DNA of 64,000 nt from a virus, in IMG/VR virus record IMGVR_UViG_3300049979_000188; one strand, 5' to 3'. Of this stretch, positions 1-64,000 are shown one piece after another. Positions within the stretch are counted from its first letter, which is position 1, and the number at the start of each line of letters is the position of its first letter. Both the position numbers and the translations under genes were made by a program. The notes below the pieces were generated by a model, which made no database searches, was not told the origin of the DNA, and saw nothing but the letters and a program-made list of their open reading frames with translations.

Positions 1-268
1 TTTCCGGTTGGTACAGCCTAGTTCTACGCCTCAAACCTACGCACCCTAAACTCTACAAAGTACTGGGCGGCTGCATTGTATGCTGTGGTTTCTGGCTCTC
101 GCTGGCGTGCTACTGCACTTACGTGCGCTACGTGCCTGTGCTGCATTCGATTCCGGTGCTGGTTATCTACCAGAGTTTGGTGGTGGGTAAGTTGGTTAAG
201 CGCGTGCGCAAAGCCCAGGCGCAGCAACTAAGCCAACCTGCCGAGCAGGAAGAATCCCTGCTGTTGGC

Positions 269-1087
269 TTAGGCGTAAATGCGTACCCAGTCCACCTCCA
301 GCCCCGCCGGATAGCAGGCCGGGTTAAGGCGCTGACCGGCGGCGTGGTCGTTGACCACGTTCGTACCCAGTAAAAGGTAGGCCGGCGCTTGGGGGACGTT
401 TTCAACTACTTCCTTAACCAGGCGGCCATCCACGTACCAGCGTAGGCGCTCGGCCCGCCAATCCAACTCCCAGGTGTGAAAGGCACGGGCGCTCCAGCCA
501 GGCAAGTAGACCTGGCTTTGCTGCTGGCTAGTAGTCCCGTAATTCCCGCCTGTCACTACGTCGCAACTAATGGTGTGCCCGCTGCCGGCCACGTTGCGAG
601 CAATGATTACTTCGGGTAGGACCCCTTCGCTTAAGAGCCACAGGACGCCTTCGCAGCCGGGGGCCTGTGGAAAGCGACACCGAACGCTTACGCGCCCAAA
701 CTGAAAGCGTAAGAGATTGCCCATGCTTAGCAGGGCCGAAGAAAAGGGGTATGTACGCGGTTCTCCTTCCGGGCCAACCCCACGGGTGGCTTCCTTGCGC
801 GCTTCCAGGCGCAGGACCGATGCGTCTTTACGTACGAGGTTCTGTCCGCGTGCGCTAAACCACTGCAGCGTATCAGGATTTAGTCGTCGCCGGCCCCAGT
901 AATACTGGTCCATCCACCGCAGTGGCTCAAAGCTACGGGTGAATTCCTCGGCAAACACGAGTCTGCCTTCCGGGGTACGCGGACTGGCCGCCCAGCCTAC
1001 GAGTTGACAAGCTACGTGGCGTAGCCAGTAAGCGGTATGCGTGAGCCTGGACGTAAGTTGCATAAGCGAGCGAACACTAGCAGGCAT
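269..1087 (-). CDS. GH16-like (laminarinase/concanavalin-fold) protein with degenerate catalytic motif
   Basis: FHTWELDW..RLRWYVDG, PAYLLLG and LEVDWVRIY are typical GH16 segments; the EIDIxE motif reads EVIIAR. Confidence 0.8.
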   Translation of the reverse strand: MPASVRSLMQLTSRLTHTAYWLRHVACQLVGWAASPRTPEGRLVFAEEFTRSFEPLRWMDQYYWGRRRLNPDTLQWFSARGQNLVRKDASVLRLEARKEATRGVGPEGEPRTYPFSSALLSMGNLLRFQFGRVSVRCRFPQAPGCEGVLWLLSEGVLPEVIIARNVAGSGHTISCDVVTGGNYGTTSQQQSQVYLPGWSARAFHTWELDWRAERLRWYVDGRLVKEVVENVPQAPAYLLLGTNVVNDHAAGQRLNPACYPAGLEVDWVRIYA

Positions 1088-1205
1088 GAGTGGGATAAAT
1101 GGTTACCTAAATAGGAAAGGGTAGTAAAAATATTTTTCCGTAAAGTTGGGGAAGTTTAGAGAAAATACATAGATTGGCTTAACCACCCAGGTTAACACTC
1201 CCCGC

Positions 1206-1787
1206 ATGACTACTTCCACCGCCCTGCCCCTGATTGATACGGCCCGCCGCCGGTTGGAAAATCAACTTTACCGCCAGGTCTATCCCCTCTTTGAGGACTA
1301 TTACTCGGCCAAGCTGCGCAAGCACACGCTGGCAAAAGAGCTGGCGCTCGAAGCGATGGGCAAGGTAATGACCAAGCTCGATGGCTATGACCAGACGCAG
1401 CCGCTGCAGAACTGGGCCATGCGCGTGGCTCGTAATCACTTGTTCGATTACTACCGCCAGCGCGCCTCTCACAAACATCAGTTTGTGCAGCCCCTGGGGG
1501 GCTTGCAGGTTGAGGACGAGCAGGACGGGCGCACCACGCGTTGGTTTGACGACTACGCCCAGACCGAGGCTGAGCAGGAATACCAGTTGCTCGAAGCCGA
1601 GCTGCTGCTTGAGCTACGCGAGTGGCCTGGCCAGGAAGGCGAGGTAGTCCGCCGGCATCTGCTACTAGGGGAAGAGGAGGCCTTTATTGCCCAGCACCTG
1701 ACCCTGAAAACCAAGCACGTGAAGCGTATTGTGTCGGAAGCCAAACAAAAAATTCGCACCCGCTTGCTGGCGGCCGTCTTAGATTAG
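1206..1787 (+). CDS. ECF-type RNA polymerase sigma factor
   Basis: Region-2-like KVMTKLDGYD..PLQNWAMRVARNHLFDYYR and a region-4 HTH (AFIAQHL..KTKHVKRIVSEAKQKIR); 193 aa. Confidence 0.8.
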   Translation: MTTSTALPLIDTARRRLENQLYRQVYPLFEDYYSAKLRKHTLAKELALEAMGKVMTKLDGYDQTQPLQNWAMRVARNHLFDYYRQRASHKHQFVQPLGGLQVEDEQDGRTTRWFDDYAQTEAEQEYQLLEAELLLELREWPGQEGEVVRRHLLLGEEEAFIAQHLTLKTKHVKRIVSEAKQKIRTRLLAAVLD

Positions 1788-1823
1788 CCCTGGTTTACGT
1801 ATTACCCTTAAATAACTTTTCAG

Positions 1824-2720
1824 ATGAGTATCCCCCCTGTTTCCGCCCCTGAGCAACTCGTTATCGGAGTTTGCCTCGACGGCGTTCTACGGGATGTAAG
1901 CGAGCCCTTCCTGCGGGCGTACGCTGAGCGCTTTGGCCCTGAGCCTACGGACGAGGCCCAAACCGTAAGCGTGCCGAAATGGACGCAGTCGGAAGATAAC
2001 CCGGATGTGTACCATGTTAAGGTCGAAACCGAGCAGCTGCCTGAAGGCGTAAAACCCATGGCGCCGCTGCGTATGGGCCAGCGCGGAGCTATGGTCGAAG
2101 TAGACCCAGCACGCGGGAGCACTGAGCAAGCTCTTCCTGATACGGGTCGTCTGGACGGTGTCATCAGCACGGAAGTGCGCCCGGTGCCGGAGCTCTCGGA
2201 AGTTAATCCGTTCAACCTGCTGCAAAAATTCACCTTCAAGGACCAGGAGGAAACCGACGATTTTGTCCAAGGTGACGGCTTTTTCATCTTTGGGCGGGCC
2301 CCACAGGCCGAGGGCGGGTTGCTTATCAGCATGACTCAGCTCTACTACGGGGTAAAGGCCCGGGGCGCCCGGCTCGTGCTGCTGGCCAACGACATACTGA
2401 AGCTGCGCCCGGCGGCGCTGTTTTTCATTGCTAATCTGGGGGCTTGCTTTGACGAGATACGCTTTGTGGAAAGTGCGCAGCAGTACTGGCAAGGCGTGGA
2501 CGTGCTGGTAACGGCCAGTGAGCGCCTGCTGGCGGCTCGTCCCGATGAGAAGCAAGTAGCGTTTCGCCTAACCGAGTACAACCAGCAAACCGGCCGCCAG
2601 GTGGCGGAAAAAAACCGTGAGGGTGCCCCCCTTACCCAACCAGTAACTTACGTGCGGGGCATTGCCCAGCTATTGGAGTATTTCCCTTCCCATCTCACCT
2701 CCTTCGATGAACAAGACTAG
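1824..2720 (+). CDS. HAD-superfamily 5'(3')-deoxyribonucleotidase-like protein
   Basis: N-terminal VIGVCLDGVLRD resembles the phage IDIDGVLRD HAD motif I; first Asp replaced by Cys. Confidence 0.55.
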   Translation: MSIPPVSAPEQLVIGVCLDGVLRDVSEPFLRAYAERFGPEPTDEAQTVSVPKWTQSEDNPDVYHVKVETEQLPEGVKPMAPLRMGQRGAMVEVDPARGSTEQALPDTGRLDGVISTEVRPVPELSEVNPFNLLQKFTFKDQEETDDFVQGDGFFIFGRAPQAEGGLLISMTQLYYGVKARGARLVLLANDILKLRPAALFFIANLGACFDEIRFVESAQQYWQGVDVLVTASERLLAARPDEKQVAFRLTEYNQQTGRQVAEKNREGAPLTQPVTYVRGIAQLLEYFPSHLTSFDEQD

Positions 2721-3834
2721 TGCCCCAGCAGTCGAGAAGCCAGTAGAGCTTCAAGGTAAAATTGACCGTCTGGCGGCGGCAAGTACGGCCGTGGCCGAGA
2801 AGAATTTTACCATCTTCTTTTATACCCCTGACGTTAAGCCTACGACTTCCGGGGCCATCATCGAGCTCTACCAGCTCGCCGCCACGTTCCGCCGCGCCGG
2901 CTACGACGCCGTGATGATAACGGAGGAAAAAGAATACGAAGTGCCCGTTTACCTGGACGAAGACCTGCAGGCCTTGCCCCATAAGGCCTCGATTGGGCTG
3001 ACGGTGAAGCCCGAGGACATGCTCATCATCCCCGAGTATTTCACCTCCGTTATCGCCAAGACCAGCAAAATGCCCTGCACGCGCGTTGTCCTGGTACAAG
3101 GTTATGATAACTCACTGGCCACCATGATTCCGGGTAACACCTGGAATAGTCTTGGCATCCGCCACGTGTGGACCATGAGCCAGCCGCTGAGTACGTTCGT
3201 ACGTGAGGTAATCGGGGGCAATTACGCCCTGCAAACCCTACGTATCGGCATTCCGGCCTATTTCAAGCCCGTGCCCGTCAAGGACCCCATTATTGCGGTC
3301 CAGGTACGTAACGCGCTGGATTTACAAAAAATCAGCAGCGAGTTTTACTTGCGTTACCCCGAGCTGCGCTGGGTGGGTTTTGAGCCGCTGACGGCGCTTG
3401 GGCGCACCCGTCGCGAGTACGCCCACCTGCTGGCTAAGGCCTCGGTAGTGCTCTGGGTGGACCGCATTGCGGCCTTCGGGCAGACGGCGGTAGAAGCCAT
3501 GGCCACGCAAACCCCGATGGTGGCTTTGCTACCTGACCACGACCCTGAGTATTACACGGACAGCAACGCTGTCTGGGTGGACCGCCTGCCGCACGTGGCC
3601 ACGCGTCTGGGTCAGCTTTTCAAGCTGCAACTCGAATCGGGCCTCCCTGAGTGGTTGACTCCGGCAATGGCGGAGACGGCGGCGGCTTATACGCCTGAGC
3701 GAGCCGAGCAAACCGCCCTTAGCGTGCTCGATAACACGCTCAAGCTTCGCACGGCCGAGCTCAGTGACCTGATTCTGCAATACAAGGGTAAACTCGATGC
3801 CCTTAACACCCCCACCCCTAAAACGGCCCGCTAA
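2707..3834 (+). CDS. GT-B fold glycosyltransferase (GT4-like)
   Basis: SGAIIELYQLA..F..AGY, PEDMLIIPE, and a C-terminal FGQTAVEAMATQTPMV donor-binding motif; start moved to the ATG at 2707. Confidence 0.75.
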   Translation: MNKTSAPAVEKPVELQGKIDRLAAASTAVAEKNFTIFFYTPDVKPTTSGAIIELYQLAATFRRAGYDAVMITEEKEYEVPVYLDEDLQALPHKASIGLTVKPEDMLIIPEYFTSVIAKTSKMPCTRVVLVQGYDNSLATMIPGNTWNSLGIRHVWTMSQPLSTFVREVIGGNYALQTLRIGIPAYFKPVPVKDPIIAVQVRNALDLQKISSEFYLRYPELRWVGFEPLTALGRTRREYAHLLAKASVVLWVDRIAAFGQTAVEAMATQTPMVALLPDHDPEYYTDSNAVWVDRLPHVATRLGQLFKLQLESGLPEWLTPAMAETAAAYTPERAEQTALSVLDNTLKLRTAELSDLILQYKGKLDALNTPTPKTAR

Positions 3835-3837
3835 GTA

Positions 3838-4653
3838 ATGAGCACGTTTCCCCTTACCGTTATCATCCCCGTTCACGCACTGGACGCGCAGACAACGCCC
3901 CTGCTAAAAGAGGCCCTTTCCAGCGTAGCGAACCAAAAAGAAGCGCAGGTTGAGCTTACCGTTGTTGTTATCCCAGGTGAGCAGCCCGAGTTGGAAGCTG
4001 CCGTCCAGGCCCTGGTAGCCGAGCAGCCTACGTCGACAAAGTTCGTGGTAGCCCTCAACGACGAAGCGCCCATTCGCGCCGATATTGCCTCGCAGCTCAA
4101 CGCTACGCTTCCCCACGTAACGAGCGAGTACGTAACGATTCTGGAGCTGGATGACCAGCTCGACGAACGCTACGTCTTCGAGATGGCCAAGCACACCCAG
4201 GCCATGCCGGAGGTCGACGGCTGGCTGCCGCTGGCCGTGTGCGTCGACGAGGACCTGCGCCTGCTCAAGTACGGCAACGAAGCCATCTGGGTTCCTAAAA
4301 CGGAAGAAGTTCGCCCTGACGGTACGGTGGATGCCGAAACGACGGAAGTAGCCCCGGATATGCTCCTGAGCGGCGCCATGCTCAAGACGAGCGTATACGC
4401 TGACGGCTACGGCCTTAAAGGCTCAATTACCCTCACGTTTATCAACGAATTCTTCCGGCGTATCGTGGCCCGCGGGGCTGTGCTGCGCGGCATGGGTAAA
4501 GTCCTTTACCTGCACCGCGAGCGCCGCCCCGGCTCCTACCTCTACGAGCTCATGGTAGGGGAAGCCGCCTTGACGCAGCAGGATTCGGCCTACTGGCTCG
4601 ACGTGGCCCGTAAGGAGTCTGCCTTTGAAGTGGAGCGTCCGCTAGCTCGCTAA
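3838..4653 (+). CDS. GT-A fold glycosyltransferase (GT2-like)
   Basis: LTVIIPVH...EALSSVANQ start and a YVTILELDDQL DxD-like motif. Confidence 0.75.
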   Translation: MSTFPLTVIIPVHALDAQTTPLLKEALSSVANQKEAQVELTVVVIPGEQPELEAAVQALVAEQPTSTKFVVALNDEAPIRADIASQLNATLPHVTSEYVTILELDDQLDERYVFEMAKHTQAMPEVDGWLPLAVCVDEDLRLLKYGNEAIWVPKTEEVRPDGTVDAETTEVAPDMLLSGAMLKTSVYADGYGLKGSITLTFINEFFRRIVARGAVLRGMGKVLYLHRERRPGSYLYELMVGEAALTQQDSAYWLDVARKESAFEVERPLAR

Positions 4654-4677
4654 CCCATTCACTGAACTCCAGACGCC

Positions 4678-5472
4678 GTGTCTACGTTTTCCTTACCCAA
4701 AAAGTACTTTACCGAACGGGAAGAAGAAGCCTTTGTGTACTTGATTGACCCCCAGACGGGGACCAAGGCACGTGAAGAAATCTTGCAACAAGTGCTCTAC
4801 CAGCCCTTGTTTCACCTTACGGAGACAGTAGCCTTGCGCTACTGTCCCTGCATAGGCATCCTGGGGGAAGACGAGCTCGTCGCCCAGGCGTACGAGAATG
4901 TCAACAAAAATCTCCACAAGTTTCGCCCCGGTAAGCTCGATAAAGCCGGTAAGAAACCTTTGCGGGCGTACTCTTACCTGAGCGCAGTTGTTAAAAACTT
5001 CTCCTTAGGCTACGGCAAAGACGCGGCCAAATACGACAAGCGCTACCCTTCCTTTGATGCCACGACTCAGGACTACCTCGAACAGGCCGAGACGACGGAG
5101 CTCGAACTTCATGGTGAGCAGCACCGCGAAGTAGCCCGTGACCAACGAATGCAGCGCGTACTACTGGCCATCAAGCGTGAGCTCGCCGAAGGGCGTAACC
5201 TACGTACCAACGAAGCGGCCGTGGGCCGTGCCTTGCTGGTCGTGCTTGAAGTGTCGGTCCATCAGCAGGAAGGCTGGGACGATGATGAGCGTATTACGCG
5301 GCATTACCTGCGTAAAATCTTGATTGCCGGGATTGCCAAGCAAACGGGCCTCAACAACAAGGAAATAAATGCTGGCTTCCGCCGCTTTATGCCCCTCTAC
5401 CTGGAGGTATGCGCCCGGGAGGAAACGGCCGACGGCGAGGAGGCCAATGAAGATGCCTGGAGTCCTTTTTAA
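4678..5472 (+). CDS. Phage sigma-factor-like protein (gp55/sigma70 region-2-like)
   Basis: ELVAQAYENV..NLHKFRP...RAYSYLSAVVKNF resembles region 2 of phage late sigma factors; GTG start. Confidence 0.55.
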   Translation: MSTFSLPKKYFTEREEEAFVYLIDPQTGTKAREEILQQVLYQPLFHLTETVALRYCPCIGILGEDELVAQAYENVNKNLHKFRPGKLDKAGKKPLRAYSYLSAVVKNFSLGYGKDAAKYDKRYPSFDATTQDYLEQAETTELELHGEQHREVARDQRMQRVLLAIKRELAEGRNLRTNEAAVGRALLVVLEVSVHQQEGWDDDERITRHYLRKILIAGIAKQTGLNNKEINAGFRRFMPLYLEVCAREETADGEEANEDAWSPF

Positions 5473-5493
5473 CCCATATTTTTTTTTCTACCC

Positions 5494-5655
5494 ATGAAAC
5501 TGCCTGTCAAACAAGTAAACGAGGCCGCTAAGGCGCACGCCAAGCTTCAGCTCGGCGAGGCTCAGTTTAGTACCAACAAAAACGCTGCCCGCGCCATTGG
5601 CGACGACTTCAAGGCTGGAGTCCGCTGGGCCCAAGAGGAGCTCGCCCAGGGCTAG
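5494..5655 (+). CDS. Small hypothetical protein (53 aa, not in the ORF track)
   Basis: Read manually: MKLPVKQVNEAAKAHAKLQLGEAQF...EELAQG*; fills the gap and follows a T-rich leader. Confidence 0.65.
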   Translation: MKLPVKQVNEAAKAHAKLQLGEAQFSTNKNAARAIGDDFKAGVRWAQEELAQG

Positions 5656-5663
5656 CTTCCCCC

Positions 5664-6116
5664 ATGAAACCGTTTGAATCGCGTCAGACGGCTACTACCC
5701 TTGACTTCCTGGCCCTGAGTGAAACAGGGCGCCTGGAGCGTTGTAAAGTACGCCTAACGGCGATAATAGGGTTTGGCATTGTCCATGAGCCCGTTATGAC
5801 GCGGCACGCTACTTTCACGCGCTGGCGTACCACAGGTTACTTACTCACCCGGCAGCGGCGCTACCGGGTGAGCGTACGGGTAGTTCGCAGCTGGCAGCGC
5901 GCGTGGCGTTGGCAGCTGCGAAGCAAGGAGTTGCGGGTGGCCTTACGACGTGATGGCCAGGGTTCGGCCCACCGGGCGGTAGATTGGCATTACCTGGTGC
6001 TGGGTTACGTCCGTCGCGGAAGTCTGTGGCCCCGACGGCAGCGTCCAACACAAGTGGCGTCGGGGAGCGTGCGCGTGGTTGAGGACAAAAACAGCATAGT
6101 GGGTAACGAGAAGTGA
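5664..6116 (+). CDS. Hypothetical basic protein
   Basis: 150-aa ORF, co-oriented and filling the gap. Confidence 0.55.
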   Translation: MKPFESRQTATTLDFLALSETGRLERCKVRLTAIIGFGIVHEPVMTRHATFTRWRTTGYLLTRQRRYRVSVRVVRSWQRAWRWQLRSKELRVALRRDGQGSAHRAVDWHYLVLGYVRRGSLWPRRQRPTQVASGSVRVVEDKNSIVGNEK

Positions 6117-6130
6117 AAGGGGGACGTATA
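6103..6130 (+). promoter_or_regulatory. ECF-type promoter motif GTAAC-N17-CGTATA, overlapping a host-type TATATTTG box (6127-6134)
   Basis: Read directly; ATG follows at 6164. Confidence 0.6.
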
Positions 6131-6163
6131 TTTGCTTACCTTAACTTAATTCACTTCTCTGCC

Positions 6164-6439
6164 ATGCCTTCCACCACAAGTAGCTTACCTCGCCCTGAGG
6201 CTTTTTTTCACTATGCGTCTATGGTGGAGACACTGTTTGAAAAGGACCCGGTTGCCATGGGCTTGGCCGTTAAAATGCCTGTCGCTTCGCTGCGCGCCTA
6301 TATCCGAAGTTACCACCGCGACCATGTAATTGCCGGCTCAGACGAAGCCTCAGCCGGCGTCCGAGAAACGTACCTGCGTAACCTGGAACACAACGTTGTC
6401 TTGGCCGCCGCTCCGGGCTATAATTTTAGCCTTAACTAA
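6164..6439 (+). CDS. Hypothetical protein
   Basis: ATG at 6164 downstream of the promoter motif; followed by a terminator. Confidence 0.7.
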   Translation: MPSTTSSLPRPEAFFHYASMVETLFEKDPVAMGLAVKMPVASLRAYIRSYHRDHVIAGSDEASAGVRETYLRNLEHNVVLAAAPGYNFSLN

Positions 6440-6478
6440 AAAAAAAGCCACTCCTACCGGTAGGAGTGGCTTTTTTTT
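6438..6478. terminator. Bidirectional intrinsic terminator
   Basis: A-tract GCCACTCCTA-CCGG-TAGGAGTGGC T-tract between convergent genes. Confidence 0.9.
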
Positions 6479-8153
6479 AGGCGGCAGAAGCGACGTACTT
6501 CTTAAAGGGATTCGGCTGACTTTCCCGCAGGCTTTGCAGGGCCTCCTCCGTCAGGCTCGGGTCCGGTTCAAAGCCAGGCTCTGGCGTGGGTTCGTCAACT
6601 GGCAGCGGGGACTCCTCAAATACGGGTACCTGACCCCATTCCCCCTCGTCGAGTTTGCCCCAGCCTTCGGTGAGTACAGCCGGCACCATTTGCCGCGTTT
6701 CCAGTGCCTGGTCCACTGCGTCGTAAAAGCTATTGCCTTTGCTGACGGGAATACCTAACCCCTGAGCGGCTCGTACGTACTGGCCATGGGCCTGTTGGTG
6801 GAAGGTACGTAGCAGTGCGCGGTGCTCTTTGCGCAGGGCATAGCGCTGCTGCTGAATCTGGGCCACGTTTTCTTTGAAGCGGGCCATTTTGTCGGTAAAC
6901 TGCTCCTCGGCTTTGGTACGCTGCTGGGCCAGGCTGCGCAGCTCGCCGCTGGCTGCGCCTATTGAGTAGTCGTTTTGCAGTTTTTCCACCCCTTGCTGCA
7001 CGGCGGTGCGGGCCGTCTGAAACGCGTCAGTTGCGCGGTTGCCTAACTCAGCCGCTTTTTGCTGAACGCCCGTACGGGCTGACTGAACCGCACTGGCCGC
7101 CCGCGAGCCCAATTGGCCGGCTGCTTGCTGTACCGTACTACCGGGGGCGAACAAGCCTTTGATACCGGTTATGATGCCTTCGGCCAGCAGGGCCTGGCTC
7201 ACCTCTTCGTAGACCTGGGCTTCGGTGAGTACGCCGCTGCGTATGTCCGCTTGGTGCTCGCTGCAGTAGCGGGCAATGCTACGCTGCAGGGCCTCTTCGT
7301 TGAGTTGCATGGTTTGTTTGTTATACGTGTTGCCCGGCAGGGCAAACTGGTTATGGTATTGCTGAAAGTTCGCTTTAACCCAATCGGCGCATTGGCCAAT
7401 GCTACCAGAAAAGAGCGCTTTGCGGGTAACCTTGCTCATCACGCTCCAGCTGTGGTCATTCCACATCTTGAGGTGGACGATGCCCTGGGGGTTTACCTGA
7501 TTGCCCTGGAAAATAATTTGCGTCTCCTCATCGGCGTGATGGTAGACTTGCACGCCACTGTTTTGGAACATGACGGCCCCGTTCCCGTAGCGCTCGGTAC
7601 TGGCCGCTTCGAGCATGTCTTGTGAGCCGGCCAGGAAAGCAAAGTTATAGCCCGCGCCTTGTTTTTCAGGAGCCTCTTCCGGGAAATGCATGGTCAACCC
7701 AAGCCGGCGTGGGTCCGAAAAACCTTTTCGGAACCCCTGCACGGCGATGGCTTCGGCCTGGTAGCTGAAGTGCACTAGCCACGTAGTGCGGGGCAGTAGT
7801 TGCTCACGCTCTGCCTTTACGTGCGTGCCCGTCGGGGCTAGATGAGCACCCTGACCGTCGAGGTAGACGGCCAGGTCTTCTTCATAGCCAGTAGTAATCC
7901 AGTCGGGTAGCTTCCGGTAGTGGGTATCTGCTTCGAGGCCACGCAGTAGCTGGCCATCCTCGTCATCCTCGTTCTTAATACCCCACGCGGCCAGCGCGGC
8001 CGTTCTGGCCACTGGGTGGTCTTCGAGCCAGTCGCAGAAGTTTGACCAGTAATCAGCCGGGTCAAACGTAGTCCCATCCCAGCCAGGCTTAAGCAGGTTT
8101 TGCACCTGCTGGTTAGCGCGCGAGTATAATTCGTGGAGTGAAGTGATAGCCAT
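6477..8153 (-). CDS. Large hypothetical protein, possible internal virion protein
   Basis: 558-aa ORF with multiple L-x-E motifs, an internal 22-aa repeat and a coiled coil. Confidence 0.75.
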   Translation of the reverse strand: MAITSLHELYSRANQQVQNLLKPGWDGTTFDPADYWSNFCDWLEDHPVARTAALAAWGIKNEDDEDGQLLRGLEADTHYRKLPDWITTGYEEDLAVYLDGQGAHLAPTGTHVKAEREQLLPRTTWLVHFSYQAEAIAVQGFRKGFSDPRRLGLTMHFPEEAPEKQGAGYNFAFLAGSQDMLEAASTERYGNGAVMFQNSGVQVYHHADEETQIIFQGNQVNPQGIVHLKMWNDHSWSVMSKVTRKALFSGSIGQCADWVKANFQQYHNQFALPGNTYNKQTMQLNEEALQRSIARYCSEHQADIRSGVLTEAQVYEEVSQALLAEGIITGIKGLFAPGSTVQQAAGQLGSRAASAVQSARTGVQQKAAELGNRATDAFQTARTAVQQGVEKLQNDYSIGAASGELRSLAQQRTKAEEQFTDKMARFKENVAQIQQQRYALRKEHRALLRTFHQQAHGQYVRAAQGLGIPVSKGNSFYDAVDQALETRQMVPAVLTEGWGKLDEGEWGQVPVFEESPLPVDEPTPEPGFEPDPSLTEEALQSLRESQPNPFKKYVASAA

Positions 8154-8169
8154 GTTCCCTAAATAGGGC

Positions 8170-9609
8170 TTAACGTACGCCAGCTAAGGCCGCTAACCGT
8201 GCTATTTTTACTTCCTGCGGTACGCGTTGTCCGTATTTGGGGCACTGCTCATAGTAGTAGCGGCGGCTTGATTCGGTGAGTAGACTCAGCGTAGTTTCAG
8301 GCACCGGGCGGCGGGCTTGCAACTCTTGCAGCAAGTAGGCCCGCTGCGCCGAAGGCTGGGCTTGGTTGATAAGGCCAGGCCCAACGGGCAGACTCGCTTC
8401 CTTGAGCAACGAAGTCGCCGCGGCCGTATTCACGGCTGGCGACTTGGCGCTACCAAACCACGTGGCCACTGCACTGGCCGCTGGTGGCCATACGGACCCG
8501 TTAGGGGTACTTCCTGTTCCGGATTGCGTGGTATCGGTCAGGGGGTAGGCACTCAGCCAGGCGGCGGGGTGCTGCTTGTCGACGCGGTTGTAGCGCCAAA
8601 ATAAAGTGGCCGCGCGCCGGCGCTGGGCTTCGGTACTAACTGCCGCTTGTTCGTCGGTGAGCATGTGGGCACGCGAAATATAGAGGTCTCGTATAGCCGG
8701 GGAGGCCCCCTCGTACTCCGGGTTGCTCAACGAATAGCCTAGCTTTAGGTAGGTGCTTTGCTGAGCTGGGTTCAGACTGGCAAAGGGTACTCGCTTTTCA
8801 GTGGGTACTTCCGGGCTGGCAGCTCGTGCCTGAGCCACATCACTGCTCTCTTGGTCCGTAAGGGGAGTGGGGACAAACAAGTGACGCGCCTTTTCCAGGC
8901 CGGGCTTTGTGGCCAGGAACGCATCCAGGTTGCCCTTGAACTTGCGGGTACGGTAGTCCTCGGCGTTGTTGGCGAAGGTGAAGTCGTAGCCGCCGTCCGC
9001 CCGGGCCGAGATGACGGTGATGTGCGTGGGGTCGTAGGGGGAAACGCCCGTATCGTAAACAAAGAAATAGCTCGCGTTGTGCTTGGCGCGGTAATCGTGG
9101 TAAAAGTTGTTTTCGCGCCGCGAGATGCAAAACCCGTAGCGTTTGTTTTGCCCGTAGCGAATGCAGTCGTTTTCGTTATGGGCGACAAAAACCTTGTAGC
9201 GGCCGTCTTCCCAATCGGCGGGCGTTTCGTTTACGCTAAATTCGTCGCCCGCGCTCTGCGCCTGTTTCTTTTCCGTCTTTGCCGCGTAGGCCTGGGCTGC
9301 CTGCTCCAGGGCGCCGGCGCTCTTACTCTGGGCAATAATGCCGCTGCTATCGAGCCCTTTGCTACTTAAGGCCGCCAGCGCCCCGGCCGCGCGAAGAATG
9401 TCGTCCTGCGCGCTCGGGGATTGGCTGATAAGCGTCGCCAGGGTGCGAATCACTCCGCCCTGCTTGTTGGCCTTGAAATTAGCGGCCACGCCGCGGATGG
9501 CCTCAAATTGAGTCTCGCTCAGGCTGTCGGGACGTAGCCCGTATTTGGAGAGTAGTTCGGGGCTGAAAGCTTCGGAAAGCAGGCTCTCAGAAAAGGTGGT
9601 TGGTTGCAT
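8170..9609 (-). CDS. Large hypothetical phage protein
   Basis: Long ORF; likely ATG at 9609 just downstream of a TATATTTG box; contains CIRYG..YGFCIS..NFY.DY..YFF segment. Confidence 0.75.
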   Translation of the reverse strand: MQPTTFSESLLSEAFSPELLSKYGLRPDSLSETQFEAIRGVAANFKANKQGGVIRTLATLISQSPSAQDDILRAAGALAALSSKGLDSSGIIAQSKSAGALEQAAQAYAAKTEKKQAQSAGDEFSVNETPADWEDGRYKVFVAHNENDCIRYGQNKRYGFCISRRENNFYHDYRAKHNASYFFVYDTGVSPYDPTHITVISARADGGYDFTFANNAEDYRTRKFKGNLDAFLATKPGLEKARHLFVPTPLTDQESSDVAQARAASPEVPTEKRVPFASLNPAQQSTYLKLGYSLSNPEYEGASPAIRDLYISRAHMLTDEQAAVSTEAQRRRAATLFWRYNRVDKQHPAAWLSAYPLTDTTQSGTGSTPNGSVWPPAASAVATWFGSAKSPAVNTAAATSLLKEASLPVGPGLINQAQPSAQRAYLLQELQARRPVPETTLSLLTESSRRYYYEQCPKYGQRVPQEVKIARLAALAGVR

Positions 9610-9613
9610 GGGG

Positions 9614-9621
9614 CAAATATA
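9614..9621 (-). promoter_or_regulatory. Bacteroidota housekeeping-type -7 box TATATTTG
   Basis: Matches TAnnTTTG, 4 nt upstream of the ATG at 9609; -33 element not clear. Confidence 0.45.
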
Positions 9622-9627
9622 CAAAGG

Positions 9628-9655
9628 GTAACGCCAAGTCTGTTTTTTGCGTAAA
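9628..9655 (+). promoter_or_regulatory. ECF-type promoter motif GTAAC-N17-CGTAAA upstream of the sbcD-sbcC fusion
   Basis: Exact motif; TTG start at 9683. Confidence 0.7.
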
Positions 9656-9682
9656 CAGTGCGTATAAATACCCGATAACACC

Positions 9683-12600
9683 TTGAAAAAACGCATTGCG
9701 CACTTAGCCGATATTCACATTGCCCGCAGTCCCTTGCGGCATGCCGAGTACCAGCAGGTCTTCTCCCGAACCGCCCGCCTGCTGCAAAGCGAAGCACCGG
9801 ACGTGATTGTGTTGACCGGAGACTTGTTCAACGACTACATTGCCGCCAGTAACGAGTCGACCCAGCTGGCCGGTAATTTTTTACGCAGCCTCTCGGCCAT
9901 TGCGCCCGTGGTACTCACCCGGGGTAACCATGATTACGACAAGTTTCGGCAAAACCGCATTGACTCGGTCAAGCCCGTGGTCGACTTGCTGGCCACCGAC
10001 CAGCTGCGTTACTTTAACAAGTCCGGTTTTTACCGCGACGATAACCTTATCTGGGTTGTCTGGCACCACGGGGATGAGCTCTCGCCCTGGAACGTGGCCC
10101 TGACCGCCCGTAAACAGGGGTATCCGGCTGATTTTTACGCTGACGACATCGAGCAGCTACTCAACCAATACGGGGATTTTGATGGCGTGCGGGCCGCAGG
10201 CTACACGCTAATCGACCTCTTCCATGACCCGGTGACCGGGGCCAAAGCCAGCAACGGGGAAGTATTTCGGGACGGTGCCTATTTGCGCCAAAGCGATTTG
10301 CAGGGCGATTACGCCCTGCTGGGTGACATTCACCTGCGCCAGTTCTTTACCCGGCCGGGTCAGCATCAGCCCTTTGCCGGCTACCCTGGCTCTTTGATTC
10401 AGCTGCACTTTGGCGAGGCCGAAACCGGACACGGATACTTGCTTTGGGACATTGAGGCCGATACGGTACGGGCGGTCGATGTACCCAACGACGTGTGTTA
10501 CTATACCGTTGTGGTGGAGCCAGGCACCGAGTACGATGCCTTGAGTCTGGTCTTGCCCGAGCCGACGGCCCCGGTGCCCCACGTGCGCATTTACTGGCGG
10601 GATAATTCCCTGCAGCAGACCCAGGCCAATAAAACCAAGCTGCGAAAATACTTCCGCGAGCGCTACGCCGCCGATGTGACGTTCGACCCGCACCCCGTTG
10701 ACCAGCGGCAGCTGCAGGCCGGGCGAGTGGGTACGGACCTGGACCAGCTTGACTTGACGGATGCCGGTTTGCAGCGTACGCTAATTACGGAGTATCTGGA
10801 GAGTAATGCCATCCCCCAGGAGCAGATTGTGTCCCTGCTTGAACTCGACGATACCATTACCGAGCGGTTGCGAATTGCGGATTCAAGCGAAGACGGCAAT
10901 TTACTCAGTGGCGATAGTAACGGGGAAGTGCGTCTGCTTAATCTGCGCATTGATAATTTCCAGTCCGTGGATGAGCTCACCCTCGACTTGCAGGCCCATC
11001 CTGGTCTTTGGCAAATTACGGGGCCTAATGAAACGGGCAAAACAACGGTGCCCATGGCCCTGCTTTACCTTAAATTTGGTAATACGCTGGGCACGGTGGT
11101 ACTTAAAAATGGGGAAATTAAAACACGCCCGGAAAAAAACGGCGATAACCGCTTTATCAACAACAAGCGCGATAAGGACTACTGCCAGGTTTCGGCTGAT
11201 TTTGAGGTAGCGGGTATCCTGGTACGGGCTACCCGTCGCTCGGAGCGCAAGTGGAAGCGTACCAAAGCTGATGAGCCCCGGCAAATAAGTAAAGTCTCCA
11301 CTGATTACCGGCTTGAACTCCTAACGTCTGACTTTCAGGTTGACCAAGATGTGAGCGTGGACAAGCGCCGGCGTACGGAGCGACTGGCCACGCAGGCATT
11401 TGGTACGTTCGACGACTTTCTGCGGCAGTCTTTTTTCTCGGCCGATACGATGAGTGGGCTGCTCTCCTTGGACCGGGCCGTCTTTATTGACACCTTGCTG
11501 CGTGACCTGCGCCTGGACCAGTACGAGCGCAAACTTAAAGTTTTCCGGGAGTGGAAAACCGAAGTCGGTAAGCGTCAGACCCGGCTGGTGCTTGACCAGG
11601 CAATCGAGGAAGGGAAGCTTCGGGCTACGGAAGCCAGCTTGGTGGAAGCCCGCGCGCAGCTACTCACCTTGCAGCAGCGTCAGCTCGCCCTTACCAGTGC
11701 GCTAAGTCGGGGCCAGCAGCAGCAAGCTAGCCTACACCAACAGTTTCAGCCCATGCCGGTCGAAGTAGGTGATACGCCCGAGCAAGTACTTCGTCAGCAG
11801 GTGCACGATGCCCTTGCCAGCGTGCATGCCCACGGCACTAAGGAGCAGGACTTACTGGTGCGTTGCCAGCAATTGCCCGCCACCTACGACGAAGTGCGCT
11901 ACCAGTCCCTACGAGCTCAAGTAGATGATTCTCAGGGTTGGGTTCGGAGCCAGGAGCTCGAAATCGAGCGCTTGGGTAATCAAGTCGACGCGCACCTCAA
12001 CAGCATTGTCCACCTCAAGGGCATGCTTGCCTTGACTAAGGAGAAGGCCGATGCCGTTAAGAAACGCTACGAGCGGGACGTGCAGGCCCTGGAAGCGGAG
12101 CTGCTGCGTCAGGACCGCGAGATTAGTCAGCTCGAACAAAGCACCGTCTGTCCTACCTGCCAGCAGCCCAAGTCTGCCGCCGCCGTAGCCGCCATCGAAC
12201 AGGAAGTAAGTCGTCGCCGTACCGCTCGGGGGTTGCACGAGCAGCGGCAACGAGCGGAGCTGCTCGCCGCGCGTGACCAGGAACTCGACGGTATGCGCGA
12301 GTCTTATCGCAGCTACCAGCAGCAGCTTACGGTCCAGCAGGAGCCCAAACAGCAGCTGGTAGACCAGCAGCAGGCCTTGCGAGCCGGTATTACGGCCCGT
12401 CAGCTTGAGTACGCTGACATGGGCCAGGAATTGGCTAGTCTGGACAAAGTGCGCCTTGACGTGGAACGTCGTCGAGAACTGGAGCTAAGTGGAGCGCGCT
12501 TTCCGCTTATTCGCGAGGAGCTCGAATTGCTGGTGCGTCAGAGTCGCGAACGGTTGGCCATTTTTGAGCAAGCGGAGAAAGTTCGCAAGGATAATCAGAA

Positions 12601-13255
12601 AGTGCGTGAGCAGCTTGCCCAGCTTGCCCAGCGGCAGCAGGAGCAGCAAAGCGAGCTGCGTCAGGTAGAAACCGAGTGCATTCGCCTGGAGCAGGCCTTC
12701 ATCCCTCGCCAGGAGCAGGAGCAAACCCAGCTTACGGACCGTTTGCTTAAGTACGGTGAGCAGCAGCAGCGCGAGCACGTGTGGAGCATTTACGAAAAAT
12801 GCATGAGCCGCGAGGGCTTGCCCATGCAGCTGCTTCGCCGGGCCCTGGGTCCCATCAATGAGCAAATGGCGGAGCTGCTTGAGGGACTTTGCTTTACCAT
12901 CTACCTGGACGAGGACCTGGAGTTCCGCATGCTCGACCACCGGGTAGCGGGTGTTGACCAGCACATTCTGCAGGGCTCGGGTATGGAACGCACCTTTGCT
13001 TCCCTGGTTCTGCGCCTGGGCCTGCGCCGGCTCAATCACCGTGCCCGCTGGAATATTCTTATTATGGACGAACTGCTGGGCAAGCTCGATGCCGAGGCGA
13101 CGGTGCGTTACGCCGAGCTGCTGCGTACGGCTACCATGAGCATTGAGCACGTCTTCGTTATCGAGCACCACGGCGAAGGGATTCTACGACCGGACCACCT
13201 GCTCAAAGTGCATGCTTATAAGGGGGTGAGCAAGTACCAGCTGAGTCTCAATTAG
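9683..13255 (+). CDS. sbcCD: Fused SbcD (Mre11) nuclease - SbcC (Rad50) ATPase
   Basis: HLADIH, GDLFN, GNHD, LGDIH and YPGSL phosphoesterase motifs; Walker A GPNETGKTT; CPTC zinc hook; coiled coil; QGSGME signature; Walker B IMDELLGKLD; IEHH. Confidence 0.92.
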   Translation: MKKRIAHLADIHIARSPLRHAEYQQVFSRTARLLQSEAPDVIVLTGDLFNDYIAASNESTQLAGNFLRSLSAIAPVVLTRGNHDYDKFRQNRIDSVKPVVDLLATDQLRYFNKSGFYRDDNLIWVVWHHGDELSPWNVALTARKQGYPADFYADDIEQLLNQYGDFDGVRAAGYTLIDLFHDPVTGAKASNGEVFRDGAYLRQSDLQGDYALLGDIHLRQFFTRPGQHQPFAGYPGSLIQLHFGEAETGHGYLLWDIEADTVRAVDVPNDVCYYTVVVEPGTEYDALSLVLPEPTAPVPHVRIYWRDNSLQQTQANKTKLRKYFRERYAADVTFDPHPVDQRQLQAGRVGTDLDQLDLTDAGLQRTLITEYLESNAIPQEQIVSLLELDDTITERLRIADSSEDGNLLSGDSNGEVRLLNLRIDNFQSVDELTLDLQAHPGLWQITGPNETGKTTVPMALLYLKFGNTLGTVVLKNGEIKTRPEKNGDNRFINNKRDKDYCQVSADFEVAGILVRATRRSERKWKRTKADEPRQISKVSTDYRLELLTSDFQVDQDVSVDKRRRTERLATQAFGTFDDFLRQSFFSADTMSGLLSLDRAVFIDTLLRDLRLDQYERKLKVFREWKTEVGKRQTRLVLDQAIEEGKLRATEASLVEARAQLLTLQQRQLALTSALSRGQQQQASLHQQFQPMPVEVGDTPEQVLRQQVHDALASVHAHGTKEQDLLVRCQQLPATYDEVRYQSLRAQVDDSQGWVRSQELEIERLGNQVDAHLNSIVHLKGMLALTKEKADAVKKRYERDVQALEAELLRQDREISQLEQSTVCPTCQQPKSAAAVAAIEQEVSRRRTARGLHEQRQRAELLAARDQELDGMRESYRSYQQQLTVQQEPKQQLVDQQQALRAGITARQLEYADMGQELASLDKVRLDVERRRELELSGARFPLIREELELLVRQSRERLAIFEQAEKVRKDNQKVREQLAQLAQRQQEQQSELRQVETECIRLEQAFIPRQEQEQTQLTDRLLKYGEQQQREHVWSIYEKCMSREGLPMQLLRRALGPINEQMAELLEGLCFTIYLDEDLEFRMLDHRVAGVDQHILQGSGMERTFASLVLRLGLRRLNHRARWNILIMDELLGKLDAEATVRYAELLRTATMSIEHVFVIEHHGEGILRPDHLLKVHAYKGVSKYQLSLN

Positions 13256-13256
13256 G

Positions 13257-13284
13257 GTAACGTAGCCCCTGAAAAACCCGTAAA
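13257..13284 (+). promoter_or_regulatory. ECF-type promoter motif GTAAC-N17-CGTAAA
   Basis: Exact motif immediately after the sbcCD stop; ATG at 13306. Confidence 0.7.
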
Positions 13285-13305
13285 CCGAGTATATCCACGT
13301 ACTTT

Positions 13306-13923
13306 ATGCGAGAACGCCGCGAAATTATCAAACTGGCCGGTCAGCTGCAGCAGGGAAGCCCGCTGCAGCCTAGCGCCCTGGCCAAATTCATCGAAGACCA
13401 CCAGCTCAGCAGTGAGGAAGTAGCCATGCTTCAAGGGGAGCTTATTAGCAACATTGTCGTCTTGTTCAGTACCCAGCAAGCCACGACGGCCCTGCTGCGT
13501 CAACATAAGCCCGTAGCCGTTACTGCGCCAAGCCCCAGTGTGCCTAGCTTGGCGCAGTTACCCGACGAGTTGCTCAGCGAGGCCATTGGCCAGCCGCTCT
13601 ACCAGGCCGGTGACCCCGTGCCTTGGTACGGAACTTACCAGCGTCGACTCGGCACCGGCCTGTATGTGAAGCGTAGTGACGGCTCAGGGCCCATGGATGC
13701 GCAACTCGAAAGCCTCTACTCGTTTCCCTATGACCCGCAGGCCTACAAGCAGGCCCGGGCCGGAGGCTTCGTGCGCTACTACTACCCCAGCAAGGGCCTG
13801 GACTTGGTTCACGTAGACCAAATCGCCCTTATCGACGCCAATACCGGCTCCTTGCAGCTCAGCAATGGCAAACTTATTCCGCTTACCTACATCACGGGTA
13901 TTTTCGACAAGAACCTCTCATGA
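13306..13923 (+). CDS. Hypothetical protein
   Basis: 205-aa ORF; stop overlaps the next start (ATGA). Confidence 0.75.
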   Translation: MRERREIIKLAGQLQQGSPLQPSALAKFIEDHQLSSEEVAMLQGELISNIVVLFSTQQATTALLRQHKPVAVTAPSPSVPSLAQLPDELLSEAIGQPLYQAGDPVPWYGTYQRRLGTGLYVKRSDGSGPMDAQLESLYSFPYDPQAYKQARAGGFVRYYYPSKGLDLVHVDQIALIDANTGSLQLSNGKLIPLTYITGIFDKNLS

Positions 13924-14849
13924 GTCAACCTAAAGAACCCACGCCGCTGCTCATGCTGCTGCTCGGTACGCCTGGCTACGTAACGGAGCCTGAAACCAAA
14001 CCATACCGTATCCTGCCCCTGCGCTACCAACGCGGTAACTTTCCCGGGGGAGAAGTATTTTTTCGACTCGACCACCCCGATTACGTAACGGGTAAACCCG
14101 TACTCGTAACGGCCCGTTTGCGCAGTAGTGACGACGTAATGGCTTTGCTTATGGCCACCGATGCCCTGCGCCGGCTTTACCCGGCTAGTCTCACCCTTAA
14201 ACTCTTTTACCTGCCCTATGGGCGCCAGGACCGGGTTGCCGTGGAAGGCGAATCGCTCTCGGTTGCCGTGATGGGGGAACTGCTTAAAAACTTGCCCTAC
14301 GAAAGCATCTTCGTGCTCGAACCCCATAGCGACGGGTCGGCCATTGCCTTGGGGCCCAAGGCTACCATGCTTACCAATAACAGCGTAGGCTACGCCCAGT
14401 TCGTGCGCCACAGCCTCCTGGAGCAAGGCCTTACCCCCGATAAGGTTGTCTTGGTAAGTCCGGACGCGGGGGCCGCCAAACGCCAGGTTCGCATGAGCCA
14501 GGATTTGCAGCTCTTTGACGTAGCCGAAGGCAAAAAGCACCGCGATTTGGAAACTAACCGGTTAACGGGCTTTGGCGTTGACCGGGAAGACTTCCAGGGT
14601 AAAGTTGCCCTTATTGTCGATGACCTCTGCGACGGGGGAGGCACATTTGTGGGCCTGGCTAAGGTTTTGCGCGAACGGGGGGCTTCGGCCGTGCACCTGA
14701 TGGTCACGCACGGGCTTTTCCCCAAAGGACTCGCTATTTTTCAGGGCCTCATCGACGTGGTGTACTCCACCAACTCCTACCGTGATTTTGACGACTTAGC
14801 CCCGGTAGAGGGCGTGCGCTTTCTGGCGTACAAGCTCCAACTATTCTAA
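13920..14849 (+). CDS. prs: Ribose-phosphate pyrophosphokinase-like protein (candidate NARP1 Adps)
   Basis: FPGGE, YLPYGRQDRV, VSPDAGA and PRPP-binding IVDDLCDGGGTF; adjacent to a Nampt-like gene. Confidence 0.9.
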   Translation: MSQPKEPTPLLMLLLGTPGYVTEPETKPYRILPLRYQRGNFPGGEVFFRLDHPDYVTGKPVLVTARLRSSDDVMALLMATDALRRLYPASLTLKLFYLPYGRQDRVAVEGESLSVAVMGELLKNLPYESIFVLEPHSDGSAIALGPKATMLTNNSVGYAQFVRHSLLEQGLTPDKVVLVSPDAGAAKRQVRMSQDLQLFDVAEGKKHRDLETNRLTGFGVDREDFQGKVALIVDDLCDGGGTFVGLAKVLRERGASAVHLMVTHGLFPKGLAIFQGLIDVVYSTNSYRDFDDLAPVEGVRFLAYKLQLF

Positions 14850-14873
14850 TTTTTCACTTTTTCAGCCCTTACT

Positions 14874-15704
14874 ATGTGGTTAGGCTCCCTGCTTCACACC
14901 GACGTCTATAAAGTCGGCCACGAAGCCCAATACCCGGAAGACATCACCAAAATCTACTCGACGCTGGTGGCCCGGTCCGGGAAAACCTACCCGGCCTCCG
15001 TTCAATTCGGCGACAGCTTCTACTTGAAGGAATACCTGATGAACGGCATCAAGCGCGGCGACGTGCAGCAATTTATGCTGCTGGCTGACGCCATCCTGGG
15101 CCCGGGTAAAGTTAAACCCGCCGACTTCTACAAACTTCAGGAGCTAGGTTACTGGCCAGTGGAAATCAAGAGCTTACCCGAGGGCTCGCTGGTACGCACC
15201 GGGAACGTACTCACGAGCTACGAGAGCACCAACAAGGACTTGCCCTGGGTGGGTGGCTTTTTGGAAGGCCTTACCCTTAAAGTGTGGAACTCCTCGACGG
15301 TGGCCACTAATTCGTTCCGCTTGCGTAAGGTGGTGGAGCTCTTTGCCGAGCGCACTGCTGAGACAATGGACCACGTGGACTACCAGATTCACGATTTCGG
15401 CTACCGCGGCTGCTCTTCGGAGGAAACGGCCGCCATTGGCGGGGCTGCCCACTTGCTGTCTTTCCGGGGCACGGACACGATTCCCGGGGTGGCCCTGCTC
15501 GATACGTTCTACAACGTGGATAACTCGACGCCGCTCTCGGCCATCGGTAACTCCGTACCGGCTTCTGAGCACAGTGTAGCTTGCGCCTGGTCGGGCACTC
15601 AGGCTAAGTACGTAGACAGCGTGGAAGAAATCTTTGACGAAGTCACTGGTCGCTGGCTTGTGAGTCACTATCTGAAAGATGGTAAAGTCGTGTCGAACGT
15701 GTAA
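14874..15704 (+). CDS. nadV: Nicotinamide phosphoribosyltransferase-like protein (candidate NARP1 Namat), N-terminal part
   Basis: LHTDVYKVGH..QYP, HDFGYRG, HLLSFRGTDT and SVPASEHSV; ends at TAA 15702-15704 before the C-terminal half. Confidence 0.88.
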   Translation: MWLGSLLHTDVYKVGHEAQYPEDITKIYSTLVARSGKTYPASVQFGDSFYLKEYLMNGIKRGDVQQFMLLADAILGPGKVKPADFYKLQELGYWPVEIKSLPEGSLVRTGNVLTSYESTNKDLPWVGGFLEGLTLKVWNSSTVATNSFRLRKVVELFAERTAETMDHVDYQIHDFGYRGCSSEETAAIGGAAHLLSFRGTDTIPGVALLDTFYNVDNSTPLSAIGNSVPASEHSVACAWSGTQAKYVDSVEEIFDEVTGRWLVSHYLKDGKVVSNV

Positions 15705-16347
15705 GCAGGAAAAACCATTAACTGAGTTTTCTCGCTATGCGCAAGCTGCTGATGGCTTACGTCCTGTGTGCAAGTGTTGCATTAATGCGTACAACAGACA
15801 AAAACGTGCTGAGCACCTCCACCAATACCAAACAGGTCAACGGAAACGCTATCAACTAAATCCCCAAAAATTTCGAGCTGAGAAACTGGTTTATGAGGCC
15901 GAGCACAAAGCTGAAAAAGCAGCCTACGATAAAGTTTATCGTCAACGAAACGCTCTTAAACAGGCACAAGCTAAACGAGAGTGGACTGAACGGAATCGCA
16001 CCAATCCACTTGTAAAGCTTAAACGGAATTTACGTCGCCGATTACATCATGTACTCGCTGGCACCAATAAGGCCGCCAGCACCATGGAATTAATTGGCTG
16101 TACAATTGACGAACTACGAAGCCACCTTGAAGGGCAGTTTACCGCGCTAATGAGTTGGGATAACTACGGGCCATACGGCTGGCATGTCGACCATCGACAA
16201 CCTTGTTACACATTTGATTTAACAGACCCTGACCAACAACGCGTCTGTTTCCATTTTAGTAATTTACGACCGCTTTGGTGGTTAGAAAACGTTTCTCGGC
16301 CTCGGCCTAAACACTATGCATCAAACTCGCATCCGTCTACTCAGTGA
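15679..16347 (+). CDS. HNH-type homing endonuclease inserted in the Nampt gene
   Basis: N-terminal CxxC...CxxC zinc finger; C-terminal MSWDNYG..GWHVDHRQPC..FDL....Q..CFHFSNLRPLW..EN; visibly AT-richer; overlaps both Nampt halves in a third frame. Confidence 0.85.
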   Translation: MVKSCRTCKQEKPLTEFSRYAQAADGLRPVCKCCINAYNRQKRAEHLHQYQTGQRKRYQLNPQKFRAEKLVYEAEHKAEKAAYDKVYRQRNALKQAQAKREWTERNRTNPLVKLKRNLRRRLHHVLAGTNKAASTMELIGCTIDELRSHLEGQFTALMSWDNYGPYGWHVDHRQPCYTFDLTDPDQQRVCFHFSNLRPLWWLENVSRPRPKHYASNSHPSTQ

Positions 16348-17350
16348 GCGTGAAACGCTCCAGTATGGAGAGTACCGTTATTTCGAGAACATGCTTGACC
16401 TTTACCCCACCGGTATTGTTAGCGTGGTATCCGATACGTATGACCTCTGGCATGTCATAACGAATTACCTGCCGCGGCTAAAATCGCGCATTCTAGCTCG
16501 CGATGGTAAGCTTGTTCTTCGCCCTGATTCAGGGGACCCTGAGCTGATTCTGCTCGGTGACCCGAATGCGCTTGAAGGCTCACCAGCTAACCTCGGGGTA
16601 CTTGAACTACTCTGGAATGAATTCGGTGGTACCATTAATACCAAGGGCTACCGCGTACTTGACCCGCGTATCGGCGTTATCTACGGCGATGGCATCTACT
16701 ACGAGCGCCTGGTGCGCATTCTAGTGGGCATGGAACGCAAGGGCTATGCTACGGTTATCCCGTTCGGCATCGGCGGGCTGCTGCTCCAGCAGTTTAGTCG
16801 CGATACGCTCGCCTTTGCTATCAAGGCTACCTACGTGGAGGCGAATGGTGAGGGGCGTGACATCATGAAGGACCCCATTACCGACCACGCTAAAAAGTCC
16901 TTCAAAGGCCGCGTAGTCGTCACGCGTGACCCCATTACGCAAGAGTACGTAACGCGTGACCAGGTAAGTCAGGAAGAAGCGGCCGGTGGGTTGCTGCAGC
17001 TTATCTACCGCAACGGGGTGCTCTACAACAGCCCCAGCCTGGCTGAAATTCGGACCCGACTGGCCGCTGAACCCCTGCCGGCCGGCTTCGTGCCAACGAT
17101 GGAGGAGCTCTATGCCCTGGCCGACGCTACTCCGCTCTCGCGCTACCAGACAAAATCGGATACCGCGCCGCTGAGTTTTGAAACAGTTCGCAACTGGCTG
17201 GCTACGCAAGGTGCCGACTTTACGCAAGCGCAGGTAGCGGAAGTGCTGATGGCATTGGGCGTAGCTGAAACTACGACTGAGGAGGCTGATTCGGCGCTTA
17301 ACCCGGCCCCGGAAGGGAAACCGGGTTCGCAGAAAGCTCGTCGTAAGTAG
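16316..17350 (+). CDS. nadV: Nampt-like protein, C-terminal part with an extra tail
   Basis: YPTGIVSVVSDTYD, LVLRPDSGDP, GVIYGDGI, FGIGG.LLQ, RDTLAFAIKAT and KDPITD..KKSFKG. Confidence 0.88.
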   Translation: MHQTRIRLLSERETLQYGEYRYFENMLDLYPTGIVSVVSDTYDLWHVITNYLPRLKSRILARDGKLVLRPDSGDPELILLGDPNALEGSPANLGVLELLWNEFGGTINTKGYRVLDPRIGVIYGDGIYYERLVRILVGMERKGYATVIPFGIGGLLLQQFSRDTLAFAIKATYVEANGEGRDIMKDPITDHAKKSFKGRVVVTRDPITQEYVTRDQVSQEEAAGGLLQLIYRNGVLYNSPSLAEIRTRLAAEPLPAGFVPTMEELYALADATPLSRYQTKSDTAPLSFETVRNWLATQGADFTQAQVAEVLMALGVAETTTEEADSALNPAPEGKPGSQKARRK

Positions 17351-17359
17351 TACCTCATC

Positions 17360-17398
17360 ACCTACTCAGGTAGCCAAACCTGCCTGGGTAGGTTTTTA
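17360..17398 (+). terminator. Intrinsic terminator
   Basis: ACCTACTCAGGTAG...CTGCCTGGGTAGGT stem (G-U pairs) followed by TTTT. Confidence 0.65.
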
Positions 17399-17408
17399 CT
17401 TGTTCGTC

Positions 17409-17591
17409 ATGAAAAAAGATACCATTGTTTTGCCCCCCGCGCCTGTAACTTCCGCCGTTCAGTGTGACAATGCTGTTTTTACGATTCGTAACACGGGCCA
17501 TTGGGATGGACGCTACCTTATAAGCCAAGCTGTTGTGGAAGACGGCCAGCTTCTCTCCTTCCAGGCCCAGCGCTTACCTGCGCTGGTGTAA
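17409..17591 (+). CDS. Small hypothetical protein
   Basis: ATG at 17409, co-oriented. Confidence 0.55.
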   Translation: MKKDTIVLPPAPVTSAVQCDNAVFTIRNTGHWDGRYLISQAVVEDGQLLSFQAQRLPALV

Positions 17592-17604
17592 ATTCACCAA
17601 GCAC

Positions 17605-18054
17605 ATGGATAAGACGTTGAATGAAACCACAGCCCCCGTATTTGAGGCCCAGCCCCAGTGGATGACCTTTAATTGCCAGACGCATCGGCATACTCAAGAC
17701 CCAGCTGTGGGTTATCTGGTGGCCCGCAACGGCCATACCGACGATAAGTCACTGCGTCGCACTAAGCTTCTCTTTATCGGTTACGCCAGCCCCGGCGTTA
17801 TTACCCCGCAAAAAGTAGCTAGTTGGCTCCGCCAACTAGGGTATTGGCCCACGCACGTGCACGTAGACCTGGGCCCGTATTTTATCCCGCACTGGCCTGG
17901 TCACTATTACCAGTTTGACGCCGAAGGCTTGTTTTTAACCCACGTCAGCGGGGCTCCCATCAGTCATGTAAATGACGAACCTGTTACCGATTATCAACCC
18001 GAGGTGGACCGCAGCCAAGTGGCCCGGCTCATTAGCTTAATTCAAGCCCCATGA
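17605..18054 (+). CDS. Hypothetical protein
   Basis: ATG at 17605; overlaps the next start. Confidence 0.65.
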   Translation: MDKTLNETTAPVFEAQPQWMTFNCQTHRHTQDPAVGYLVARNGHTDDKSLRRTKLLFIGYASPGVITPQKVASWLRQLGYWPTHVHVDLGPYFIPHWPGHYYQFDAEGLFLTHVSGAPISHVNDEPVTDYQPEVDRSQVARLISLIQAP

Positions 18055-18338
18055 TTACCGCCCAAACCTTAACGGGTGCCACCGTAGAAGTGCTACCCAA
18101 TTTGCCGGCTGAGCTCAAGCGCCTGGCCTTTGAGGACCCCCACCAGCTTGACGAGCTAATCGGTACCACTCAGTACGTTTACAATGCTTTCCCAGCTACG
18201 CACGAAGGAGTCTGGCCCCCCGCCATGGACGGGCAGTATACCCAGTGGGAAGACGAAGCGGGCAATGGCGTTTTCCTGGCTGAAGTTGACCTGGGTTGCG
18301 TTATTCCCTCCACGAGTCTACGCATTGTTACGACGTGA
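18051..18338 (+). CDS. Hypothetical protein
   Basis: ATGA coupling with the upstream gene. Confidence 0.65.
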   Translation: MITAQTLTGATVEVLPNLPAELKRLAFEDPHQLDELIGTTQYVYNAFPATHEGVWPPAMDGQYTQWEDEAGNGVFLAEVDLGCVIPSTSLRIVTT

Positions 18339-18346
18339 TTCATGTC

Positions 18347-18706
18347 GTGAGCAAGCACTGGTACGTAAGTCAGAACCCCGCCCAGGAATTTTACATCGGG
18401 CGGGGTTCTGTGCTGGGTAACCGGGCTACCAGCATTCAAAATGGGTCGACCAAAGCCGAGGTAATCTGTCAGACCCCCGAAGAGAGCATCACCTGGTTTA
18501 GCCAGTGGCTACACGTACAGTTAGCCGAGAAAGACCCGTCCGTTTGTCAGCAGCTCAACCGTATCTACCAGGCAGCCAAGCAAGGGGATGTTTACCTGAT
18601 ATGCTTTTGTAAAAAAGCGCCTCAGGCCAAGCCACCGCAAAAACCCTGTCACGGAGACGTGATAAAAGAACTGATAGAAAGTAAATTAAGAGTTCATGCA
18701 CCCTAA
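18347..18706 (+). CDS. DUF4326-like protein
   Basis: YIGRGSVLGN...WFSQWL...LICFC...PCHGDVI pattern; GTG start inferred. Confidence 0.75.
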   Translation: MSKHWYVSQNPAQEFYIGRGSVLGNRATSIQNGSTKAEVICQTPEESITWFSQWLHVQLAEKDPSVCQQLNRIYQAAKQGDVYLICFCKKAPQAKPPQKPCHGDVIKELIESKLRVHAP

Positions 18707-18887
18707 ATCAACACTCACCGCGCGTCAAGGTCGGGCCTTACTACTGCAGGCCCTGGTACGCACTCGTTCGGGCACCAGTAAGGTTATGGTGCCGGCCAAG
18801 GACGTGAACCAACTCCTGCTTTTACTCGAAGACCTGGAAGACCAGCTTGCCGCGCAGCCTAGTCCTGAGCAACCCCATGAGCGCTAA
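18696..18887 (+). CDS. Small hypothetical protein
   Basis: Overlapping co-oriented ORF. Confidence 0.55.
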   Translation: MHPKSTLTARQGRALLLQALVRTRSGTSKVMVPAKDVNQLLLLLEDLEDQLAAQPSPEQPHER

Positions 18888-19179
18888 GAAAAACCCTGCC
18901 TGCTGGTACGCCATTCTCTGGACCCCGCACCCGGAGTACCAGACCAAGGATTGGCCGGACGGTATCTGGACGAAGATGTCGTGCAGTAAAAAATACGCTT
19001 CTTTTCGGCGGGCCATGCAGGCTCTCGATGCTTTGCGGCCGCAGGCGCCAAGCTGGGGCTACCGCATTGTCAGCTGCGAGCCGCCCACGCCCATGCAAGT
19101 GCGTACGCAGCTCGAATCCTGGCAGCACCGGGCGCCTCTTTACTCGACTCACCCCGTGCGCGTATGGCCAGCATTTTAG
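18877..19179 (+). CDS. Hypothetical protein
   Basis: ATG at 18877; its stop coincides with the left IS boundary. Confidence 0.6.
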   Translation: MSAKKNPACWYAILWTPHPEYQTKDWPDGIWTKMSCSKKYASFRRAMQALDALRPQAPSWGYRIVSCEPPTPMQVRTQLESWQHRAPLYSTHPVRVWPAF

Positions 19180-19210
19180 CAAGATTATGAAATAATTTTA
19201 CAGAAAAATG

Positions 19211-19240
19211 TTGGTTTCTGTAAAATTATGGGTATATTTG
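19211..19240 (+). promoter_or_regulatory. Bacteroidota-type promoter for tnpB (TTG-N19-TATATTTG)
   Basis: Canonical spacing; ATG at 19247. Confidence 0.65.
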
Positions 19241-19246
19241 CGGTAG

Positions 19247-20449
19247 ATGTTGAAAGCGTATCAATACAGGTTGTACCCAACCGCTGCCCAAACCGAGTTG
19301 TTGAATCAGCACATCGGCGCAGCGCGTTTTGTGTACAACCTTGCCTTGGATACCAAGCAGCAAGCCTACACTCGGTTTGGTAAAACGCTTACTTGCGTTG
19401 ACTTGATTAACCAACTTCCCGACCTCAAAACGGAGTGTCCGTGGTTAAAATTGGTCAACTCGCAATCGTTGCAAATGGCGTTGCGTAATCTGGATAATGC
19501 CTTTACCAACTTCTTCAAAGGTCGTGCGGATTATCCAAATTTCCGCAAGAAAACCAATGGCGGCTCGTTTCAAGTGCCTGCCAACGGGCAAGTAGACTTC
19601 GGCAACAGTACTATCAGTTTGCCTAAATTCAAGTCCGGTATTAAGTCGGTATTGCACAGTAGTTTTCGTGGTACGGTTAAGACCGTCACGATTTGTAGAA
19701 CCCCAACGGGCAAATTCTTCGCGTCTGTGTTGGTCGATACCAACTACCAAGCCGAAACGCTGGTAGCACTCAACCCTGAAAAGGTAGTTGGAGTAGACTT
19801 GGGTATTAAGGACTTCGCTGTGTTGAGTACGGGCGAAGCCATAGCCAATCCTAAGCACCTGCGGAAGAATCTGGCGCGGTTAAAGGTCTTACAACGTCGG
19901 GCATCTCGGAAGGTGAAACGTAGTGCCAATCGGCGCAAAGCCAACCTGAAAGTAGCGAAGCAACACGAACGGATTGCCAATTGCAGAAAGAATTTCTTGC
20001 ATCAACTCAGTAGCAAGCTCGTCAAGAACCACGACGGAATTGCTATTGAGGATTTGGCTGTCAAGAACTTACTCAAAAATCATAAATTGGCACAAGCCAT
20101 ATCGGATGTGAGTTGGGCAGAGTTTAGAAGGCAGTTGGAATACAAATGCGAATGGCAGGGCAAGCACCTGCTCGTCATTGGACGATATGAGCCTTCCACG
20201 AAGCTCTGTTCAACGTGTGGCTATACGAACCACACACTGACCTTAGCTGACCGGGAATGGAATTGTCCGTCCTGTGGTTCGCATCACGACCGCGACCATA
20301 ACGCTGCTATTAATATCAAGCAGATGGCATTGGTCAAGAATAATACAGGGGTGGAACGCCCCGGTGAGCCTGTGGAGACGCTGACATTGGTCAGGTCATT
20401 GAAGCAGGAAAAACGAGCTACTCTTGTATCGAAGCCCCTCTCCCTTTAG
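19247..20449 (+). CDS. tnpB: RNA-guided endonuclease TnpB
   Basis: MLKAYQYRLYPT HTH; RuvC residues in VGVDLG, IAIEDL and DRDHNAAINI; CSTCG/CPSCG zinc finger. Confidence 0.95.
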   Translation: MLKAYQYRLYPTAAQTELLNQHIGAARFVYNLALDTKQQAYTRFGKTLTCVDLINQLPDLKTECPWLKLVNSQSLQMALRNLDNAFTNFFKGRADYPNFRKKTNGGSFQVPANGQVDFGNSTISLPKFKSGIKSVLHSSFRGTVKTVTICRTPTGKFFASVLVDTNYQAETLVALNPEKVVGVDLGIKDFAVLSTGEAIANPKHLRKNLARLKVLQRRASRKVKRSANRRKANLKVAKQHERIANCRKNFLHQLSSKLVKNHDGIAIEDLAVKNLLKNHKLAQAISDVSWAEFRRQLEYKCEWQGKHLLVIGRYEPSTKLCSTCGYTNHTLTLADREWNCPSCGSHHDRDHNAAINIKQMALVKNNTGVERPGEPVETLTLVRSLKQEKRATLVSKPLSL

Positions 20450-20485
20450 GGGAGGGGTTGTTCACATTTAGACCTGGCGCGTCAG
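20330..20485 (+). ncRNA. Predicted TnpB omega/reRNA (scaffold over the tnpB 3' end and right end; guide = flank ATTTAGACCTGGCGCGTCAG)
   Basis: Inferred from the known TnpB reRNA architecture; 5' boundary approximate. Confidence 0.5.
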
Positions 20486-20548
20486 CGCTGGCACGAGCTG
20501 CTAGGCGTAGACGCATAAGTTTTTTACGTATTTCTCCTTTTAAGCCCC

Positions 20549-21319
20549 ATGTTACCTCTTTCTGAGATTCCCAAGCAAGTGCTTACCGAAGCTTCCTTTA
20601 ACCGCTTCCTCAACTACCATACCCCCAAGGGCTACATTGCGATGTCGGCCTGCATTGGGGCGAAGGTTATGTTTGGCGTCGACGAGCCCACGGCGCAGCA
20701 GGTAGAGCAGGTCAAGCGCTACAATAACCAGAAAACCCAGCAGCTCAAGCAGGAGTTGGCCCAGCGTGGCATGACTTTTTTCCCCGTTTACGGCTCTTAC
20801 AAGGAAGTCGTTCAGGACCCAGCTACCGGGCAAACGTATGAGGAACTGGTCAACGAGGCCAGCTTCCTGTTGTTTCCCCGACGCAAGTCAACCGATACGG
20901 ATGAGCGCGTGGCCGCTCAGCTTATGGCGATAGGCAAGGAACTGGCCACTAAATACAAGCAACAGAGCTTTTTGTTTAAAGCTCCGGGCTTGCAGCAGGA
21001 TGCCCACTACGTGACCCCTACAGGCAACGTGGACATGAGCTTCAACGGCATTAAGCTCAACGACCTCTCGCAGGAGTACGCTACGCGCTTTGCGGGTAAG
21101 ACCGGTAAACAACACCAGTTTACCTACGTCAATACCCCCGAACAGGGACAACCAGCGGAAGAGGAGACCTACTCGCTCAACGAGGAACCTGCCCCGCCGC
21201 CCTTTTTGCAGGAGCAGTACGAGCCCCAGCAGGCTGTAGGGACCTTTTGGTGCCACCAGCACCCAGGTTCAATGAACGAGGCGATGCAGCGCTACGGGGA
21301 AGTTTTTTGGCGCGAATAA
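20549..21319 (+). CDS. Conserved phage protein (DUF3293-like)
   Basis: GYIAMSA...NNQKTQQLKQEL..RG..FFPVYGSYKE...EASFLL...ELATKYKQQSFL pattern. Confidence 0.6.
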   Translation: MLPLSEIPKQVLTEASFNRFLNYHTPKGYIAMSACIGAKVMFGVDEPTAQQVEQVKRYNNQKTQQLKQELAQRGMTFFPVYGSYKEVVQDPATGQTYEELVNEASFLLFPRRKSTDTDERVAAQLMAIGKELATKYKQQSFLFKAPGLQQDAHYVTPTGNVDMSFNGIKLNDLSQEYATRFAGKTGKQHQFTYVNTPEQGQPAEEETYSLNEEPAPPPFLQEQYEPQQAVGTFWCHQHPGSMNEAMQRYGEVFWRE

Positions 21320-21348
21320 GCTCGTACGCTACCGCCGGCAGTATTTAG

Positions 21349-21385
21349 ACGCGAGCGCTCGCAAGAAGGGAGCGCTCGCGTTTTT
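21349..21385 (+). terminator. Intrinsic terminator
   Basis: ACGCGAGCGCTC...GAGCGCTCGCGT followed by TTTT. Confidence 0.8.
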
Positions 21386-21392
21386 ACTGTTT

Positions 21393-22265
21393 GTGATGTC
21401 TTATTTTTACGGATTACCGCGCCCCAAAGACTTTAAGGCACGTGATGTGCAGCAAGCACTTTTGCTGGCTCAGCGTAAGCAGGAAGTGCAATTAATAACG
21501 CGCTATCAGCTCGAAGGAGAACCTCAAAAACACTGTAATATAAACCTGACGCTCTTCAAAGTGCTGTACGCCCAGTCAGGCCTAACCCATAGCGGGGAGC
21601 AAGTACTGGAAGAAGGGGAGGAAACCACCACAATTGGGCGCCGTCCGCGCCTAGTTACTCTGGTCGAAGATGCTCGACTTCGGTACGATTACTATACGTT
21701 TACCGAGTACGGGAAGGATATTTTGGAGTACTACCACTTAATTTTTCTCTCCCAGGAAGAAGGCGTGGAAATGGTGCACGAACGGGCCCAGTCGGCGCGC
21801 TATACGAAAGCGGCGTTACTACAAAGTATCACGCCCGTACCAGCCAGTGGGTCCCCGCTGCTTAGCGAGGAATTTACCGGGGCTGAGAATGGACCCGACG
21901 GGGCCCTGGCCGAGCAGGAGCAGCTGCTTAGGCAAACCTGGGGAAGTCTGGCCGAAGGCCTGCAGCTACGCCGTCACCCTGTTGAGTTTAGCTTGGTGGG
22001 CCTCTACCATGAGCGGCTTGATTTTGGCTTCACCCTGCGCCAGACCCAGGTAAGCGGTTCCCTCTACTTGCTGCACAAAGTAGACGGCAACGAAGCTGGT
22101 TTTGTGCCCTACGTCCAGGTAAAAGCGCGCGGGACGCAGACCTATACGTTCGCGGCCTTACTCGATGACGACCAGGATGTAGACCTTGGGCTCGACGAGT
22201 TTATCGGTCTTGCGATGGAAGCGGCTGAAGGGGGGGAAGTGGCCGCTGAATTTGTTTTAACGTAA
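21393..22265 (+). CDS. Hypothetical protein
   Basis: 290-aa ORF. Confidence 0.75.
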   Translation: MMSYFYGLPRPKDFKARDVQQALLLAQRKQEVQLITRYQLEGEPQKHCNINLTLFKVLYAQSGLTHSGEQVLEEGEETTTIGRRPRLVTLVEDARLRYDYYTFTEYGKDILEYYHLIFLSQEEGVEMVHERAQSARYTKAALLQSITPVPASGSPLLSEEFTGAENGPDGALAEQEQLLRQTWGSLAEGLQLRRHPVEFSLVGLYHERLDFGFTLRQTQVSGSLYLLHKVDGNEAGFVPYVQVKARGTQTYTFAALLDDDQDVDLGLDEFIGLAMEAAEGGEVAAEFVLT

Positions 22266-22274
22266 ATTTGACCT

Positions 22275-23084
22275 ATGTATTCTTTACTCGACCAGAAAAC
22301 CCTCACCATTGAGCAGGTGCGCGAGCGCCTACGCGTCTTCACGCACGAGCCGGATTTCAAGTTTGACCCGGTACCGCACGAATACCGCTTACGCAAGCGC
22401 TTGCTTACCTCGGCCACGAGTTTAGTTAAAAAATACCACAAGCCCTTTATTAAGGAAAAGCAAGCCCCGCTTACGGCCCGTAAAACGGGGCAGACCGTGG
22501 CCGAGGTGCTGGCTGAATGGGAGTACGCCGGCGTGATGGGCTCCATTACCCACGATTATATTGAGCACGAATACCCGCTGTGGTACAACCGCCAAAACGA
22601 CCTGATTAACCCCTACCCTGAGGACCAGGAAGCCACTCGTCGCATCCGTAAGTTTCAGCTACTGCGCGAGCAGCGCCTGCTCGATATGGAGCCTGTCGGA
22701 CAGGAAATCCGCATGTTCTACACTCCTCCGGGGTGGGAGTTGGACTTGGAGCACCCAGGGGGGCTCTCGGGTACGCTTGACTTACTCTGCTGGCACCATC
22801 CTACCCGTCGCTTGTACGTGGGTGATTATAAAACCAGTAAAGTCATTCGACGGGACGAAGACGAGCACTGGGACATGTTTTACCCGCCTTTTCAGCGCTT
22901 GAAGGTAAACCAACACAACGAGTACAGCTTGCAAATCTGCGTTTACCGCCTCTTTTTGGAAAGCATCGGCATTCCCACGGCCGGCGGCTTTATCATGCAC
23001 CTGCCGCCGGGGACCAAGCCAGCCGAAATCATTCAGGCCAAAGACTTTCGCCAGGATTTGCGCTTCCTGTTTTCGAAAAATTAA
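22275..23084 (+). CDS. PD-(D/E)XK nuclease (Cas4/lambda-exonuclease-like)
   Basis: SATSLV, GSITHDYIE, GLSGTLDLL, VGDYKTSK and YSLQICVY motifs. Confidence 0.85.
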   Translation: MYSLLDQKTLTIEQVRERLRVFTHEPDFKFDPVPHEYRLRKRLLTSATSLVKKYHKPFIKEKQAPLTARKTGQTVAEVLAEWEYAGVMGSITHDYIEHEYPLWYNRQNDLINPYPEDQEATRRIRKFQLLREQRLLDMEPVGQEIRMFYTPPGWELDLEHPGGLSGTLDLLCWHHPTRRLYVGDYKTSKVIRRDEDEHWDMFYPPFQRLKVNQHNEYSLQICVYRLFLESIGIPTAGGFIMHLPPGTKPAEIIQAKDFRQDLRFLFSKN

Positions 23085-23087
23085 GCC

Positions 23088-23115
23088 GTAACGTCGCGCC
23101 CCTGTTCCGCGTAGA
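23088..23115 (+). promoter_or_regulatory. ECF-type promoter motif GTAAC-N17-CGTAGA
   Basis: Read directly; ATG 6 nt downstream at 23122. Confidence 0.65.
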
Positions 23116-23121
23116 CTTGGC

Positions 23122-23364
23122 ATGACGACCGCAGATAATATGGTGGCTCAGGCACGGATTGACCCGGCCACCTACATTGGCAAGCAATGCCGTAAGACGA
23201 CCCATGGAGCCAAGAGTAAGCCCTTTAAATCGGGTTTGCAGGTCAATACCATTCGGGCCCTGACCACGCATCCTACCCTGCAGCTACCTGCCTTTCTCTT
23301 TGAAGAGGACGACTCCTGCGTGGAGATGCGTCGTTGCCACGTTTTGGAAACTAGCCATGCGTGA
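23122..23364 (+). CDS. Small hypothetical phage protein
   Basis: 80-aa ORF; KPFKSG..VNTI..LTTHP pattern. Confidence 0.65.
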   Translation: MTTADNMVAQARIDPATYIGKQCRKTTHGAKSKPFKSGLQVNTIRALTTHPTLQLPAFLFEEDDSCVEMRRCHVLETSHA

Positions 23365-23809
23365 GTACCTTAAAAAGGTAGAGTCCGGCCAGGTTTACCG
23401 CCACTACAAAGAAGACTACCTGGTCTACGTCACGGCAACCAGTCGCTACCGTAATACGGATTTTCGACGCCTCAATACGGGGCAGGAAAAACCGGTGCTC
23501 TTAAAGCCACGCAGCAAGTTTACCCACTATTTCGAAACCGAGATGGTGGAAGTAGACCCAGCAGAGGCCCGAGTAGCCCGTCAAATTGATTTGGCCCTCA
23601 CCCAGGGCTATCGCTGGTTTCTCTACCATGCCTACGTTGCCGGCATGCGTAGCGGGGAAATGGTGCGCGTACTAGTTTCCCCGGCTGACCAGCTACGACC
23701 CGAAATACTGGATGAGCTTGATGCCTACGACCCCAAAGAAGACGGCCTCTTAAGTGAGTACCGTTACGCGGCAACTAGCCCACATACTTCCGCCTTACCC
23801 ATGCTTTAA
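23357..23809 (+). CDS. Hypothetical protein with a DUF1653-like N-terminus
   Basis: GQVYRHYK motif; ATG at 23357. Confidence 0.55.
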   Translation: MREYLKKVESGQVYRHYKEDYLVYVTATSRYRNTDFRRLNTGQEKPVLLKPRSKFTHYFETEMVEVDPAEARVARQIDLALTQGYRWFLYHAYVAGMRSGEMVRVLVSPADQLRPEILDELDAYDPKEDGLLSEYRYAATSPHTSALPML

Positions 23810-23821
23810 GCCCCTGCTTTC

Positions 23822-24103
23822 GTGAAGAAAAAAGCTGTCGAACTTACTATCACCAGTCAGCACTGGATTTTTCGGGCCAACGATTTGGCCCATAAACAAG
23901 AGCTCTTCGATTTTGCCCTCAGTTGCGGGGTTCCCATGGAGTCGGCTAACTACTTGGCCGCTACGCCTTACCGGGATGACGAAGACATGTATCTCAGCTA
24001 CTGGGAAGGCCTGATGTCGGTTGTCGGCACTCGGGAGGAAGTCAATATTACGGAAGAGCAGTTCCGTACCATGTGCCGCCAGTACGCCACTAAACACGCT
24101 TAA
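23822..24103 (+). CDS. Hypothetical protein
   Basis: 93-aa co-oriented ORF. Confidence 0.6.
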   Translation: MKKKAVELTITSQHWIFRANDLAHKQELFDFALSCGVPMESANYLAATPYRDDEDMYLSYWEGLMSVVGTREEVNITEEQFRTMCRQYATKHA

Positions 24104-24117
24104 CCTTTTCTTTTCTC

Positions 24118-24528
24118 ATGACTACGTCCAAAACTCCCACCGAGCGTTTGCTCCAGATTACCCCCGGTACCTTTGCGTTCGGGTCTTACCGGGCTACCGA
24201 CACGTTTATCGAGCGCTTGCGCGAAGAACCCCAAGCGGCCGTCATGCTCTACCGTCCGGGTATGGTAGAAGGGGAGAGCGGCATGCTCATGGCCGTCTGC
24301 GGTGACCTCTCAGACCCGGTTTCTAACCGCGAAGCCGTCTTGTACGCCGCGGCGCCTGAACTCTTCGATGTGGCTGTTAATTTGGTAGATTATTTTGCCG
24401 ACCTGGCTAATGCCCACATCCTGCTCACCAACCCAGTGCTGCGGGAGCTAGTGGCGGCCGCCAAAAAGGCCTCCATGAAGGCTATCATCGACGTGCAGAC
24501 CCCTGAGGAAGCCCTCGCTCGTTTTTAA
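24118..24528 (+). CDS. Hypothetical protein
   Basis: 136-aa ORF followed by a terminator. Confidence 0.7.
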   Translation: MTTSKTPTERLLQITPGTFAFGSYRATDTFIERLREEPQAAVMLYRPGMVEGESGMLMAVCGDLSDPVSNREAVLYAAAPELFDVAVNLVDYFADLANAHILLTNPVLRELVAAAKKASMKAIIDVQTPEEALARF

Positions 24529-24530
24529 GG

Positions 24531-24564
24531 AAAAGGCCCTCGGTAACGAGGGCCTTTGTTTTTT
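24531..24564 (+). terminator. Terminator whose loop carries the -35 of the next promoter
   Basis: AAAAGGCCCTCG-GTAA-CGAGGGCCTTTGTTTTTT. Confidence 0.8.
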
Positions 24565-24570
24565 CGTAGA
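24543..24570 (+). promoter_or_regulatory. ECF-type promoter motif GTAAC-N17-CGTAGA
   Basis: Read directly; ATG at 24600. Confidence 0.65.
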
Positions 24571-24599
24571 CTGGGCTTTCTACTCTTTAGTTTCCCTTT

Positions 24600-25244
24600 A
24601 TGGCCATTAGCAAAGGCAATGTTACCGTAGCGCTGCCAGCTTATCTCTATCGTCGCCTCACCCAGTACGACAAGGCCCTTTACCGGCGTATGCTGCCCCT
24701 GGTACTACTGGCCTTGCATCACCCTGCGGGTAGCTACCAGCGCAAGGTACTTGATGCCCTCTGCGATAACAAACTCCAGGTATACCTGGAAGAGCTGGCG
24801 GCGGGCAAAGTACTGACTGGAACAACCACCCACCAGGGTGCCATTACGCTTCGACTCTGGCCCGTGCGGGGAGGTCAAGTAGGCGAGCGTACGTTCGGCA
24901 TTCAAATGAGTGAGGCTAAAGTTAAGGAGGTCGAGGCTCTTAATGGGGAACGTATTCCGCTCTGGTCAGCTACGACTAGTGTTAAGTCCCTTGCCGCCAA
25001 GCCCCTTGCTGCACCAGTAGTTACGTCGGCTAGTACAGCGGCCATGCCGAGCGCCGAATTTCACATCGGCACCAAGGAAGGCCTTTTGCAGCGGGAGGGA
25101 AATCTAGTGGCCCTACCCTTGGCCCAGGCCCGGCAAGTGGCCCAGACCCAGGCTTACCTGGAACAGAGGCCCTATTACCTGTATCAGGTGAAAATGGTAG
25201 AGGTCGAAGTTATCGACCCCGAAAAACTTTTTGAGACCCGTTAG
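24600..25244 (+). CDS. Hypothetical protein
   Basis: 214-aa ORF. Confidence 0.7.
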   Translation: MAISKGNVTVALPAYLYRRLTQYDKALYRRMLPLVLLALHHPAGSYQRKVLDALCDNKLQVYLEELAAGKVLTGTTTHQGAITLRLWPVRGGQVGERTFGIQMSEAKVKEVEALNGERIPLWSATTSVKSLAAKPLAAPVVTSASTAAMPSAEFHIGTKEGLLQREGNLVALPLAQARQVAQTQAYLEQRPYYLYQVKMVEVEVIDPEKLFETR

Positions 25245-25247
25245 CCC

Positions 25248-25622
25248 GTGAAGGAAGCCCCCCAATCCACTAGTCGCGGCACGGTCGTCGTGGACAGCAA
25301 AGGCAAGCGAGAAGAGCTCGAAGTAGTCGATTTCCTTAAAGCCAGCTACCGTGATAACCGTCTTATCACAGTAGCTGGCGTCGAGGATGGTTCCTTTGTG
25401 CTGCTGGTGGAAAATCCACCCTCCTCAGGTCGCTCCAACGATAATAAAATGTGGCTTAGCGAAGAGAGCCTGCTCGGGGTTGCGCAAACCATTCTACTCT
25501 ACCTGGGAGCCAAGGGAGAAGACTTGCATGCCCTGGCCCTCAAGAGTGTGGGTAACGCCGATATTCGCTATTCGTATTCCGACAACCTGCACCCGCTTAA
25601 GCCCGATACGACATCTTTATGA
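25248..25622 (+). CDS. Hypothetical protein
   Basis: 124-aa ORF with ATGA coupling to the next gene. Confidence 0.65.
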   Translation: MKEAPQSTSRGTVVVDSKGKREELEVVDFLKASYRDNRLITVAGVEDGSFVLLVENPPSSGRSNDNKMWLSEESLLGVAQTILLYLGAKGEDLHALALKSVGNADIRYSYSDNLHPLKPDTTSL

Positions 25623-25960
25623 TACTGGCCATTATTGGTTCGCGAACCTTTACTGATTATGCGCGCCTGTGTCGGGTACTGGCCAACGTGCGTACCCCCA
25701 TTACGGAGATTGTCAGTGGGGGCGCACCCGGGGCGGACCGGCTCGGGGCAAACTACGCGCGGCGGCAGGGCATTTGGCTGCGTGAGTTGTTCGCTCTTTG
25801 GGACCTTTACGGCAAGAAGGCGGGACATTTGCGTAACAGCGACATCATTGACACGGCCGAAGCAGTGCTTGCTTTTTGGGATGGTATTTCCCCCGGCACC
25901 GAAGACAGTATCAAGAAAGCCCGGGCCCGGGGTATCCCTGTGCACGTTATTAATTTTTGA
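25619..25960 (+). CDS. SLOG-superfamily YspA/DUF2493-like protein
   Basis: LAIIGSRTF, IVSGGAPGAD, AGHLRN and AFWDGISPGT. Confidence 0.85.
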   Translation: MILAIIGSRTFTDYARLCRVLANVRTPITEIVSGGAPGADRLGANYARRQGIWLRELFALWDLYGKKAGHLRNSDIIDTAEAVLAFWDGISPGTEDSIKKARARGIPVHVINF

Positions 25961-26026
25961 GGTATTTAGCGGGAAAGCGAAGTTGGCTATTTTTACGTAA
26001 ATTTGCCATAGCTTTGTTTACTCGCC

Positions 26027-26407
26027 ATGGATATTCTCGATTTTTACCGCAATAAGTTAACTTCGCCTGAGTTTGAGCGTACCAGCTCGGCAAAAGGGTG
26101 GCATCGCTTTACTGACCAAGCGGTTGGCTTGGTCCCTGGATGCTGTTATATGGCGTTGGCTTTATGCGAATTAACGGGAGAAATTCTCAAAGGGGGCGGG
26201 ATTTACGAACCCCACGCCCGGTGGGTTCATACGGACTTAGATACGGGAGAACCCCGCAAAAAAGCCGGTACGGGCTGGTCCTTTTTAGACAATGGTCTCG
26301 GGGTAGTTTTATCCGACAAGCAGGTCTTTTATTATAAGCCGGTACCGGAATCATTCCAAGCGCAACAATTTAAATACGAATGGCTCACCTTTGCTCCTCG
26401 TTCCTGA
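26027..26407 (+). CDS. Hypothetical protein
   Basis: 126-aa ORF preceded by a TAAATTTG box (25998-26005). Confidence 0.65.
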   Translation: MDILDFYRNKLTSPEFERTSSAKGWHRFTDQAVGLVPGCCYMALALCELTGEILKGGGIYEPHARWVHTDLDTGEPRKKAGTGWSFLDNGLGVVLSDKQVFYYKPVPESFQAQQFKYEWLTFAPRS

Positions 26408-26586
26408 TGGCTGACAGGCTCCTCGATTACGAGCAGCTACCAGTTGAGTGTCAAGCGCAATTAGTTGCCTTAGGGGTCAATCCGCCCTATTTAGTTACCT
26501 TATCACTGGGTCGGCAGGAGACGCTTGCCGAGACGGCCCAGTGGCTGGTGTGTCGTTACGCTGAAATGCTTACCCCCACAACTTGA
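26407..26586 (+). CDS. Small hypothetical protein
   Basis: TGATG coupling with the upstream gene. Confidence 0.5.
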   Translation: MADRLLDYEQLPVECQAQLVALGVNPPYLVTLSLGRQETLAETAQWLVCRYAEMLTPTT

Positions 26587-26589
26587 CTT

Positions 26590-27054
26590 ATGCAACTGGT
26601 TTCATTTGGCTACCTCTTTAATCGACTTCGTAGTTCCCCGGTCTGGGTACGCTTTGTCTTCTACTGGCTGCTGAAGTTTATTTTCGTCTGCCTGCTGGTT
26701 AACATGAGCAGCGTACTGGTTAATTACTTGTACGGTTTCAAGTTTTTTTCTGCGCACAGTATCCTGTTCCCAGGTTTCCCGCCCGGGCCGTTAACTAATT
26801 GGACAGATGTGGGCCTGCTGCTGGCCGCCCGCGGCGCCGTCGGTCTGCTACTGGCCTTGGCCAGTTACTGGGTGCTGCGCCTGCTCGACGCCGATTACCT
26901 TTTTGGGTTACTTGGCGCCTGCGCCTACCACCGCCAGCCTGCTCAGCGCCGTCATTGGCGGCAGGACCTGGCTACCACCTGCGTCGTAGTGCTTGTGTTT
27001 CGGGCCTGCTGGGACGTGCTACTCTACCTCGGGGCCTACGGGCTTACCGGTTAA
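26590..27054 (+). CDS. Membrane protein
   Basis: Several hydrophobic segments. Confidence 0.65.
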   Translation: MQLVSFGYLFNRLRSSPVWVRFVFYWLLKFIFVCLLVNMSSVLVNYLYGFKFFSAHSILFPGFPPGPLTNWTDVGLLLAARGAVGLLLALASYWVLRLLDADYLFGLLGACAYHRQPAQRRHWRQDLATTCVVVLVFRACWDVLLYLGAYGLTG

Positions 27055-27066
27055 GCTACTATTCAA

Positions 27067-28128
27067 ATGTCCACGCTACTCCCCGACCCCATTGCCCTAC
27101 TACGGGCCTCTGAGCCAGCAGCGGCAATTAGCTACAGCGCCTTGGTACTCGACCAGGCAAGCAGGGTAACGTTAGGTAAGCTTTGGGAGGAGTTGCCGGT
27201 CAGTTTTTCGGCTATCATTGAGCAGCCTGCTCAGTGGCGACTGGCGGCTGACCACGTCACACTGGTCCTTGGCCCGCTGCCAGTAGGTAGTGCCTTGGCC
27301 CGCTTAAAAGGGCAGCGCCAGATTATTCACGCCGATGCCATTGGCTTTAACGCCGCTAACACCGTTGTGGCCCTGCGCGTCCAAGACGTGGCGCGTCCTG
27401 ATGGCAAGCAGGCGCACCTTACGCTGGCCGTCAAAGGCAGTACCCCGCCAGCCGAAAGCAATACCATACAGCACTGGCAGCCGCTGCCCGCTTCTTTACG
27501 CTTACAAGGCACACTAGCTGAAGTTCCGTCTACCCATGAGTTACCGGACCCGACTGCCGGGGTTACGCACCTCTGCTTTTTAGACTTTGACGGGACCCTG
27601 GTCGATACACCGGAGCCTGAGGCGGGCAAGGCCGCTTGGGCTACTCGCTACGGACAACCCTACCCCACCGAAGGATGGTGGGGGCGAGCCGAAAGTCTGG
27701 ACCCGGCTATTTGGCCCATGAAACGTGTCTACCAGGGCTATCAGCTCTACCGCCAGCAGCGCGCACTGCCCCATACTAAACTCGTGCTGCTTACCAACCG
27801 CGTGCAGAAGCTGGCCGCGCCCGTTAAGCACTTGCTCGATAAGCACGGCTACCGGCTTGATGCGCTTACGTTTCGCCAGGGCAGTGAAGATAAAGCTACG
27901 CGCATTGCCCACTGGCTACGGGCCATGCCCGAGGTGAGCAGCGTCCTCGTGGCCGACGATATGCCGGCTTACCTGGCTCCGATTGAGGCCATGCGGCCGC
28001 AGTTTCCCCACGTCACCATCCAGACGGTGCTCATCGACCGAACGTACGCTCACCCCGGTGCCACTGCCATACCAGCCCCGCTGCAGGAAGCCCTGCGGCA
28101 AGTAGGCCGCCTTTTAGGAACTCCTTAA
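27067..28128 (+). CDS. 2H (cyclic) phosphoesterase fused to a HAD phosphatase (RNA end-healing-like)
   Basis: Two HxT motifs (DHVTL, AHLTL..P.ESN) as in tRNA-ligase CPD domains; then FLDFDGTLVDTP, WWGRAESL, LLTNR and VADD, resembling the Swiss-army-knife RNA-repair HAD. Confidence 0.75.
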   Translation: MSTLLPDPIALLRASEPAAAISYSALVLDQASRVTLGKLWEELPVSFSAIIEQPAQWRLAADHVTLVLGPLPVGSALARLKGQRQIIHADAIGFNAANTVVALRVQDVARPDGKQAHLTLAVKGSTPPAESNTIQHWQPLPASLRLQGTLAEVPSTHELPDPTAGVTHLCFLDFDGTLVDTPEPEAGKAAWATRYGQPYPTEGWWGRAESLDPAIWPMKRVYQGYQLYRQQRALPHTKLVLLTNRVQKLAAPVKHLLDKHGYRLDALTFRQGSEDKATRIAHWLRAMPEVSSVLVADDMPAYLAPIEAMRPQFPHVTIQTVLIDRTYAHPGATAIPAPLQEALRQVGRLLGTP

Positions 28129-28139
28129 CCAACTTCCCC

Positions 28140-28394
28140 ATGCCCACGCATTTTCTTCTACTGCAGGCCCTACTCAGTGTCTGCCTTTACGTACTGGTGG
28201 GGGGCTTGCTCACGTACGTTTTTTTCGGCGATTTCTGCCGGCGTCGCGACCAGTGCGCGGACGACTATATCCGCAGCTTTACCAGCGGACAGGAACAGAG
28301 AATACTGCTGGTTGATTATTTCTGGGTAGTCAGGCTTTATTTCTACACGATGGTCGTGCTCTACTGGCCTCTGACGCTGCGACGCTGGCTTTAA
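28140..28394 (+). CDS. Small membrane protein
   Basis: Two hydrophobic helices. Confidence 0.6.
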   Translation: MPTHFLLLQALLSVCLYVLVGGLLTYVFFGDFCRRRDQCADDYIRSFTSGQEQRILLVDYFWVVRLYFYTMVVLYWPLTLRRWL

Positions 28395-29065
28395 CGCCGG
28401 CGAACGGGACGCGGGTCCCGCTGCTTGATGTGCCTGCCCTTTTGACGAGGGGCAGGCGCTTCTGTTTGTGGGCGTAGCGTTCTAGTAGGCGCTGGTACGG
28501 GAGCCGGGGCCGGGGGTGCGGGCGGCAGGGTAACGGGTGTTGTGGCCTCGCCGCCGCGGTTGGCAAAGGTGGTGCGCGAGCACCCGTACAAGTATTTTTG
28601 CGTCAGGTTATGGGTAATACGCGCTAAAATAAACGTGTCCGCCGGGTGGGTGTGTACAACGGGGGCAAGTCGCTTTACGTCCACCTGGCCGCTGCTGCTT
28701 ACCCAGACAAGTCCGGCATAAGCCGGCAGGTCAGCCGGGTAGAGCAAGCCCGGGGGGCAGGCGTAGGTGAAGAAGGAGCAGCATAAGAACAGGTGCTGTA
28801 GCTGCTTGCCACGCCGGCGTGCTACCAGGCCCTGGCCGGCATCAAGGCAGGTATGCTTGAAGGTCTTTTTTCCGTCAGCTTTAAAGTCAGCCCGCGTGAG
28901 CTTAATTTCCCATTCGCAGAGGTAGCCTTTTGGGTCAACCGAGATAAGGTCACACTCGGGCAGGGTCGTTGTTTGGAAATTGCCGCAAATATGACTGTGG
29001 CCCTGGTCAAATAAATGACGCCCCAGCAGCTGTTGCATGGTGGCCTCGTTGAGGAGATGACTCAT
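28391..29065 (-). CDS. MmcB-like PD-(D/E)XK endonuclease
   Basis: ECDLISV...CEWEIKLTRADFKAD motif. Confidence 0.7.
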   Translation of the reverse strand: MSHLLNEATMQQLLGRHLFDQGHSHICGNFQTTTLPECDLISVDPKGYLCEWEIKLTRADFKADGKKTFKHTCLDAGQGLVARRRGKQLQHLFLCCSFFTYACPPGLLYPADLPAYAGLVWVSSSGQVDVKRLAPVVHTHPADTFILARITHNLTQKYLYGCSRTTFANRGGEATTPVTLPPAPPAPAPVPAPTRTLRPQTEAPAPRQKGRHIKQRDPRPVRRR

Positions 29066-29112
29066 GTGGTCTATTTAGCTTTGTTCAGTACTTCACTCAT
29101 CTTTTTTCTCCG

Positions 29113-29892
29113 ATGCCTAACACTAGTATCCCCCTTCCGCACGTCACGCTGCTGCGGCACATCGCCAAAACAGTTGTTTTTGACATGGACTCCTTGCAAA
29201 AGGAGGATAGTTTGGTAATTTTAGTCAATAAGCTCAGCCAACTTGGGTTGATTCGGCAAATAAATTTGCTCGGCTATGCGTACGTGCAAATCACCGAGCT
29301 TGGTGTCCACGAACTCTTCGTTCTTGATACGCTGGGTCAGCTCAATTCCACCAATGATATTGGGACCGAGGGCTTAACCCGCATTCAGCATAACCTTAAA
29401 TACCCTCTTCTTACCAGCATGAGCCCTATCTCGGCTCGGGAGGGGGAGACGGTACATCTTTACGGCGTAAACTTAAGCGAAGTGCAGATGGTACTCATTG
29501 GCGGCAAACTCACCTACTTCACCATTGAGTCTCCCACCCACATTAGCTTTGAGCTTGCCCCTGGCTATGAGACTGGGCGGGTTAGCGTGGCCGTACCGGG
29601 TACTGGTGTGGCGGCGACTACCGATAGCCTAACGGTATTAGCCCCGGCTTCTTACGCGGTGAGCGGCGTGCAGTATGAAGCCCTGAGCAACAATGCCCTC
29701 GACAAGTATGTGGCTAAAGTAGTTTTTTCGCCGCCTGTTCCTGCTCCTTACTTGGGGTATCAGGATTTCTCCGGTTCCGGTAAGGCCCCCGCTCCCATTC
29801 AGGTTGGTATGACGTACGAGCAGCTGCAACTAGCTGGTTGGATGCCCACCCTAATTAACGAAGAAGACTACCGTATTACGCGTACCTTCTAA
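29113..29892 (+). CDS. Protein with an IPT/TIG (Ig-like) domain
   Basis: LTSMSPISAREGETVHLYGVNL..V..V.IGG...S.THI pattern. Confidence 0.65.
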   Translation: MPNTSIPLPHVTLLRHIAKTVVFDMDSLQKEDSLVILVNKLSQLGLIRQINLLGYAYVQITELGVHELFVLDTLGQLNSTNDIGTEGLTRIQHNLKYPLLTSMSPISAREGETVHLYGVNLSEVQMVLIGGKLTYFTIESPTHISFELAPGYETGRVSVAVPGTGVAATTDSLTVLAPASYAVSGVQYEALSNNALDKYVAKVVFSPPVPAPYLGYQDFSGSGKAPAPIQVGMTYEQLQLAGWMPTLINEEDYRITRTF

Positions 29893-29931
29893 CAAAAAAC
29901 CCCTCTCTGGTCGACCAGAGAGGGGTTTTTT
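29893..29931. terminator. Bidirectional terminator at the main strand switch
   Basis: AAAAAACCCCTCTCTGG-TCGA-CCAGAGAGGGGTTTTTT. Confidence 0.9.
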
Positions 29932-29941
29932 GTGGTGTTAC

Positions 29942-30277
29942 TTAGTCAATGTCTTTCCAAACCAGGGTGCCTTGCCCGTTATCGACCGTACGGGCAATCA
30001 TTTCTCCGTCGGCGAATAAGAGAATGCCGGTAAAAGAATGACGGCCGAACTCGTAGATTAAAACATACGCTGGTTGCTGCTGCCACGTGTCAACTAGCTC
30101 GCTGACTGTGTAATAAGGATAGTTGGTCAAGGCCCACAATTTAAGGGCCTCTATGTCTGGAAACCCAAGTAGACCATTTGAGCTCGAACTATCACATACA
30201 GGACAATCGTGGTAAAAGCGGGTAGCCGCGACGTACCGATTCTGGGCCGCTATTGCCGGAACTGATGTAGTGTCCAT
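29942..30277 (-). CDS. Hypothetical protein
   Basis: 111-aa ORF. Confidence 0.6.
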   Translation of the reverse strand: MDTTSVPAIAAQNRYVAATRFYHDCPVCDSSSSNGLLGFPDIEALKLWALTNYPYYTVSELVDTWQQQPAYVLIYEFGRHSFTGILLFADGEMIARTVDNGQGTLVWKDID

Positions 30278-30282
30278 CGCAC

Positions 30283-31212
30283 TTACGAACCTTTGGGCGT
30301 TTTGCCGCGCAAGGTGCGCTGGTAGTCTTCGTAGCGCACCTTGACCCGTATCTCTCGGTCGGCCGAGGCCAGAACCAAGCCTTCCGGTTGGCCTTTAGCA
30401 TCTGGGTGCAAGGTGGCCAGGCTATGGGGAATACTTGTGGTCAAGAAAGCCAGTACGTCCTCGTGCGTAAGCCCGGGGAAGAAATCGGCCGGCGTAGCGA
30501 TGATTTCGGGTACTAGTTCGATACCCCTTAATTGGGCGAAAGCCAGTAGCTTTTCTCGGTTGAGAAAGGGTTGGCCGTAGCAAAGCCCCCCCTCGGGATT
30601 CGTGCTTTCGCGCCAGAGGCTGATGTCCTCGGGCGTGCGGTGGAGTAGCTCATCGAGTGACCAGGCGGAATCGTAGACGGCTACGTCGAAGAGGCGGAAA
30701 CCAAATTGGTCAGTGCCATATTGCTTGTGGTCGTTGATGCGTCCCCCGTAAATCTCGCCGTAGAGCACGGTGAGTGGGGCAAAAGGGTAACGGGGCGGAT
30801 GTTGCAGGTCACTGCCTACGGTCGCACGCAAATAGCCCACTCTCGCCTTGTTGTCATTCTGCAAACTGGTGGTATGGTCAAAAGGTAACCAGTGCGCCAG
30901 CAAGCCTTTGACAATACCGTTACTCGGGTCAAAGAGAAAGTCGCCCCCCAGGTGCAAAAATGCTCCGCGGTCGCCTATCAGGTAAGACCCGTCGGCAAAG
31001 ACAAGGATGCGGGTGTTGGTGCCGTGGATTTTCTCCGTTCCGTAGAGTGGCGTTTGCCCGACGGCTGGCGTGGTAAAGGTGTCGAGTAGTCGGCCCTTCT
31101 CACCCAGTTCGTGGAGCGTGAGAATAGAGGGATATTTGGTAAGACTGTTGAGGTGGCCCAGACCGTAGTGCTCGGCGTAGGAGCGGGCTATGTTTTGGCT
31201 ATCTTCGAACAT
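30283..31212 (-). CDS. ATP-dependent RNA ligase (Rnl2-like)
   Basis: Motif I TEKIHGTN, III YGEIYG, IIIa FRLFDV, IV PEGLVL, V RVKVR. Confidence 0.85.
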   Translation of the reverse strand: MFEDSQNIARSYAEHYGLGHLNSLTKYPSILTLHELGEKGRLLDTFTTPAVGQTPLYGTEKIHGTNTRILVFADGSYLIGDRGAFLHLGGDFLFDPSNGIVKGLLAHWLPFDHTTSLQNDNKARVGYLRATVGSDLQHPPRYPFAPLTVLYGEIYGGRINDHKQYGTDQFGFRLFDVAVYDSAWSLDELLHRTPEDISLWRESTNPEGGLCYGQPFLNREKLLAFAQLRGIELVPEIIATPADFFPGLTHEDVLAFLTTSIPHSLATLHPDAKGQPEGLVLASADREIRVKVRYEDYQRTLRGKTPKGS

Positions 31213-31278
31213 GAGCAGGGGAAAGGTAAAACAACAAAAGAGGGAGCGCCTATTCGGACCCCCTCTTTTGGGTTAGTA

Positions 31279-31656
31279 TTAGAGCTTGCCGAGTTCTTCG
31301 CGCAGCTCGTTCAGGCTTTTGCCTTCGAGTTCGGCATCGGTTTTGCGGGCCATGATGTCGAGAATATGCTTGCGCCGCTTCTCTTTGTCGGCCGCTGATT
31401 TACGCGCAATATCTTCCTCGTGCTTGACCTTGCCCACGTGCACGACCAGCTCAAAGGCGAGCTTGGAATCCGCATCTTCGGGCGGTTTTACGCCGAAGTA
31501 GTTGGTGGAAGTGCTGGCTTGTACGCGTTTGTCGAGCGTTTCGGCCAACGCCTGGAGCTCCGGGAGTTTAAGCGCCCACAGGTCCTCGACGGAAACGAGG
31601 CCTTTGGAGGTTGCGAAGCGCATTTTACGCCGTGAGGCCTCTTCAAAAATGTTCAT
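31279..31656 (-). CDS. Conserved phage hypothetical protein
   Basis: MNIFEEASRRKMRF.TSKG.VSVEDLW.L pattern with a coiled-coil C-terminus. Confidence 0.75.
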   Translation of the reverse strand: MNIFEEASRRKMRFATSKGLVSVEDLWALKLPELQALAETLDKRVQASTSTNYFGVKPPEDADSKLAFELVVHVGKVKHEEDIARKSAADKEKRRKHILDIMARKTDAELEGKSLNELREELGKL

Positions 31657-31672
31657 GGTGGTGAAAAAAAAG

Positions 31673-33676
31673 TTAAATGACTACTTTAAGGATGCGTTTG
31701 AATTTGCCGCTTACCCGGACGTAAAACGCGTTACGCTGGGTGGTGGAAAAGCCCAGGCCGCTGAATTCCTCCGCGCTCGGGGCCACCCGCAGCTTGCCGG
31801 CCAGGGTTTCGAAGACCTTGCCGTGCTTGGCCAGCTCGGGCTTTAGGTACTCATTAAAGAAGCCCCGCACCAGGCCCGTGTTGCGGGCACCTTCGAGCAT
31901 GAAGAAGAAGTGCTTGTTGCCCTTGCCTTGCTCGCCCCAGTAATTGGGGGAAGGCAGGATGGCCTTTACCTTTTGGAAGGTATTGGTTTTGAGCCCCCAG
32001 ACTTCTTTGCTCAGCACATTTGTGGTGGCCGTGAGCTCCGTTTCGAGCCGGAAAAACTGGCCGTCGTAGTACACGGTAGCTACCTGGATGGTTCCGGTAA
32101 AGTGCTGCGTGTAGTTGAAATCGTAGGTCTGGCCATCGAACTCCACCTCCGCCCGGAAGCCGGCCGTACGACCCGAGTCGTAGTTATGGATAGAGAGCCG
32201 GTAAGCTCCGACGGCCATGCGATTACGCTCCGTCCAGATGATATTTTCCACCCCCGTGCCTGCGGGACGAATCATGTCCACGTCCAGCATACCCGACATT
32301 GCCGTTTTGGTGCCTTTGTATTCGCGGAAGTGAATATGTGAGCCCCGTGGGCCTGGTTCCTGGGCGTGGGCGTCCAGGTCACAGATGCTCTGGCCCTCCT
32401 CGTTCCACTGAATCGAGAAGCGCAGTACCCCTTCCACGTTTCCGCCGGCCGCCTTGACGTTTTGCTTGAGGTTGCTGTCAGTCAAGGCATTGTTGTAGGA
32501 CCAGCTAAAGGGGTTGTCCCAGAAAAAGATAAGCGGGGCACTGGGGTCCGCGGCCGTGACCAGGCTTACCAGGTTCGGCTCGTGCTGGTTTTCGAGCAGT
32601 AACTCTACTTCCGTGCTGTAGGGCAAGACCTTGGTTAGAAAATCCTGCAGCGCAATGTCGTCTACTTTGCTCAAGGAGCGTGGGTTGACGGGACCGTCCT
32701 GCTTGAGCATGTCCAGAATGGTGGCTTCCTTGCGGCTGCGGTCCACGTAGAGCACGTGCGTCAGGTCCACGTCATCAGGTCGGGCAAAGCGACGGCCCAG
32801 GGCGCTGCCAATACCCAAGTCGTTGATGGTCTTTTCCGCGTCCTCTACCATCTTGGCCGTGACCAAGGCCGTGGGACGCTTGTAGTTGGCTGGTGCAACG
32901 ATATTTTCGAAGCTGCGCACAGCCCGGTCGAGCTCCTTGCCCTCCGAAATATCGGTTAGCAGCGTACCCAGCGCCGCGTTGCGGATGCGACTCACGGCGC
33001 CGCCCGCCTGGCGCGACTCACGCCAGCTGAACGCTTCCTTTTCGACCGGGGTAAGCCGAGCGTAGCGCTTTTGCAGCTCACTAAACGCCGTGAGCATGCC
33101 CAAGTTTTCCTCACCCTTGTAGAGGGAATTTTGGGCAATGAGTTCGAGCACCGTTTCGGTAGCGTCGAGGGAGATTTCCACTAGTGAGCGCTCGAAAACG
33201 GCTTTGTCGTCCCGTTGCTTGGCCTGGCGGGTGGCCAGGCTATCGCCTGTTACGCTTTGAACCAGGGAAGCGGGCAGGCGCAGGTAGTGGTGGAAGTAGC
33301 GGGTAGGGTATTTCTCCCCCGTACCGATGTTGGTTTCCGTACCGAGCTCACGGGCTAGCGGGATGAAGGCATCGGCAATGGGGGCCTGGCTAACGAGCTC
33401 ATGCATGGCAGCCGCGACGGGACCATACTCAGCTGGGGCCTCGAAGTCCCAGAGGGTATAACGCTGGTTGTTGCGTAGAACGACGATGGCGGCGTAGTCC
33501 TTGATGAAGTGACGGCAGCAGTTGCAATTATTGAGTTGCTGCAACTCAGCCGGGAAGGCCCCCAGGTAGGTTTCCCACAGGAGCTTGCGGTCAACCTTGG
33601 CCAGGTAGACCTGCGTTTGACCGGCCAGCAGCAGGTGCGCATTTTGCTGAAAAGCGTCTCGGAAATCGGTGAACAT
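31673..33676 (-). CDS. Large conserved phage protein (667 aa)
   Basis: WETYLGAFP...NCNCCRHFIK, ANYKRP, and a C-terminal LRFSIQWN..CDLDAH...LDVD..VENI domain. Confidence 0.8.
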   Translation of the reverse strand: MFTDFRDAFQQNAHLLLAGQTQVYLAKVDRKLLWETYLGAFPAELQQLNNCNCCRHFIKDYAAIVVLRNNQRYTLWDFEAPAEYGPVAAAMHELVSQAPIADAFIPLARELGTETNIGTGEKYPTRYFHHYLRLPASLVQSVTGDSLATRQAKQRDDKAVFERSLVEISLDATETVLELIAQNSLYKGEENLGMLTAFSELQKRYARLTPVEKEAFSWRESRQAGGAVSRIRNAALGTLLTDISEGKELDRAVRSFENIVAPANYKRPTALVTAKMVEDAEKTINDLGIGSALGRRFARPDDVDLTHVLYVDRSRKEATILDMLKQDGPVNPRSLSKVDDIALQDFLTKVLPYSTEVELLLENQHEPNLVSLVTAADPSAPLIFFWDNPFSWSYNNALTDSNLKQNVKAAGGNVEGVLRFSIQWNEEGQSICDLDAHAQEPGPRGSHIHFREYKGTKTAMSGMLDVDMIRPAGTGVENIIWTERNRMAVGAYRLSIHNYDSGRTAGFRAEVEFDGQTYDFNYTQHFTGTIQVATVYYDGQFFRLETELTATTNVLSKEVWGLKTNTFQKVKAILPSPNYWGEQGKGNKHFFFMLEGARNTGLVRGFFNEYLKPELAKHGKVFETLAGKLRVAPSAEEFSGLGFSTTQRNAFYVRVSGKFKRILKVVI

Positions 33677-33704
33677 ACAGTCTGTTTGAGTTCTTTATGA
33701 CTAG

Positions 33705-33732
33705 TTTACGACGAAAAAAAGGTGCTCGTTAC
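33705..33732 (-). promoter_or_regulatory. ECF-type promoter motif GTAAC-N17-CGTAAA
   Basis: Plus strand TTTACG-N17-GTTAC; gene start at 33676. Confidence 0.7.
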
Positions 33733-33747
33733 GGCAAGCCATTCAGC

Positions 33748-34263
33748 TTAGACTGGTTGGCTCTTTTCAGTGAGTGCCTGTAGTACGGCCCGCAAGCCTG
33801 CCGCCTCGGCTAGCTCGTAGGTGTCATGCTTGGGAATTCGGCGGTCGCGTAAAGTAAATTCGCCCCATACCAGCCATAGCTCCCCCAGGCAGTAGTCGTA
33901 GGTAAAGGCTGTCAGCTTCACCTTGCGCTCATGCTGGCGCGTGTAGGCATTACCGCGCTCGGGTAAGGGGGCGACAAACAGGTGAGCCCGGCCAGTTTGG
34001 CGTAGCCAACGCACTAGGGCGGCCTGGGTAGGTCGCGCGTACATCTGCCAGTAGCTACTGCTCCCGTCAAACGGCTTTTCCCCATTAATATGCGCATGAC
34101 CCTCGCTCTCGAATACGGCACCGGCTTCAAAGGTATCTGCGGCACGAGGCCCTTCACCGGCAAAAAGGGCCTCGCGGAACGTATAGCGTGTGAGCCCGTC
34201 AAAACCGGCTAGCTTCGCCAGGCGCGCGAGTTCAAAGTCAACCAGGGTTTCGTAGGTTTCCAT
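33748..34263 (-). CDS. Hypothetical protein
   Basis: Start trimmed to METYETL at 34263. Confidence 0.65.
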   Translation of the reverse strand: METYETLVDFELARLAKLAGFDGLTRYTFREALFAGEGPRAADTFEAGAVFESEGHAHINGEKPFDGSSSYWQMYARPTQAALVRWLRQTGRAHLFVAPLPERGNAYTRQHERKVKLTAFTYDYCLGELWLVWGEFTLRDRRIPKHDTYELAEAAGLRAVLQALTEKSQPV

Positions 34264-34276
34264 AAGATGATTGGCA

Positions 34277-34636
34277 TTAGCAGGGCTGGTTGCGGAGTTC
34301 AGGGTAACGTGCTTCGTAGGCCATGAGCAGCCAATCGCGCGGAATGATTTCGTCGCGTCGGATGCGTTCCGCGCTTGGATAATCATGTGCCATTTCAAAG
34401 CGCTCACGCGCCTCGTTACGGGCTTCACGTACTTGCCAGTACTGGGCGTGGGAGCTGATGACGGGCTTGGGGTAGTAAGCCACGGCTTCAAAGCCAATGG
34501 GATTTTCTAGCCCTTGGTACTCGGCGTCGGCCCTGGCCTGGGCTTCCTCCACGGGCTCGTAGCCCTGGTAACCCAGGCCGCCGTGGTAGGCGCGACTGCG
34601 TTTGATAATGACGTAAAGCTGAGCAGTAGATTCCAT
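34277..34636 (-). CDS. Hypothetical protein
   Basis: 119-aa ORF downstream of a promoter motif. Confidence 0.65.
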   Translation of the reverse strand: MESTAQLYVIIKRSRAYHGGLGYQGYEPVEEAQARADAEYQGLENPIGFEAVAYYPKPVISSHAQYWQVREARNEARERFEMAHDYPSAERIRRDEIIPRDWLLMAYEARYPELRNQPC

Positions 34637-34659
34637 AAAAAAGCAAGATATGCAGGGTG

Positions 34660-34687
34660 TTTACGCAAAAAAACCCGCAGCTGTTAC
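34660..34687 (-). promoter_or_regulatory. ECF-type promoter motif with the -35 in a terminator loop
   Basis: TTTACG-N17-GTTAC; overlaps hairpin AAAAAAACCCGC...GCGGGTTTTTTT (34667-34700). Confidence 0.7.
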
Positions 34688-34707
34688 CGCGGGTTTTTTT
34701 AGGGGAT

Positions 34708-35010
34708 TTATGTTGTAGCGACAGCTTGGTTTTCTGACCGCAGGTACAGATTCCACTCGGCCTGGCGCTGGCTCAGGCGTTGAAACGAGGCCTCGGGTCG
34801 GTAGTGGCGCGCGGGGTAGTCGAAGCGCACATCCAGGTAGGTGTCCCACTCCTGGTAATCCGTTTGCTGGCTTACCCAGCCGTAAAAGGTGATGATGGTA
34901 TCGCGGGAACGGCTCCCGACGCACTGCTTTTTAAGCTTCTTTTTAAGTCGTCGCGGTAGCTTAATTGCTTCGCTTGTACGAATGCGGCGTTTTCGGTTAT
35001 GGCAAGTCAT
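34708..35010 (-). CDS. Hypothetical basic protein
   Basis: 100-aa ORF. Confidence 0.6.
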   Translation of the reverse strand: MTCHNRKRRIRTSEAIKLPRRLKKKLKKQCVGSRSRDTIITFYGWVSQQTDYQEWDTYLDVRFDYPARHYRPEASFQRLSQRQAEWNLYLRSENQAVATT

Positions 35011-35024
35011 TGTGCCTGTACTGG

Positions 35025-35720
35025 TTAAGGGGTGAGTAGTTTTTCCAACACGTAGGGCACGCCGACCGAAGCGATTTCCGGCACCAGGTGCACCTCACTC
35101 GTGTTAGCCCCGTAGATGGCGGGCGTGGAGGGGTCTACCAAGTAGATAGGACAGTGAGAGGGAGCGTAATCGAGTAAACTGGCCGCTGGGTAAACCTGTA
35201 GCGACGTGCCAACGATGAGCAGCACGTCGGCCGTGGCCGTGAGCAGCTGCGCTTCTTGGATGGCCGGTACGGCTTCGCCAAACCAGACGATATGCGGTCG
35301 CAACTGCTGGCCGTCGGGTGCCAGGTCCCCGACCTTGATGTCGCCGGGGCAGTCGTAAACCAGGCCACTGTTGCTCACGGAGCGCATCTGGTCGAGGCGG
35401 CCGTGCAGGTGCACAACTTGCCCTGAGCCCGCGCGCTCGTGCAAATCGTCCACGTTTTGGGTGATGATTGTTACTTTCCAGTCGGGACGATGAGCAAATT
35501 CAGCCAGGGCTACGTGCGCCGCGTTTGGCTTAACCGAGCGGGCCTGCGCGCGGCGCTGGTTGTAGAATTCGAGCACCAGGGCCGGGTCCTTGGCAAAGCC
35601 GGCGGGGGAGGCCACGTCTTCGAAGCGGTGGGTTTGCCAGAGGCCGTTACTGTCGCGAAACGTGCTGATTCCGCTCTCGGCCGAGATACCGGCACCGGTA
35701 AGCACAACTAAATGAGGCAT
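35025..35720 (-). CDS. cobB: NAD-dependent protein deacylase (sirtuin, CobB class)
   Basis: LTGAGISAESGISTFRD, FYNQRR, ITQNVDDLHERAGS, HLHG, RPHIVWFGE and VGTSLQVYPAA. Confidence 0.95.
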   Translation of the reverse strand: MPHLVVLTGAGISAESGISTFRDSNGLWQTHRFEDVASPAGFAKDPALVLEFYNQRRAQARSVKPNAAHVALAEFAHRPDWKVTIITQNVDDLHERAGSGQVVHLHGRLDQMRSVSNSGLVYDCPGDIKVGDLAPDGQQLRPHIVWFGEAVPAIQEAQLLTATADVLLIVGTSLQVYPAASLLDYAPSHCPIYLVDPSTPAIYGANTSEVHLVPEIASVGVPYVLEKLLTP

Positions 35721-35725
35721 ACGAA

Positions 35726-36277
35726 TTAGAGTAAAGAGATGGGGCCCGTGAGGGTGGGTTCGTCAAAGGGGGGCGCATACTGCCGCGGGCCAGTTTCCAG
35801 GTACAAGCTTGTGAGCAGACCCGAGGGCAGAGGGCCTTTTTCCAGGTACACATCCAACCGCATAAGCCAGACGTAAACCCAGTCACCAAGGGGCAGCTGC
35901 CCGGCTTGCTGGGCTTTGCGTACGGCCCCGTCTACCGGAAATGCCTGGGTATTGTCCAGCAGGTAGGCGTAGCACTCCGCCACTAAGCGCGAGCGGTACA
36001 AGCCCGCGTAGCAGTGCAAGTAGACGTGTAAATCACTTCGCCGGGCCTGCTCCAGCGCTACCAGGGCCCCGTACAGGCTCGGCAGCACGCAGCCGGCCTC
36101 GCCCATTGGGAACCACTTGATGGCCACGTGGTGGGGGCCATGCGGCGTAAAGTAGTCAGGGTACGCGTCGTCGACACTCACCACCAGGTCCGTTTTGTGG
36201 GGCAAGCCCCGGTAGCCGGCTGCGCGCGGGCTCAGGCCCTGGTGCAGGTGGCTGGTAAGCCAATTAGTTGGGGTCAT
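35726..36277 (-). CDS. Cys-dependent (CX5R) phosphatase, DSP/PTP-like
   Basis: VYLHCYAGLYRS active-site loop; start trimmed to MTPTNW. Confidence 0.75.
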   Translation of the reverse strand: MTPTNWLTSHLHQGLSPRAAGYRGLPHKTDLVVSVDDAYPDYFTPHGPHHVAIKWFPMGEAGCVLPSLYGALVALEQARRSDLHVYLHCYAGLYRSRLVAECYAYLLDNTQAFPVDGAVRKAQQAGQLPLGDWVYVWLMRLDVYLEKGPLPSGLLTSLYLETGPRQYAPPFDEPTLTGPISLL

Positions 36278-36485
36278 CGCCTGCGGGTAAATCGGTCCAC
36301 CACACGCACTGCCAGGGATGGTAAATCCTGTAGTAGGCATCCTCGTAGCAGTAGCCCGGACTTGATTGAAAAAAAGCGTCCGCATCGTAGCGTCCGACAA
36401 GAAAGCGGGTGCCGTCAAAAATAAGTATCTGGCGATTGGTTGCCGGCGGGTTAGCCGCCGGATACTTCGGGGAAAAGCTCTTCAT
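36264..36485 (-). CDS. Small hypothetical phage protein
   Basis: P..QILIFDG...W..LP pattern; short overlaps with both neighbours. Confidence 0.55.
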   Translation of the reverse strand: MKSFSPKYPAANPPATNRQILIFDGTRFLVGRYDADAFFQSSPGYCYEDAYYRIYHPWQCVWWTDLPAGDDPN

Positions 36486-36705
36486 GGGTTGCGCCCTGAA
36501 TAATGGCTAGTATGTCACGCGGGCGCACGAGCTGGCACTGGGCCTGGATTTGGCTGATGCGCCCTTTAGGGATGTCGTAGTGGGCCTTCTCCCCCGCGTG
36601 GAACCACCCGCGCGCAATATGCAGGGCCCGGGCCATGGCGTGCAGGTTATGGATGGAGTAAGGCAAGCACACCAGGTGGCGCTTGTTGTCGCAGTAGTAG
36701 CGCAT
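36451..36705 (-). CDS. DUF4031-like protein
   Basis: HLV...SIHNLHAMA...GWFH...HYDIP motif. Confidence 0.7.
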   Translation of the reverse strand: MRYYCDNKRHLVCLPYSIHNLHAMARALHIARGWFHAGEKAHYDIPKGRISQIQAQCQLVRPRDILAIIQGATHEELFPEVSGG

Positions 36706-36708
36706 GGC

Positions 36709-37488
36709 CTACGCGGGGGAGGCGGGTGCTACGCGAACGATTTTTCGCGTGCGCTCGTGCGGGCTTACCGCTACGAGTCGGCGCTGCAGCCACCCTTTAC
36801 CCACCCGGGCAATGCGGGTATGACCGCGGACCTTACCGCTTGTTGAATCGACTAGAAACTGGTTCCAGCCCTTACCCACCCGGGTGATGCGCACGTGCGT
36901 CTGGTTGGGGTTCTGGTTTAGTCGCGGGTTGAGCAAGCGCGCGGCCAGGCCCGCGCTAACGGGCTGGGCCTCGTAGCTGATAAATTCGGGCTCGGCCAGG
37001 TGCAGAAAAGCCAGCGCCTGAATGGCGGTTTCCATAAAGGGCCAGAGCCCGTTGTCGCGCGTGGCTTTGTTACCTTCCGCCCAGCGCACCGACCAGGAAA
37101 CAATGCGGGCCCGCGGGGCGCCGGTTGGGGCTGAGGCGTCGAGCACAAACAGACCCACCTTATTTACGTGGTAGCGAATAAAGCGGGTGGGACTCAGCAG
37201 TAGACACCCCTTTTCCTGGGGTAGGGTGTCGAGTAAGCCAAAGTCAAAGCCGTCGCGCACCGGTAGCAACGTCATTTCCTGCAGGGCTTCTTCACTGAAG
37301 AGGTAGTGATGACGCTGTTCGTCGTTGAAGTGGGCCTCAATTACGAGCTTGTTCATACCCACGTCGGCCACCTGGCGCAACTGGGGCCGTTCGAGCAGGT
37401 ATTCGCGGCAAACGGCTCGCAGCGACTTACTATGCGGCGTTACCTGGCAGAAACGAATCCCAAACCAGTCTTCGTGTTTGATGCGCAT
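36709..37488 (-). CDS. Hypothetical phage protein
   Basis: 259 aa; C-terminal VRGHTR..RVGKG...V.PHER motif. Confidence 0.75.
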   Translation of the reverse strand: MRIKHEDWFGIRFCQVTPHSKSLRAVCREYLLERPQLRQVADVGMNKLVIEAHFNDEQRHHYLFSEEALQEMTLLPVRDGFDFGLLDTLPQEKGCLLLSPTRFIRYHVNKVGLFVLDASAPTGAPRARIVSWSVRWAEGNKATRDNGLWPFMETAIQALAFLHLAEPEFISYEAQPVSAGLAARLLNPRLNQNPNQTHVRITRVGKGWNQFLVDSTSGKVRGHTRIARVGKGWLQRRLVAVSPHERTRKIVRVAPASPA

Positions 37489-37499
37489 GGGCTAGTAGC

Positions 37500-37829
37500 T
37501 TAAACGAGTCGGGCGAGCTCGGGGTGGAGGGCGTAAAAGGCGGCTTCTTCTTGCTTGTGGCGTCGCAGTCGTTCCTCGCTCTCCTGCAGGGCTTGGCGGG
37601 CCTCTTCCTGTTGCTTGAGCACGTGTTCGTGGATAAGGGCCAAGCGCTCATCGCGTTCCTGCAGGGCGTTTTCAGCTGTAAGCGCGCGCTCCAGGGCTTC
37701 AGTCTCGCGTTTTTCCAGGGCTTGGTAGCCGGCTACAATCCGCTCCAGGTAAGAGCCGTTGCCCAGGCCCATGGTCTCGGCCAGGTAGCGTAAATTGCCG
37801 TGTGCTTCGGTTTCTTCGAATGCCATCAT
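37500..37829 (-). CDS. Coiled-coil hypothetical protein
   Basis: Start trimmed to MMAFEE. Confidence 0.6.
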   Translation of the reverse strand: MMAFEETEAHGNLRYLAETMGLGNGSYLERIVAGYQALEKRETEALERALTAENALQERDERLALIHEHVLKQQEEARQALQESEERLRRHKQEEAAFYALHPELARLV

Positions 37830-37842
37830 TTTTAGGTTAAAA

Positions 37843-38052
37843 TTACCAACCGTCTCCTTCGTGTTCAGCCACCGCATTCTCATCGCCCTGGTGGTAGCCC
37901 TGGTCGAAAAGCTCTTCCTGGTAGCGTAATAGCAGGGCACATTCGTGGGGTTGTAGTTTAAGGGGCCTTTTGAGCTTTACGGCCTCTTTCAACCGCGTTA
38001 CTACGGCTAGCTGCAAGCTTTTCTCGCGGACCCCGCTTGGTGTTGTTCCCAT
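37843..38052 (-). CDS. Small hypothetical protein
   Basis: Downstream of a promoter motif. Confidence 0.6.
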   Translation of the reverse strand: MGTTPSGVREKSLQLAVVTRLKEAVKLKRPLKLQPHECALLLRYQEELFDQGYHQGDENAVAEHEGDGW

Positions 38053-38070
38053 AATCAGATGAGTCAGTAG

Positions 38071-38098
38071 TTTACGTAAGGTAGCAGATGCCCGTTAC
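38071..38098 (-). promoter_or_regulatory. ECF-type promoter motif; the -35 contains the upstream TAA stop
   Basis: TTTACG-N17-GTTAC. Confidence 0.7.
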
Positions 38099-38625
38099 GG
38101 CTTGGTTTCCTTAGCCAGCAGCGCCTCTACGCGGGCAAGCTCCTCGGGTGAGTGCGGCGTGCCGCCCCCGTTCATTTGCAAATACCACTGCAGAACTTCC
38201 GCCTTGGTTTGCAGCGAGTTTACGTTAATCTTGATGGTTTGCCGTAAGCTAAGTGAGCCTTCGAACTCCCGGTAGAAGTGCCCAAACGCAGGCACTTCAT
38301 TTTTCATGAACCCCAGAATCGCGCTGATGCGCTGCAGGCCATCGACTACCACGAATTCGTTGTACTTTGTTCTTTTCGAGCCATGCCAATCGGGTTTGTT
38401 GAGGTAGAGTACTAAGCCTGATTGCCCACCAGTGAGCACGTACTCCATGAAAGCAGTTTGCTGCGCCCGGGTCCACACGTGACCCCGTTGAAAGTCCGGC
38501 TCCAGCTGCAGGCCTCCTTCCTGCGGTAATTGCCACTCGGCAATCACGGCTGGTAAGTGGTTTAGGCTATAGTTACACTCCCAGCTACCGCTGCGGATGC
38601 GCTGTACAATGTCATCAAAATGCAT
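38095..38625 (-). CDS. Stand-alone DUF262 (ParB/Srx-like) domain protein
   Basis: LEPDFQRGHVWT..QQ..FM, VVDGLQRISAI and MNGGGTP. Confidence 0.85.
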   Translation of the reverse strand: MHFDDIVQRIRSGSWECNYSLNHLPAVIAEWQLPQEGGLQLEPDFQRGHVWTRAQQTAFMEYVLTGGQSGLVLYLNKPDWHGSKRTKYNEFVVVDGLQRISAILGFMKNEVPAFGHFYREFEGSLSLRQTIKINVNSLQTKAEVLQWYLQMNGGGTPHSPEELARVEALLAKETKP

Positions 38626-38636
38626 CGCCTACTAGC

Positions 38637-38870
38637 TTAGAAAAAAACAGTTGGATACAGGGTCTCGGCTTGGACAAGCAAATCAGCTAGTGATTCTTGC
38701 GCCGTGGCAAACCCTTCCCACGCACACTCGTGCGTTTTACCCTGGAAGGTAAAATTCCAGATGTGCCGGGCAAACCAATCACGGTCATTTTCGGGGCCCA
38801 TGCGCTTGGCCACCCGTTGCAGGGTAAGGTCAGCGCCGGCGTCGAGTAGAAGGACAAGTTTTTCATTCAT
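38637..38870 (-). CDS. Small hypothetical protein
   Basis: ATG 7 nt from a promoter -10. Confidence 0.6.
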   Translation of the reverse strand: MNEKLVLLLDAGADLTLQRVAKRMGPENDRDWFARHIWNFTFQGKTHECAWEGFATAQESLADLLVQAETLYPTVFF

Positions 38871-38877
38871 ACCGTAG

Positions 38878-38905
38878 TTTACGCCAAAAAAACCGCACCC
38901 GTTAC
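38878..38905 (-). promoter_or_regulatory. ECF-type promoter motif with the -35 in a terminator loop
   Basis: TTTACG-N17-GTTAC within AAAAAAACCGCACC...GGTGCGGTTT. Confidence 0.7.
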
Positions 38906-38927
38906 CAGGTGCGGTTTATCGGAAGTT

Positions 38928-40118
38928 TTAGCGCCGGCGTCGCCCCGGGTAGGGTTCCCAACGGGGGGGTTCACCTGAGTCGGGGTTACTGTCGTTTACC
39001 ACGGCCCAGGTACTAAGACCCAGACTCAGCAAAATAATGAGTACGTAGACCCCGATAAGCTGCCCCTGGGTCAGGGAGACTTGTAGGTAGGCAAAGTCGG
39101 CAAAGGCTTTTCGTTGCCAGTGCTGGGTGACAATACGCTCCACTTCCGGGGCCGCGGCCACCAGGTTTAGCTGCCCCTGGTGCAGAAACAGGTCCCGTAT
39201 CTTGATTTCGGCCATCGGCGTGGTCTCCCAGGAAAAGACATCGCACCACGTAACGGCCTGTTGCTGATTCAACCCAATGCAGACGACCAGCTCATTCTTG
39301 TTACCGCCTTCCCAGTAGTGACGCTGCCAGATAGCGGCCTCGCGGGGTTGATTTTCGAAGAGCAACACAAAGACACGGACTTGTTTTTTTACGCCCAGCA
39401 GGGCGTTGAGCTCATCGTAGGGCCGCACCAAGCGGTAGGGAATGGGTCGCAAGCTCAGCACCGCCGGCTGCAGGCCTTGACCCGTGATGGCCGGGTAGTC
39501 GTAGAGCTTATACTGCGTCAGCACCTGGGGCTTAACCGCCTGCAGGTGAAAGAGGCTGCGCGAGGCCTGGATTTTGTTTTCGTAGCGGTGCTTTTTAGTC
39601 AGTAGCGAGAGGCGCTCGCGTTCGCCGCCCCAGTGGCAGACGTAGCGGTCACCGTCGATTTCGTGCGAGGCGCGGCCTAGCTCGACGAACTGACGGGGCT
39701 GCGCAAATTGGGCGCAAAGAGCCTCGTACTCTTGCTTGTCAATACTGGTTTCCTCTCCCAACTGGTTGACCTTGCGCCACTGCGCCGAATGGTATTCCTC
39801 GTGCGAGCAATCGTACGTTTCCGAGCCGCAACTCTTAACCCCCTTCGAGTCAACCGTGCAGCAGCACTCGCGCGTGCACGTCTGGCTAACCCACTCGCTC
39901 CAGGGCTCGTCGTACTCGACCCGTACGATGTAGGAACCCAGGTATTCGGTGTCGCTGGTGTTTAAGTTAACCAGTACCAGTCGGCTAATAGCCAGCACTA
40001 GTACGGAAGCGCCCAGTAAGAGAGCGATTTCCCACCACACGATGCGGTCGCGAAAAAAGCCGAGCAATACGCCCACTGCGACCAGGGGAATCAGGATGGC
40101 AAACCATTCGAGTTGCAT
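38928..40118 (-). CDS. Membrane-anchored conserved phage protein
   Basis: Two N-terminal and one C-terminal TM helices; Cys-rich CTRECCC...CGSETYDC segment; WEGGNKNELVVC. Confidence 0.8.
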   Translation of the reverse strand: MQLEWFAILIPLVAVGVLLGFFRDRIVWWEIALLLGASVLVLAISRLVLVNLNTSDTEYLGSYIVRVEYDEPWSEWVSQTCTRECCCTVDSKGVKSCGSETYDCSHEEYHSAQWRKVNQLGEETSIDKQEYEALCAQFAQPRQFVELGRASHEIDGDRYVCHWGGERERLSLLTKKHRYENKIQASRSLFHLQAVKPQVLTQYKLYDYPAITGQGLQPAVLSLRPIPYRLVRPYDELNALLGVKKQVRVFVLLFENQPREAAIWQRHYWEGGNKNELVVCIGLNQQQAVTWCDVFSWETTPMAEIKIRDLFLHQGQLNLVAAAPEVERIVTQHWQRKAFADFAYLQVSLTQGQLIGVYVLIILLSLGLSTWAVVNDSNPDSGEPPRWEPYPGRRRR

Positions 40119-40133
40119 AGAAGCGAGAATGCT

Positions 40134-40164
40134 AAAAAAAGCCCAGGATAACCTTATCCTGGGC
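40134..40164 (-). terminator. Intrinsic terminator beginning at the predicted start site of the next promoter
   Basis: GCCCAGGATAA-CC-TTATCCTGGGC with an A-tract on the plus strand. Confidence 0.75.
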
Positions 40165-40167
40165 TAG

Positions 40168-40195
40168 TTTACGGAGAAAAGACACTAGGTGTTAC
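40168..40195 (-). promoter_or_regulatory. ECF-type promoter motif
   Basis: TTTACG-N17-GTTAC. Confidence 0.7.
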
Positions 40196-41364
40196 TACGA
40201 GAACCAGTGCGGGGCGAACTGCGCCATGTTGTCGGTAATCAGGCTGTTATGCTGCTCCCGAATACCCATACCAGCCGCCTCGCCCCCGATAACCCAGGCG
40301 CCCAGTACGGGAAGCCAGCCGTCAAAGGTCTGAATGGGGAAGAAGCGCTGCAGAATATAGCCTTCCTCACCGTATTCGCCCTCACGGGCTTCTTCCACAC
40401 GGTCACCGTCGTAAATGCTCGTATTTTGGCCTTCGCGGCTATAGACGGGTTTGCGGCACCACTTACCGGTCGGATAGGTCGCTTCGAGTTCCGCCTGGTC
40501 GGGGCTCAGGTAGTGGGCTTCGAGCAGTAGCGGATGGTTGGGGAACAGTTTCCAGAGGTACACCAGCAGCATCTTGTTGGAGAGGATGGCCTTGTAAGGA
40601 GGCTCCACCCAAGTCGTCGTACCGTAGTTGGGCGCCAGATGTTGGGCGAACTCCTCGTTGAGCAGCCACTCCCAGGGGTAGAGCTTAAAGAGGTTGCGGA
40701 TGGGCATACCTTCCGGCGTACAGAAGCGGTTTTGCTGCCGGCTATCAACACTGATTTCATCCACGTAAAGTACGCGGGTGGTGTAGCCGGCCTGGGCGGC
40801 GCACTCGGCCACGTAGCTTACGGTCATGTAGTCTTCCGCACTGTCGCGGCCGCAGGCCAGGTACAAGTCTACGCCGTCGGGACCGGTTGGCAAGTAAGGC
40901 TTACAGGTCCGCAGGTGGGCCACCAGGCGCTCATGCAAACTGTTCCACTGGTCAGGTTTACCGGCTGATTGTAGCCAATCGTACTGGATGACGGCTGCTT
41001 CGAGTAGGGAAGTGGGGGTATCGGCGTTGAATTCGAGCAGCTTAATCTGAGTAGTGCGGCTGTCATAGCCCAAATCGAAGCGGCCGTAAAGCGACACGTC
41101 ATCCTCGTTCCAGCTGCGTGTAATCAGGGCCGCATCGTCGGGGTTGATGAAGAATTGGGCCCAGAGCTGGTGGTCGATGACGTGTTGCACGACCTGTAGG
41201 CACATGCCGAAGAGCTCATTGGTAGCGGCTTCGAGTCGGTCTACTTCGCCGCTGGAGAAGTGATAGGCACTCGTTTCCGTGTAGTAGCCTTCGTGGTAGA
41301 GCATGCCCCGCTCGGCCAGGCGCTGCGTCAGTGCGGGGCGAGGCGTAATGGAGATGCGCTGCAC
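40195..41364 (-). CDS. Glutathionylspermidine synthase-family ATP-grasp protein (YgiC/YjfC-like)
   Basis: LYGRFDLGY, KLLEFNADTPTSLLEAA, LFKLYPWEW, LSNK.LL..LW, KPVYSREGQN and GAWVIG. Confidence 0.92.
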   Translation of the reverse strand: MQRISITPRPALTQRLAERGMLYHEGYYTETSAYHFSSGEVDRLEAATNELFGMCLQVVQHVIDHQLWAQFFINPDDAALITRSWNEDDVSLYGRFDLGYDSRTTQIKLLEFNADTPTSLLEAAVIQYDWLQSAGKPDQWNSLHERLVAHLRTCKPYLPTGPDGVDLYLACGRDSAEDYMTVSYVAECAAQAGYTTRVLYVDEISVDSRQQNRFCTPEGMPIRNLFKLYPWEWLLNEEFAQHLAPNYGTTTWVEPPYKAILSNKMLLVYLWKLFPNHPLLLEAHYLSPDQAELEATYPTGKWCRKPVYSREGQNTSIYDGDRVEEAREGEYGEEGYILQRFFPIQTFDGWLPVLGAWVIGGEAAGMGIREQHNSLITDNMAQFAPHWFS

Positions 41365-41693
41365 TAGGAACCGAATGAGGCGTGGGAGGAAGAACCAAAG
41401 CCACCGGAGTGAATCGAGCTGCTGCTATGGCTAAAGCTGCTGATGCGGGTCGGGGTATAGCCGGCGCGGCTGATTTCGGCCGAGCTGGCACCTTGGTAGG
41501 TGCTGGGGCTAATCATGCCGTGGTAGAGCGGGTACCAGCTGCCGTTGTAGTGGCGGTAAGCCTTGCCGTTGCGTACCGTATCGCGGGCCATCCCTTTGGC
41601 CGTCGTTCCGGGAATCCACTGGTCTTCCTGGCGCTGACAGGCCGTAATGGCCGTGGCAAAGGCCAGGGAAAGGAAAATCTGTTTTTTGTTCAT
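41364..41693 (-). CDS. Lipoprotein with a Ser/Gly-rich tail (YgiB/YjfM-like position)
   Basis: Lipobox AITAC, tail SSSIHSGGFGSSSHASFGS; stop abuts the Gsp-synthase start. Confidence 0.75.
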   Translation of the reverse strand: MNKKQIFLSLAFATAITACQRQEDQWIPGTTAKGMARDTVRNGKAYRHYNGSWYPLYHGMISPSTYQGASSAEISRAGYTPTRISSFSHSSSSIHSGGFGSSSHASFGS

Positions 41694-41706
41694 GGGGTAA
41701 GTCAGC

Positions 41707-41738
41707 AAAAGGGCCACATTCAGTAGCGAATGTGGCCC
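41707..41738 (-). terminator. Intrinsic terminator
   Basis: GGGCCACATTC...GAATGTGGCCC with an A-tract on the plus strand. Confidence 0.75.
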
Positions 41739-41740
41739 AG

Positions 41741-41768
41741 TTTACGTTAAAAAGAAGGTGCCCGTTAC
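41741..41768 (-). promoter_or_regulatory. ECF-type promoter motif; the -35 contains the upstream TAA stop
   Basis: TTTACG-N17-GTTAC. Confidence 0.7.
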
Positions 41769-42589
41769 TTGCGGTTCACGTTTATCATGGGAATACTTTT
41801 CCCGTCCGTAATGATGACCATGTTACTGGTTTCACGCAACGCGTCGATGTACTTTGCCTGCAGCAAGCGCGGGTCCAGGCCGGCAGCCTTGATGCGGTCG
41901 GTTTCGGCATCAATCTTGGCCTTATCCTGGAGTACTTTACTTACTTCCAAGTCGTTGATGGCAAGCTGCTTTTTCTGAATCGAGTTGTTACGGTCGTTGA
42001 TGGCCTTGACCATCGACTCAGGTGGGGTAAAGCCTGAGCGCAACATGTTGAGCGTAAAGCCCCTTTTGATGAAGAGGGGACGAATGACGCTCTCAACTTC
42101 TGACTCGTACTCGCTCTGGTGGTAGAGCAGGTAGTCGGTCGTGTACTTGCTGTAGCGAGCCACGTCGACGTAGGCCTTGAGAATGATTTGGTCGAGTACC
42201 GATGTCTGAATATGGTCAAGCTCCAGTCGGTTTTCCGCGTCAGTGCCTCGTTGCCGGTTGTTGTAAAGGATTTCAACACCTTGCCCTCGGATGGCCTGGT
42301 AGGTGTACTTAGGGTCAACCGTGAAGAAGCCACCCCCGTTAATGGTTACCGTCTCGGGGACGGGGTCCCCATTTTGCTCGCCCATGGAGACCTGGTAGAG
42401 TTTGGAACCAAACCAGAGGGGGCCTTGGGCACCAGTGACAAGCTTGAAGTCCTGCTGGCCGTTACGGCCATAGTTGGTCATGAGCACCCCTTCGAAGTTT
42501 GGCTCGACGGCGTTCATGTTACAGGAGCTCAGACCAGTAAGCAGTAGTAGCAGGGTCAAGAGTTGACCCAGTAGGCGGGGGAATTTCAT
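41765..42589 (-). CDS. SPFH/band-7 (prohibitin-like) lipoprotein
   Basis: Lipobox LSSC; VEPNFEGVL, GFTLNML.SG.TPP..MVKAINDR coiled coil; start trimmed to MKFPRLL. Confidence 0.85.
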   Translation of the reverse strand: MKFPRLLGQLLTLLLLLTGLSSCNMNAVEPNFEGVLMTNYGRNGQQDFKLVTGAQGPLWFGSKLYQVSMGEQNGDPVPETVTINGGGFFTVDPKYTYQAIRGQGVEILYNNRQRGTDAENRLELDHIQTSVLDQIILKAYVDVARYSKYTTDYLLYHQSEYESEVESVIRPLFIKRGFTLNMLRSGFTPPESMVKAINDRNNSIQKKQLAINDLEVSKVLQDKAKIDAETDRIKAAGLDPRLLQAKYIDALRETSNMVIITDGKSIPMINVNRK

Positions 42590-42612
42590 GAAAAACAGAA
42601 AGGGGAAAAGAG

Positions 42613-42780
42613 TTACGAAAAAAGACGGTCGTAGGGGAGCTTGCAGAGAATAAGCACGTGCAGCACACCCGTCACAATACCCAGAACGGGGTAAGGTGAT
42701 TGAAAAAGAGTTATTTCCTGCCAAATAAGGACCAGGTTGCATCCTGCAAAGAGCAGGATGCGTAGCAGCAGTGCTTGCAT
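42613..42780 (-). CDS. Small membrane protein (55 aa, not in the ORF track)
   Basis: Read manually: MQALLLRILLFAGCNLVLIW...PVLGIVTGVLHVLILCKLPYDRLFS*. Confidence 0.6.
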   Translation of the reverse strand: MQALLLRILLFAGCNLVLIWQEITLFQSPYPVLGIVTGVLHVLILCKLPYDRLFS

Positions 42781-42786
42781 GGGTAC

Positions 42787-43362
42787 TTACTTGCCGCTGG
42801 AGTCGGCTGCTGGTTTTGCCTTGGGAAACAACTCCACTTCGTTGTCCTGACCCGACTCCATTACTTGCTGGGTGTAAGCCGAGGAAACCACTTTGTAATG
42901 CAGCTCCTTGGTTGTAGCGGGGAGAAACCAGCTGCCGGGCTCCATGACAATAAACGTATTGTATTGCTGCTCGACACCGAGTACTTCGCGTTGCACGTTC
43001 AAAAAGGCCGCTCGCTCAGCTTCTACGCTTTGCTGCAGGTCTTTGTAGAGGCTGGTGTCGAAGGTAGGGTTAGCCTCGACAACGAATTTCATCAGGGAGC
43101 CATCGCCCTTACCTTGGTAGCGTCCCGCAATCAGGGCCGGAAAGATTTTTTCGAACCGGTCGGCGTATTCACTCGTGATGCCGGCCTTCTGGAAAATGGT
43201 TTTGCGCATCTTGTCGTGGGCAGCCTCCGCCGCCTTGCGTTGGGTGACGAAGGAATTGCGTAGTTCGCGCTCCGTGTTGCGGTAGCTTAGGCGCATACTG
43301 AATACCGTACCCGCAATCAGGGCCAGGACAATAAGCACCGTGATGATGAGAGTCTTCGACAT
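42787..43362 (-). CDS. Membrane-anchored helical protein (LemA-like conserved phage protein)
   Basis: N-terminal TM followed by an amphipathic helical domain. Confidence 0.7.
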   Translation of the reverse strand: MSKTLIITVLIVLALIAGTVFSMRLSYRNTERELRNSFVTQRKAAEAAHDKMRKTIFQKAGITSEYADRFEKIFPALIAGRYQGKGDGSLMKFVVEANPTFDTSLYKDLQQSVEAERAAFLNVQREVLGVEQQYNTFIVMEPGSWFLPATTKELHYKVVSSAYTQQVMESGQDNEVELFPKAKPAADSSGK

Positions 43363-43396
43363 GGGAAGAAAAAAGGGGGTTGGTGAATATACTAAG

Positions 43397-43424
43397 TTTA
43401 CGGAAAAATAAAAGTCCCCGTTAC
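43397..43424 (-). promoter_or_regulatory. ECF-type promoter motif; the -35 contains the upstream TAA stop
   Basis: TTTACG-N17-GTTAC. Confidence 0.7.
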
Positions 43425-43687
43425 GAGTTCAGCGACGTAGTCGCTCGCTTTCTGCGGGCCCACTCGTATTGGATGACAGCATACACGTAGTAAGCCCAGA
43501 GAAAAACGATGCACAGGCCCACCAGTAGGTGCACTAGCCAAGTAGGGCGCGACTGGGTCTGGCTGAGCTTGTGCACCATTACCTGGTAGTGGGCACGGCC
43601 AAGCAAGGTGACGGCCAGTAGTAGAACCACGCCCAGCGCCAGGTAAAAAACGGTGGCCAGCAGCAGGTAGTAACAAAGTGATTCCAT
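43421..43687 (-). CDS. Small two-TM membrane protein
   Basis: Start trimmed to MESLC. Confidence 0.65.
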   Translation of the reverse strand: MESLCYYLLLATVFYLALGVVLLLAVTLLGRAHYQVMVHKLSQTQSRPTWLVHLLVGLCIVFLWAYYVYAVIQYEWARRKRATTSLNS

Positions 43688-43694
43688 GCGTAGG

Positions 43695-44534
43695 TTAGGT
43701 ACTTCTTTTAGGCTTACGAGTCCCAGGGCGGGTCCGAAAGGCATGCGTGGGGTCGAAATCGTAGCGCGTGACCTGCTGTTTCTCCGTCAAGGGCAAGGCC
43801 AGGGGATAGGTACTCAGGAATTGGTTTGACAGGTACTGCTCCATACGTTGAAAAGCTTGGGGCGCATCGACGGCACGGTAAAACTCCAAGTCTTTGAGCA
43901 CTGGGTTCGTGACAAAAGCTTCTGCGTTCAAGCTAAAGCTCGGAGCCTGGATTACGTCGCGAAAGAGGCTATCATAGTCCGTATTTTCCAGCAGGGCCAG
44001 GCGTTCGTACTCGACGCGAGGCACTAGAATACGGTGCTGCCCTATCTGGCGGGCCCGGCGCTCAAAGTAGTACGTCGGTGGGGTAAGGGTGCTAAGCTTA
44101 GTCAGGCGCTCGGCAGAGGGTTCGCGGAACTCCGGGAAGTTCTCAGCCAGGACGTCTACGTCGTAGTAGCCTCGGCAACGACTCGTTAGACTAGCGGACG
44201 TGTTGAGGTAGTAATTATACCCAGCTTTGACCTGCGTTAGCAAGTATAGTTTGCCGCAAAAGCCAACCAGTGTCAGCGTAAGCGTCAGCTCGGTCTCACC
44301 CAGGCGCATGCTATGCGGGGTATAAACTCCGAGTAGTTTACCCAGTTCGTAGAGGGGTTTAGGCAAGTCTTTCAACACCCCGTTTTTCCCCCACTCCGTG
44401 CCCATGTGGCTCACACCCGAGTTGCGCAAGTTAAGCTCGTAAGGCTCGCGTTTATACACGACAGCCCGGTCCTGGCCCAGGGCCAGTAAGCTGTCGTAAT
44501 AATCTTTGTTCTCCTGCTTGCTGATGATTTTCAT
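43695..44534 (-). CDS. Conserved phage hypothetical protein
   Basis: MKIISKQENKDYYD... and NPVLKDLEFYRAVDA.QAFQ..EQYL. Confidence 0.75.
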   Translation of the reverse strand: MKIISKQENKDYYDSLLALGQDRAVVYKREPYELNLRNSGVSHMGTEWGKNGVLKDLPKPLYELGKLLGVYTPHSMRLGETELTLTLTLVGFCGKLYLLTQVKAGYNYYLNTSASLTSRCRGYYDVDVLAENFPEFREPSAERLTKLSTLTPPTYYFERRARQIGQHRILVPRVEYERLALLENTDYDSLFRDVIQAPSFSLNAEAFVTNPVLKDLEFYRAVDAPQAFQRMEQYLSNQFLSTYPLALPLTEKQQVTRYDFDPTHAFRTRPGTRKPKRST

Positions 44535-44543
44535 AGTAGCTAG

Positions 44544-44571
44544 TTTACGCCGGACTCGGAGAACTCGTTAC
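44544..44571 (-). promoter_or_regulatory. ECF-type promoter motif
   Basis: TTTACG-N17-GTTAC; ATG 9 nt downstream. Confidence 0.7.
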
Positions 44572-44581
44572 TGCTTGCCGG

Positions 44582-45061
44582 TTAAAAAACCTGGTAGAAG
44601 AGTTCTCCGCCGCCGCCATCACGCAGCTCCAACTCCTTTACCTTCTCGGCTAGCATCTTACCCATGCGACTTCCTAAAAAAAGGAGACCCTCGACCGTGT
44701 AGTCATCGAAACCAAGCACGGCATCGGCCCCGTTTACGCTGCGTAGCATTAGCTGTAAGTCCAGCAGGGCTGAGGTGTAGAGGCTTAAACCAGGGCCGAC
44801 CAGCGAGGCCCACCCTTGGTAGTAAGCCAGTAGAATGGGCGGGTATAAGCCAGGCTGGGCATCCAGGTAGAAGACGGTAAGCAGGGCCATTCGTTCCTTA
44901 CTAGCTGGCAGAATCTCTTCCCCTTCATGGGTTCCCTCCATGCTGGGCAATAAATCAGGGTCTTCCTCGTAAACGTGAATTAGCACGTTACTGGCTTGAA
45001 AACGACCCAGCAAGGGGCGCGTAACAAGATGGGCGCTAAGCGCACTGACTGAAAACGCCAT
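44582..45061 (-). CDS. Hypothetical protein
   Basis: 159-aa ORF. Confidence 0.65.
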   Translation of the reverse strand: MAFSVSALSAHLVTRPLLGRFQASNVLIHVYEEDPDLLPSMEGTHEGEEILPASKERMALLTVFYLDAQPGLYPPILLAYYQGWASLVGPGLSLYTSALLDLQLMLRSVNGADAVLGFDDYTVEGLLFLGSRMGKMLAEKVKELELRDGGGGELFYQVF

Positions 45062-45062
45062 C

Positions 45063-45281
45063 TTAGCGAAGAGTCAAAAAAACGACCAGCATACCCGTAC
45101 TACAAAGCGGCCACAACGCCGCTGAGAGTCGTTGCAGGTAAGGATGGCGGGCCGCCCACTGCTGGTAGAGCTCGTAATTTTTAGTGACGGGTACCCCGCA
45201 CATAGAAGCCAGTAATTGGGCTGCAAAAGCACCACTTACCCCTGAAGCGGCTAGCAATAAAAACAAGTGCGCGTAGTTCAT
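45063..45281 (-). CDS. Small membrane protein
   Basis: Two hydrophobic segments. Confidence 0.6.
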   Translation of the reverse strand: MNYAHLFLLLAASGVSGAFAAQLLASMCGVPVTKNYELYQQWAARHPYLQRLSAALWPLCSTGMLVVFLTLR

Positions 45282-45646
45282 ACACCAGTCAGTAAAGAAG
45301 TGGAAGGATAATGATGAAAAAATGCACCGTCGGCCAGCAGCAGGTGGCGCCCACTCGTGGCCATGAAGCGCTCGCCCGGTACCGAGTCCAACCAGCAGTG
45401 AAAGCCACTTTGCCTGGCCACCGCTGCCAGCTGCTTTAGGGCGGGCTCCCAGGCGGCGCTGTTTTCCCAGTAAAGCAGGCAGCTTTTAAGGGTGAGTAGG
45501 CCCCGCTTATCCTGGTGTACGTAATAGTAGGCACGCCGGCCGACTGGGACCGCGCGTAAACGCGGCAAGTTGGCCGAGAGGGGGTATTGGGGCGTGGTTG
45601 AGTCCATAGAAGCGTACAAAGCTACTAAGTTTACGTTGAATTGCAA
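45278..45646 (-). CDS. Hypothetical protein
   Basis: 122-aa ORF; start codon uncertain (TTG). Confidence 0.55.
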   Translation of the reverse strand: MQFNVNLVALYASMDSTTPQYPLSANLPRLRAVPVGRRAYYYVHQDKRGLLTLKSCLLYWENSAAWEPALKQLAAVARQSGFHCWLDSVPGERFMATSGRHLLLADGAFFHHYPSTSLLTGV

Positions 45647-45659
45647 GCAAAATAAACCT

Positions 45660-45690
45660 AAAAAAAGAGAGGCCTAGCGCCTCTCTTTTT
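45660..45690 (-). terminator. Intrinsic terminator
   Basis: AAAAAAAGAGAGGC-CTA-GCGCCTCTCTTTTT. Confidence 0.8.
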
Positions 45691-45697
45691 CTTGCCC

Positions 45698-46648
45698 TTA
45701 CGCGCTTGGATTAGCCCGTTGTACGTCGGGATGGTTGTAGTTAAACACTACCACTGAGAACGGGTTGGGGAAGCCTTCGCGCTTCTCCACGCGGATGCAG
45801 CCGCAATCACGAAGTTCGTTAATAAGGTTACGGCGCTCGAAATCGGGTAATTGAGTCATTATGTCGGTGAGTCTTCGCAAAAAAGGCGACAACCAAACCT
45901 CCGACGATTTATGCTCAACTGCGTCACGCAGTAGGTAGCTCAGGCAGGTAAATGCGCGTTCTCCGCTAACGCGTCGCTGGGGCATAAACCCCGTGCCCGC
46001 GACGGTACTTTTTACCTCCTGCACTTCCAACTCGTTCTCAATCGGAACTACCGGGTAGCTGGGCGCCAGGGTAAGGGGCGGCAAAACTGCCGCATTTTCC
46101 AGCTCAGTTAGCGCCGCGCGCCGACTCTCGCTAAGAACGCTCAGGGCGTCGACGTAATGCTGGTCGCCGATAATTTGTAGCAGGTCCCCGGAAGTCGATT
46201 GCTTGAAACCCACCACCAGTATCTGACGACCCTGGCGACGTAAATGCTGGATAATGGGGATATAATCTCGGTCCCCGGCCATGAATACGAAACTGGTAAT
46301 ATCGGGCCGGGTGTAGAGCATTTCCAATCCGTCAATGCAGAGCTGCATATCGGCCGCATTTTTATGCTGTGTACCCAGCACATTGTGCGTGCTAGCACCC
46401 AGCAAATAAAGCGCCCCTAGCTGAGCACCCGGGCCCATGCGCTCGAAATCAGCGTAAGCATTAATAACCAGGGGCTCCAGGTGGAGTTTTTCTCGTAAAT
46501 GCCGCTGTAGCCCGCGCACAGTTTCGAGTACGCACTCCTGAGGGTCGCTCAAGGCCGGGTAGAAATTTTTAAAGTAGTAATAAAAGTTTTCGTAATCAAT
46601 TAGTATGGTGGCGTACCCTTTGGGTGGCGCAAGACTGCTTGGATTCAT
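45698..46648 (-). CDS. NYN (LabA/DUF88, PIN-like) ribonuclease-domain protein with a C-terminal extension
   Basis: ILIDYEN, KNAADMQLCID and MAGDRDYIPII..LRRQGRQILVVG. Confidence 0.88.
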   Translation of the reverse strand: MNPSSLAPPKGYATILIDYENFYYYFKNFYPALSDPQECVLETVRGLQRHLREKLHLEPLVINAYADFERMGPGAQLGALYLLGASTHNVLGTQHKNAADMQLCIDGLEMLYTRPDITSFVFMAGDRDYIPIIQHLRRQGRQILVVGFKQSTSGDLLQIIGDQHYVDALSVLSESRRAALTELENAAVLPPLTLAPSYPVVPIENELEVQEVKSTVAGTGFMPQRRVSGERAFTCLSYLLRDAVEHKSSEVWLSPFLRRLTDIMTQLPDFERRNLINELRDCGCIRVEKREGFPNPFSVVVFNYNHPDVQRANPSA

Positions 46649-46657
46649 TCTTTTTTT

Positions 46658-47005
46658 TTACTTAATAGGCGAGTTTAATTCACTGAGCGTCTTATAAATG
46701 ACAGCCGTGAGCTTTTTCATCATGGGCGCCAACCACCCGTTGCCGGTAAACGAGTGTTTCACTTCTTCCCCGCTGCGTTCGCGCCCGTAGACGTAGGTTG
46801 AATCAGCCGCCAGATAGGTATAACTGATTTCGCCAAATTCCACCACGTTGATGGGTTGCACCAAGCTCACCCGGTGGGTGGCGGGCAGCAAAGCGGCCGC
46901 ATCGAGCAAGCGCTGGCGATTGGCATTGCGCCGTTCACGCGTCTTACCGGTTAAGGTATTGATAGGCCCGGTGGGCCGGTAGAGGGGCGGGGCAGTGTCA
47001 GACAT
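46658..47005 (-). CDS. Hypothetical protein
   Basis: Start trimmed to MSDTAPP. Confidence 0.65.
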   Translation of the reverse strand: MSDTAPPLYRPTGPINTLTGKTRERRNANRQRLLDAAALLPATHRVSLVQPINVVEFGEISYTYLAADSTYVYGRERSGEEVKHSFTGNGWLAPMMKKLTAVIYKTLSELNSPIK

Positions 47006-47058
47006 AAAAAAAAAAGGGATGTGTACGTAGTTTACGTACACATCCCCTGGGTCGTTAC
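47006..47058 (-). promoter_or_regulatory. ECF-type promoter motif (47031-47058) embedded in a 14-bp-stem hairpin terminator
   Basis: GGGATGTGTACGTA-GTT-TACGTACACATCCC with an A10 tract; TTTACG-N17-GTTAC; the -35 contains the upstream TAA. Confidence 0.7.
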
Positions 47059-48398
47059 CTGGGCCTGGGTGAACTTTGCAGGAGCCGCCTGGAGGGGGCA
47101 ACCACGTTAGCAGGTACAGTTGGTTGCGGACCCGTGTTAGTCGACTTGCCGGCTACGCGCACGGGGGGTAGCGTAACGGGCGGTGGATTTTCATAGACGG
47201 CACTAAGGGCCTCAAAGGCGCGTACCGGGTTATGACGCTCGCGCATCAGCTCACCCTGGATAGTGGCCATCGAGAGGCGGCGCTCCGTAAAAAGAGTGGC
47301 AAGTTTAGTCGCCAGCTCCGAGGCCTGGGGAAAGCTAGTGGCTGGATAAAAGCGGTTGAAGATTTCCTTTACCAGTGGCCCGCTGGGGTTGTCAATCAGC
47401 ACCCGGACGTCAACTCGCCCGGGGCGTATGAGGGCCGGGTCCAGGCACTCGGGGTGATTGGCCGTCATAATGAGCAAGGTGCCGTGTCCGGAGCTCACGC
47501 CGTCGATGGCGTTGAGTACCCCACTGTAAGTCAGCCCTCGCTGGGTATCACCCGCCACTTCCCGCCCTGGCAGGACGGTGTCTACGTCTTCTAAGACGAT
47601 AATGCAGTGACGCAAGCTGTTAATTAAGCCGCTAAGCGTAGCATCCGTCAAATCCGGGTCACCCAGGTTAAGAATGTAGAGCGGGAGTGCCCAATGGCCA
47701 GCCAGGGCCTTGATAAGCGAGCTTTTGCCCCCGCCAGGCGGGCCGTAGAAAATGTAGCCCCGACGCCACGAAATACCCCGCTCGGCGTACCACTGCTCAC
47801 TGGCGAGGAACTCCCCAATATCGTGTTGGAGCGTCTGCTTGATGTCGGCGTCTAATATGACCGTATCGAGCGGACGCGGTAGCTGGCGTTCGCAATACCC
47901 CCAATTCGTGCCCGATTGCGTGCTAACCAGGATGCTGTTATCAGTAGGCGTGTATAAGCGCTTACCTTCCGCTAGGATGGTATCCCAGAATGCGCGGTCA
48001 CGTCCCAGCATCTGTAGGGTTAAGCGTACCAGTAGCTGCCCAGTTGCCCCGTTACCCGTACTAGCCGTATAGGAATCGCGTTCCAGCAGAAGGCGTTTAC
48101 CCGCGTAGCGGATAAGGTACTTACCCGGGGCAGGGCCCAATAAGGATTCGTCGTAGCGACTAATGGCCGTCACGTGCGGGGTTTGCGGCAAATACTTGTT
48201 ACACCAGCTCAGCAGCCAGTAGAACGTTTCCCCCCGCTGCTCGTCCACGCTTAGCGAAGACGTAAAGCGACGCTTGAGCAAATACGTGATATTGGTAAAC
48301 GTGCTTTTGCCCCAGTTGAGCAAGTTTCCCCCGGCGGCCCCTACTAGCACAGCCAGGTACGTGGGAATAGGTGGTAAAATTGGTAAAGGCATGCGCAA
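47055..48398 (-). CDS. BCS1-like AAA+ ATPase with an N-terminal TM anchor
   Basis: RRGYIFYGPPGGGKSS, IIVLEDVD, LTYSGVLNAIDG and MTANHPECLDPALIRPGRVD. Confidence 0.9.
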   Translation of the reverse strand: MRMPLPILPPIPTYLAVLVGAAGGNLLNWGKSTFTNITYLLKRRFTSSLSVDEQRGETFYWLLSWCNKYLPQTPHVTAISRYDESLLGPAPGKYLIRYAGKRLLLERDSYTASTGNGATGQLLVRLTLQMLGRDRAFWDTILAEGKRLYTPTDNSILVSTQSGTNWGYCERQLPRPLDTVILDADIKQTLQHDIGEFLASEQWYAERGISWRRGYIFYGPPGGGKSSLIKALAGHWALPLYILNLGDPDLTDATLSGLINSLRHCIIVLEDVDTVLPGREVAGDTQRGLTYSGVLNAIDGVSSGHGTLLIMTANHPECLDPALIRPGRVDVRVLIDNPSGPLVKEIFNRFYPATSFPQASELATKLATLFTERRLSMATIQGELMRERHNPVRAFEALSAVYENPPPVTLPPVRVAGKSTNTGPQPTVPANVVAPSRRLLQSSPRPR

Positions 48399-48451
48399 AC
48401 CAGCTGAAGGGTGAGTACCGGTATAGCTTTCTTGGCGAATGCAGTGCCCGG

Positions 48452-48500
48452 TTTACGCAAAAATACACCCCACTGTGCAAAAGACAATGGGGTGTACTAA
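48452..48500 (-). promoter_or_regulatory. Variant promoter motif TGCAC-N17-CGTAAA with the -35 in a terminator loop
   Basis: TTTACG at 48452, GTGCA at 48475, inside hairpin TACACCCCA...TGGGGTGTA. Confidence 0.45.
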
Positions 48501-48514
48501 TTTTAACGCGCAGA

Positions 48515-49609
48515 TTACGAAAGTGCTGCAGTAGTCGCACTAATCGTACCCAGCAGGGCCGGGGCCGCGATACGGCTAATGGTTACGGGCTGCTGCAGGC
48601 TGGCGGAGGCTTTCCAGGCGCCGGCCAAGGCCGCGGGCTCGTCCGTGAATACCTGGCCGTCGCTGGTCAAAAACAGGGTATTGCCTTGCGCAAAGAGTTG
48701 GGCCAGCAGAATGCCCACAGTACTTGGGGCTTCGGTGTCAAGTACAATGGCAGGGTTAGCGGGAGCGGGGGTTTCTGGCATGTCAATGACTGGGGGAAGT
48801 GGGAGGGTGAGAGGCCCAAGTGCTGTAACAACGCTTGAATCTACTTCTACGGGAAATTTACTGGTCTGACTAGGAGCGGGCTCGGGTAGAGGCTCAGCTA
48901 CTGCCACGCTAACGTCTTCTTTGCTTGCTGGCTTATGGTAGGAAGTACCCGTAAGCGGCAAATCCAAGATAGCCCGAATTTCGTCCTGGGTTTTTGCTTC
49001 TTCGATAGCCGTTAAGGCCAGGCTATGGATAAGGTTGAGCTCTTCGTTTAGCTCTCCCGTAGGGTCAGCACTGGGGTTGATGTGCTTCGTAACGGGGTTC
49101 CAGTCAGTGGGCAAAACAGCTATCTCTGTGACAAAATAAACACGGATAAGCTTACCTGCTGCATTGTTTCGCGCATAAACAAACTTAACTCGGGCTGGAA
49201 GTCCTTCGCCTGCCTGACGTTCCAAATAGAAGAAACGCGTGGTTTTCTTCGGAAACTTTTCTTTTGGGGCTACGGTGACCACGGGCTCCACTACAATGGG
49301 AACCGTTACTTCTGGAGCTGGAGCTGGAGCTGGAGCTGGAGCTGGATGTTGACGCTCGCTGCCACGGGGTCCGCGTAGGACGGCAGGTAAGCGAGATGTG
49401 CTGCTTACTTCATCAAGGCCAATGAGTTGTCCCCGTAGGCGCTCAGCCGCACTAAGGGCGCGTTCATAACGCCGGTTAAAGGCTGATTGCTGCCGCCAAC
49501 GCTCGAATTCAGCCCAACTCGGCATGCCGGGCTTTCGCAGCAGCTCGTGCAGCTTCGTGCCTTTTGCGAGCTCATCAAAAATAGATTTTTGCAGCGGGGT
49601 TAGTTTCAT
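48515..49609 (-). CDS. Putative DNA-binding protein: TerS-like HTH, Pro-Ala linker and Arm-type DNA-binding domain
   Basis: ELAKG.KL.ELLRKPGMPSW..F.RW....F..RYERA; FYLE...VTEIAVLPTDWNP...ELNEEL resembles the Bacteroidota integrase Arm domain. Confidence 0.55.
   Translation of the reverse strand: MKLTPLQKSIFDELAKGTKLHELLRKPGMPSWAEFERWRQQSAFNRRYERALSAAERLRGQLIGLDEVSSTSRLPAVLRGPRGSERQHPAPAPAPAPAPEVTVPIVVEPVVTVAPKEKFPKKTTRFFYLERQAGEGLPARVKFVYARNNAAGKLIRVYFVTEIAVLPTDWNPVTKHINPSADPTGELNEELNLIHSLALTAIEEAKTQDEIRAILDLPLTGTSYHKPASKEDVSVAVAEPLPEPAPSQTSKFPVEVDSSVVTALGPLTLPLPPVIDMPETPAPANPAIVLDTEAPSTVGILLAQLFAQGNTLFLTSDGQVFTDEPAALAGAWKASASLQQPVTISRIAAPALLGTISATTAALS
49312..49346. repeat. Hexamer tandem repeat (CTGGAG)x5 plus a partial copy, encoding a PAPAPAPAP linker
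   Basis: Read directly. Confidence 0.85.
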
Positions 49610-49625
49610 GAGAATAAAAAACTGT

Positions 49626-50315
49626 TTACAAATCGGTTACCAAGTACACCTTAGCCAGGGGCCAGTCACTTTGGTGAAGAACTGGCCCCGAATGTGTGTT
49701 GTGGACCTGCCGGTGGTTCATGTCGAACTTGAGCAGGGTTTTATAGAGTTCGTAGCTACGCACTACTTCGCGGCTAATCTCGTCGTCGGGGTCCCACTGA
49801 ATACCTCGTTGTTCACCCGGGCTAAGGGTCGGGTAGAGCAGCAAGCCAAGCTTAGGGAAGCTGTGACGCAATTTATGCTCTTGCTCGATGATGCGACTGC
49901 GTAACTCAATGGGCCAGTCCAGGTAGTAGACCTGACCGGCTAAAAAACGAGAGTAGGCTTCGAGCGCATCGGCGACCACTCGCAACTCAGGCTCCTGCAG
50001 GGTCGTGAAGGCCGTATCCCGGGTTGCGCGGATAAAGAGAAATTGCTTACCAAGCCACCAAAGGCTGTCGAGGGTGGGCCAAATGTCTTTATCGGCGCCA
50101 ACGGGTTTATCTGCCGGGAACAAGAGGGTGTTTACCTCAGCCAGCGCTTGCGTAAGTTTAGCTGCTTGCAGCTCCGGCTGCTTGCGTAAGACAAGCGGGA
50201 GCTTTTCCAGGCTGAGTTGTCCACTCAGCAAGGTGCGCATGAAGGTAAGTGCACGGAAAGTAAGGCCGACTTGCTCGCGGGTAAGCTTCCAGGTCACAAC
50301 GTAAGTAGCGTTCAT
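49626..50315 (-). CDS. Hypothetical protein
   Basis: Start trimmed to MNATYVV. Confidence 0.7.
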   Translation of the reverse strand: MNATYVVTWKLTREQVGLTFRALTFMRTLLSGQLSLEKLPLVLRKQPELQAAKLTQALAEVNTLLFPADKPVGADKDIWPTLDSLWWLGKQFLFIRATRDTAFTTLQEPELRVVADALEAYSRFLAGQVYYLDWPIELRSRIIEQEHKLRHSFPKLGLLLYPTLSPGEQRGIQWDPDDEISREVVRSYELYKTLLKFDMNHRQVHNTHSGPVLHQSDWPLAKVYLVTDL

Positions 50316-50319
50316 AAAA

Positions 50320-51573
50320 TTAGGGTATGCGGCGGTCAACAAGGGGTTGACGACCACGGTAAACAAGTCCGCTCAACCCGTCGATAGTCAGCCACTCACC
50401 CTGAGCAACCCGCTCGCCGGAGGCCAGCACCAGGGTGTTGTTTTCGATTGTAAAGTTGGCCCCGACTACGGCCGGAATGCCGGCGCGCATGGCTTCGAGG
50501 GCGGCATGGGAGGTTTGACCACCCGTGTGGGTGAGAATGCCCCCGCACTGGACCATATCCACGACTTCTTCGGCAAAGGTATGCTCGGCTACGTAGAGGC
50601 AATCAGCTCCCGTCTGAGCCGGCTTGGGCCCAAAGAAAACGCGGCCGCTCACCGCGCCTGAAACTGCACCCAACCCTTGGGCTACGGGCCACTCAGTAGT
50701 AGCAATGCTTAGCCACCAGGGCGCCTTGCTGTCGCGCCGGTTTACCAGGCTTTCCGCTTGCTGGGGCGTGAGAATACCCACGCGCTGCATCGAGGCCGCA
50801 ATACGCGCAGCCGCTGGCGCGGCAATGTGGCGCAGCAACCGGGCTTGCACCAAGTAGAGGATGGGCTCTGCCCCGGCAACAGGACTCGGTGAGAAGACAA
50901 ATTCTACGTCAACGGGCCCGCCAAAGCGACTTTCCAGTAGTGGCTGTAGGGCGCGTAAACGCGCCTGGTAGTCGAGCGGGAGCTCCTGACTCGGGGTTTG
51001 CCTGCCGCCCACAAGTTCGCCGCCGGTAGTGGCTTCCAAGGCCTCAATAATACCCACCTCAGCGCCCGTATGGGGGTTACGGCTAAAGTAAGTGCCGGCC
51101 CAGCTGCCGGGCTCAGGGGCCACGTAGTTCTGAATCACAATCCCCATTCCAAACTTTTGGTCCAGGCGATAAAGCGCGCGAAACTTGGTGGCCGATTCGC
51201 TGTACCAGGACCCGATTACGCGCCGCAGTGCGGCGTGCAACGCGCGCGTGTTCAGCGTACGCGGGTCGGCGTTGGGCACATCAACGACCGTCTCCAACTG
51301 TCCGGGCATAGATACCAGCGGGGAGGAGCGCACGGCCAATCGCTGACCCAGGTGCAGGTACACCTCGTTTTCTACCTGGGCCCAGTCAGCGTGGTAAATA
51401 CCCAGGCCGGGCTCGTGCTGCGCGATATGCTCGTATTCGGCCGGCAGGATGAGCGCGCGGGGTACCTGAAAAAGTCCGCAAAAGCTGAGTTCACCCAGCA
51501 CCAGCAGGTTGGCAGCCTTTGCGCCAATGTTAACTTCGTCGGCGTGGGGGTCAAGCAGGGTTACCGGATTCAT
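50320..51573 (-). CDS. Truncated pyruvate phosphate dikinase-like protein (ATP-grasp plus phospho-His domains only)
   Basis: IGAKAANL, VRSS..VSMPG.LETV, AGT.FSRNP.TG, DVEF, LYLVQAR and GGQTSHAA (His carrier); no C-terminal PEP/pyruvate barrel. Confidence 0.85.
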   Translation of the reverse strand: MNPVTLLDPHADEVNIGAKAANLLVLGELSFCGLFQVPRALILPAEYEHIAQHEPGLGIYHADWAQVENEVYLHLGQRLAVRSSPLVSMPGQLETVVDVPNADPRTLNTRALHAALRRVIGSWYSESATKFRALYRLDQKFGMGIVIQNYVAPEPGSWAGTYFSRNPHTGAEVGIIEALEATTGGELVGGRQTPSQELPLDYQARLRALQPLLESRFGGPVDVEFVFSPSPVAGAEPILYLVQARLLRHIAAPAAARIAASMQRVGILTPQQAESLVNRRDSKAPWWLSIATTEWPVAQGLGAVSGAVSGRVFFGPKPAQTGADCLYVAEHTFAEEVVDMVQCGGILTHTGGQTSHAALEAMRAGIPAVVGANFTIENNTLVLASGERVAQGEWLTIDGLSGLVYRGRQPLVDRRIP

Positions 51574-51601
51574 GGACAGGGGTTGTTGGTTTCGTAGCTA
51601 G

Positions 51602-51629
51602 TTTACGGAAAACCCGGTTTACCCGTTAC
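51602..51629 (-). promoter_or_regulatory. ECF-type promoter motif
   Basis: TTTACG-N17-GTTAC; gene start at 51573. Confidence 0.7.
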
Positions 51630-51630
51630 G

Positions 51631-52038
51631 CTACTCTGGTTTGACCAGGGCCAGGAAACCTTCAAGGCTGCGGATAATCTCGTCGTTGAAGGTAAAGCCC
51701 AGTACCGGCTGAGTGGCCGCCCACGTGCAGATAGCCTGCGTCTGGGCGGCCGTAGCACTGGCCTGGCACAGCGTAAATTCAGTGTCTGAGACTCTGACCC
51801 AGCCCAGTCCATCGAGGTAGTCCTGCGCGTCGAACTGCCGCCACTCCCCGCTGTCCTCGTGGGCTTGCTCGGCCAAAGGAAACAGGGTATAAACAAGGCG
51901 CCGGGCGAGGCGAAAATGGCCCACGTGATGGCCCGGGAAATAGGCCCCTTCTGGACTCAGGTACCCGTACTTGGACGTTTGCTGCAACTCTTCGCTTTGG
52001 CAGTAAACACTCCCGTCGCGGTTCAGTATCGTTGTCAT
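51631..52038 (-). CDS. Paralog family member 1 (GYLSPEG..H..GWVRVS)
   Basis: Shares motifs with four neighbouring ORFs. Confidence 0.75.
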   Translation of the reverse strand: MTTILNRDGSVYCQSEELQQTSKYGYLSPEGAYFPGHHVGHFRLARRLVYTLFPLAEQAHEDSGEWRQFDAQDYLDGLGWVRVSDTEFTLCQASATAAQTQAICTWAATQPVLGFTFNDEIIRSLEGFLALVKPE

Positions 52039-52064
52039 TGCTAAAAAAGGCTATGCTGGCCGGC

Positions 52065-52577
52065 TTAGTAAAGGCGCACTCGCTTGAGAAAATCCTCCAC
52101 GGTACATGGACTAGTGTTGTACTCAAACTTGGTGCGCTCACCGCTTTGCATCCACGTTAGCAGGGCGGCGACCTGCGCGTCACTGGGGTAGAGAAACGGA
52201 TACTCTTCCAGCGGTTTACCCGGATTGGCCGCCGACCACTCCGACATGGACGTGAAGTAAATGATATGCCCGCTGCTGATTTTAACCCACCCATTAGTGC
52301 GGAAAAATGTTTCAGCCTCTTCTTCCAGCTGGTACTTGTCCAGGTGAGCCGGAATGGGGCGCTCGGGGTAGAGGGCCGTAAACTCGACTACTTCTTCAGG
52401 CGTGAGGTAGGTCTGGGGCACGCTGTAGTGCAGGGGCTGCTCGGGGAAGAGGGCCGCGTGCAGCCGGGGACCAAAGCGACGGTGAGCCTGGTAACCACAG
52501 GCGTAGAAAAGGCCGTTGCGGTCCAGGTAGCCGTCGATATAACTACCGCTCAGGGGTTGGGGAAGTAGCGTGCTCAT
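52065..52577 (-). CDS. Paralog family member 2 (GYLDRNG..CGYQAH..GWVKISSG)
   Basis: Shared motifs. Confidence 0.75.
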   Translation of the reverse strand: MSTLLPQPLSGSYIDGYLDRNGLFYACGYQAHRRFGPRLHAALFPEQPLHYSVPQTYLTPEEVVEFTALYPERPIPAHLDKYQLEEEAETFFRTNGWVKISSGHIIYFTSMSEWSAANPGKPLEEYPFLYPSDAQVAALLTWMQSGERTKFEYNTSPCTVEDFLKRVRLY

Positions 52578-52912
52578 ACTAGGGTTACGGTAAAAAGTTT
52601 CTCTACGCGTTCCAAGTGGTGCGTAAACATGAGCGCCTTGGCGCGTAAGGTGTGGTGTCCGTAGTCAGACCCGATAAGGGCCGTAATTGAATCGAGCACA
52701 AACACCAAAAAATCACGCTGGCGCCAGATATTCTGATGGTATTGGTCAATACTGTCAAGGACAGTCAACCATTGCGCAGCCGTTAAGAGTGGCCCGTGCT
52801 GCATAACGAACAGCTGGCGTTGTTGCGTGACATCCCGACTGGGAAAGTAAGATTCGTAGAGGGCATCGAATTCGGCCGCGATGCTGGTGCGCTGCTTCGG
52901 AGTCAAGTACAT
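52574..52912 (-). CDS. Hypothetical protein
   Basis: 112-aa ORF with start/stop coupling. Confidence 0.65.
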   Translation of the reverse strand: MYLTPKQRTSIAAEFDALYESYFPSRDVTQQRQLFVMQHGPLLTAAQWLTVLDSIDQYHQNIWRQRDFLVFVLDSITALIGSDYGHHTLRAKALMFTHHLERVEKLFTVTLV

Positions 52913-52921
52913 AAAAAACGC

Positions 52922-53374
52922 TTACGTACTGGAAGGGCGCTGACCACGGCCGGGTACACGCACAGTGGTAGGTTTGGGCAACGCAACGTGAAAGAAAGGT
53001 ACCTGCCGGGCTAGAAACTCGGCGAGCGTACACTCCTGCAGGTTATAGTAGAGGAAGCCTTGCTCCCCACTCTCCTGCCACCTGATAACGGCCTGTAGCT
53101 GGGCCTCACTCATGACTTCGAGCTCACTGGCCATCTCCTCATCCTGCGGGGCGTAGAGCAGCCGGCCGCTGCTGAGCTTTGTCCACCCCTGGTTGATAAA
53201 CCAACGCTCCGCGTTCTGGGGCTTTGTGGCTTGCGGGTAGAGGTGGGCGAAGAGCTCGGGGGCAAAGAGCCGGTGACCCTGACGCTCGCAGCGGTAGAAG
53301 CGACCCGCTCGGTCTAAAAAACCCGTTGGGCAATAGCCGGCAAGCATTTCTGAGTGGAAGGCAACACTATCCAT
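52922..53374 (-). CDS. Paralog family member 3 (GFLDRAG..CERQGH..GWTKLSSG)
   Basis: Shared motifs. Confidence 0.75.
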   Translation of the reverse strand: MDSVAFHSEMLAGYCPTGFLDRAGRFYRCERQGHRLFAPELFAHLYPQATKPQNAERWFINQGWTKLSSGRLLYAPQDEEMASELEVMSEAQLQAVIRWQESGEQGFLYYNLQECTLAEFLARQVPFFHVALPKPTTVRVPGRGQRPSST

Positions 53375-53404
53375 GGTGCGTCAAGTAGAGTAAGTACTGG
53401 CTGG

Positions 53405-53440
53405 TTTACGCACAACAGGCCCGGCTTGTTACGCCGGGCC
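53405..53440 (-). promoter_or_regulatory. ECF-type promoter motif (53405-53432) with the -35 in a hairpin loop
   Basis: TTTACG-N17-GTTAC within GGCCCGGC...GCCGGGCC. Confidence 0.7.
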
Positions 53441-53449
53441 CGGAGAGAA

Positions 53450-53854
53450 TTACGGCTCTACGGGAGACCCAGCCGTGAAGCTTGACCAAATCAGGTCCTG
53501 GTAGTCGAGCACAATGCGGGTTTCCTCTTCCGTTAGCCGGCGCAGGCTCGCCGTTGGTGCACGAAGTCTGGTCGCCGCTTCAAACCTAGCTTTATAGGAT
53601 AACAACCTTACCAAAGCTTTATCCGGGTAGCCCAGCAAGCCTACGCTTATGTGGTCAAACAAGTCGGCCGCATCTTGGCTTAGCAACCCAAACTCGTGTA
53701 ACCGCATAACCAGGTAGTAGGCCTCGCGGTAAAAACTGCGTTTCTGCGCCTGGTCGCACACGTAGGCGGGTGCCTCAATGGCCCGTAAGAGCCTACGCAA
53801 ATACTGGTTTATCTGCGCTTGTGAGTCAGCGGGGGTAAATTGAGTGGCGTCCAT
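53450..53854 (-). CDS. Hypothetical protein
   Basis: 134-aa ORF. Confidence 0.65.
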   Translation of the reverse strand: MDATQFTPADSQAQINQYLRRLLRAIEAPAYVCDQAQKRSFYREAYYLVMRLHEFGLLSQDAADLFDHISVGLLGYPDKALVRLLSYKARFEAATRLRAPTASLRRLTEEETRIVLDYQDLIWSSFTAGSPVEP

Positions 53855-53859
53855 GGGAG

Positions 53860-54255
53860 TTACTCGGCAACGTCAACCAGAAACTTACTAACCGGGATTC
53901 GAAAGCAATTGTAGTGAATGGTATCGGAGTCCCCATTGTAGGCGAGCAGGAACTTGACCTGGGCCTCCGTCATGAGCAGGTCAATATCGGCAAAGTAATA
54001 GAAGCGTCCGTCCGAGAGCTTTATCCAGCCCAGCTCATCGAGGAACGCCTCGCTTTTAGCGTAGCTAGCTAAGGCAGGTACCAGTTGCCGGTGAATCTTT
54101 TCGGCCAGCAAGTAATGACTGGAGTAGCCACAGGGGTAAAAATGACCCTCGCGGTCCACGTAGCCGGAAAAGAACTGCGCGGCCTCCTTGTGGCGCATAC
54201 CGGCCAGGCTACGCGCCCGTTGGTAGGGAAAGGGTTGGGGTTTAACACGCTTCAT
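53860..54255 (-). CDS. Paralog family member 4 (GYVDREG..CGYSSH..GWIKLSDG)
   Basis: Shared motifs; start trimmed to MKRVKP. Confidence 0.75.
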   Translation of the reverse strand: MKRVKPQPFPYQRARSLAGMRHKEAAQFFSGYVDREGHFYPCGYSSHYLLAEKIHRQLVPALASYAKSEAFLDELGWIKLSDGRFYYFADIDLLMTEAQVKFLLAYNGDSDTIHYNCFRIPVSKFLVDVAE

Positions 54256-54583
54256 GGTCGAGGGTAGGGAAGGGTGAGTTAAGACGCAACAGGTTATGCG
54301 GGATGGTCTGCGCCTGGCTCCCGCGCCACTGGGCACTGCTGTGGGCGCTCTCAAATTCGTGCACCAGAAGCCCTTCAGACATGTCAAGCCCCAACTTAGC
54401 TTCCTCGTTGTGGGCTACCAGGCCCTGGCAAGCGCGGTTGCAGTTGCTGTGACAGGCCCAGTTATGGCCCGTCTGCTGCTTGAGGGCAATAATTTCCCCG
54501 GCATGGGGTAGACAGCCCGAATTCATCGCGTACTCGGCTTCGGGAGTTGCTGAAAAAGGGCAGGTAAGGCAAGGCTGAGCCAT
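54242..54583 (-). CDS. Cys/His-rich small protein
   Basis: CLTCPF...CLP...WACHSNCNRACQG. Confidence 0.65.
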   Translation of the reverse strand: MAQPCLTCPFSATPEAEYAMNSGCLPHAGEIIALKQQTGHNWACHSNCNRACQGLVAHNEEAKLGLDMSEGLLVHEFESAHSSAQWRGSQAQTIPHNLLRLNSPFPTLDHEAC

Positions 54584-54590
54584 GGGTGCA

Positions 54591-55589
54591 CTACTGGGCT
54601 TGGAAGGTGAGAAAATCGGAGAGTTTCCAGTCCATGCCATTGAAATCAATGGTTTCCGAGTCCTGGAGCTCGCGCCAGCTTAGCACCACTTCCAGCTGCT
54701 GGGGTGTCAGGCGCATGGAAGCCGGACTGAAATGGTAAAGCCGGCCCGAGGAGAGTTTAGCCCAGCCTTTGCTGTCGAGCAGGCGCTGCTCATCCCAGGG
54801 TTCATCCGCCCCCAGTGGACCCGGGTAATATTTTTTCTTTAGCAGCGGGGCCAGCCAGGTGTGGGCCTGAAAAGAGCACGCGTAGAAGAGGCCCTCCGGG
54901 CTCAGGTAGCCGTGCTGAACCACGGAATGGGCCATGGAGCTGGGCTCGGGTGCCTGCTCTTCCACGGGGGCTTGGTAGGGGCGGGAGGTACGCTTCGCCG
55001 GGGCAATACCCGCCGCCGCTTCCAAGGCATCCAGGCGCTCGGCCCGGGCCTGAATACCCTGGGCATACAAGCGCAGAAAATCGGGCGCCGCATCCGGAAT
55101 CGCCTCCACCGGGTTTACGAGCTTAAGCAGGCGGGCCAGTTTTTGGAGCCGCTGGTAGGTGGCATTCGCTTTCTGGCGCAGCTCATCGGCATCCTCAGCC
55201 GCTACCGACACCCGGGCGACGATTTTAGAAGTATAAACTCCTACATCTACGCAGCCGTGCAGGTGATTACGCTCCGGGTTGGCCGCCTTCGCGCACGCCT
55301 CGGCGTACTCGGCAAACTGCAGCTCGTAGTAGGCCCCCAACCGCTCCATCGTATCTTGGGGAGAAGGTAAGGCGGGCAAATTAGCCTTCACTACACCCTG
55401 TCCATCCGGGGTGAAGGTGAGCTTACCGGCAAAGAACTCACGCACGTGCTTTCTTTTCAAGCCACCTCCGAGCAGAATATCGACGGCCAGGTCGGGTTTA
55501 TAGTGGGTCCAGAACTCACGTAGCTGCTCGGCCAGGCCGTCGCCGTCAACGCGAAAGGAAAGAGTATGGGCGGAGCTTGCTGGCTGCAT
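54591..55589 (-). CDS. Two-domain protein with paralog family domain 5 at the C-terminus (GYLSPEG..CSFQAH..GWAKLSSG)
   Basis: Shared motifs in the last ~115 aa. Confidence 0.75.
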   Translation of the reverse strand: MQPASSAHTLSFRVDGDGLAEQLREFWTHYKPDLAVDILLGGGLKRKHVREFFAGKLTFTPDGQGVVKANLPALPSPQDTMERLGAYYELQFAEYAEACAKAANPERNHLHGCVDVGVYTSKIVARVSVAAEDADELRQKANATYQRLQKLARLLKLVNPVEAIPDAAPDFLRLYAQGIQARAERLDALEAAAGIAPAKRTSRPYQAPVEEQAPEPSSMAHSVVQHGYLSPEGLFYACSFQAHTWLAPLLKKKYYPGPLGADEPWDEQRLLDSKGWAKLSSGRLYHFSPASMRLTPQQLEVVLSWRELQDSETIDFNGMDWKLSDFLTFQAQ

Positions 55590-55614
55590 AAGAAGGAAAG
55601 TGAAAGAGGAGTAG

Positions 55615-55642
55615 TCTACGTTTTCTCCGGGCCCGGCGTTAC
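55615..55642 (-). promoter_or_regulatory. ECF-type promoter motif GTAAC-N17-CGTAGA
   Basis: TCTACG-N17-GTTAC. Confidence 0.65.
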
Positions 55643-55938
55643 TAGGTACGCCAAAAGGTGTTCACCAGTTTGCGCCGCTGGGTAGGGCTGGCCAGTAGCA
55701 GCATCCGGGCCAGGCCTATGCCGGCTAAATCACCTTTCTCAGCAGCGTACGCCTGGCACCATTCGATGCTGGAGGTCCCCAAGTTTAGGTCGTCCAAAAC
55801 GATGTGTAGGCTGCCGCCTACTGCGTTACCAGGCAGGGCGTAATAGGCTCGCGTAGCGGCGACGAGCTCAGGCAGTATTGGTTTACGCGTTAGTACGAGC
55901 AGCTCCTCAAAGCTGGTAGCTAATTCGGTGTCAGACAT
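55642..55938 (-). CDS. Small conserved phage protein
   Basis: GGSLHIVLDD.N...I.WC pattern. Confidence 0.65.
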   Translation of the reverse strand: MSDTELATSFEELLVLTRKPILPELVAATRAYYALPGNAVGGSLHIVLDDLNLGTSSIEWCQAYAAEKGDLAGIGLARMLLLASPTQRRKLVNTFWRT

Positions 55939-55995
55939 AAAAAAAAGGGGACCTAGTGAGTCCCCTTTTTACGCTAAAAGTCACTAAGCTGTTAC
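55939..55995 (-). promoter_or_regulatory. ECF-type promoter motif (55968-55995) followed directly by a terminator hairpin
   Basis: TTTACG-N17-GTTAC (the -35 contains the upstream TAA); AAAAAAAGGGGAC..GTCCCCTTTTT. Confidence 0.7.
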
Positions 55996-57143
55996 CGTTT
56001 TTTGGTTTGCTGGATGTAGAGTTCCAGCAAAGTGGTGTTCTGGTAGAGGTAGAACTCCAGGCGCATGGTGAGCAGCAATTGCTCGATGAAATCGGCGTCT
56101 ACCTTATCGGGTAACTCAGACGCCGCAAACAAGGCCTTGATGAGTGGTATCTCTGCTTCGGCATGGGTTAGCAGCGTCTGCAAGTCAACCTCGCCACGGC
56201 GAATAGCCAGTAGCTCCTCCCGGTTAGGGCGCCGTACGTGTAAGCCTTGGCCAGCGGCCACTTCGCGCGCAATATCGAGCAGACGACGGCAGTGCATCAT
56301 GTTTTTTCCGTCAATTTGCTGCCCATGCGTGCTGGTTTCCACGTAACGGGCTTTATTTCGCTTGGCCAACCACTGCTCGTACTGCTTGTACTTGGTGCAG
56401 TGCTGCGAGTACGCATCCTTGTCGTAGCTCATAAAGCGAATCGGGGTGCGTCCTTCCGGAATGGAAGCCGAGCGCAAATCATTAGACGTCAACTGCTCAT
56501 TCAGTAAACCAGGCAGGCTAAAGGTTGGGTTGTTGTAGCTGTAGTAGAGGGCATAGAGATTGCGCATCTTCGGCACCGGCACTACCCCAAAATTACGTTG
56601 ACTCACACCAGGCTGCGTTAGACCCAAACGGTCAATAAAATGCAACAGTGGCTCCGAACCACCCTCCGCCCGGGCTACGCGACAAAAGTCAAGGGGCGTT
56701 TTGCGGGTCATTTGCTCTTTCTCCTGGTTCATGAGCTTATTCAAGCCCTTAGCCTTGGTGATTTGCTCATCGGCGTAGCCGGCCAGCGAGTTAGCCAGTC
56801 GCTTGGTGAGAAACTTTTCCACGTGGGTCAGTACCAGGTTGTAGACCGGGTGCATGTGTAAGATGACGTCCTCGGGCATAGCCAGTAGCTCCAGTACCGT
56901 GGGGTTACCCACCCCCAGCAGGGCCAGGAACTTACCCAGTTCGTAGCCCGTCACATCGTTGGTATCGTTGTTGATGATTTCCTGCCGCGTCAAGCCCAGC
57001 ATATCGGGTAGGGGCAGTACGTAGATGTAGCGAATGTCGGTGTCGCTCGTCTCGATGGCCGTGCCGTAGGCCCGCGAACCAGCGACGCATTCAAAAATAA
57101 TGTGGCCACCGGCCTTCAGGGTTTCGTACGTCCAGGTTTGCAT
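55992..57143 (-). CDS. Pol-beta-superfamily nucleotidyltransferase (RlaP / T4 nrdC.11-like)
   Basis: VAGSRAYGT....SDTDIRYIY, YELGKF..LL..GNPTVLELL and DGKNMMHC.RLL. Confidence 0.88.
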   Translation of the reverse strand: MQTWTYETLKAGGHIIFECVAGSRAYGTAIETSDTDIRYIYVLPLPDMLGLTRQEIINNDTNDVTGYELGKFLALLGVGNPTVLELLAMPEDVILHMHPVYNLVLTHVEKFLTKRLANSLAGYADEQITKAKGLNKLMNQEKEQMTRKTPLDFCRVARAEGGSEPLLHFIDRLGLTQPGVSQRNFGVVPVPKMRNLYALYYSYNNPTFSLPGLLNEQLTSNDLRSASIPEGRTPIRFMSYDKDAYSQHCTKYKQYEQWLAKRNKARYVETSTHGQQIDGKNMMHCRRLLDIAREVAAGQGLHVRRPNREELLAIRRGEVDLQTLLTHAEAEIPLIKALFAASELPDKVDADFIEQLLLTMRLEFYLYQNTTLLELYIQQTKKR

Positions 57144-57168
57144 GAGTAAAGGTGTTAGTGACCTGGAC

Positions 57169-57702
57169 CTACCCGGCCGGGGGTAGCTGCCGCTGGTCAG
57201 TGGGTTTTTCGAGGGGTAAAGTTTTTTTCTTACGTTGCCAGCCTCGGTAGTCTGCTAGTAGAGCTCCGAGCAAGGATGCGACTAGCAGCAAAACCCCCAC
57301 CAGGTGCAAATCCGCTAGTGGCAGGGTCGCCGCGTACGAAAGCAGGCTTAAAAAGCCACAAATCAGGGCCGAACGCCGCCAGTAACCTGGCGTGGTAACG
57401 CCCATGTGAGAGGCCACTAAAAAGAAGGCCGCAAAGCATGCCCAGGCCACAGCCACGTGCGTGAGGCCGGCCGTGAGTGGGGTACTATAGGCCGGTGCCT
57501 GGTAGAGACGCGCCAGGGGAAAATGGGCAAACCCGTGCGCCATAAACCAGCTATGCTCCGCATCTGCTCTTACCTGGTTAGCTTGCGCGACCAGGCCTCG
57601 ACCTATCCAGGCCTCTAGCATGCCATAGCCGAATAGCAGGGCAAGCAGTAGCTGAAGCAGGTAGGATGTTGATGGGCCTCGGGTGATTAGTGTGTTAGCC
57701 AT
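57169..57702 (-). CDS. Multi-pass membrane protein
   Basis: Four hydrophobic segments; start trimmed to MANTLIT. Confidence 0.65.
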   Translation of the reverse strand: MANTLITRGPSTSYLLQLLLALLFGYGMLEAWIGRGLVAQANQVRADAEHSWFMAHGFAHFPLARLYQAPAYSTPLTAGLTHVAVAWACFAAFFLVASHMGVTTPGYWRRSALICGFLSLLSYAATLPLADLHLVGVLLLVASLLGALLADYRGWQRKKKTLPLEKPTDQRQLPPAG

Positions 57703-57730
57703 TGGTAGGGGAAAGGATGGTCTCTTACTT

Positions 57731-57768
57731 AAAAAGACCTGCCGCAAATGACTGCGGCAGGTCTTTTT
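57731..57768. terminator. Intrinsic terminator (symmetric)
   Basis: AAAAAGACCTGCCGCA-AATGAC-TGCGGCAGGTCTTTTT. Confidence 0.85.
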
Positions 57769-57779
57769 AAGTGGCTAAC

Positions 57780-58367
57780 TTATTCGGAAAGCATGGTCTC
57801 CTGGTTAAATCCGTTCCAGAGCACGGCCGCGTTCTCCATGGCGGCGTAGTGCTCCTGGGCCGTGACCGGGTCCGGGATACGCACTGGGGCTTTTACCCGT
57901 TTACCATCGAGTGTATTGTGAAACCAGCGGTCTCCAGCCGTAGGGATACCGCACTCGGTGCAGATAACGGCGTAGTAGCCAATCCAGCCCGCATCCACGT
58001 TCATGCCCGTTTCAGGGGTGCCGTAGAGCGGGTCAGGCGTCACGATGATTTCGCCCGACCCACGGCAATCTTCGCAGAGGCAGAGTTGCCGATTGAGCTC
58101 GGCTTTGAAGCCGGCTAGCTGTTGTTCTGTAGCCTGAGTTTGCCCGGGTAGCTCGTTTTTCAAGCTGTGCTGCACACCCTGGGCATCCGTGTAGGTAATA
58201 AAACGGGCCCTGCGCACGTCCGCCTTAGAAAGAGTGAAATGTGACCAGTGTGGCGCGGAGAGCGGTAGCTTTTGGCCGGCAAGCAGGTCCGCATCGGTGA
58301 GCAAAATAGTATCTTCGGGGGCGAGTGTGCGTCCCCAAACAGCCAGGCTAGGTGCGTGCAATGACAT
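57780..58367 (-). CDS. Hypothetical protein with a zinc finger
   Basis: CLCEDC and CTECG. Confidence 0.7.
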   Translation of the reverse strand: MSLHAPSLAVWGRTLAPEDTILLTDADLLAGQKLPLSAPHWSHFTLSKADVRRARFITYTDAQGVQHSLKNELPGQTQATEQQLAGFKAELNRQLCLCEDCRGSGEIIVTPDPLYGTPETGMNVDAGWIGYYAVICTECGIPTAGDRWFHNTLDGKRVKAPVRIPDPVTAQEHYAAMENAAVLWNGFNQETMLSE

Positions 58368-58391
58368 AAGAGATGAGTGAGAGGGCGATAG

Positions 58392-58949
58392 TTACTTGGC
58401 GCCGAATTCAAGGTTGAGTTTTTCGTGGAGCGCACGACGAGACGCCAACTCCCGCGCCTCCTCGGCCCTTGCCTTCTCTTCCGCCCGTTGCCGCTCCGTT
58501 TCCTTGATTTCGGCCAGCATGGCCTGGGCCCGGCTCGTGGCGGGTTCAATCACTTCCTTGAGCAGCTGCTGGTAGAAGAAAGTATTGAGCTCCTCCGCCG
58601 CCGTGTAGGCCTCATCGGTCTGCTCGCTGTAGGGCGTTTGGGTTAGGAAGTGGTTGAGGTAGCCAACCTCCGTGCAGTAGGGGTCAGACGAGTACACCAG
58701 CACCCCGTTACGCAGAATATGCAGGCGGTAATCGGCTTCCCCGGAAGCCACCCGCTCATTGGCCAGCAGTAGCAGGCTGCACTCGTGGACGAGCTGCGCC
58801 GTAGTAAGGGGGCCGTAGAGCTGTAAATCGCTGTCAAAACTAGCCATTAAGCAGCCACGGATTACGTCGTCGCTGTTGGGCTTGTAGGCGAAGAGGTGAT
58901 ATAAAGGAGGGGCTTCCTTATGAGCCTGCACATCAGCAAGGGTAAACAT
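58392..58949 (-). CDS. Hypothetical protein with a C-terminal coiled coil
   Basis: Start trimmed to MFTLADV. Confidence 0.7.
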   Translation of the reverse strand: MFTLADVQAHKEAPPLYHLFAYKPNSDDVIRGCLMASFDSDLQLYGPLTTAQLVHECSLLLLANERVASGEADYRLHILRNGVLVYSSDPYCTEVGYLNHFLTQTPYSEQTDEAYTAAEELNTFFYQQLLKEVIEPATSRAQAMLAEIKETERQRAEEKARAEEARELASRRALHEKLNLEFGAK

Positions 58950-58983
58950 GGTCAGACTAGTTAAGGGGCTACAGACAAGCAAG

Positions 58984-59011
58984 TATACGTGAAAGGCTAC
59001 CCCTCCGTTAC
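58984..59011 (-). promoter_or_regulatory. ECF-type promoter motif GTAAC-N17-CGTATA
   Basis: TATACG-N17-GTTAC. Confidence 0.6.
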
Positions 59012-59296
59012 GACCGCTGGAAAGTAGCGCAGCCCCGAAGCGCTCACGAATAAATCGGCTTGCAAGGCAGCCTCCAGTCGGGCTACCTGGTCGTAGAAGC
59101 CATCCAGCCCAAAGAGGAAAATGGCTAGCTCATGGGGGCTCATGTGGAGGCGCTCGGCAAGCTCGGGCGCTGTTATGCCCTGGCGAGCAAGAACCGTGTT
59201 AAGCTCTTCGCTAAGGTCAAAGGTTTTGGAAACCGAAATTTTAACCGCCACGGGCGTGCGATTCAGTACCTGGGTAACGAGCGGGTCAGTGGGCAT
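58997..59296 (-). CDS. Xre-like HTH protein
   Basis: LARQGITAPELAERLHMSPHELAIF...LEAAL; start trimmed to MPTDPL. Confidence 0.6.
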   Translation of the reverse strand: MPTDPLVTQVLNRTPVAVKISVSKTFDLSEELNTVLARQGITAPELAERLHMSPHELAIFLFGLDGFYDQVARLEAALQADLFVSASGLRYFPAVVTEG

Positions 59297-59300
59297 TAGC

Positions 59301-59672
59301 TTACGAGTTTGGGTCAAAATGACGGCAGCAGTGGTCGTGGCCGAGTCGCTCGACAAGTTTAGGCTCTACCAGGCACTGGCCGTAATCAGTGGTGCTGCTG
59401 GGCCCATACATGGCTAGGGCAGGCTTACTGCGCTTGTAGAAGCTGCAGTTACGGCACTGGCGTACCAGCGGCTCCGTGCTTACCGGTTCGGGCCACTGCA
59501 GCAAGCGTTTGAGCTGGTCACCGAGTTGGGCGGCTTGCTTGGACTCCGCCCCACTTAGGCCGTGCGTGGCCACGTGCTGGCCACCCTCGGCATCAAGGGC
59601 AAAAACGATTAGCTGCGTTGCCCCGAGCTGCTCGCGATAACGCTTGACGCTAGCAATGGTAATCTTTTCCAT
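59301..59672 (-). CDS. Hypothetical protein with a C-terminal Cys cluster
   Basis: CRNCSFY...GQC...CCRHF. Confidence 0.65.
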   Translation of the reverse strand: MEKITIASVKRYREQLGATQLIVFALDAEGGQHVATHGLSGAESKQAAQLGDQLKRLLQWPEPVSTEPLVRQCRNCSFYKRSKPALAMYGPSSTTDYGQCLVEPKLVERLGHDHCCRHFDPNS

Positions 59673-59702
59673 GGGTGTAGAAGAAAAAAATATGAAAGCC
59701 AG

Positions 59703-59749
59703 TTTACGCAAAACCCACCCTGTGTCGTTACGGACTAAGGGTGGGTTTT
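59703..59749 (-). promoter_or_regulatory. ECF-type promoter motif (N18 spacer, 59703-59731) with the -35 in a terminator loop
   Basis: TTTACG-N18-GTTAC inside AAAACCCACCCT...AGGGTGGGTTTT. Confidence 0.6.
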
Positions 59750-59755
59750 CTTATC

Positions 59756-62434
59756 TTATGCGTGCTTACTCAGGTAGTGCTTAGCCAGCGCCTGCATCCG
59801 GCTCTCGTCGCTGTACTGGTCCGCCGCTTCTTTCAAGGGGTCCACAATGCCGTGGGACTGGCTCGATTTTAAACCCAGTAGGTTAATGATAACCGGGTCC
59901 GAGCCGCTCTCCGACACCAGGTATATGGCCATTACCTGGTCTACTTGGCCGTCGCGGTCGATACGGCCCACTAATTGGTCGTGCACCTGGGGACTCCAAT
60001 CAAGCTCCCCAATGACAATGGTCTTGCAGATTTTCTGCAACCCATCCAGGCCGGCCCCCGAGCGCAGTGAAATTAAAAAGAGCTTGGTACGTCCCTCGAT
60101 AAAGGCCGTTTTAGCGTCGTGCTTCTGCTTTTCGCTCTCCGTGCCGCTGTACATGACCGGGTTATACTCAGCCAGCTCCTTGCGGACAATATCGTAACAG
60201 TTATGTACGACAGTTAAATCATCTAATAGAAATAGATGGTCGCCATCAGTTTCGAAACCATAATAAGTATCAACACCTATCGGTTCAATTCTAAGACCAG
60301 TCCTTAATACAGACTTAATTTGTCTGCGTACGTCAGGTTTTTTACGCTTCACACGGACCGTAAGCGCAGTTAAATCCCCTGAGATACGCACCGTGTGATA
60401 TACCTGAGCTGTATTATCGTAGGGTGTAGTTCTAGTGTAAGTCTTTAGGTAAGCCGCCAGGCCTAAAGACTTACATAAACGTGTGACATCTTCTGCCAAT
60501 TTTTTCGATTTATTGACAAAATCAGCACCCATAGCATTCCGATAAACATGCCCATCGGAATCAATTAAACCGCTTAGTAATTCCCAGCGCTCCGTAAGAC
60601 TTGCTGTTTGATAACAATGCGGAATATGCTTGTTATCAGCCAGTGACAGCGAGCGAAAATGACGTACCAACTTATTACGCGTTTTAACCCCTGTTGCGCC
60701 AGATGTTAAGTCATAAAAATAACAGCTATCACCATTAATGGTCTTGGTTGCTTTCACGCTAAGTGACCAGCGGTTTGCAATTAACTCAAGTTCGTCTCTT
60801 ATTTCAACGTCAGCTGAACACAAACGCATGGTGCGTAAATCTGAGGCGCCATCACCAAGCCAGAATCCTAATAACCAAGGTTCAACAACGGATTCCTGTT
60901 CAGGGTATACAAGAGCGTCAGCCCGATACAGTGTATAACTTTTTTGTTGCGAGGGATTCAAAGAATAAAAATCTCTCGCCGTCATAGTTTTGTAACCAGA
61001 CTTATTCTTATGTAGTGTTAGGATGTGACCGCTACTACACACCCAAGGCTCACCTTTCTTAGGTATGATTCTGAACATATCACCCACACCTAAGAAAGAC
61101 GAACGCACTTTCCTGGGTTTTGAATCAGGACCCATGAGTAAATCACCAGCTTTGACATTTTCGACGTTTAGAAAACTACCGTCGAAAGCGAGTACTTTGG
61201 TCCCTTTCCCAAAGCAATCCCGGTGCCAGAGGCCCAGTACCACTGGCTCGTCGGCTTCGAGCAGAATACGCACGTAATCGGCAATGGCCCGCGCCTTGGA
61301 TATGCCCGTGGTGTAGCGCGCGAGCATATCGAGCTCCTGGGCGGCCTGGCCCCGTTCAATAAAGGAGCCCGTCGTGACGCGCTGAGCTAGTTCGCGGGCC
61401 CGCTGCTCGCTTTTCTTGACTTCCTTCTCGTCGTACTCCACATAGTGGATAATGGTATTGATGGCGGGCAGCTCCCGGCCAACCTCCTGACGGGTACGCC
61501 GCAAAAAGAGGTGATTTTCCCGCAAAAAAGTCCCGAGGGCCTTTGGGTCGACCACCTTGTGGTTACGCCCGTAGGGCACGCACCATTCGCGTAGAAAATT
61601 ATCGCGCGTATCGAGGCAATCCGGGTTAATCAAGTCCAACACGTTGAACATCTCGTCGCCGTAATTGAAGATGGGCGTGGCCGAGAGGGCGCAGGTATAC
61701 TCGACGGAAGTAGAGAGGCACTTGCCCCCGGCGTACTTGGCGCTGGTGTAGTTGCGCAGCTCCTGAATCTCGTCAAAGATGGCCGAGCGAAAGAAGTTGG
61801 TCTTGAAAAAGACGCTCCAGCCCGCTAGCTGCGTGTACTTGAAAATGTAGACGTCAGCCTTGGGTAAGGTATAAGGCGTCGTCTTTTTGATGATGTGCAC
61901 CGTCAAATTGGTGAACTTCTCAATGACTTCCTCTTTCCACTGGCGCGTCATGTGGGTCTGCACGACGATGGCCACCGGCAAGGTACCCGGGGTAAAGAGG
62001 GTAAGCGTGGCCGAGAGGCTCTTGCCCAAGCCCAAGTCGTCACCGAGTAGCAACCGCTTTTGGCGGGCATGCAAGGGTGGAAACTGCAGTTGGTAGGGCC
62101 GCGCGGCGTAGCCGGGATTGAGCGTAATGGCCGGCGCCTGGTAATGGGGCGTCAGAATAGCTTCGAGCTCGTTAATATTGTCCTCGTACGCCTGGGCCTG
62201 CGCCGCTAAGACCTGCCGGTCGGCCTCGTCAATGCGCAAATGATAGCGCGAGCTGAACCAGAGTAAATCGGCGCTGTTCTGCGGCGTATCGGGAAAGCTA
62301 AAGGGAGGTACCGCCCCCTTGGGGATGCGCGGGAAGATGTTTTTGAGTTTGATGCTGACGTGGGGCTCGCACTGGGTTATGACGTAGCGCTTACGCGAGG
62401 CATCGTGCACGAGGGCACCGTAGGTTTTAGGCAT
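59756..62434 (-). CDS. SNF2-like SF2 helicase containing an intein
   Basis: LGDDLGLGKS, FDEIQEL, LSATP, RRTRQEV, SLRSGAGLDGLQ and QLVGRIDRDGQ. Confidence 0.92.
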   Translation of the reverse strand: MPKTYGALVHDASRKRYVITQCEPHVSIKLKNIFPRIPKGAVPPFSFPDTPQNSADLLWFSSRYHLRIDEADRQVLAAQAQAYEDNINELEAILTPHYQAPAITLNPGYAARPYQLQFPPLHARQKRLLLGDDLGLGKSLSATLTLFTPGTLPVAIVVQTHMTRQWKEEVIEKFTNLTVHIIKKTTPYTLPKADVYIFKYTQLAGWSVFFKTNFFRSAIFDEIQELRNYTSAKYAGGKCLSTSVEYTCALSATPIFNYGDEMFNVLDLINPDCLDTRDNFLREWCVPYGRNHKVVDPKALGTFLRENHLFLRRTRQEVGRELPAINTIIHYVEYDEKEVKKSEQRARELAQRVTTGSFIERGQAAQELDMLARYTTGISKARAIADYVRILLEADEPVVLGLWHRDCFGKGTKVLAFDGSFLNVENVKAGDLLMGPDSKPRKVRSSFLGVGDMFRIIPKKGEPWVCSSGHILTLHKNKSGYKTMTARDFYSLNPSQQKSYTLYRADALVYPEQESVVEPWLLGFWLGDGASDLRTMRLCSADVEIRDELELIANRWSLSVKATKTINGDSCYFYDLTSGATGVKTRNKLVRHFRSLSLADNKHIPHCYQTASLTERWELLSGLIDSDGHVYRNAMGADFVNKSKKLAEDVTRLCKSLGLAAYLKTYTRTTPYDNTAQVYHTVRISGDLTALTVRVKRKKPDVRRQIKSVLRTGLRIEPIGVDTYYGFETDGDHLFLLDDLTVVHNCYDIVRKELAEYNPVMYSGTESEKQKHDAKTAFIEGRTKLFLISLRSGAGLDGLQKICKTIVIGELDWSPQVHDQLVGRIDRDGQVDQVMAIYLVSESGSDPVIINLLGLKSSQSHGIVDPLKEAADQYSDESRMQALAKHYLSKHA
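60200..61216 (-). mobile_element. Intein (339 aa) with a LAGLIDADG homing endonuclease
   Basis: Starts CFGKGT, has PWVCSSGH, LLGFWLGDG and LSGLIDSDG, ends VVHN before Cys+1; AT-rich relative to the exteins. Confidence 0.92.
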
Positions 62435-62442
62435 AATAGCTT

Positions 62443-62967
62443 TTAATCAGGGACGCGTTCGTGCACCACGTGTTGGTCACCACAAGTGAGGCAAGTGGCC
62501 AGGTTAAGGTTTTGGAGCTCCTTTTCCTCACCCATTCCGCCGTACGAGTAGGTTTCGGCTTGAGTCGTAAAGTTCTGCCCGCCGCAAGCTGGGCAACAAG
62601 CATGCAGGTGGCAATAGGCCGCGCGTAGCTCCGCCCATTTTGTTTTACGCCACTCGCTACCGGCGTAAAACAAAAACTGCGTAGGTATTACTTCATCTCG
62701 TCCAAAGCGGCCGTACAAGGCCGGGGTGTGGGCCAGACGCACGGATGGGTCAGCCCGGCGGGAGAGAATGTTGAGCGTAAGCGTACTGAGTAACCTAAAA
62801 TGCGTACACCGAGCCGTGAGCTCCGGGCTAACAGGTAAGCCAAAACGCTTTAAATCAGTCTCCAGCTGGTAGAGGCGGGTGTAATTGGCATTGTACTTAC
62901 GGTTCAAATCGCGCAAGCGCGTGCTGGCCTTACGCATCAGGGCCAGTTCCATGCGTTCCAAATTCAT
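62443..62967 (-). CDS. Hypothetical protein with a C-terminal CPxCG...CxxCG zinc ribbon
   Basis: CPACGG...NLNLATCLTCGDQHVVHERVP. Confidence 0.7.
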   Translation of the reverse strand: MNLERMELALMRKASTRLRDLNRKYNANYTRLYQLETDLKRFGLPVSPELTARCTHFRLLSTLTLNILSRRADPSVRLAHTPALYGRFGRDEVIPTQFLFYAGSEWRKTKWAELRAAYCHLHACCPACGGQNFTTQAETYSYGGMGEEKELQNLNLATCLTCGDQHVVHERVPD

Positions 62968-63245
62968 CCTATTTCAAGTAGTAAGGTTACGGAGGTAACC
63001 TGTTGGACGGTAAACTTTCGAAAGGGTACTCTCACCAAGGCATCCCGGTAATAGCCTGTCTTCGTGCCTTGGGTGCCCAGGCATTTGGACGACCAGTAGC
63101 CCGTGAGCCACCCGGATTTAGTTACGCGGAAAAAATCGTACAAATCCAGCTTGGTTTCCCCACCGCGCAGCGCATGCAGCGTAGAGACCACGCAACGGGT
63201 GCCCGTAATCTCGGCGCAGGCGCGGTAACCCGTGATAAAAGTCAT
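62964..63245 (-). CDS. Hypothetical protein
   Basis: Start trimmed to MTFITGY. Confidence 0.55.
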   Translation of the reverse strand: MTFITGYRACAEITGTRCVVSTLHALRGGETKLDLYDFFRVTKSGWLTGYWSSKCLGTQGTKTGYYRDALVRVPFRKFTVQQVTSVTLLLEIG

Positions 63246-63394
63246 TGCTGACAGACCAGGGCGAAGCTGGCCACAAAAAAACATACCCAGCCAACCTTAG
63301 CCGAAGTTGAATCTTCCTTATCCCCGCGGTCAATGCCGTAGCCACTAACCAGCAGCAGAATAAGGGCAAGTGCTATTTTAAAACCGTCGTGCAT
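63242..63394 (-). CDS. Small two-TM membrane protein
   Basis: Start trimmed to MHDGFK. Confidence 0.55.
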   Translation of the reverse strand: MHDGFKIALALILLLVSGYGIDRGDKEDSTSAKVGWVCFFVASFALVCQQ

Positions 63395-63594
63395 TAGCAG
63401 GTCTCTTCTCCCAGCAACGGGGTTACGGGTGGACAAGCCGCGTGAAAATCACCAAATACTTTCAGCAGGTTCAACGAGAGCTTAAAGTTGATGGGCTGCG
63501 TATAGCGCAGCTCCTTACCACAACCTTCGCAGCGCCAGCCCGCTTCATCCTTTTTACTTTTAGGGTCAGTTTTGACCATCACAACCTCAGCCAT
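63394..63594 (-). CDS. Small hypothetical protein
   Basis: CEGCG...HAAC. Confidence 0.6.
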   Translation of the reverse strand: MAEVVMVKTDPKSKKDEAGWRCEGCGKELRYTQPINFKLSLNLLKVFGDFHAACPPVTPLLGEETC

Positions 63595-63600
63595 AAGTAC

Positions 63601-63879
63601 TTAAAAAGGTAAACGCTCGTGGGTAGTATGCACGCTGCCGCAGGCACAGGTGCACGTGTTCAAATCTTTGTACGCATCTTCGCGGCCCTCGACCAGCGGA
63701 TAACTGACTAAGGTAGTAGTGTGCGGGATTGCACCACAAGCCGGGCAACGGCCATGGGCTAGCGCGTATGCCTGTCTAAAGCGCTGGCTGTCTTCACGGC
63801 CGGTTAGGGCCCGAATAAGCTCCTCTCGACTCAGGTGGGGGTTATTGCGGAGCGTAAGCTCGAAGTCAATCTCAGACAT
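63601..63879 (-). CDS. Zinc-ribbon protein, paralog of the 62443-62967 C-terminus
   Basis: CPACG...DLNTCTCACGSVHTTHERLP. Confidence 0.7.
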   Translation of the reverse strand: MSEIDFELTLRNNPHLSREELIRALTGREDSQRFRQAYALAHGRCPACGAIPHTTTLVSYPLVEGREDAYKDLNTCTCACGSVHTTHERLPF

Positions 63880-63888
63880 AGGGATTAC

Positions 63889-63999
63889 TTAACGCGGGCT
63901 GACACCGGGAGCCAGCTCCCAGATTCGCCCTTGAACAGGTTGGTCGATAAAGCAGCAGGGGTGCGCCCCGTACCCGTAGCCCGGGCCGGCATCCACTAA
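63889..63999 (-). CDS. 3' end of a gene continuing beyond the window
   Basis: Open frame ...DAGPGYGYGAHPCCFIDQPVQGRIWELAPGVSPR* up to the window edge. Confidence 0.45.
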   Translation of the reverse strand, partial: LVDAGPGYGYGAHPCCFIDQPVQGRIWELAPGVSPR

Positions 64000-64000
64000 T

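Follow-up and report, generated by a model that had tools for sequence, protein, structure and literature searches.

The question raised by this locus is what reads a short two-part sequence that recurs in front of genes across a 64,000-nt stretch of phage DNA (IMG/VR record IMGVR_UViG_3300049979_000188; the whole stretch is referred to here as the window). An earlier note had listed 20 copies and one variant and had proposed that they probably form the regulon of a phage-encoded extracytoplasmic function (ECF) sigma factor. The window was scanned for GTAACN17CGTADA, and 19 exact matches were found, all at positions listed in the earlier note (plus strand, 5; minus strand, 14), against 0.06 expected, with a maximum of 1 in 100 dinucleotide-preserving shuffles. 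Relaxing the spacer to N16-18 gave two extra matches, an N18 copy at 59705-59731(-), which completed the 20 copies listed earlier, and an N16 match at 25552 that was intragenic, had a poor -10 region and looked like a chance occurrence. A weight matrix was derived from the motif sites themselves and subsequently run over the window; the 20 sites scored 19.0-25.7 and all other positions scored 13.7 or less, which was the level of the shuffles. Because of this gap (20 sites at 19 or above and nothing else above 13.7), the motif was considered to be a discrete class. GTAAC alone was not enriched in the window (135 observed vs 124 expected) and CGTAAACT alone was (14 vs 2.1), and the signal therefore lies in the pairing of the two blocks at a fixed spacing. 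Conservation extended to bases that the search had not forced, namely the G directly 3' of GTAAC (15/19 sites) and, following CGTA, A (14/19), A (19/19), C (17/19) and T (14/19), resulting in a full consensus of GTAACG-N16-CGTAaACT. There was no copy of GTAAC-N16-CGTT in the 64-kb window, and no Rfam family matched the motif sites.

All 20 sites were located at gene junctions in the sense orientation to the next gene, with the start codon 6 to roughly 50 nt past the 28-nt motif, which bore out the claim that each copy is aimed at a nearby gene start. No start codon lay within 12 nt of the C of CGTA at a shorter spacing than that value, as expected with a transcription start near +12, and three start codons at 12, 13 and 15 nt suggest leaderless messages. 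At five sites the TAA within GTAAC was the stop codon of the upstream gene. When the variant was included, terminator hairpins were fused to 10 of 21 sites, where a strong hairpin and U-run overlapped the motif (for random positions the figure was 12.5%, with a threshold that was far less strict); the hairpin was positioned around the -35 block, on the -10 block or downstream, and the remaining 11 of 21 sites had none.

On the plus strand, the copy at 6103..6132 (-10 region CGTATATT, score 19.9) preceded ORF 6164-6439, the copy at 9628..9657 preceded a Mre11/Rad50-like fusion (9683-13255) and was divergent to a host-type box at 9614-9621(-), and the copy at 13257..13286 preceded 13306-13923 together with Prs-like and split Nampt-like genes. 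The ATG following 23088..23117 was at 23122, only 12 nt past the C of CGTA (leaderless-like). The last plus-strand copy, 24543..24572, preceded 24600-25244 and was fused to a terminator with the stem GGCCCTCG / CGAGGGCC and the loop GTAA (dG -20.5).

Among the minus-strand copies, 33703..33732 preceded a 667-aa phrog_1735 protein (31673-33676), 34658..34687 was fused to the hairpin of the upstream terminator (dG -16.8) and preceded 34277-34636, and 38069..38098 preceded 37843-38052, with its TAA serving as the upstream ORF stop. At 38876..38905 the motif was part of a terminator in which GTAA formed the loop (dG -20.6), and the ATG at 38870 was leaderless-like, 13 nt past the C. An upstream stop codon abutted GTAAC at 40166..40195, where a terminator hairpin began 8 nt past the C (dG -18.8) ahead of 38928-40118; at 41739..41768 the TAA was itself the upstream stop, the hairpin started at +8 (dG -20.2) and the next gene was a small ORF ending at 41364. 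The copy at 43395..43424 preceded 42787-43362 (phrog_1383, annotated as a virion structural protein), and 44542..44571 was followed by an ATG at 44534, 15 nt past the C of CGTA (leaderless-like). At 47029..47058, upstream of 46658-47005, the TAA again formed the upstream stop and a 15-bp terminator hairpin was centred on the -10 block (dG -23.8). The next copies preceded a PPDK-like small dikinase (51600..51629; gene 50320-51573), ORF 52922-53374 (53403..53432, with the -35 block in the loop of the hairpin GGCCCGGC / GCCGGGCC, dG -18.7) and ORF 54591-55589 (55613..55642). The copy at 55966..55995, upstream of 55642-55938, combined a TAA upstream stop with a hairpin and U-run starting 4-8 nt past the C (dG -15.4), 58982..59011 preceded an ORF with an ATG at about 58946, and the copy with the 18-nt spacer (59701..59731) had its -35 block inside a terminator hairpin (dG -17.9) and preceded 59301-59672.

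The variant described in the earlier note at 48452 was recovered at 48450..48479(-) as TGCAC (48479-48475)-N17-CGTAAACC (48457-48450), within a terminator hairpin (dG -22.1) upstream of a BCS1-like AAA ATPase (47055-48398). Although the variant is real, it also matched a host-type promoter, TTG-N19-TATTTTTG. Primary-sigma promoters of the Bacteroidota have TTG at -33 and TAnnTTTG at -7, and the window has TAnnTTTG boxes at a minimum of six gene starts (9621-, 19233+, 22263+, 26009+, 29076+ and 45624-). The motif has a different -10 region, CGTAaACT, and does not have the form of a Bacteroidota primary-sigma promoter; overlap with TAnnTTTG was seen at two sites, 6103 (CGTATATTTG) and the 48450 variant. 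The proposed regulon does not extend to everything, since these gene starts carry TAnnTTTG instead. The host is probably Bacteroidota-like. The absence of Shine-Dalgarno use and the presence of TAnnTTTG promoters were recorded as features of the likely host group, for which few genetic tools exist.

The leading candidate for the reader is a 193-aa ECF-type sigma factor encoded at 1206..1787(+). This ORF matched NCBIfam TIGR02937 (sigma70-ECF) at full length (positions 2-165 of the 165 in the profile) with 54.8 bits, above the cut-off of 42.9, which upheld the claim that the window encodes its own ECF sigma, and it also matched Pfam Sigma70_r2 and phrog_1740. Its nearest solved structure by sequence was M. 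tuberculosis SigL. As in ECF (group 4) sigma factors of approximately 170-220 aa, regions 2 and 4 were present without regions 1.1 and 3, and the blocks of regions 2.4 and 4.2 were visible in the alignment. A tblastn search of 50,697 phage records with the protein gave nothing at an E-value of 1e-3 or below; the main ECF classification left out phage ECF sigmas (PMC7826278). ECFs usually autoregulate, and the promoter site of their own gene reports their specificity (PMC7826278). GTAAC...CGTA was absent from 1088-1205, directly upstream of the phage sigma gene, which is therefore not autoregulated, unlike usual bacterial ECFs; a possible host-type promoter, TTG (1146)-N21-TAGATTGG (1170), was found there. 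The next ORF (1824-2720) had no Pfam match, and no anti-sigma domain was found among the subset of ORFs scanned.

Bacterial relatives were also used, in the form of 20 distant bacterial ECFs chosen solely by the region 2.4 signature ARNHL[IF]DYYR that they have in common with sigma 1206-1787. Exact GTAAC-N16-CGTA was present 4-22 nt before the start codon of the ECF gene itself in 4 of 20 cases (three Peribacteria and one Dojkabacteria). Only 5 matches occurred in 153 kb of searched strand, four of them being these ECF upstream sites and the fifth lying just after one such gene. As the ECFs preceded by this site have region 2.4, and not the region 4 recognition helix, in common with the phage sigma, they support the reading of the -10 block better than that of the -35 block. 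Ten more distant phages sharing the 667-aa protein had no motif enrichment, and no homologue of sigma 1206-1787 was found in the five of those ten phages that were searched.

The layout of the motif agreed with the ECF architecture claimed for it, with AAC at -35 and CGT at -10, 16-17 bp apart. The same AAC/-35, CGT(A)/-10 and 16-17-bp spacer are used by the B. subtilis sigmas W, X, M and V, which likewise consist of regions 2 and 4 only; the sigmaW promoter tgaAAC...CGTA has been defined experimentally, and CGTA is a sigmaW-selective -10 element (PMC5758882). The B. subtilis ECFs belong to the cell, are induced by stress, control their own genes and are restrained by anti-sigmas, whereas the one studied here is phage-borne, has no motif in front of its gene and has no recognisable adjoining anti-sigma among the ORFs scanned. 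In addition, the T-tract lies beside the -35 element in Bacillus, while the T-run here lies beside the -10 block and comes from overlapping terminators.

A functional parallel is Salmonella phage 7-11, in which SaPh711_gp47 reads proven late promoters, GTAAtg-N16-aCTA, with starts 6-9 bp downstream (PMC8948821). Both phage sigmas have regions 2 and 4; gp47 binds host core RNA polymerase (RNAP), with which it recognises a phage-only promoter of two parts, and the same is predicted here. Both promoters consist of a 6-mer beginning with GTAA, 16 bp and a 4-mer ending in TA. Unlike 7-11, however, the -10 block is CGTA rather than aCTA, 20 putative promoters are present in 64 kb as opposed to 8 in the whole 7-11 genome, the predicted targets are accessory and DNA-metabolism genes instead of late structural genes, and the two sigmas have no detectable sequence relation. 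In coliphage phiEco32, the ECF-like phage sigma gp36 redirects host RNAP with gp79 to middle/late promoters (PMC12276001), but gp36 has a single-element promoter (tAATGTAtA), an atypical C-terminal domain and the co-factor gp79, for which no counterpart was identified here. Sigma 1206-1787 had no homology to gp47 or gp36 by tblastn, and it would work like them from outside their protein families. More generally, sigmas presumed to redirect host RNAP are common in jumbo phages that lack an RNA polymerase gene of their own (PMC13282480, PMC7824862). The window has both components of a phage sigma regulon, an encoded sigma and a recurrent phage-only sense consensus.

We consider it reasonably probable that the 20 sites and the variant are phage-private ECF-type promoters read by a phage ECF-type sigma with host core RNAP, most probably the product of ORF 1206-1787, although this pairing is itself predicted from sequence. 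A single private sigma may be too simple a picture, because the window encodes a second, divergent sigma-like protein of 264 aa (4678..5472, +). This protein had no Pfam, NCBIfam or PHROG match, but its nearest ESM Atlas clusters consisted of viral proteins with the annotation 'RNA polymerase sigma factor family protein' (score, 0.97; TM of the structure, 0.55), and residues 63-122 aligned to sigma region 2 (hhalign, low probability). The AF2 model was poor (pLDDT 54), and its top Foldseek match was sigmaE at a non-significant E=0.39. It could be a rival reader of the motif, with the ECF sigma serving a different set of promoters, or it could serve a separate class of genes. The former is rather unlikely, despite the fact that one gene run contains both it and the ECF sigma. 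Homologues of both (P0006 for the ECF sigma and P0161 for 4678-5472) also come from NCBI contigs with a length of 318,810 bp, which are probably one and the same, so that the pair seems to be kept together. An AAC/CGT layout is an ECF hallmark, and the ECF model was passed by 1206-1787 alone; a distant phage (G011), in which 4678-5472 has a homologue with 27% identity but the motif is not enriched, argues weakly in the same direction. The promoters might instead serve a host ECF sigma that the phage switches on, for example through removal of an anti-sigma, with the phage sigmas doing otherwise. The motif is indeed a generic ECF-type promoter, and exact GTAAC-N16-CGTA is used by cellular ECFs of two bacterial lineages, but the phage has a complete ECF sigma, and a conditional host stress sigma would be a risky choice for 20 promoters in 64 kb, which leaves this reading improbable.

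Even less probable is sigma appropriation as at the middle promoters of T4, in which GTAAC would be a MotA-like activator box and reading of the -10 region would fall to the primary sigma of the host. The invariance of the -35-like block recalls the MotA box, and the overlaps with TAnnTTTG at 6103 and the 48450 variant fit such a scheme; against it, CGTAaACT is invariant and unlike the window's TAnnTTTG boxes, and the proteins scanned included none that resembled MotA or AsiA. There is similarly very little probability that the motif is an RNA or DNA signal tied to terminators rather than a promoter (for example, a site of processing, a module for termination or a recombination cassette like PeSL, the promoter-early stem-loop). 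Hairpins and U-runs do overlap 10 of the 21 sites as repeated modules at gene boundaries, and PeSL cassettes of T4-type phages reportedly combine a host sigma70 early promoter with a stem-loop at many gene boundaries. The resemblance to PeSL is limited to a standard promoter and stem-loop repeated at such boundaries, as the promoter here is ECF-type and the hairpin position varies. This variation, the eleven sites without a hairpin and the lack of an Rfam match argue against such a signal, and two short conserved blocks with a free spacer of fixed length are the trace of a two-domain DNA-binding protein rather than of an RNA structure.

With a phage ECF-type sigma as the favoured reader, the promoters would consist of a -35 element GTAAC(G), a 17-bp spacer (18 bp once) and a -10 element CGTAaACT. 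The gene of sigma 1206-1787 heads a tightly packed gene run (1206-6116), and since no motif precedes this run, unmodified host holoenzyme would transcribe it first. The resulting phage-sigma holoenzyme would then activate the GTAAC promoters, whose predicted targets include recombination, NAD-salvage and RNA-repair genes and many accessory genes of unknown role. Transcription would start about 12 nt past the C of CGTA, and leaderless messages would therefore come from the three genes with the closest start codons. The putative promoters are packed into gene ends, with an intrinsic terminator wrapping the promoter at about half of the sites in one of two layouts. In one, GTAA forms the hairpin loop and the U-tract the spacer; in the other, the hairpin begins 4-8 nt before the predicted start, so that read-through RNA would have the whole hairpin and promoter-started RNA would be without part of the 5' arm. 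A more speculative and less probable possibility is a several-sigma cascade, whose two or three phage sigmas would have the -35 element GTAAC in common and be told apart only by the spacer and -10 word (N17-CGTAAACT here), combined with terminator-embedded promoters at which read-through is halted and the promoter's own RNA escapes without the 5' arm. If this were true, each gene would be an insulated unit controlled by its own sigma alone.

To our knowledge, sigma-promoter pairs have so far been characterised in only a few phages. The present case, with a putative promoter ahead of at least 20 genes or operons, adds a clean and large example to a strategy already known from phages and does not represent a new type of system. 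The candidate pair is unusually clear: the core does not vary, 64 kb contain 20 copies, and weak intermediate sites are absent. How closely such units can be packed is seen where stop codon, terminator and promoter overlap. An orthogonal sigma-promoter pair of this kind is directly testable in vitro or in a reporter strain, and for this uncultured phage of 203 kb the putative promoters provide a transcription map from sequence alone.

Exact matches to the two-part pattern GTAAC-N17-CGTA[AGT]A numbered 19 in the window, against 0.06 expected from dinucleotide-preserving shuffles. Relaxing the spacer to 16-18 nt added an N18 copy at 59705-59731(-) as well as one intragenic N16 match at 25552. 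The set described in the earlier note was thus recovered, and the variant that it had listed (TGCAC-N17-CGTAAACC, 48450-48479(-)) was present as stated. GTAAC by itself occurred at chance level (135 copies in the window vs 124 expected); the signal is two words paired at a fixed distance. A weight matrix was made from the sites (6 positions at the -35 and 8 at the -10) and both strands of the window were scanned. The 20 sites scored 19.0-25.7 and the best remaining score was 13.7, a level also reached in shuffled sequence. Given this gap, the sites were considered to form a closed class without a tail of weak copies, and the intragenic match at 25552 (score 12.9) was excluded from it. The base following GTAAC, a position left free in the search, was G in 15 of 19 sites, and the bases following CGTA were A (14/19), A (19/19), C (17/19) and T (14/19). 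Based upon conservation at the free positions, the consensus was extended to GTAACG-N16-CGTAaACT. GTAAC-N16-CGTT had no copies within the window, and searching IMG/VR for exact copies of GTAAC-N17-CGTAAACTA returned single chance-level matches only. At 45628-45635(-), a perfect match to the -10 word, CGTAAACT, was also located, paired with a poor -35 word (GTTTA). This site is preceded by a terminator and coincides in part with a host-type TTG-N19-TAGCTTTG; it may represent a hybrid promoter or one that has decayed.

The window was scanned for intergenic and orientation enrichment, and all 20 sites were found at gene junctions, where one ORF has ended and the next has yet to begin. The next gene lay on the same strand as the site in every case (five in the plus-strand block and fifteen in the minus-strand block), so the claim that each copy reads in sense and flips with the coding strand held for the full set. 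At five sites the upstream ORF terminates at the TAA within GTAAC, and at one further site an upstream TAG overlaps the G of GTAAC. The start codon was never less than 12 nt from the C of CGTA; the distance was 12 nt at 23088, 13 nt at 38876 and 15 nt at 44542, and 24-55 nt at all other sites. Promoters of Bacillus subtilis sigmaW start approximately 12 nt past the C of CGTA. The 12-nt minimum fits transcription starting at the same distance here, in which case messages from 23088, 38876 and 44542 would be leaderless. In phage 7-11, transcription starts 6-9 bp downstream (PMC8948821), in agreement with the start predicted here.

Hairpins of -15 to -24 kcal/mol, each with a U-run after it, overlap 10 of the 21 sites (variant included), while only 12.5% of random positions passed a much laxer threshold (-8). 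Two layouts were distinguished. At six sites (24543, 34658, 38876, 53403, 59701 and the 48450 variant) the -35 word lies in or beside the loop, which is a clean GTAA tetraloop at 24543 and 38876, and the 3' part of the spacer consists of the U-tract. The T-rich spacer of the sequence logo results from these terminator U-tracts; as a required promoter element it was ruled out, being absent at sites that have no hairpin. At the other four sites (47029, 40166, 41739 and 55966) the hairpin comes later because the preceding gene stops within GTAAC or directly against it. It is centered on the -10 element at 47029 and starts 4-8 nt past the C of CGTA at 40166, 41739 and 55966. Judging by this geometry, with a start near +12, RNA from these four promoters would be missing either the G-rich start of the 5' arm or the whole arm, and read-through RNA would include the complete hairpin. 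Two perfect hairpins with flanking A-runs and T-runs were also observed between convergent genes (6440-6476 and 29893-29941, the latter marking the switch in coding strand), and these are likely two-way terminators.

Not every gene start in the window belongs to this class. Host-type TAnnTTTG boxes were identified 4-29 nt before start codons at 9614-9621(-), 19233-19240(+), 22263-22270(+), 26009-26016(+), 29076-29083(+) and 45617-45624(-), and the box ending at 9621(-) forms a divergent pair with the GTAAC promoter at 9628(+). Several boxes lie only 4-6 nt from the start codon, and as far as the sequence allows a prediction, messages from these would be leaderless. Shine-Dalgarno-like 4-mers at -18 to -5 were found in 0 of the 61 ATG-start genes of the window (approximately 5 expected), and the sequence ahead of their start codons is G-poor and rich in T and C. 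The absence of Shine-Dalgarno sequences together with the TAnnTTTG boxes fits a Bacteroidota-type host. Given the boxes at gene starts, the window holds two promoter classes and the GTAAC class is not all-covering. The proposal of a regulon spanning most accessory genes was therefore retained in part: copies occupy 21 of about 40 intergenic gaps of at least 25 nt, but at least six gene starts carry TAnnTTTG instead. TATTTAG was considered as a third motif, having been seen shortly before five gene starts (1107-1113(-), 8159-8165(-), 21342-21348(+), 25963-25969(+) and 29072-29078(+)), among them those of a GH16-like gene and of a large gene on the minus strand. The motif was not enriched overall (7 vs 5.3 expected), so these copies may have arisen by chance or may belong to a third type of promoter.

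Other genes in the window were noted alongside these signals. A TnpB-like transposase gene (19247-20449(+); phrog_506, E=2e-128) carries a host-type box of its own (TTG-N19-TATATTTG), 6 nt upstream of the ATG. Downstream of the GTAAC promoter at 13257, a Prs-like gene (13920-14849) precedes a split Nampt-like gene (14874-17350(+)), in which a 222-aa ORF (15679-16347) separates the N-terminal ORF from the C-terminal one. An SNF2-type helicase gene (59756-62434(-)) is interrupted by an intein in which Pfam identified Hint and LAGLIDADG homing-endonuclease domains.

The ECF sigma factor that the earlier note placed at 1206-1787 was borne out by a full-length match of this 193-aa ORF to the TIGR02937 ECF superfamily model (54.8 bits vs a cut-off of 42.9), with additional matches to Pfam Sigma70_r2 and phrog_1740; by sequence, the nearest solved structure is Mycobacterium tuberculosis SigL. 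The protein is rare, with 2 matches below 1e-30 and 17 below 1e-10 in a profile search of 1.8 billion representatives, and a word-index search returned three homologues (52-59% identity), all on short Logan contigs. No relatives were found in IMG/VR using the single protein, 4- and 6-sequence alignments or a distant homologue (P0007), nor in JGI metagenome contigs or among phage and plasmid records; homologues sit on Logan, JGI and NCBI contigs (8,842 bp, 23,432 bp and 318,810 bp). The ORF heads a packed gene run extending to 6116 and has no GTAAC motif upstream, where a possible host-type TTG-N21-TAGATTGG was observed; the first GTAAC promoter (6103) comes after the sigma gene.

As an indirect link between sigma factor and motif, one genome per prokaryote species was scanned using the region 2.4 signature [VI]A[RKN]N[HNY]L[IF]DY as the sole query, yielding 20 distant ECFs. 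Four of these (three Peribacteria and one Dojkabacteria) had an exact GTAAC-N16-CGTA 4-22 nt upstream of their own start codon, and only five matches occurred across all 20 loci (153 kb of strand). The fifth (1610-1634(+) in the Dojkabacteria locus, L164) lies ~110 nt past the ECF sigma gene on the same strand, and probably belongs to the regulon of that cellular sigma. Given that ECFs usually autoregulate, which is the basis for predicting their promoters (PMC7826278), the own-gene matches indicate that ECFs with this -10-reading region use GTAAC/CGTA. The region 4 helix of the signature-sharing bacterial ECFs differs from that of the phage protein, so the -10 word is better supported than the -35 word. 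Phages sharing a 667-aa protein of the window (31673-33676(-), phrog_1735; 35-42% identity) proved too distant to serve as close relatives; ten were searched whole and lacked motif enrichment, and no ECF sigma homologue was found in the five of them searched for sigma. Two more phage genomes (G011 and G012) have remote sigma-like genes, yet showed no motif enrichment. The distant phages without motif enrichment point weakly in the same direction as the sigma-motif link.

A second sigma-like protein (4678-5472(+), 264 aa) is encoded inside the packed run headed by the ECF sigma gene. It had no family match; the ESM Atlas grouped it with viral clusters labelled 'RNA polymerase sigma factor family' (score 0.97; TM 0.55), hhalign aligned residues 63-122 to sigma region 2 at low probability, and AF2 models (pLDDT 45 and 54) were too poor for fold search. 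No relatives were found in metagenome contigs, IMG/VR, phages or plasmids, and the phage with a remote homologue (G011) was without motif enrichment. One homologue of this protein (P0161) and one of the ECF sigma (P0006) were each reported on an NCBI contig 318,810 bp long, probably that of one related phage in which both genes are kept. The sites are very probably ECF-type promoters, and the balance leans toward ORF 1206-1787 being the sigma that reads them. The feature is real and well defined, and is most likely the promoter regulon of a phage ECF-type sigma.

Phage sigma factors that redirect host RNA polymerase to phage-only promoters are a known kind, as for phiEco32 gp36 (PMC12276001) and for 7-11 gp47 with its GTAAtg-N16-aCTA promoters (PMC8948821), and sigma-encoding jumbo phages have been reviewed (PMC7824862, PMC13282480). 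No sequence relation of ORF 1206-1787 to gp47 or gp36 was detected. The GTAAC/CGTA grammar matches that seen in cellular ECFs, sigmaW among them (PMC5758882), as the earlier note had proposed. Particular here are the canonical ECF grammar in a phage, the density of 20 copies in 64 kb in a sharp class, more than one phage sigma (probable), and promoters fused with stop codons and terminators.

Follow-up and report, generated by a model that had tools for sequence, protein, structure and literature searches.

A Nampt/Namat-type enzyme gene of a leaf-metagenome phage is divided in two by an HNH-type endonuclease gene

Organization of the divided gene

The stretch of DNA analyzed here (the window; 64,000 nucleotides of IMG/VR record IMGVR_UViG_3300049979_000188) is from a leaf-metagenome phage in which a Nampt/Namat-type enzyme is encoded as two genes, the N-half and the C-half, with an HNH-type endonuclease gene between them (Table 1). 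The three ORFs lie in three different frames, and the HNH ORF overlaps the N-half by 26 nt and the C-half by 32 nt. The stops, starts and frames of the ORFs, and the overlap of both halves by the HNH ORF, had been given in an original prediction made from the sequence alone; the ORF list obtained here was identical.

Table 1. Features of the divided gene and its surroundings, in window coordinates
Feature	Coordinates	Strand	Description
ECF-like phage promoter motif GTAAC-N17-CGTAA	13257..13283	+	Sole copy upstream of the operon
Prs-like gene, Adps type	13920..14849	+	309 aa; without the C-terminal part of canonical PRPP synthetases
N-half ORF	14874..15704	+	276 aa; TAA at 15702-15704
N-half core	14874..15596	+	aa 1-241; NAMPT_N and first part of the catalytic domain; DVYK, HDFGYRG, GTDT, SEHS (catalytic His)
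N-half C-terminal tail	15597..15704	+	aa 242-276 and stop, 35 aa; last 26 nt overlap the HNH start
HNH-type ORF	15679..16347	+	222 aa; own start and stop
HNH-type ORF, parts	15679..16347	+	N-terminal CxxC...CxxC zinc ribbon, long helical region, C-terminal DH...N...N motif
C-half ORF	16316..17350	+	344 aa
C-half N-terminal head	16316..16357	+	~aa 1-14 (10-14 aa), MHQTRIRLL...
C-half core	16358..17074	+	Remaining catalytic domain; RPDSG, YGDG, GIGG, SRD
C-half C-terminal extension	17075..17350	+	~90 aa past the Nampt fold; profile ends at C-half aa 251-253
Intrinsic terminator-like hairpin	17360..17393	+	Just past the C-half; 14-bp stem, then a T run

Full coverage of the Nampt/NAPRTase type II family (PF18127 and PF04095; NF006629) was obtained only by both enzyme ORFs jointly. 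In Pfam, the N-half matched NAMPT_N and positions 1 to 64 of NAPRTase and the C-half matched positions 72 to 231 of NAPRTase, while in PHROGs both matched nicotinamide phosphoribosyltransferase (1e-64 for the N-half and 4e-78 for the C-half). On NF006629 the N-half covered positions 7 to 251 (226.7 bits) and the C-half positions 240 to 463 (252.8 bits), the summed bits exceeding the 405-bit whole-protein cutoff. A family profile of 474 positions, built from 206 intact relatives, was covered by the two ORFs at positions 5 to 241 and 239 to 472. The N-half core runs to approximately position 236 to 241 of this profile (with homology extending to 248 at most) and the C-half core starts from 237 to 239, which makes the break a clean one with nothing lost; it falls approximately 8 residues past the catalytic His motif. 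The extension at the C terminus of the C-half is partly common to a distant phage with the same arrangement (L001) and to the closest intact relative (P0002), both of which are described below.

The catalytic residues are all present, namely, the Tyr of DVYK, HDFGYRG, GTDT, the His of (A/S)EHS, the Arg and Asp of RPDSG, GDG, GxGG and RD. They occupy invariant or nearly invariant columns in alignments of 40 and 42 sequences, and also when compared with human Nampt and 9w5x, confirming for both the window and the L001 lineage that the catalytic motifs are intact in the two halves, as had been proposed. The C-half was closer to chains 9w5x, 9w5w and 9ke8 (E value of ~1e-53) than to human Nampt (1e-30), and in the 9w5x alignment the numbering of R306, F392 and Y396 fits SpbetaL1 Namat. 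We take the Arg of RPDSG in the C-half to be the equivalent of R306 of SpbetaL1 Namat.

The G+C content falls from ~0.56 to 0.58 to ~0.46 over roughly positions 15600 to 16400. Tail, head and HNH gene have G+C contents of 0.41 to 0.49 (0.46 for the tail in the window and 0.41 for the L001 head) versus 0.55 to 0.61 for the cores, with the window and L001 alike in this respect. Tail and head are missing from intact relatives, profile homology ending at 236 to 248 for the N-half and beginning at amino acids 15 to 18 of the C-half. The tail is acidic (pI 4.8 to 4.9; 4.9 in the window), while the head is basic (pI 9.3 to 10.7; 9.3 in the window), is encoded in the window within the last part of the HNH ORF but read in a different frame, and recurs in conserved form as RTRLL (L001) and RVRLL (P0015). 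Although the break had been placed inside a loop insertion, the extra residues extend the termini and resemble the inserted cassette in composition; they are not a loop of the host gene. A word-based search for relatives of the tail with residues 230 to 276 returned only the window's own protein, and a degenerate DNA pattern gave no match in IMG/VR. In the MAFFT alignment the tail was placed as if it were a degenerate copy of Nampt sequence from further downstream, a reading that was rejected as unsupported, as hmmsearch with all filters off found no second domain and the G+C content of the tail is cassette-like. An AF2 model of the N-half alone folded the tail into a three-strand sheet with moderate confidence, which is unreliable because the alignment forced the tail onto unrelated downstream Nampt columns.

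The HNH ORF matched phage "endonuclease VII"/HNH families (phrog_1035, 1e-18), for which 39,935 representative clusters were identified at an E value of ≤0.001. Residues C5, C8, C31, C34, D171, H172, N195 and N204 were invariant in 50 relatives, with D171, H172, N195 and N204 constituting the His-Asn-Asn/His catalytic motif. No match was found in Pfam, or by sequence in the PDB. When searched for the beta-beta-alpha-metal fold, the AF2 model (pLDDT of 92.9; final 14 residues disordered) returned nothing from Foldseek at an E value of ≤0.001, with only short local matches to Hpy99I, Cas9 HNH domains and the ZRANB3 HNH, and the list from VIA-align was filled by coiled coils matching its long helices. 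None of the 63 IMG/VR loci with HNH relatives had the relative inside another Nampt gene; one such locus, L122, has an intact Nampt gene on the opposite strand. No paralogues of the HNH gene were found within the window. The ORF probably encodes a free-standing endonuclease VII-like homing endonuclease, which may currently be mobile.

The Prs-like gene, which ends 25 nt upstream of the N-half, matched Pribosyltran_N, Pribosyltran and Pribosyl_synth in Pfam, phrog_619 at 3e-68, and TIGR01251 with 123 bits over profile positions 27 to 273 of 309. It keeps the PRPS core, and the protein ends soon after the last core strand, with the C-terminal alpha11-alpha12 module absent; the copies in L001, L002 and L025 end likewise, and the same truncated gene lies upstream in L001, L002, L146 and L147. 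A PRPS catalytic core without this module is given as the trait of Adps in one account (PMC13586617). Adps and Namat together make up NARP1, known from phages SpbetaL1 and Bas63 (Osterman et al., bioRxiv 10.1101/2024.02.11.579819; Lan et al. 2026, PMC12774641), and the window resembles NARP1 in pairing a Prs-like gene that lacks the PRPS C-terminal module with a Nampt-like gene directly downstream. It thereby has the Adps-clade Prs-like neighbor that serves as the genomic mark of Namat (Osterman et al.). The window enzyme differs from that of NARP1 in that it would consist of two chains and does not have the helix signature of Namat. This signature of the selectivity-clamp helix, GS-X-phi1-X-phi2-X-phi3-TRD with X aromatic (Lan et al. 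2026, PMC12774641), is replaced in the window, L001 and L002 by GGLLLQQFSRD, in which none of the three positions is aromatic and which is Nampt-like; all three are aromatic in P0015, L025 and 79 IMG/VR loci. With the published signature absent despite the upstream Adps-like gene, naming the enzyme a Namat is not secure. It can be assigned to the Nampt/Namat family and may use either ADPR-PP or PRPP. No NMN adenylyltransferase was identified among the 24 window ORFs scanned against Pfam.

Conservation of the arrangement in related phages

The same three-gene layout was found in a distant phage represented by L001, a contig of 291 kb that comes from a different sample. Identities between the window and L001 were 62% for the N-half core, 58% for the tail, 51% for the HNH gene, 53% for the head and 64% for the C-half core. 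For the N-half core dN was 0.34 and dS was 1.36, and for the C-half core the values were 0.32 and 1.49, giving a dN/dS of ~0.2 to 0.25 for both halves; as the exact cassette is present in two lineages only, these estimates represent one pairwise comparison with saturated dS. In the tail and the HNH gene, for both of which dS was saturated, third-position differences (0.74 and 0.61, respectively) exceeded those at positions 1 and 2 (0.30 to 0.33 in the tail; ~0.3 to 0.4 for the two overall). As judged from these substitution patterns, both halves, the HNH gene and the tail are under purifying selection, each in its reading frame, and the relaxed selection on the halves that the original prediction had associated with a pseudogene was not seen. 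Conservation of the arrangement in this distant phage indicates that the enzyme probably still works as two chains.

P0002/L002, which at 66% identity is the closest of the intact relatives, has no tail, head or HNH gene. Of the 83 loci scanned, 80 had the gene as a single ORF; at the other three it is split, in each case with an endonuclease present. At L025, a Namat-type gene with the aromatic signature is split by an unrelated antisense endonuclease (phrog_314, NUMOD3). L025 is like the window in having an endonuclease between the halves, an Adps-like gene upstream and the split at the same fold position (within about 2 profile positions), and it differs in that neither its endonuclease nor its tails are related to those of the window, the endonuclease lies on the opposite strand and the clades are different. 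A split at the same profile position suggests that this site tolerates splitting repeatedly; a tolerant site had been considered plausible in the original prediction. The view of the split and its nuclease as a lone case in the family has to be given up, since L001 shares the same split and L025 is split at the same site with an unrelated endonuclease. No report of a split Nampt/Namat gene was found in the literature searched.

Splicing elements and expression signals

No intron was identified with Rfam in the window, even at an E value of ≤10 over positions 15300 to 16700, nor in L001 and L025 at an E value of ≤1. It had been argued that the overlaps leave no room for a group I or II intron, and this held: the stretch that would have to be the intron consists of translated ORFs under purifying selection, and the sole sequence outside the HNH ORF available to an intron is the tail, which evolves as coding sequence. 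Intein domains were likewise not found with Pfam, in agreement with the proposed lack of an intein signature at the junction. The tail and head together amount to ~45 to 50 aa versus at least about 130 aa for a split intein, the head does not end in His-Asn, and in all three cases (window, L001 and P0015) it is followed by Glu, which is not a nucleophile. The frames of the three genes are (0,1,2) in the window and (1,2,1) in L001, and this difference excludes both an in-frame element and a frameshift that is fixed. In silico, no RNA or protein splicing element was detected at the break. Three plant-metagenome runs from a second study gave contigs of 168 to 256 nt that cover positions 15274 to 15703 and 16984 to 17028 and include no joints, and these are uninformative on splicing and on endonuclease-free alleles.

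RNA hairpins that would sequester the starts of the HNH gene and the C-half had fold-energy z-scores of +1.0, −1.9, −1.0 and +0.8 and were not consistently below shuffled controls. No Shine-Dalgarno sequence was found before the operon genes in either phage (window and L001), and since no gene of the operon has one, its absence at the start of the C-half is not an argument against translation. The promoter motif GTAAC-N17-CGTAA had 21 matches in the window versus 1.0 expected by chance; the next copy on the plus strand is at position 23088, with none between 13283 and 23088. A single transcription unit would span the operon, starting with the promoter motif at 13257 and ending at the terminator at 17360.

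A probable two-chain enzyme and alternative explanations

We consider it likely that the gene split by the cassette yields separately translated halves that assemble as a working two-chain enzyme. An HNH homing cassette of ~750 nt (approximately 15597 to 16345) would have been inserted into a phage gene of the Nampt/Namat family, just past the catalytic His motif, the gene so split being the second enzyme of a Prs-like and Nampt-like pair that would rebuild NAD+. From one transcript, the N-half, the endonuclease and the C-half would be translated separately from their overlapping ORFs. The two enzyme halves would then associate noncovalently to form the usual Nampt fold and a composite active site, to which the N-half would give the His, HDFGYRG and GTDT motifs and the C-half RPDSG, GDG, GIGG and RD. 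Assembly would be aided by the acidic 35-aa tail and the basic 10- to 14-aa head, both brought by the cassette. The original prediction of a two-chain anti-defence enzyme carrying a selfish nuclease agrees with the anatomy, conservation and selection observed, while the activity of the enzyme is deduced from them. A two-chain structure prediction, which had been suggested as a check, gave an ipSAE of 0.91 versus 0.00 for the best control, a pass expected from the likeness to solved single-chain Nampt structures, which any two halves of a known fold would be expected to achieve and which shows likeness rather than binding. Of 80 solved complexes, 58 attained this ipSAE mark, as did 2 of 110 mismatched pairs. 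Runs agreed in at least 97% of contacts with a partner pLDDT of at least 91, and the interface in the model includes residues 239 to 254 and 261 to 270 of the tail region and residues 2 to 19 of the head region.

The comparison with the split ribonucleotide reductase of Aeromonas phage Aeh1, encoded as nrdA-a/mobE/nrdA-b (Friedrich et al. 2007; Crona et al. 2011, Nucleic Acids Res 39:1381, PMC3045599), holds down to the oppositely charged terminal tails. In both systems the endonuclease overlaps the downstream half and has a lower G+C content, no intron or intein is present, the catalytic residues are divided over two polypeptides, and unique, oppositely charged C- and N-terminal tails, missing in intact homologues, are thought to be insertion borne. 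The activity and assembly of NrdA-a/NrdA-b and their requirement for the tails are described as shown biochemically by Crona et al. (2011, PMC3045599), who also predicted that overlooked tails would be found on other fragmented genes. The systems differ in the enzyme (a class Ia ribonucleotide reductase in Aeh1 and a Nampt/Namat-family phosphoribosyl/ADP-ribosyl transferase here), in the endonuclease (MobE versus an endonuclease VII-like protein with a zinc ribbon) and in charge polarity, which is reversed, the C-tail here being acidic and the N-head basic. The proof in Aeh1 is biochemical, whereas here we infer function from two lineages at synonymous saturation. By analogy with Aeh1, the tail and head would have arrived with the cassette and may help assembly. 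The phage Nampt-type split is a further example of the known "genes in pieces" phenomenon, as homologues are continuous elsewhere, what interrupts the gene is an endonuclease ORF that has a start and a stop of its own, and the break carries unique, oppositely charged tails derived from the insertion. The topoisomerase genes 39/60 of phage T4 are split by mobA. Both this case and the "fractured genes" as described in PMC2677866 are like the window in that phage or environmental genes are fragmented in association with a homing endonuclease gene, and differ from it in that the window has neither a translational bypass element nor split-intein blocks.

More speculatively, the cassette may be a portable kit of complementary assembly tails (the ~35-aa acidic tail and the basic RxRLL head) that makes insertion into the active-site loop phenotypically neutral and moves between divergent Nampt/Namat genes, a possibility that we regard as tentative. 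Hints in this direction are that the tails share the G+C content of the cassette in two phages, that an RVRLL head is present on P0015, a Namat-type C-half 53% identical overall, and that the window shows mosaicism in the 60 core codons that follow the cassette. At 18 of the 23 informative sites in these codons the window agrees with P0015 and not with the closest relative, compared with 15 of 69 further downstream, a pattern expected from co-conversion during homing; no signal of mosaicism was found on the N-half side.

The presence at the same junction of two unrelated endonucleases in opposite orientations (window and L001 versus L025), together with the frequent location of free-standing endonucleases between cotranscribed genes, could mean that the split predates the endonuclease and that the short intergenic gap of a two-gene enzyme was later settled by different homing endonucleases. 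However, the endonuclease-free two-gene form was not seen among the loci scanned, where every gene was either a single ORF or split with an endonuclease, and in G+C content the tail and head go with the cassette and not with the enzyme gene. Tail, head and HNH gene are all missing together from the closest intact relative, and the unrelated tails and different clades of the window and L025 suggest separate events. An older split is considered unlikely. That the insertion inactivated the gene, leaving the halves as decaying remnants, whether translated or not, seems quite improbable. A mobile gene so close to the catalytic His would be expected to disrupt the enzyme, but the low dN/dS of the halves, even with synonymous sites near saturation or saturated, argues otherwise, as do the intact catalytic motifs in two lineages, the intact upstream partner gene and the retention in frame of the nonhomologous tail itself.

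Phage nucleotide-metabolism genes often carry introns or inteins with HNH ORFs, and "fractured genes" are known in which an endonuclease gene is bordered by split inteins (Dassa et al. 2009, PMC2677866). A degenerate group I intron overlapping the ORF, a trans-splicing split intein or translational bypass could accordingly restore a single chain, yet we judge such cryptic splicing or recoding highly improbable: the permissive Rfam search found nothing and the tail, which would have to be the 5' part of an intron, evolves as coding sequence; the tail and head are far under the size of a HINT domain, with no intein match in Pfam, and the head ends without the residues needed; and the half-to-half frames differ between the window and L001.

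The two-chain enzyme would be a second example, occurring naturally and replicated in evolution, of the "molecular lego" of Aeh1, in which an active site is fragmented and charged tails from the insertion appear to compensate. The conservation of the tails in two phages with saturated synonymous sites is evidence of selection that Aeh1 lacked. The loop after the catalytic His appears to be a permissive split site, with possible use in split-enzyme design. With respect to phage counter-defence, two-chain forms can be missed or mis-scored in automated searches for NAD+-rebuilding enzymes. The locus also flags a clade of Adps-like and Nampt-like pairs without the published Namat signature.

A Nampt/Namat-family gene in two pieces around an HNH gene

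Three ORFs make up the split locus, with overlaps of 26 nt (N-half/HNH ORF) and 32 nt (HNH ORF/C-half), and their coordinates and description in the original prediction agreed with the ORF listing, Pfam, PHROGs, and NCBIfam. Using Pfam, the N-half was found to match NAMPT_N and positions 1 to 64 of the NAPRTase profile, and the C-half positions 72 to 231. The PHROGs match of both halves was nicotinamide phosphoribosyltransferase (1e-64 and 4e-78, respectively), while in NF006629 (NCBIfam) the N-half covered positions 7 to 251 (226.7 bits) and the C-half 240 to 463 (252.8 bits), the summed bits exceeding the 405-bit whole-protein cutoff. On these matches, the halves are assigned as two parts of one Nampt-family protein. 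The G+C content drops from approximately 0.56 to 0.58 to approximately 0.46 across roughly 15600-16400.

Features of the split locus and its surroundings
Feature	Contig	Coordinates	Strand	Remarks
Sigma70_r2 protein	window	1206-1787
ECF-like promoter motif	window	13257	+	next + strand copy only at 23088
N-half	window	14874-15704	+	276 aa, own frame
N-half tail	window	15597-15701		35 aa
HNH ORF	window	15679-16347	+	222 aa, own frame
Zinc ribbon of HNH ORF	window	15679-15795		aa 1-39
C-half	window	16316-17350	+	344 aa, own frame
Mosaic segment	window	16358-16540		C-half codons 15-75
C-terminal extension	window	17075-17350
Terminator-like hairpin	window	17360-17393		strong, 3' of C-half
DUF4326 gene	window	18296-18706
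TnpB/IS605 OrfB-type protein	window	19247-20449	+	400 aa
C-terminal extension	L001	6772-7197
GmrSD_N protein	L001	8296-9069		near DUF4326 gene
DUF4326 gene	L001	9607-9981
Nucleoside 2-deoxyribosyltransferase-like gene	L025	1682-2158		PF15891, 5e-34

The break was mapped with a profile built from 206 intact relatives. Homology stops at profile position 236-241 in the N-half (aa ~241) and starts at 237-239 in the C-half (aa 15-18), and the split neither deletes nor duplicates any part of the Nampt fold. Alignment to solved structures placed the break approximately 8 residues past the catalytic histidine of (A/S)EHS, ahead of the next helix. Intact proteins have no counterpart of the C-terminal tail of the N-half or of the 10- to 14-aa N-terminal head of the C-half. 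Among intact relatives, the closest is P0002 on contig L002 (66% identical); it is uninterrupted across the junction (...SEHSVITSFGRENELAAF...), with tail, head, and endonuclease all absent.

The HNH ORF matches phage "endonuclease VII"/HNH families (PHROGs phrog_1035, 1e-18). This family is very large (39,935 representative clusters at E ≤ 0.001), with free-standing members known from many phages such as Azospirillum phage Cd and phages of Rhizobium, Flavobacterium, and Vibrio; the four Cys of the N-terminal zinc ribbon and D171, H172, N195, and N204 were invariant in 50 members. The AF2 model was confident (pLDDT 92.9), with a disordered end of 14 residues that overlaps the C-half head. This C-terminal extension is missing from the HNH protein of L001, a second, diverged phage contig with the same three-gene split, and would fit a read-through extension. 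Structure searches with the model did not confirm a beta-beta-alpha-metal fold, so the assignment as a nuclease rests on sequence. The zinc ribbon superposes in a short match on residues 64 to 105 of Hpy99I (Z 4.0, rmsd 1.6 Å, 38 residues), a beta-beta-alpha-Me restriction enzyme. A second mobile-element gene of this phage region encodes the TnpB-type protein (HTH_OrfB_IS605; OrfB_IS605, 1.6e-28; Cas12f1-like TNB domain) and lies 1.9 kb 3' of the split gene.

Selection on the pieces and recurrence of the split

L001, a 291-kb contig from another sample, shares all three genes and the position of the junction with the window. The divergence between the two loci indicates that the split is old, and purifying selection has kept both halves, the endonuclease, and the nonhomologous tail, each in its own frame.

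Divergence between the window and L001 (dN, dS, and codon-position differences of tail and HNH are for the nonoverlapping part)
Region	Identity	dN	dS	Position 1	Position 2	Position 3
N-core	62%	0.34	1.36	0.28	0.28	0.52
Tail	58%	0.43	saturated	0.30	0.33	0.74
HNH	51%	0.43	saturated	0.39	0.32	0.61
Head	53%
C-core	64%	0.32	1.49	0.29	0.24	0.54

This selection on all pieces argues against a pseudogene, for which the original prediction had looked to relaxed selection on the halves; the dN and dS values of both cores give no sign of it. It also argues against the tail being intron RNA, since the tail is constrained in its own reading frame. No Rfam intron was matched in the window even at E ≤ 10, nor at E ≤ 1 in two related split loci, L001 and L025 (a contig with a Namat-type gene split by an unrelated antisense endonuclease), in keeping with the predicted lack of an intron. 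The predicted lack of an intein signature likewise held, as Pfam found no intein domains, tail and head together reach only ~45 to 50 aa, and there is no terminal His-Asn, the next residue being Glu. The three genes lie in frames 0, 1, 2 in the window versus 1, 2, 1 in L001, so neither a conserved in-frame element nor a fixed frameshift can explain the arrangement.

A profile scan of 83 loci identified 80 single ORFs and three split genes (window, L001, and L025). In L025, a low-G+C IMG/VR contig, an unrelated opposite-strand endonuclease (phrog_314 "homing endonuclease," NUMOD3 motif) interrupts the gene at the profile position of the window split, and the tails are unrelated to those of the window. 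The loop past the catalytic histidine is thus a recurrent, tolerated split site. Two Logan contigs carrying P0015, a Namat-type C-half, probably have a similar antisense layout, and the P0015 head (MKRVRLL...) resembles that of the window. In L025, the nucleoside 2-deoxyribosyltransferase-like gene separates the split Namat gene from the Adps-like gene.

Beside the cassette, the mosaic segment of the C-half is P0015-like, not P0002-like, at 18 of 23 informative sites, versus only 15 of 69 in codons 76 to 253 (Fisher p = 2e-6, with the breakpoint picked after inspection). The contrast persists, weaker, with other outgroups, and mosaicism was absent on the N-half side. Homing may have left the segment as a co-conversion tract, or lineage-specific divergence may account for it.

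Charged tails and two-chain assembly

Low G+C is common to the tail (0.46 in the window and 0.49 in L001) and the HNH gene (0.46 and 0.42, respectively), as well as the head in L001 (0.41), while the enzyme cores are at 0.55 to 0.61; thus, the tails most likely arrived together with the endonuclease cassette. The tail is acidic (pI 4.8 to 4.9), with a conserved VDSVEE-FDE stretch (net charge −4 to −6), and the head is basic (pI 9.3 to 10.7), with R-x-R-L-L conserved. The sole experimentally studied case of such tails is nrdA-a/mobE/nrdA-b of phage Aeh1, where unique, oppositely charged tails came with the mobE insertion and are required both for activity and for assembling the (a/b)2 large subunit; similar tails were predicted on further fragmented genes (Crona et al. 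2011, PMC3045599). The proposed likeness to Aeh1 nrdA/mobE was borne out, as oppositely charged, probably insertion-derived terminal tails are read from the sequence at the break, although with reversed charge polarity.

Two-chain prediction, a check suggested in the original prediction, gave an ipSAE of 0.91 for the halves versus 0.00 for the best control, which, as single-chain Nampt structures have been solved, reflects likeness to these and is not proof of binding. Among solved complexes, 58 of 80 attain the ipSAE mark; among mismatched pairs, 2 of 110 do. Contact agreement between runs was at least 97% and partner pLDDT at least 91, with ~410 predicted contacts, and the predicted interface takes in tail residues 239-254 and 261-270 and head residues 2-19.

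Operon, partner gene, and enzyme identity

The plus-strand promoter motif at 13257 and the terminator-like hairpin suggest a single transcription unit. It would start with an ORF for a 205-aa hypothetical protein, followed by a Prs-like gene and then by the N-half, HNH ORF, and C-half. Of the motif, GTAAC-N16-18-CGTA(A/G/T), the window has 21 copies versus 1.0 expected by chance (6103-59731, both strands), which fits a phage ECF-like sigma regulon; the window also encodes a Sigma70_r2 protein. No Shine-Dalgarno sequence precedes any operon gene in either phage (window 13900-17400, L001 3400-7200). The best-matching DNA sample comes from a leaf metagenome, with further short contigs matching in plant samples from a second study; together with the missing Shine-Dalgarno sequences, this would fit a host initiating translation in other ways, Bacteroidota being one candidate. 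Downstream of the operon, both phages carry a DUF4326 gene. The C-half has an extension of ~90 to 140 aa past the Nampt fold, which starts with a conserved P-(A/E)-G-F-x-P-(T/S)-x-E-E-L motif in the window, L001, and intact P0002.

In the Prs-like protein, the PRPS core is retained and the C-terminal module is missing (TIGR01251 covered at 27-273 of 309), a loss described as a defining signature of Adps (PMC13586617). Prs-like and Nampt-like genes are also paired at the intact relatives L002, L146, and L147, and by the neighborhood criterion of Osterman et al. the pair is classed as NARP1-type. The Namat selectivity helix is GS-X-phi-X-phi-X-phi-TRD, X being aromatic (Lan et al.); all three aromatic residues are present in P0015, L025, and 79 IMG/VR loci, but the window, L001, and L002 have the Nampt-like GGLLLQQFSRD. 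As the neighborhood is NARP1-type but the Namat helix is not found, the protein is named Nampt/Namat-family, which commits to neither substrate. A Pfam scan of 24 window ORFs found no NMN adenylyltransferase.

A literature search found no published description of Nampt or Namat genes in split form, and genes in pieces via free-standing homing endonucleases are an established mechanism class. What this locus adds is evolutionary evidence for selection on insertion-derived tails and a single site split recurrently by unrelated endonucleases.

Follow-up and report, generated by a model that had tools for sequence, protein, structure and literature searches.

Terminator-like hairpins interlocked with ECF-type promoter motifs at ten gene junctions of an uncultured jumbo phage

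How does a phage whose genes almost abut end one transcription unit and open the next? The question is raised by a 64,000-nt stretch of DNA, here called the window, which is part of the 203-kb genome of an uncultured Bacteroidota-type jumbo phage. About 96% of this genome is coding and the median gap between co-directional genes is 12 nt; junctions that hold both promoter and terminator signals measure only 44-116 nt, and mostly 47-76 nt. We consider it reasonably probable, from the arrangement of signals in the DNA, that ten junctions in the window are packed transcription-unit boundaries, at which the intrinsic terminator of the upstream gene shares its DNA with the next ECF-type promoter, and at which the phage's own sigma factor would redirect the host core polymerase.

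The promoter motif, GTAAC-N17-CGTA(A/G/T)A, is of the ECF type and is found in the window in 20 copies and one variant. The strict form GTAAC-N16-18-CGTAAA matches 15 times, against 0.12 matches expected from shuffles, while the looser form GTAAC-N16-18-CGTA[AGT]A gives the 20 copies, every one of which is oriented with the flanking genes and lies 0-46 nt ahead of a start codon. The spacer is 17 nt long in 19 of the 20. In its AAC at -35, its CGT at -10, the spacing of about 17 nt, its enrichment and its orientation relative to genes, the bipartite motif behaves as a putative ECF-type promoter, and promoter activity is predicted on these grounds. Sigma70-type promoter matches were no more numerous in a scan than in shuffles, and the leaders have neither GGAGG nor a Shine-Dalgarno site. 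Moreover, three start codons lie at the predicted +1 (38870) or no more than 2 nt from it (44534 and 23122), which bounds the position of transcription start. One gene in the window may encode the protein that reads the motif:

1206..1787, plus strand: gene of an ECF-type sigma factor of 193 aa that may read the GTAAC promoter motif

Its product scores 27.9 bits with Pfam Sigma70_r2, above the cut-off, and 54.8 bits (cut-off 42.9) over the full length of NCBIfam TIGR02937, sigma70-ECF. This sigma factor is no more than a candidate for recognition of the GTAAC motif.

The 21 promoter copies differ in the company they keep. A strong hairpin surrounds the -35 box in six, a strong hairpin follows the -10 box in four, and 11 have no significant hairpin:

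6103..6131, plus strand: promoter copy without hairpin, CGTATAT
9628..9656, plus strand: hairpin-free promoter copy with T6 in its spacer
13257..13285, plus strand: promoter copy without hairpin
23088..23116, plus strand: promoter copy without hairpin, CGTAGAC; ATG starts 6 nt past the heptamer
33704..33732, minus strand: promoter copy with no more than a weak 5-bp stem enclosing -35; the spacer has a T7 run
38070..38098, minus strand: promoter copy without hairpin; the -35 box contains the upstream stop TAA
43396..43424, minus strand: promoter copy without hairpin; T-rich spacer; the -35 box contains the stop TAA of the upstream ORF
44543..44571, minus strand: promoter copy without hairpin; ATG starts 2 nt past the predicted +1
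51601..51629, minus strand: promoter copy without significant hairpin
55614..55642, minus strand: promoter copy without hairpin, CGTAGAC; upstream stop TAG overlaps -35
58983..59011, minus strand: promoter copy without hairpin, CGTATAC

In these hairpin-free copies T makes up 41% of the last nine spacer positions, against 22% of the window. A T-rich spacer end is thus a trait of the promoter family even where there is no hairpin, and the terminator would borrow it as its U-tract.

The other ten copies overlap, or directly precede, a sense-strand hairpin with a T-run. All ten had been proposed in a sequence-only reading of this DNA, which numbered them by the low coordinate of the motif match, and all are present; we name each by the first base at its -35 position, on its own strand. 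Fold energies lie between -16.8 and -25.0 kcal/mol, with z scores, computed against dinucleotide shuffles, of -3.9 to -7.8. At eight of the ten, a T-run of 4-10 stands directly 3' of a GC-rich stem; the exceptions are 53432, with the weak run TGTTGTG, and 59731, whose TTTT is weak too, since every T of it is taken up by stem pairing. The hairpins look like intrinsic terminators of the sense strand: as in canonical intrinsic (Rho-independent) terminators, a GC-rich stem of 10-16 bp with a short loop and a T-run lies on the sense strand just past a stop codon, often with an A-run upstream. This DNA occurs in none of the sequencing runs catalogued as RNA. Canonical terminators, however, normally precede the next promoter, whereas here the promoter boxes lie in the loop or the 5' arm. 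The stem sequence differs at every site, identity outside the boxes averaging 31% and reaching 39% at most, and the sites share only the 12 box bases, plus one 22-23-nt stretch common to 47013 and 55946.

Two registers of hairpin and promoter are found. In layout A (six sites) the -35 box is enclosed by the hairpin, and the 3' arm and T-run fill the spacer:

24532..24571, plus strand: layout A (24543); hairpin 24532-24557 with loop GUAA; -35 GTAAC 24543-24547; T-run in the spacer; -10 CGTAGAC 24565-24571; -21.6 kcal/mol, z -5.0; upstream stop 24526-24528, next ATG 24600
34659..34701, minus strand: layout A (34687); 16-bp hairpin around -35 (34687-34683); T7; -10 34665-34659; -22.1 kcal/mol, z -5.0; next ATG 34636
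38877..38917, minus strand: layout A (38905); 12-bp hairpin with loop GUAA; -35 38905-38901; T7; -10 38883-38877; -21.1 kcal/mol, z -4.8; ATG 38870 is the predicted +1 (leaderless)
48451..48498, minus strand: layout A variant (48479); 15-16-bp hairpin; TGCAC at the -35 position (48479-48475); T5; -10 CGTAAAC 48457-48451; -23.2 kcal/mol, z -6.1
53404..53442, minus strand: layout A (53432); 10-bp GC hairpin 53442-53416; -35 (53432-53428) in the loop; weak T-run TGTTGTG; -10 53410-53404; -23.2 kcal/mol, z -3.9
59702..59749, minus strand: layout A with 18-nt spacer (59731); 12-bp stem; 16-nt loop with -35 (59731-59727); TTTT paired in the stem; -10 59708-59702; -23.5 kcal/mol, z -5.5

Two of these sites have a G[GUAA]C tetraloop. 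In layout B (four sites) the upstream gene ends with its stop codon in or at the -35 box, and the hairpin straddles the predicted start site; it begins 1-2 nt past the -10 heptamer, or over the last A residues of the heptamer (55995), or has the heptamer inside it (47058):

40133..40195, minus strand: layout B (40195); stop TAG of a GSP-synthase-like gene overlaps the G of -35 (40195-40191); -10 40173-40167; hairpin 40165-40140; T7; -19.3 kcal/mol, z -4.8; next ATG 40118
41707..41768, minus strand: layout B (41768); stop TAA within the -35 box (41768-41764); -10 41746-41740; hairpin 41738-41711; TTTT; -21.4 kcal/mol, z -7.0
47006..47058, minus strand: layout B (47058); stop TAA of a BCS1-like AAA gene within the -35 box (47058-47054); -10 47036-47030 in the 5' arm and loop; 16-bp hairpin 47048-47014; -25.0 kcal/mol, z -7.8; T10 abuts ATG 47005
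55939..55995, minus strand: layout B (55995); stop TAA of an RlaP-like gene within the -35 box (55995-55991); -10 CGTAAAA 55973-55967; hairpin 55970-55942; -16.8 kcal/mol, z -5.1; T8 abuts ATG 55938

Both layouts had been described in the sequence-only reading and stand as described, except that the 17-nt spacer that it gave for layout A does not apply at 59731, and that its module length of about 45 bp fits layout A, where hairpin and -10 together take up about 40-48 bp, and not layout B (53-63 bp). The position of the upstream stop codon goes with the layout: every A site has it 17 to 38 nt ahead of the -35 box, and every B site has it 2 nt ahead of the box or within it (+1).

A single scheme could produce both layouts. 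The phage ECF-type sigma factor would redirect the host RNA polymerase core to GTAAC-N17-CGTA(A)AC. Where the upstream gene ends at least 17 nt before the -35 box, the hairpin may be wrapped around the box, with GTAAC in the loop, and the 3' arm and T-run would use the 17-nt spacer, which is free of sequence constraint; read-through RNA would then have its 3' end around positions -20 to -14 of the promoter that follows, and the new RNA would start about 25 nt further downstream, free of the hairpin. Where the upstream gene reaches into the -35 box there is no room upstream, and the hairpin would therefore lie across the start site. RNA arriving from upstream would then hold both arms and stop, while promoter-initiated RNA would start too late to include the 5' arm, or at least its GC-rich base, and would pass. 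This escape is predicted to differ between sites. With a start at the 6th-7th nt past the heptamer, within the 6-8 nt past -10 that are usual for ECF promoters, no hairpin would be left at 47058 or 55995, as had been claimed for layout B in general; at 40195 and 41768 the 5' arm would lose only its GC-rich base, leaving stems of 6-7 bp (-5 to -8 kcal/mol) that 2-4 unpaired nt separate from the U-run. An independent contig with the same promoter type (G002) has one layout-A site. In distant relatives with the same kind of promoter, terminators adjoin the -35 box and are not inside the promoter, and thus the interlock is no conserved requirement.

Other roles for the hairpins have to be weighed against termination of the upstream transcript. 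The layout-B hairpins may be part of the new transcript, as promoter-proximal attenuators or 5' stabilising stem-loops that tune the RNA reaching the gene. In Pseudomonas phages, terminators in 5'UTRs lie directly past phage promoters, as in layout B; transcription starts ahead of the entire hairpin there and is mostly aborted, so that mainly short RNAs are made (Putzeys et al., 2024; PMC10914365); in layout B, in contrast, the predicted start is inside or beyond the 5' arm. At 40195 and 41768 the stem begins 1-2 nt past the heptamer: the whole hairpin could be downstream of the start only if the start were no more than 4 nt past the heptamer, and with a start only 3-4 nt past it a 9-bp stem is kept (-14 kcal/mol at heptamer+4), making some self-attenuation possible at these two sites. 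At 55995, however, the whole hairpin would be downstream only if the start were no more than 5 nt from the heptamer, no hairpin being left with a start at least 6 nt past it, and at 47058 such an arrangement is geometrically impossible, the 5' arm being upstream of any possible start. Moreover, the start codons at the predicted +1 elsewhere agree with the usual ECF geometry, and all four layout-B hairpins come after a gene in need of a terminator. As a general account of layout B, attenuation thus appears unlikely. A mainly post-transcriptional role, in which the hairpins would protect 3' ends or serve as processing sites on a longer read-through RNA, and the T-runs would be mere promoter spacer, is in our view somewhat less probable still. 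T-rich spacers do exist without hairpins, the U-runs are weak at 53432 and 59731, and read-through is implied elsewhere in the window, where three strong hairpins, none followed by a promoter, lie 15-20 nt ahead of start codons and expression of the genes downstream must rely on it. Nevertheless, eight of the ten hairpins have the classical anatomy of an intrinsic terminator, and each of the ten is paired with a fresh promoter, as a true stop would need.

The overlap could also be kinetic, in that termination within the next promoter would leave core polymerase there for the phage sigma factor to rebind and restart at once. The predicted layout-A release point would suit such recycling, and the E. 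coli polymerase has been shown to slide along DNA after termination and, with sigma, to initiate again at promoters close by (PMC6978380, PMC6978322, PMC10372574). No sequence feature requires it, however; compaction alone accounts for both layouts and the stop-codon rule, and the overlap is absent in the distant relatives. We regard it as quite improbable. Were the hand-off true, a row of modules would pass one polymerase from gene to gene, with the transcript reset at each junction. Lastly, the inverted repeats might act in the DNA, as palindromic regulator sites or as cruciforms exposing the -35 box, the latter having been suggested earlier by analogy with phage N4. In layout A the -35 box is at or close to the centre of the repeat, and an inverted repeat at a promoter is indeed what N4 has. 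Every promoter of the N4 virion RNA polymerase, however, depends on its hairpin, in which bases of stem and loop are conserved, and the enzyme that reads it is a single-subunit polymerase, whereas here 11 of the 21 copies have no repeat, the stems are all different and the motif is that of a two-box sigma promoter. Arms that differ at every site offer no common protein site. The stems contain G.U pairs, which are A.C mismatches on the other strand; the sense strand is the more stable in six of the ten, equal in three and less stable in one. Sigma region 4, moreover, binds duplex -35 DNA, and an extruded -35 box would be single-stranded. A role at the DNA level is therefore very improbable, and the cruciform suggestion is not supported.

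Interleaving of terminator and promoter, which we continue to regard as the most plausible reading of the ten junctions, is less new than had been assumed. In the T4-type phages RB49 and phi1, PeSL (promoter-early stem-loop) cassettes combine a promoter and a stem-loop within a few dozen bases, and fall into five subclasses according to whether the stem-loop is placed in the spacer, on one or other of the two boxes, upstream, or immediately past -10 but short of the start; the stem-loop was proposed to terminate upstream transcription, with a lacZ reporter demonstration for one cassette (Arbiol et al., 2010; PMC2839356). The phage sites share the short interleaved cassette and the positional classes, of which there are two here, and they follow the PeSL principle, already published. 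New elements are the ECF promoter and the lack of a long shared cassette sequence. PeSL promoters are early promoters of the host sigma70 type with an AT-rich upstream region and a Shine-Dalgarno sequence, whereas those described here are ECF-type, putatively phage-specific and without a Shine-Dalgarno sequence; PeSL stems are built of G-runs and C-runs, whereas in layout A the hairpin encloses the -35 box and the spacer T-run would serve as the U-tract. Conservation of about 100 bp in PeSL allows recombination and the formation of mini-circles, in contrast to the 12 box bases shared here. Finally, genes flanked by PeSL are mainly ORFans, while those at the interlocked junctions include sizeable enzymes and are not chiefly ORFans. 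The promoter itself resembles the ECF promoters of Bacillus subtilis sigmaV, M, X and W, in which AAC occurs at -35 and CGT at -10, about 17 nt separate the boxes, and a homopolymeric spacer T-tract belongs to the promoter (Gaballa et al., 2018; PMC5758882). In B. subtilis, however, the T-tract adjoins -35, whereas here the T-rich part adjoins -10, and in six copies also follows the hairpin.

The interlocked sites reveal no new mechanism. They illustrate how far signals may be compressed in an uncultured jumbo phage, with a stop codon in the -35 box, the -35 box as a hairpin loop and a spacer doubling as U-tract, and they would carry the PeSL principle beyond the sigma70 promoters found in T4-type coliphages, to ECF promoters private to a phage. 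Recognition of such sites helps to draw transcription units from sequence in uncultured Bacteroidota phages, and the 40-63-bp stop-and-restart parts are possible compact insulators for synthetic operons.

No promoter copy in the window has a separate terminator upstream of it. The only near-canonical order is found at 45635..45692 on the minus strand, where a terminator hairpin (45692-45660) with T7 is followed by a -10 CGTAAAC, and the -35 position reads GTTTA.

The hairpins that the sequence-only reading had described at ten promoters of the window are real and well above chance. On sense-strand folding all ten sites, named here by the coordinate of the first base of the -35 box, were as described, each with a single dominant hairpin of -16.8 to -25.0 kcal/mol (z -3.9 to -7.8). 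Shuffling was applied separately to the 22 nt that precede the -35 box and to the spacer, and in the same way to the 45 nt that follow the -10 box; the promoter copies then sorted into discrete classes, of which these carry hairpins:

24543, 34687, 38905, 53432, 59731 and the variant 48479 (TGCAC at -35): strong hairpin around the -35 box (n = 6; layout A)
40195, 41768 and 55995: strong hairpin after the -10 box (n = 3; layout B)
47058: hairpin from the spacer across the -10 box (n = 1; layout B)

Eleven promoter copies had no hairpin beyond chance in this test, indicating that the hairpin is an addition at some junctions and not part of the promoter. The shuffle results also rule out a hairpin around the -35 box as a general promoter property; weak stems around that box at 33732, 40195 and 41768 were not above the shuffles and were left out of the counts.

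The promoter motif GTAAC-N16-18-CGTAAA occurs 15 times in the window, against 0.12 expected from dinucleotide shuffles, and relaxing the fifth position of the second box to A, G or T raises the count to 20, of which 19 have a 17-nt spacer. Every copy is oriented as its neighbouring genes (+ strand at 6-25 kb, - strand at 33-60 kb), and a start codon comes 0-46 nt downstream of the predicted start site. AAC and CGT boxes at this spacing are hallmarks of ECF sigma promoters, and the candidate reader of the motif is encoded in the window:

1206-1787: full-length ECF-type sigma factor, 193 aa (NCBIfam TIGR02937, 54.8 bits, cut-off 42.9; Pfam Sigma70_r2)

An ORF proposed as a second sigma-like gene (4678-5472) had no match in Pfam or NCBIfam. 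In the usual ECF geometry transcription starts at the seventh nucleotide after the -10 heptamer (CGTAAAC, for example). We assumed this start for the analysis of layout B transcripts, and it is consistent with the positions of three start codons: 38870 coincides with the predicted start, 44534 follows it by 2 nt and 23122 precedes it by 1 nt. These three genes would be leaderless or almost so. For the boxes and their spacing, Bacillus subtilis ECF promoters offer a comparison (PMC5758882).

In layout A, the upstream stop codon lies 17 to 38 nt ahead of the -35 box, and the 5' arm begins right after that codon. GTAAC sits in the hairpin loop; at 24543 and 38905 this loop consists of GUAA alone, with a G-C closing pair, which makes it a GNRA-type tetraloop. 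The 17-nt spacer is made up of the 3' arm (9-12 nt) and a T-run (5-8 nt; poor at 53432 and 59731) that stops 0-2 nt short of CGTA, a register that would place the 3' end of the upstream RNA near -20 to -14 relative to the next promoter. Some of this T-richness belongs to the promoter itself: among the 15 copies that have a 17-nt spacer but no layout A hairpin, T makes up 41% of the last nine spacer positions and 17% of the first eight, versus 22% for the window. A spacer T-tract is likewise a stimulatory element in B. subtilis ECF promoters, where it adjoins the -35 box (PMC5758882). Since a T-rich spacer is already present, a GC-rich inverted repeat around the -35 box would suffice to turn such a promoter into a terminator plus promoter.

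The position of the upstream stop codon predicts the layout, as it falls inside or on the -35 box at all four layout B sites and ahead of the box in layout A. The upstream gene thus reaches into the promoter at every layout B site (three of the four genes have Pfam support), leaving no non-coding DNA ahead of the -35 box, and the hairpin lies after the -10 box. Counting hairpin-free copies, the stop is embedded in or overlaps the next -35 box at seven junctions:

41768, 47058 and 55995 (layout B), 43424 and 38098 (hairpin-free): stop codon TAA inside G-TAA-C of the -35 box
40195 (layout B) and 55642 (hairpin-free): stop codon TAG overlapping the G of the -35 box

Two layout B modules have in common a stretch of 22-23 nt (46991-47013 and 55924-55946(-)) that takes in the hairpin end, the T-run and the start of the coding sequence as far as the fourth codon (ATG TCT GAC AC). 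The downstream proteins are otherwise unrelated and are not paralogues; the shared stretch could mark a recombination joint or serve as a translation-start signal.

Taking as terminators the sense-strand hairpins at co-directional junctions that have a T-run and fold at about -17 kcal/mol or better, we find that ten overlap a promoter copy. Others stand apart from a full promoter:

45692: terminator preceding a CGTAAAC box whose -35 (GTTTA) is poor
17360-17393, + strand: promoter-less terminator
21347-21383, + strand: promoter-less terminator
31235-31270, - strand: promoter-less terminator

The last three hairpins (-22 to -28 kcal/mol) lie 15-20 nt ahead of the next start codon, and no GTAAC/CGTA promoter follows them. 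The genes downstream of 17360, 21347 and 31270 must depend either on read-through or on a promoter not recognised here. None of the window's promoter copies has a separate terminator ahead of its -35 box. Where both signals are present, the junction is 44-116 nt long, in most cases 47-76 nt; a terminator, a promoter and a 20-nt leader set end to end would take about 90 nt.

Several features bear on whether the hairpins act in RNA or in DNA. The arm sequences are unlike at every site and, anchored on the promoter, mean identity outside the boxes is 31%, so that no protein site is shared and what recurs is pairing and a T-run. G.U pairs occur in six of the ten hairpins, and the sense strand is more stable by at least 1.8 kcal/mol in six, equal in three and weaker in one; the window's four promoter-less terminators are all more stable on the sense strand. 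Strand bias, G.U pairs and differing arms argue for a role at the RNA level. Together with the 11 hairpin-free promoters, these features speak against the earlier suggestion, by analogy with N4 hairpin promoters, that the -35 box is exposed on an extruded cruciform. Among the sequencing runs covering 38600-48550 no RNA run is listed, the sole run being the probable source DNA sample.

For layout B, the main rival explanation is that the hairpins are terminators acting on the promoter's own transcripts. Such promoter-adjacent terminators are documented in phages, where those directly after promoters abort most transcripts (PMC10914365). The sequence-only reading held instead that new layout B transcripts would escape, and the predicted transcripts support this: with a start at the seventh nucleotide, the hairpin is impossible in RNA from 47058 and 55995, while at 40195 and 41768 the loss is partial, as 6-7 AU-rich pairs are left (-5 to -8 kcal/mol), with 2-4 unpaired nucleotides before the U-run, and a start 3-4 nt after the heptamer would retain 9 bp. 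A hand-off of polymerase at the overlapped sites (compare PMC6978380, PMC6978322, PMC10372574) seems very improbable. Judging from sequence features, we regard a terminator combined with the next promoter as the best explanation, and on balance a probable one.

The same principle, both layouts included, is found in the PeSL cassettes of the T4-type phages RB49 and phi1 (Arbiol et al., 2010; PMC2839356). Their five subclasses differ in where the stem-loop lies: in the interval that separates the two boxes, on one or other of these boxes, upstream, or immediately past the -10 box but ahead of the start. In a lacZ reporter, one of these stem-loops matched rrnB T1 in termination. In contrast to PeSLs, the promoter of the window is ECF-type and phage-private, the hairpin loop encloses the -35 box, the spacer T-run is reused, stop codons lie within the -35 box, the modules have no Shine-Dalgarno site, and the window lacks 100-bp homology of the sort that makes PeSLs recombine.

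A megablast of 10 kb of the window against 50,697 phage records gave no match, and tblastn against the same collection reached at most 42% identity. Searches of IMG/VR with the BCS1-like protein and with the homologue P0122 returned nothing, and the Namat half as query found one relative only, at 34%; an alignment-based IMG/VR scan and a single metagenome scan found only relatives at 41% identity or less, and a genome-contig scan with P0124 gave 40% or less. Homologues at 61% and 57% identity (P0122-P0124) are on contigs of 44.8, 291.6 and 306.4 kb. Orthologous junctions in AT-rich distant relatives (L253, L175, L172 and L243) carry neither the motif nor hairpins, and are thus uninformative on covariation.

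The same type of promoter occurs on two other contigs. G001, a distant relative (IMGVR_UViG_3300047552_001889; 141 kb, 35% G+C; 39% identity to the window's 396-aa protein), has 16 matches to GTAACA-N15-CGTA versus 10 in the reversed control, so that not all need be real. Its spacers are AT-rich and hold no hairpin arm, and at three sites (L278, L285 and L286) a GC hairpin is followed by a T-run that leads directly into the -35 box (TTTTTT, then GTAACA); this T-run may double as U-tract and upstream promoter element. An IMG/VR scan for GTAACG-N16-CGTAAACT gave mostly single chance matches, only G002 (IMGVR_UViG_3300049979_000197; a 56.8-kb fragment, 55% G+C) being informative. It has no protein similarity to the window's ORFs, and ten GTAAC-N17-CGTA matches versus zero in the control. 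Of the sites examined (35666, 7295 and 38703; L288-L290), one is a 22-bp perfect palindrome whose 3' arm starts with the -35 box and ends TTTT before CGTATAC, that is, layout A, and at another a canonical terminator precedes the -35 box by 8 nt. One G002 promoter immediately follows a tRNA 3' end. Judging by the G001 and G002 sites, these phages commonly set terminators and ECF-type promoters close together; complete interlocking, by comparison, is frequent only in the phage under study.

The window (55-58% G+C) holds about 93 genes by a simple greedy ORF call, with about 96% coding and a median co-directional gap of 12 nt; it has no tRNA genes, and an Rfam search of its whole length matched no family. 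In a protein collection, the proteins of the window all belong to a single contig of 202,851 bp. Leaders lack a Shine-Dalgarno sequence, which fits a Bacteroidota-type host. Pfam matches comprise phage-like and accessory functions, including:

59756-62434, - strand: SNF2 helicase with intein
9683-13255, + strand: Mre11-like phosphoesterase fused to a Rad50/SbcC-like ATPase in one 1190-aa ORF
in the window: BCS1-like AAA ATPase
in the window: glutathionylspermidine-synthase-like ATP-grasp enzyme
in the window: RlaP-like nucleotidyltransferase
in the window: PPDK-like protein

The helicase intein consists of Hint and LAGLIDADG domains, and the L253 and L175 homologues align across the gap without it. 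In most distant relatives (L093-L252) the homologue of 42787-43362 immediately precedes that of 38928-40118; in the window (38928-43362(-)) three genes, including the glutathionylspermidine-synthase-like one, intervene between the two, and each group has its own promoter module.
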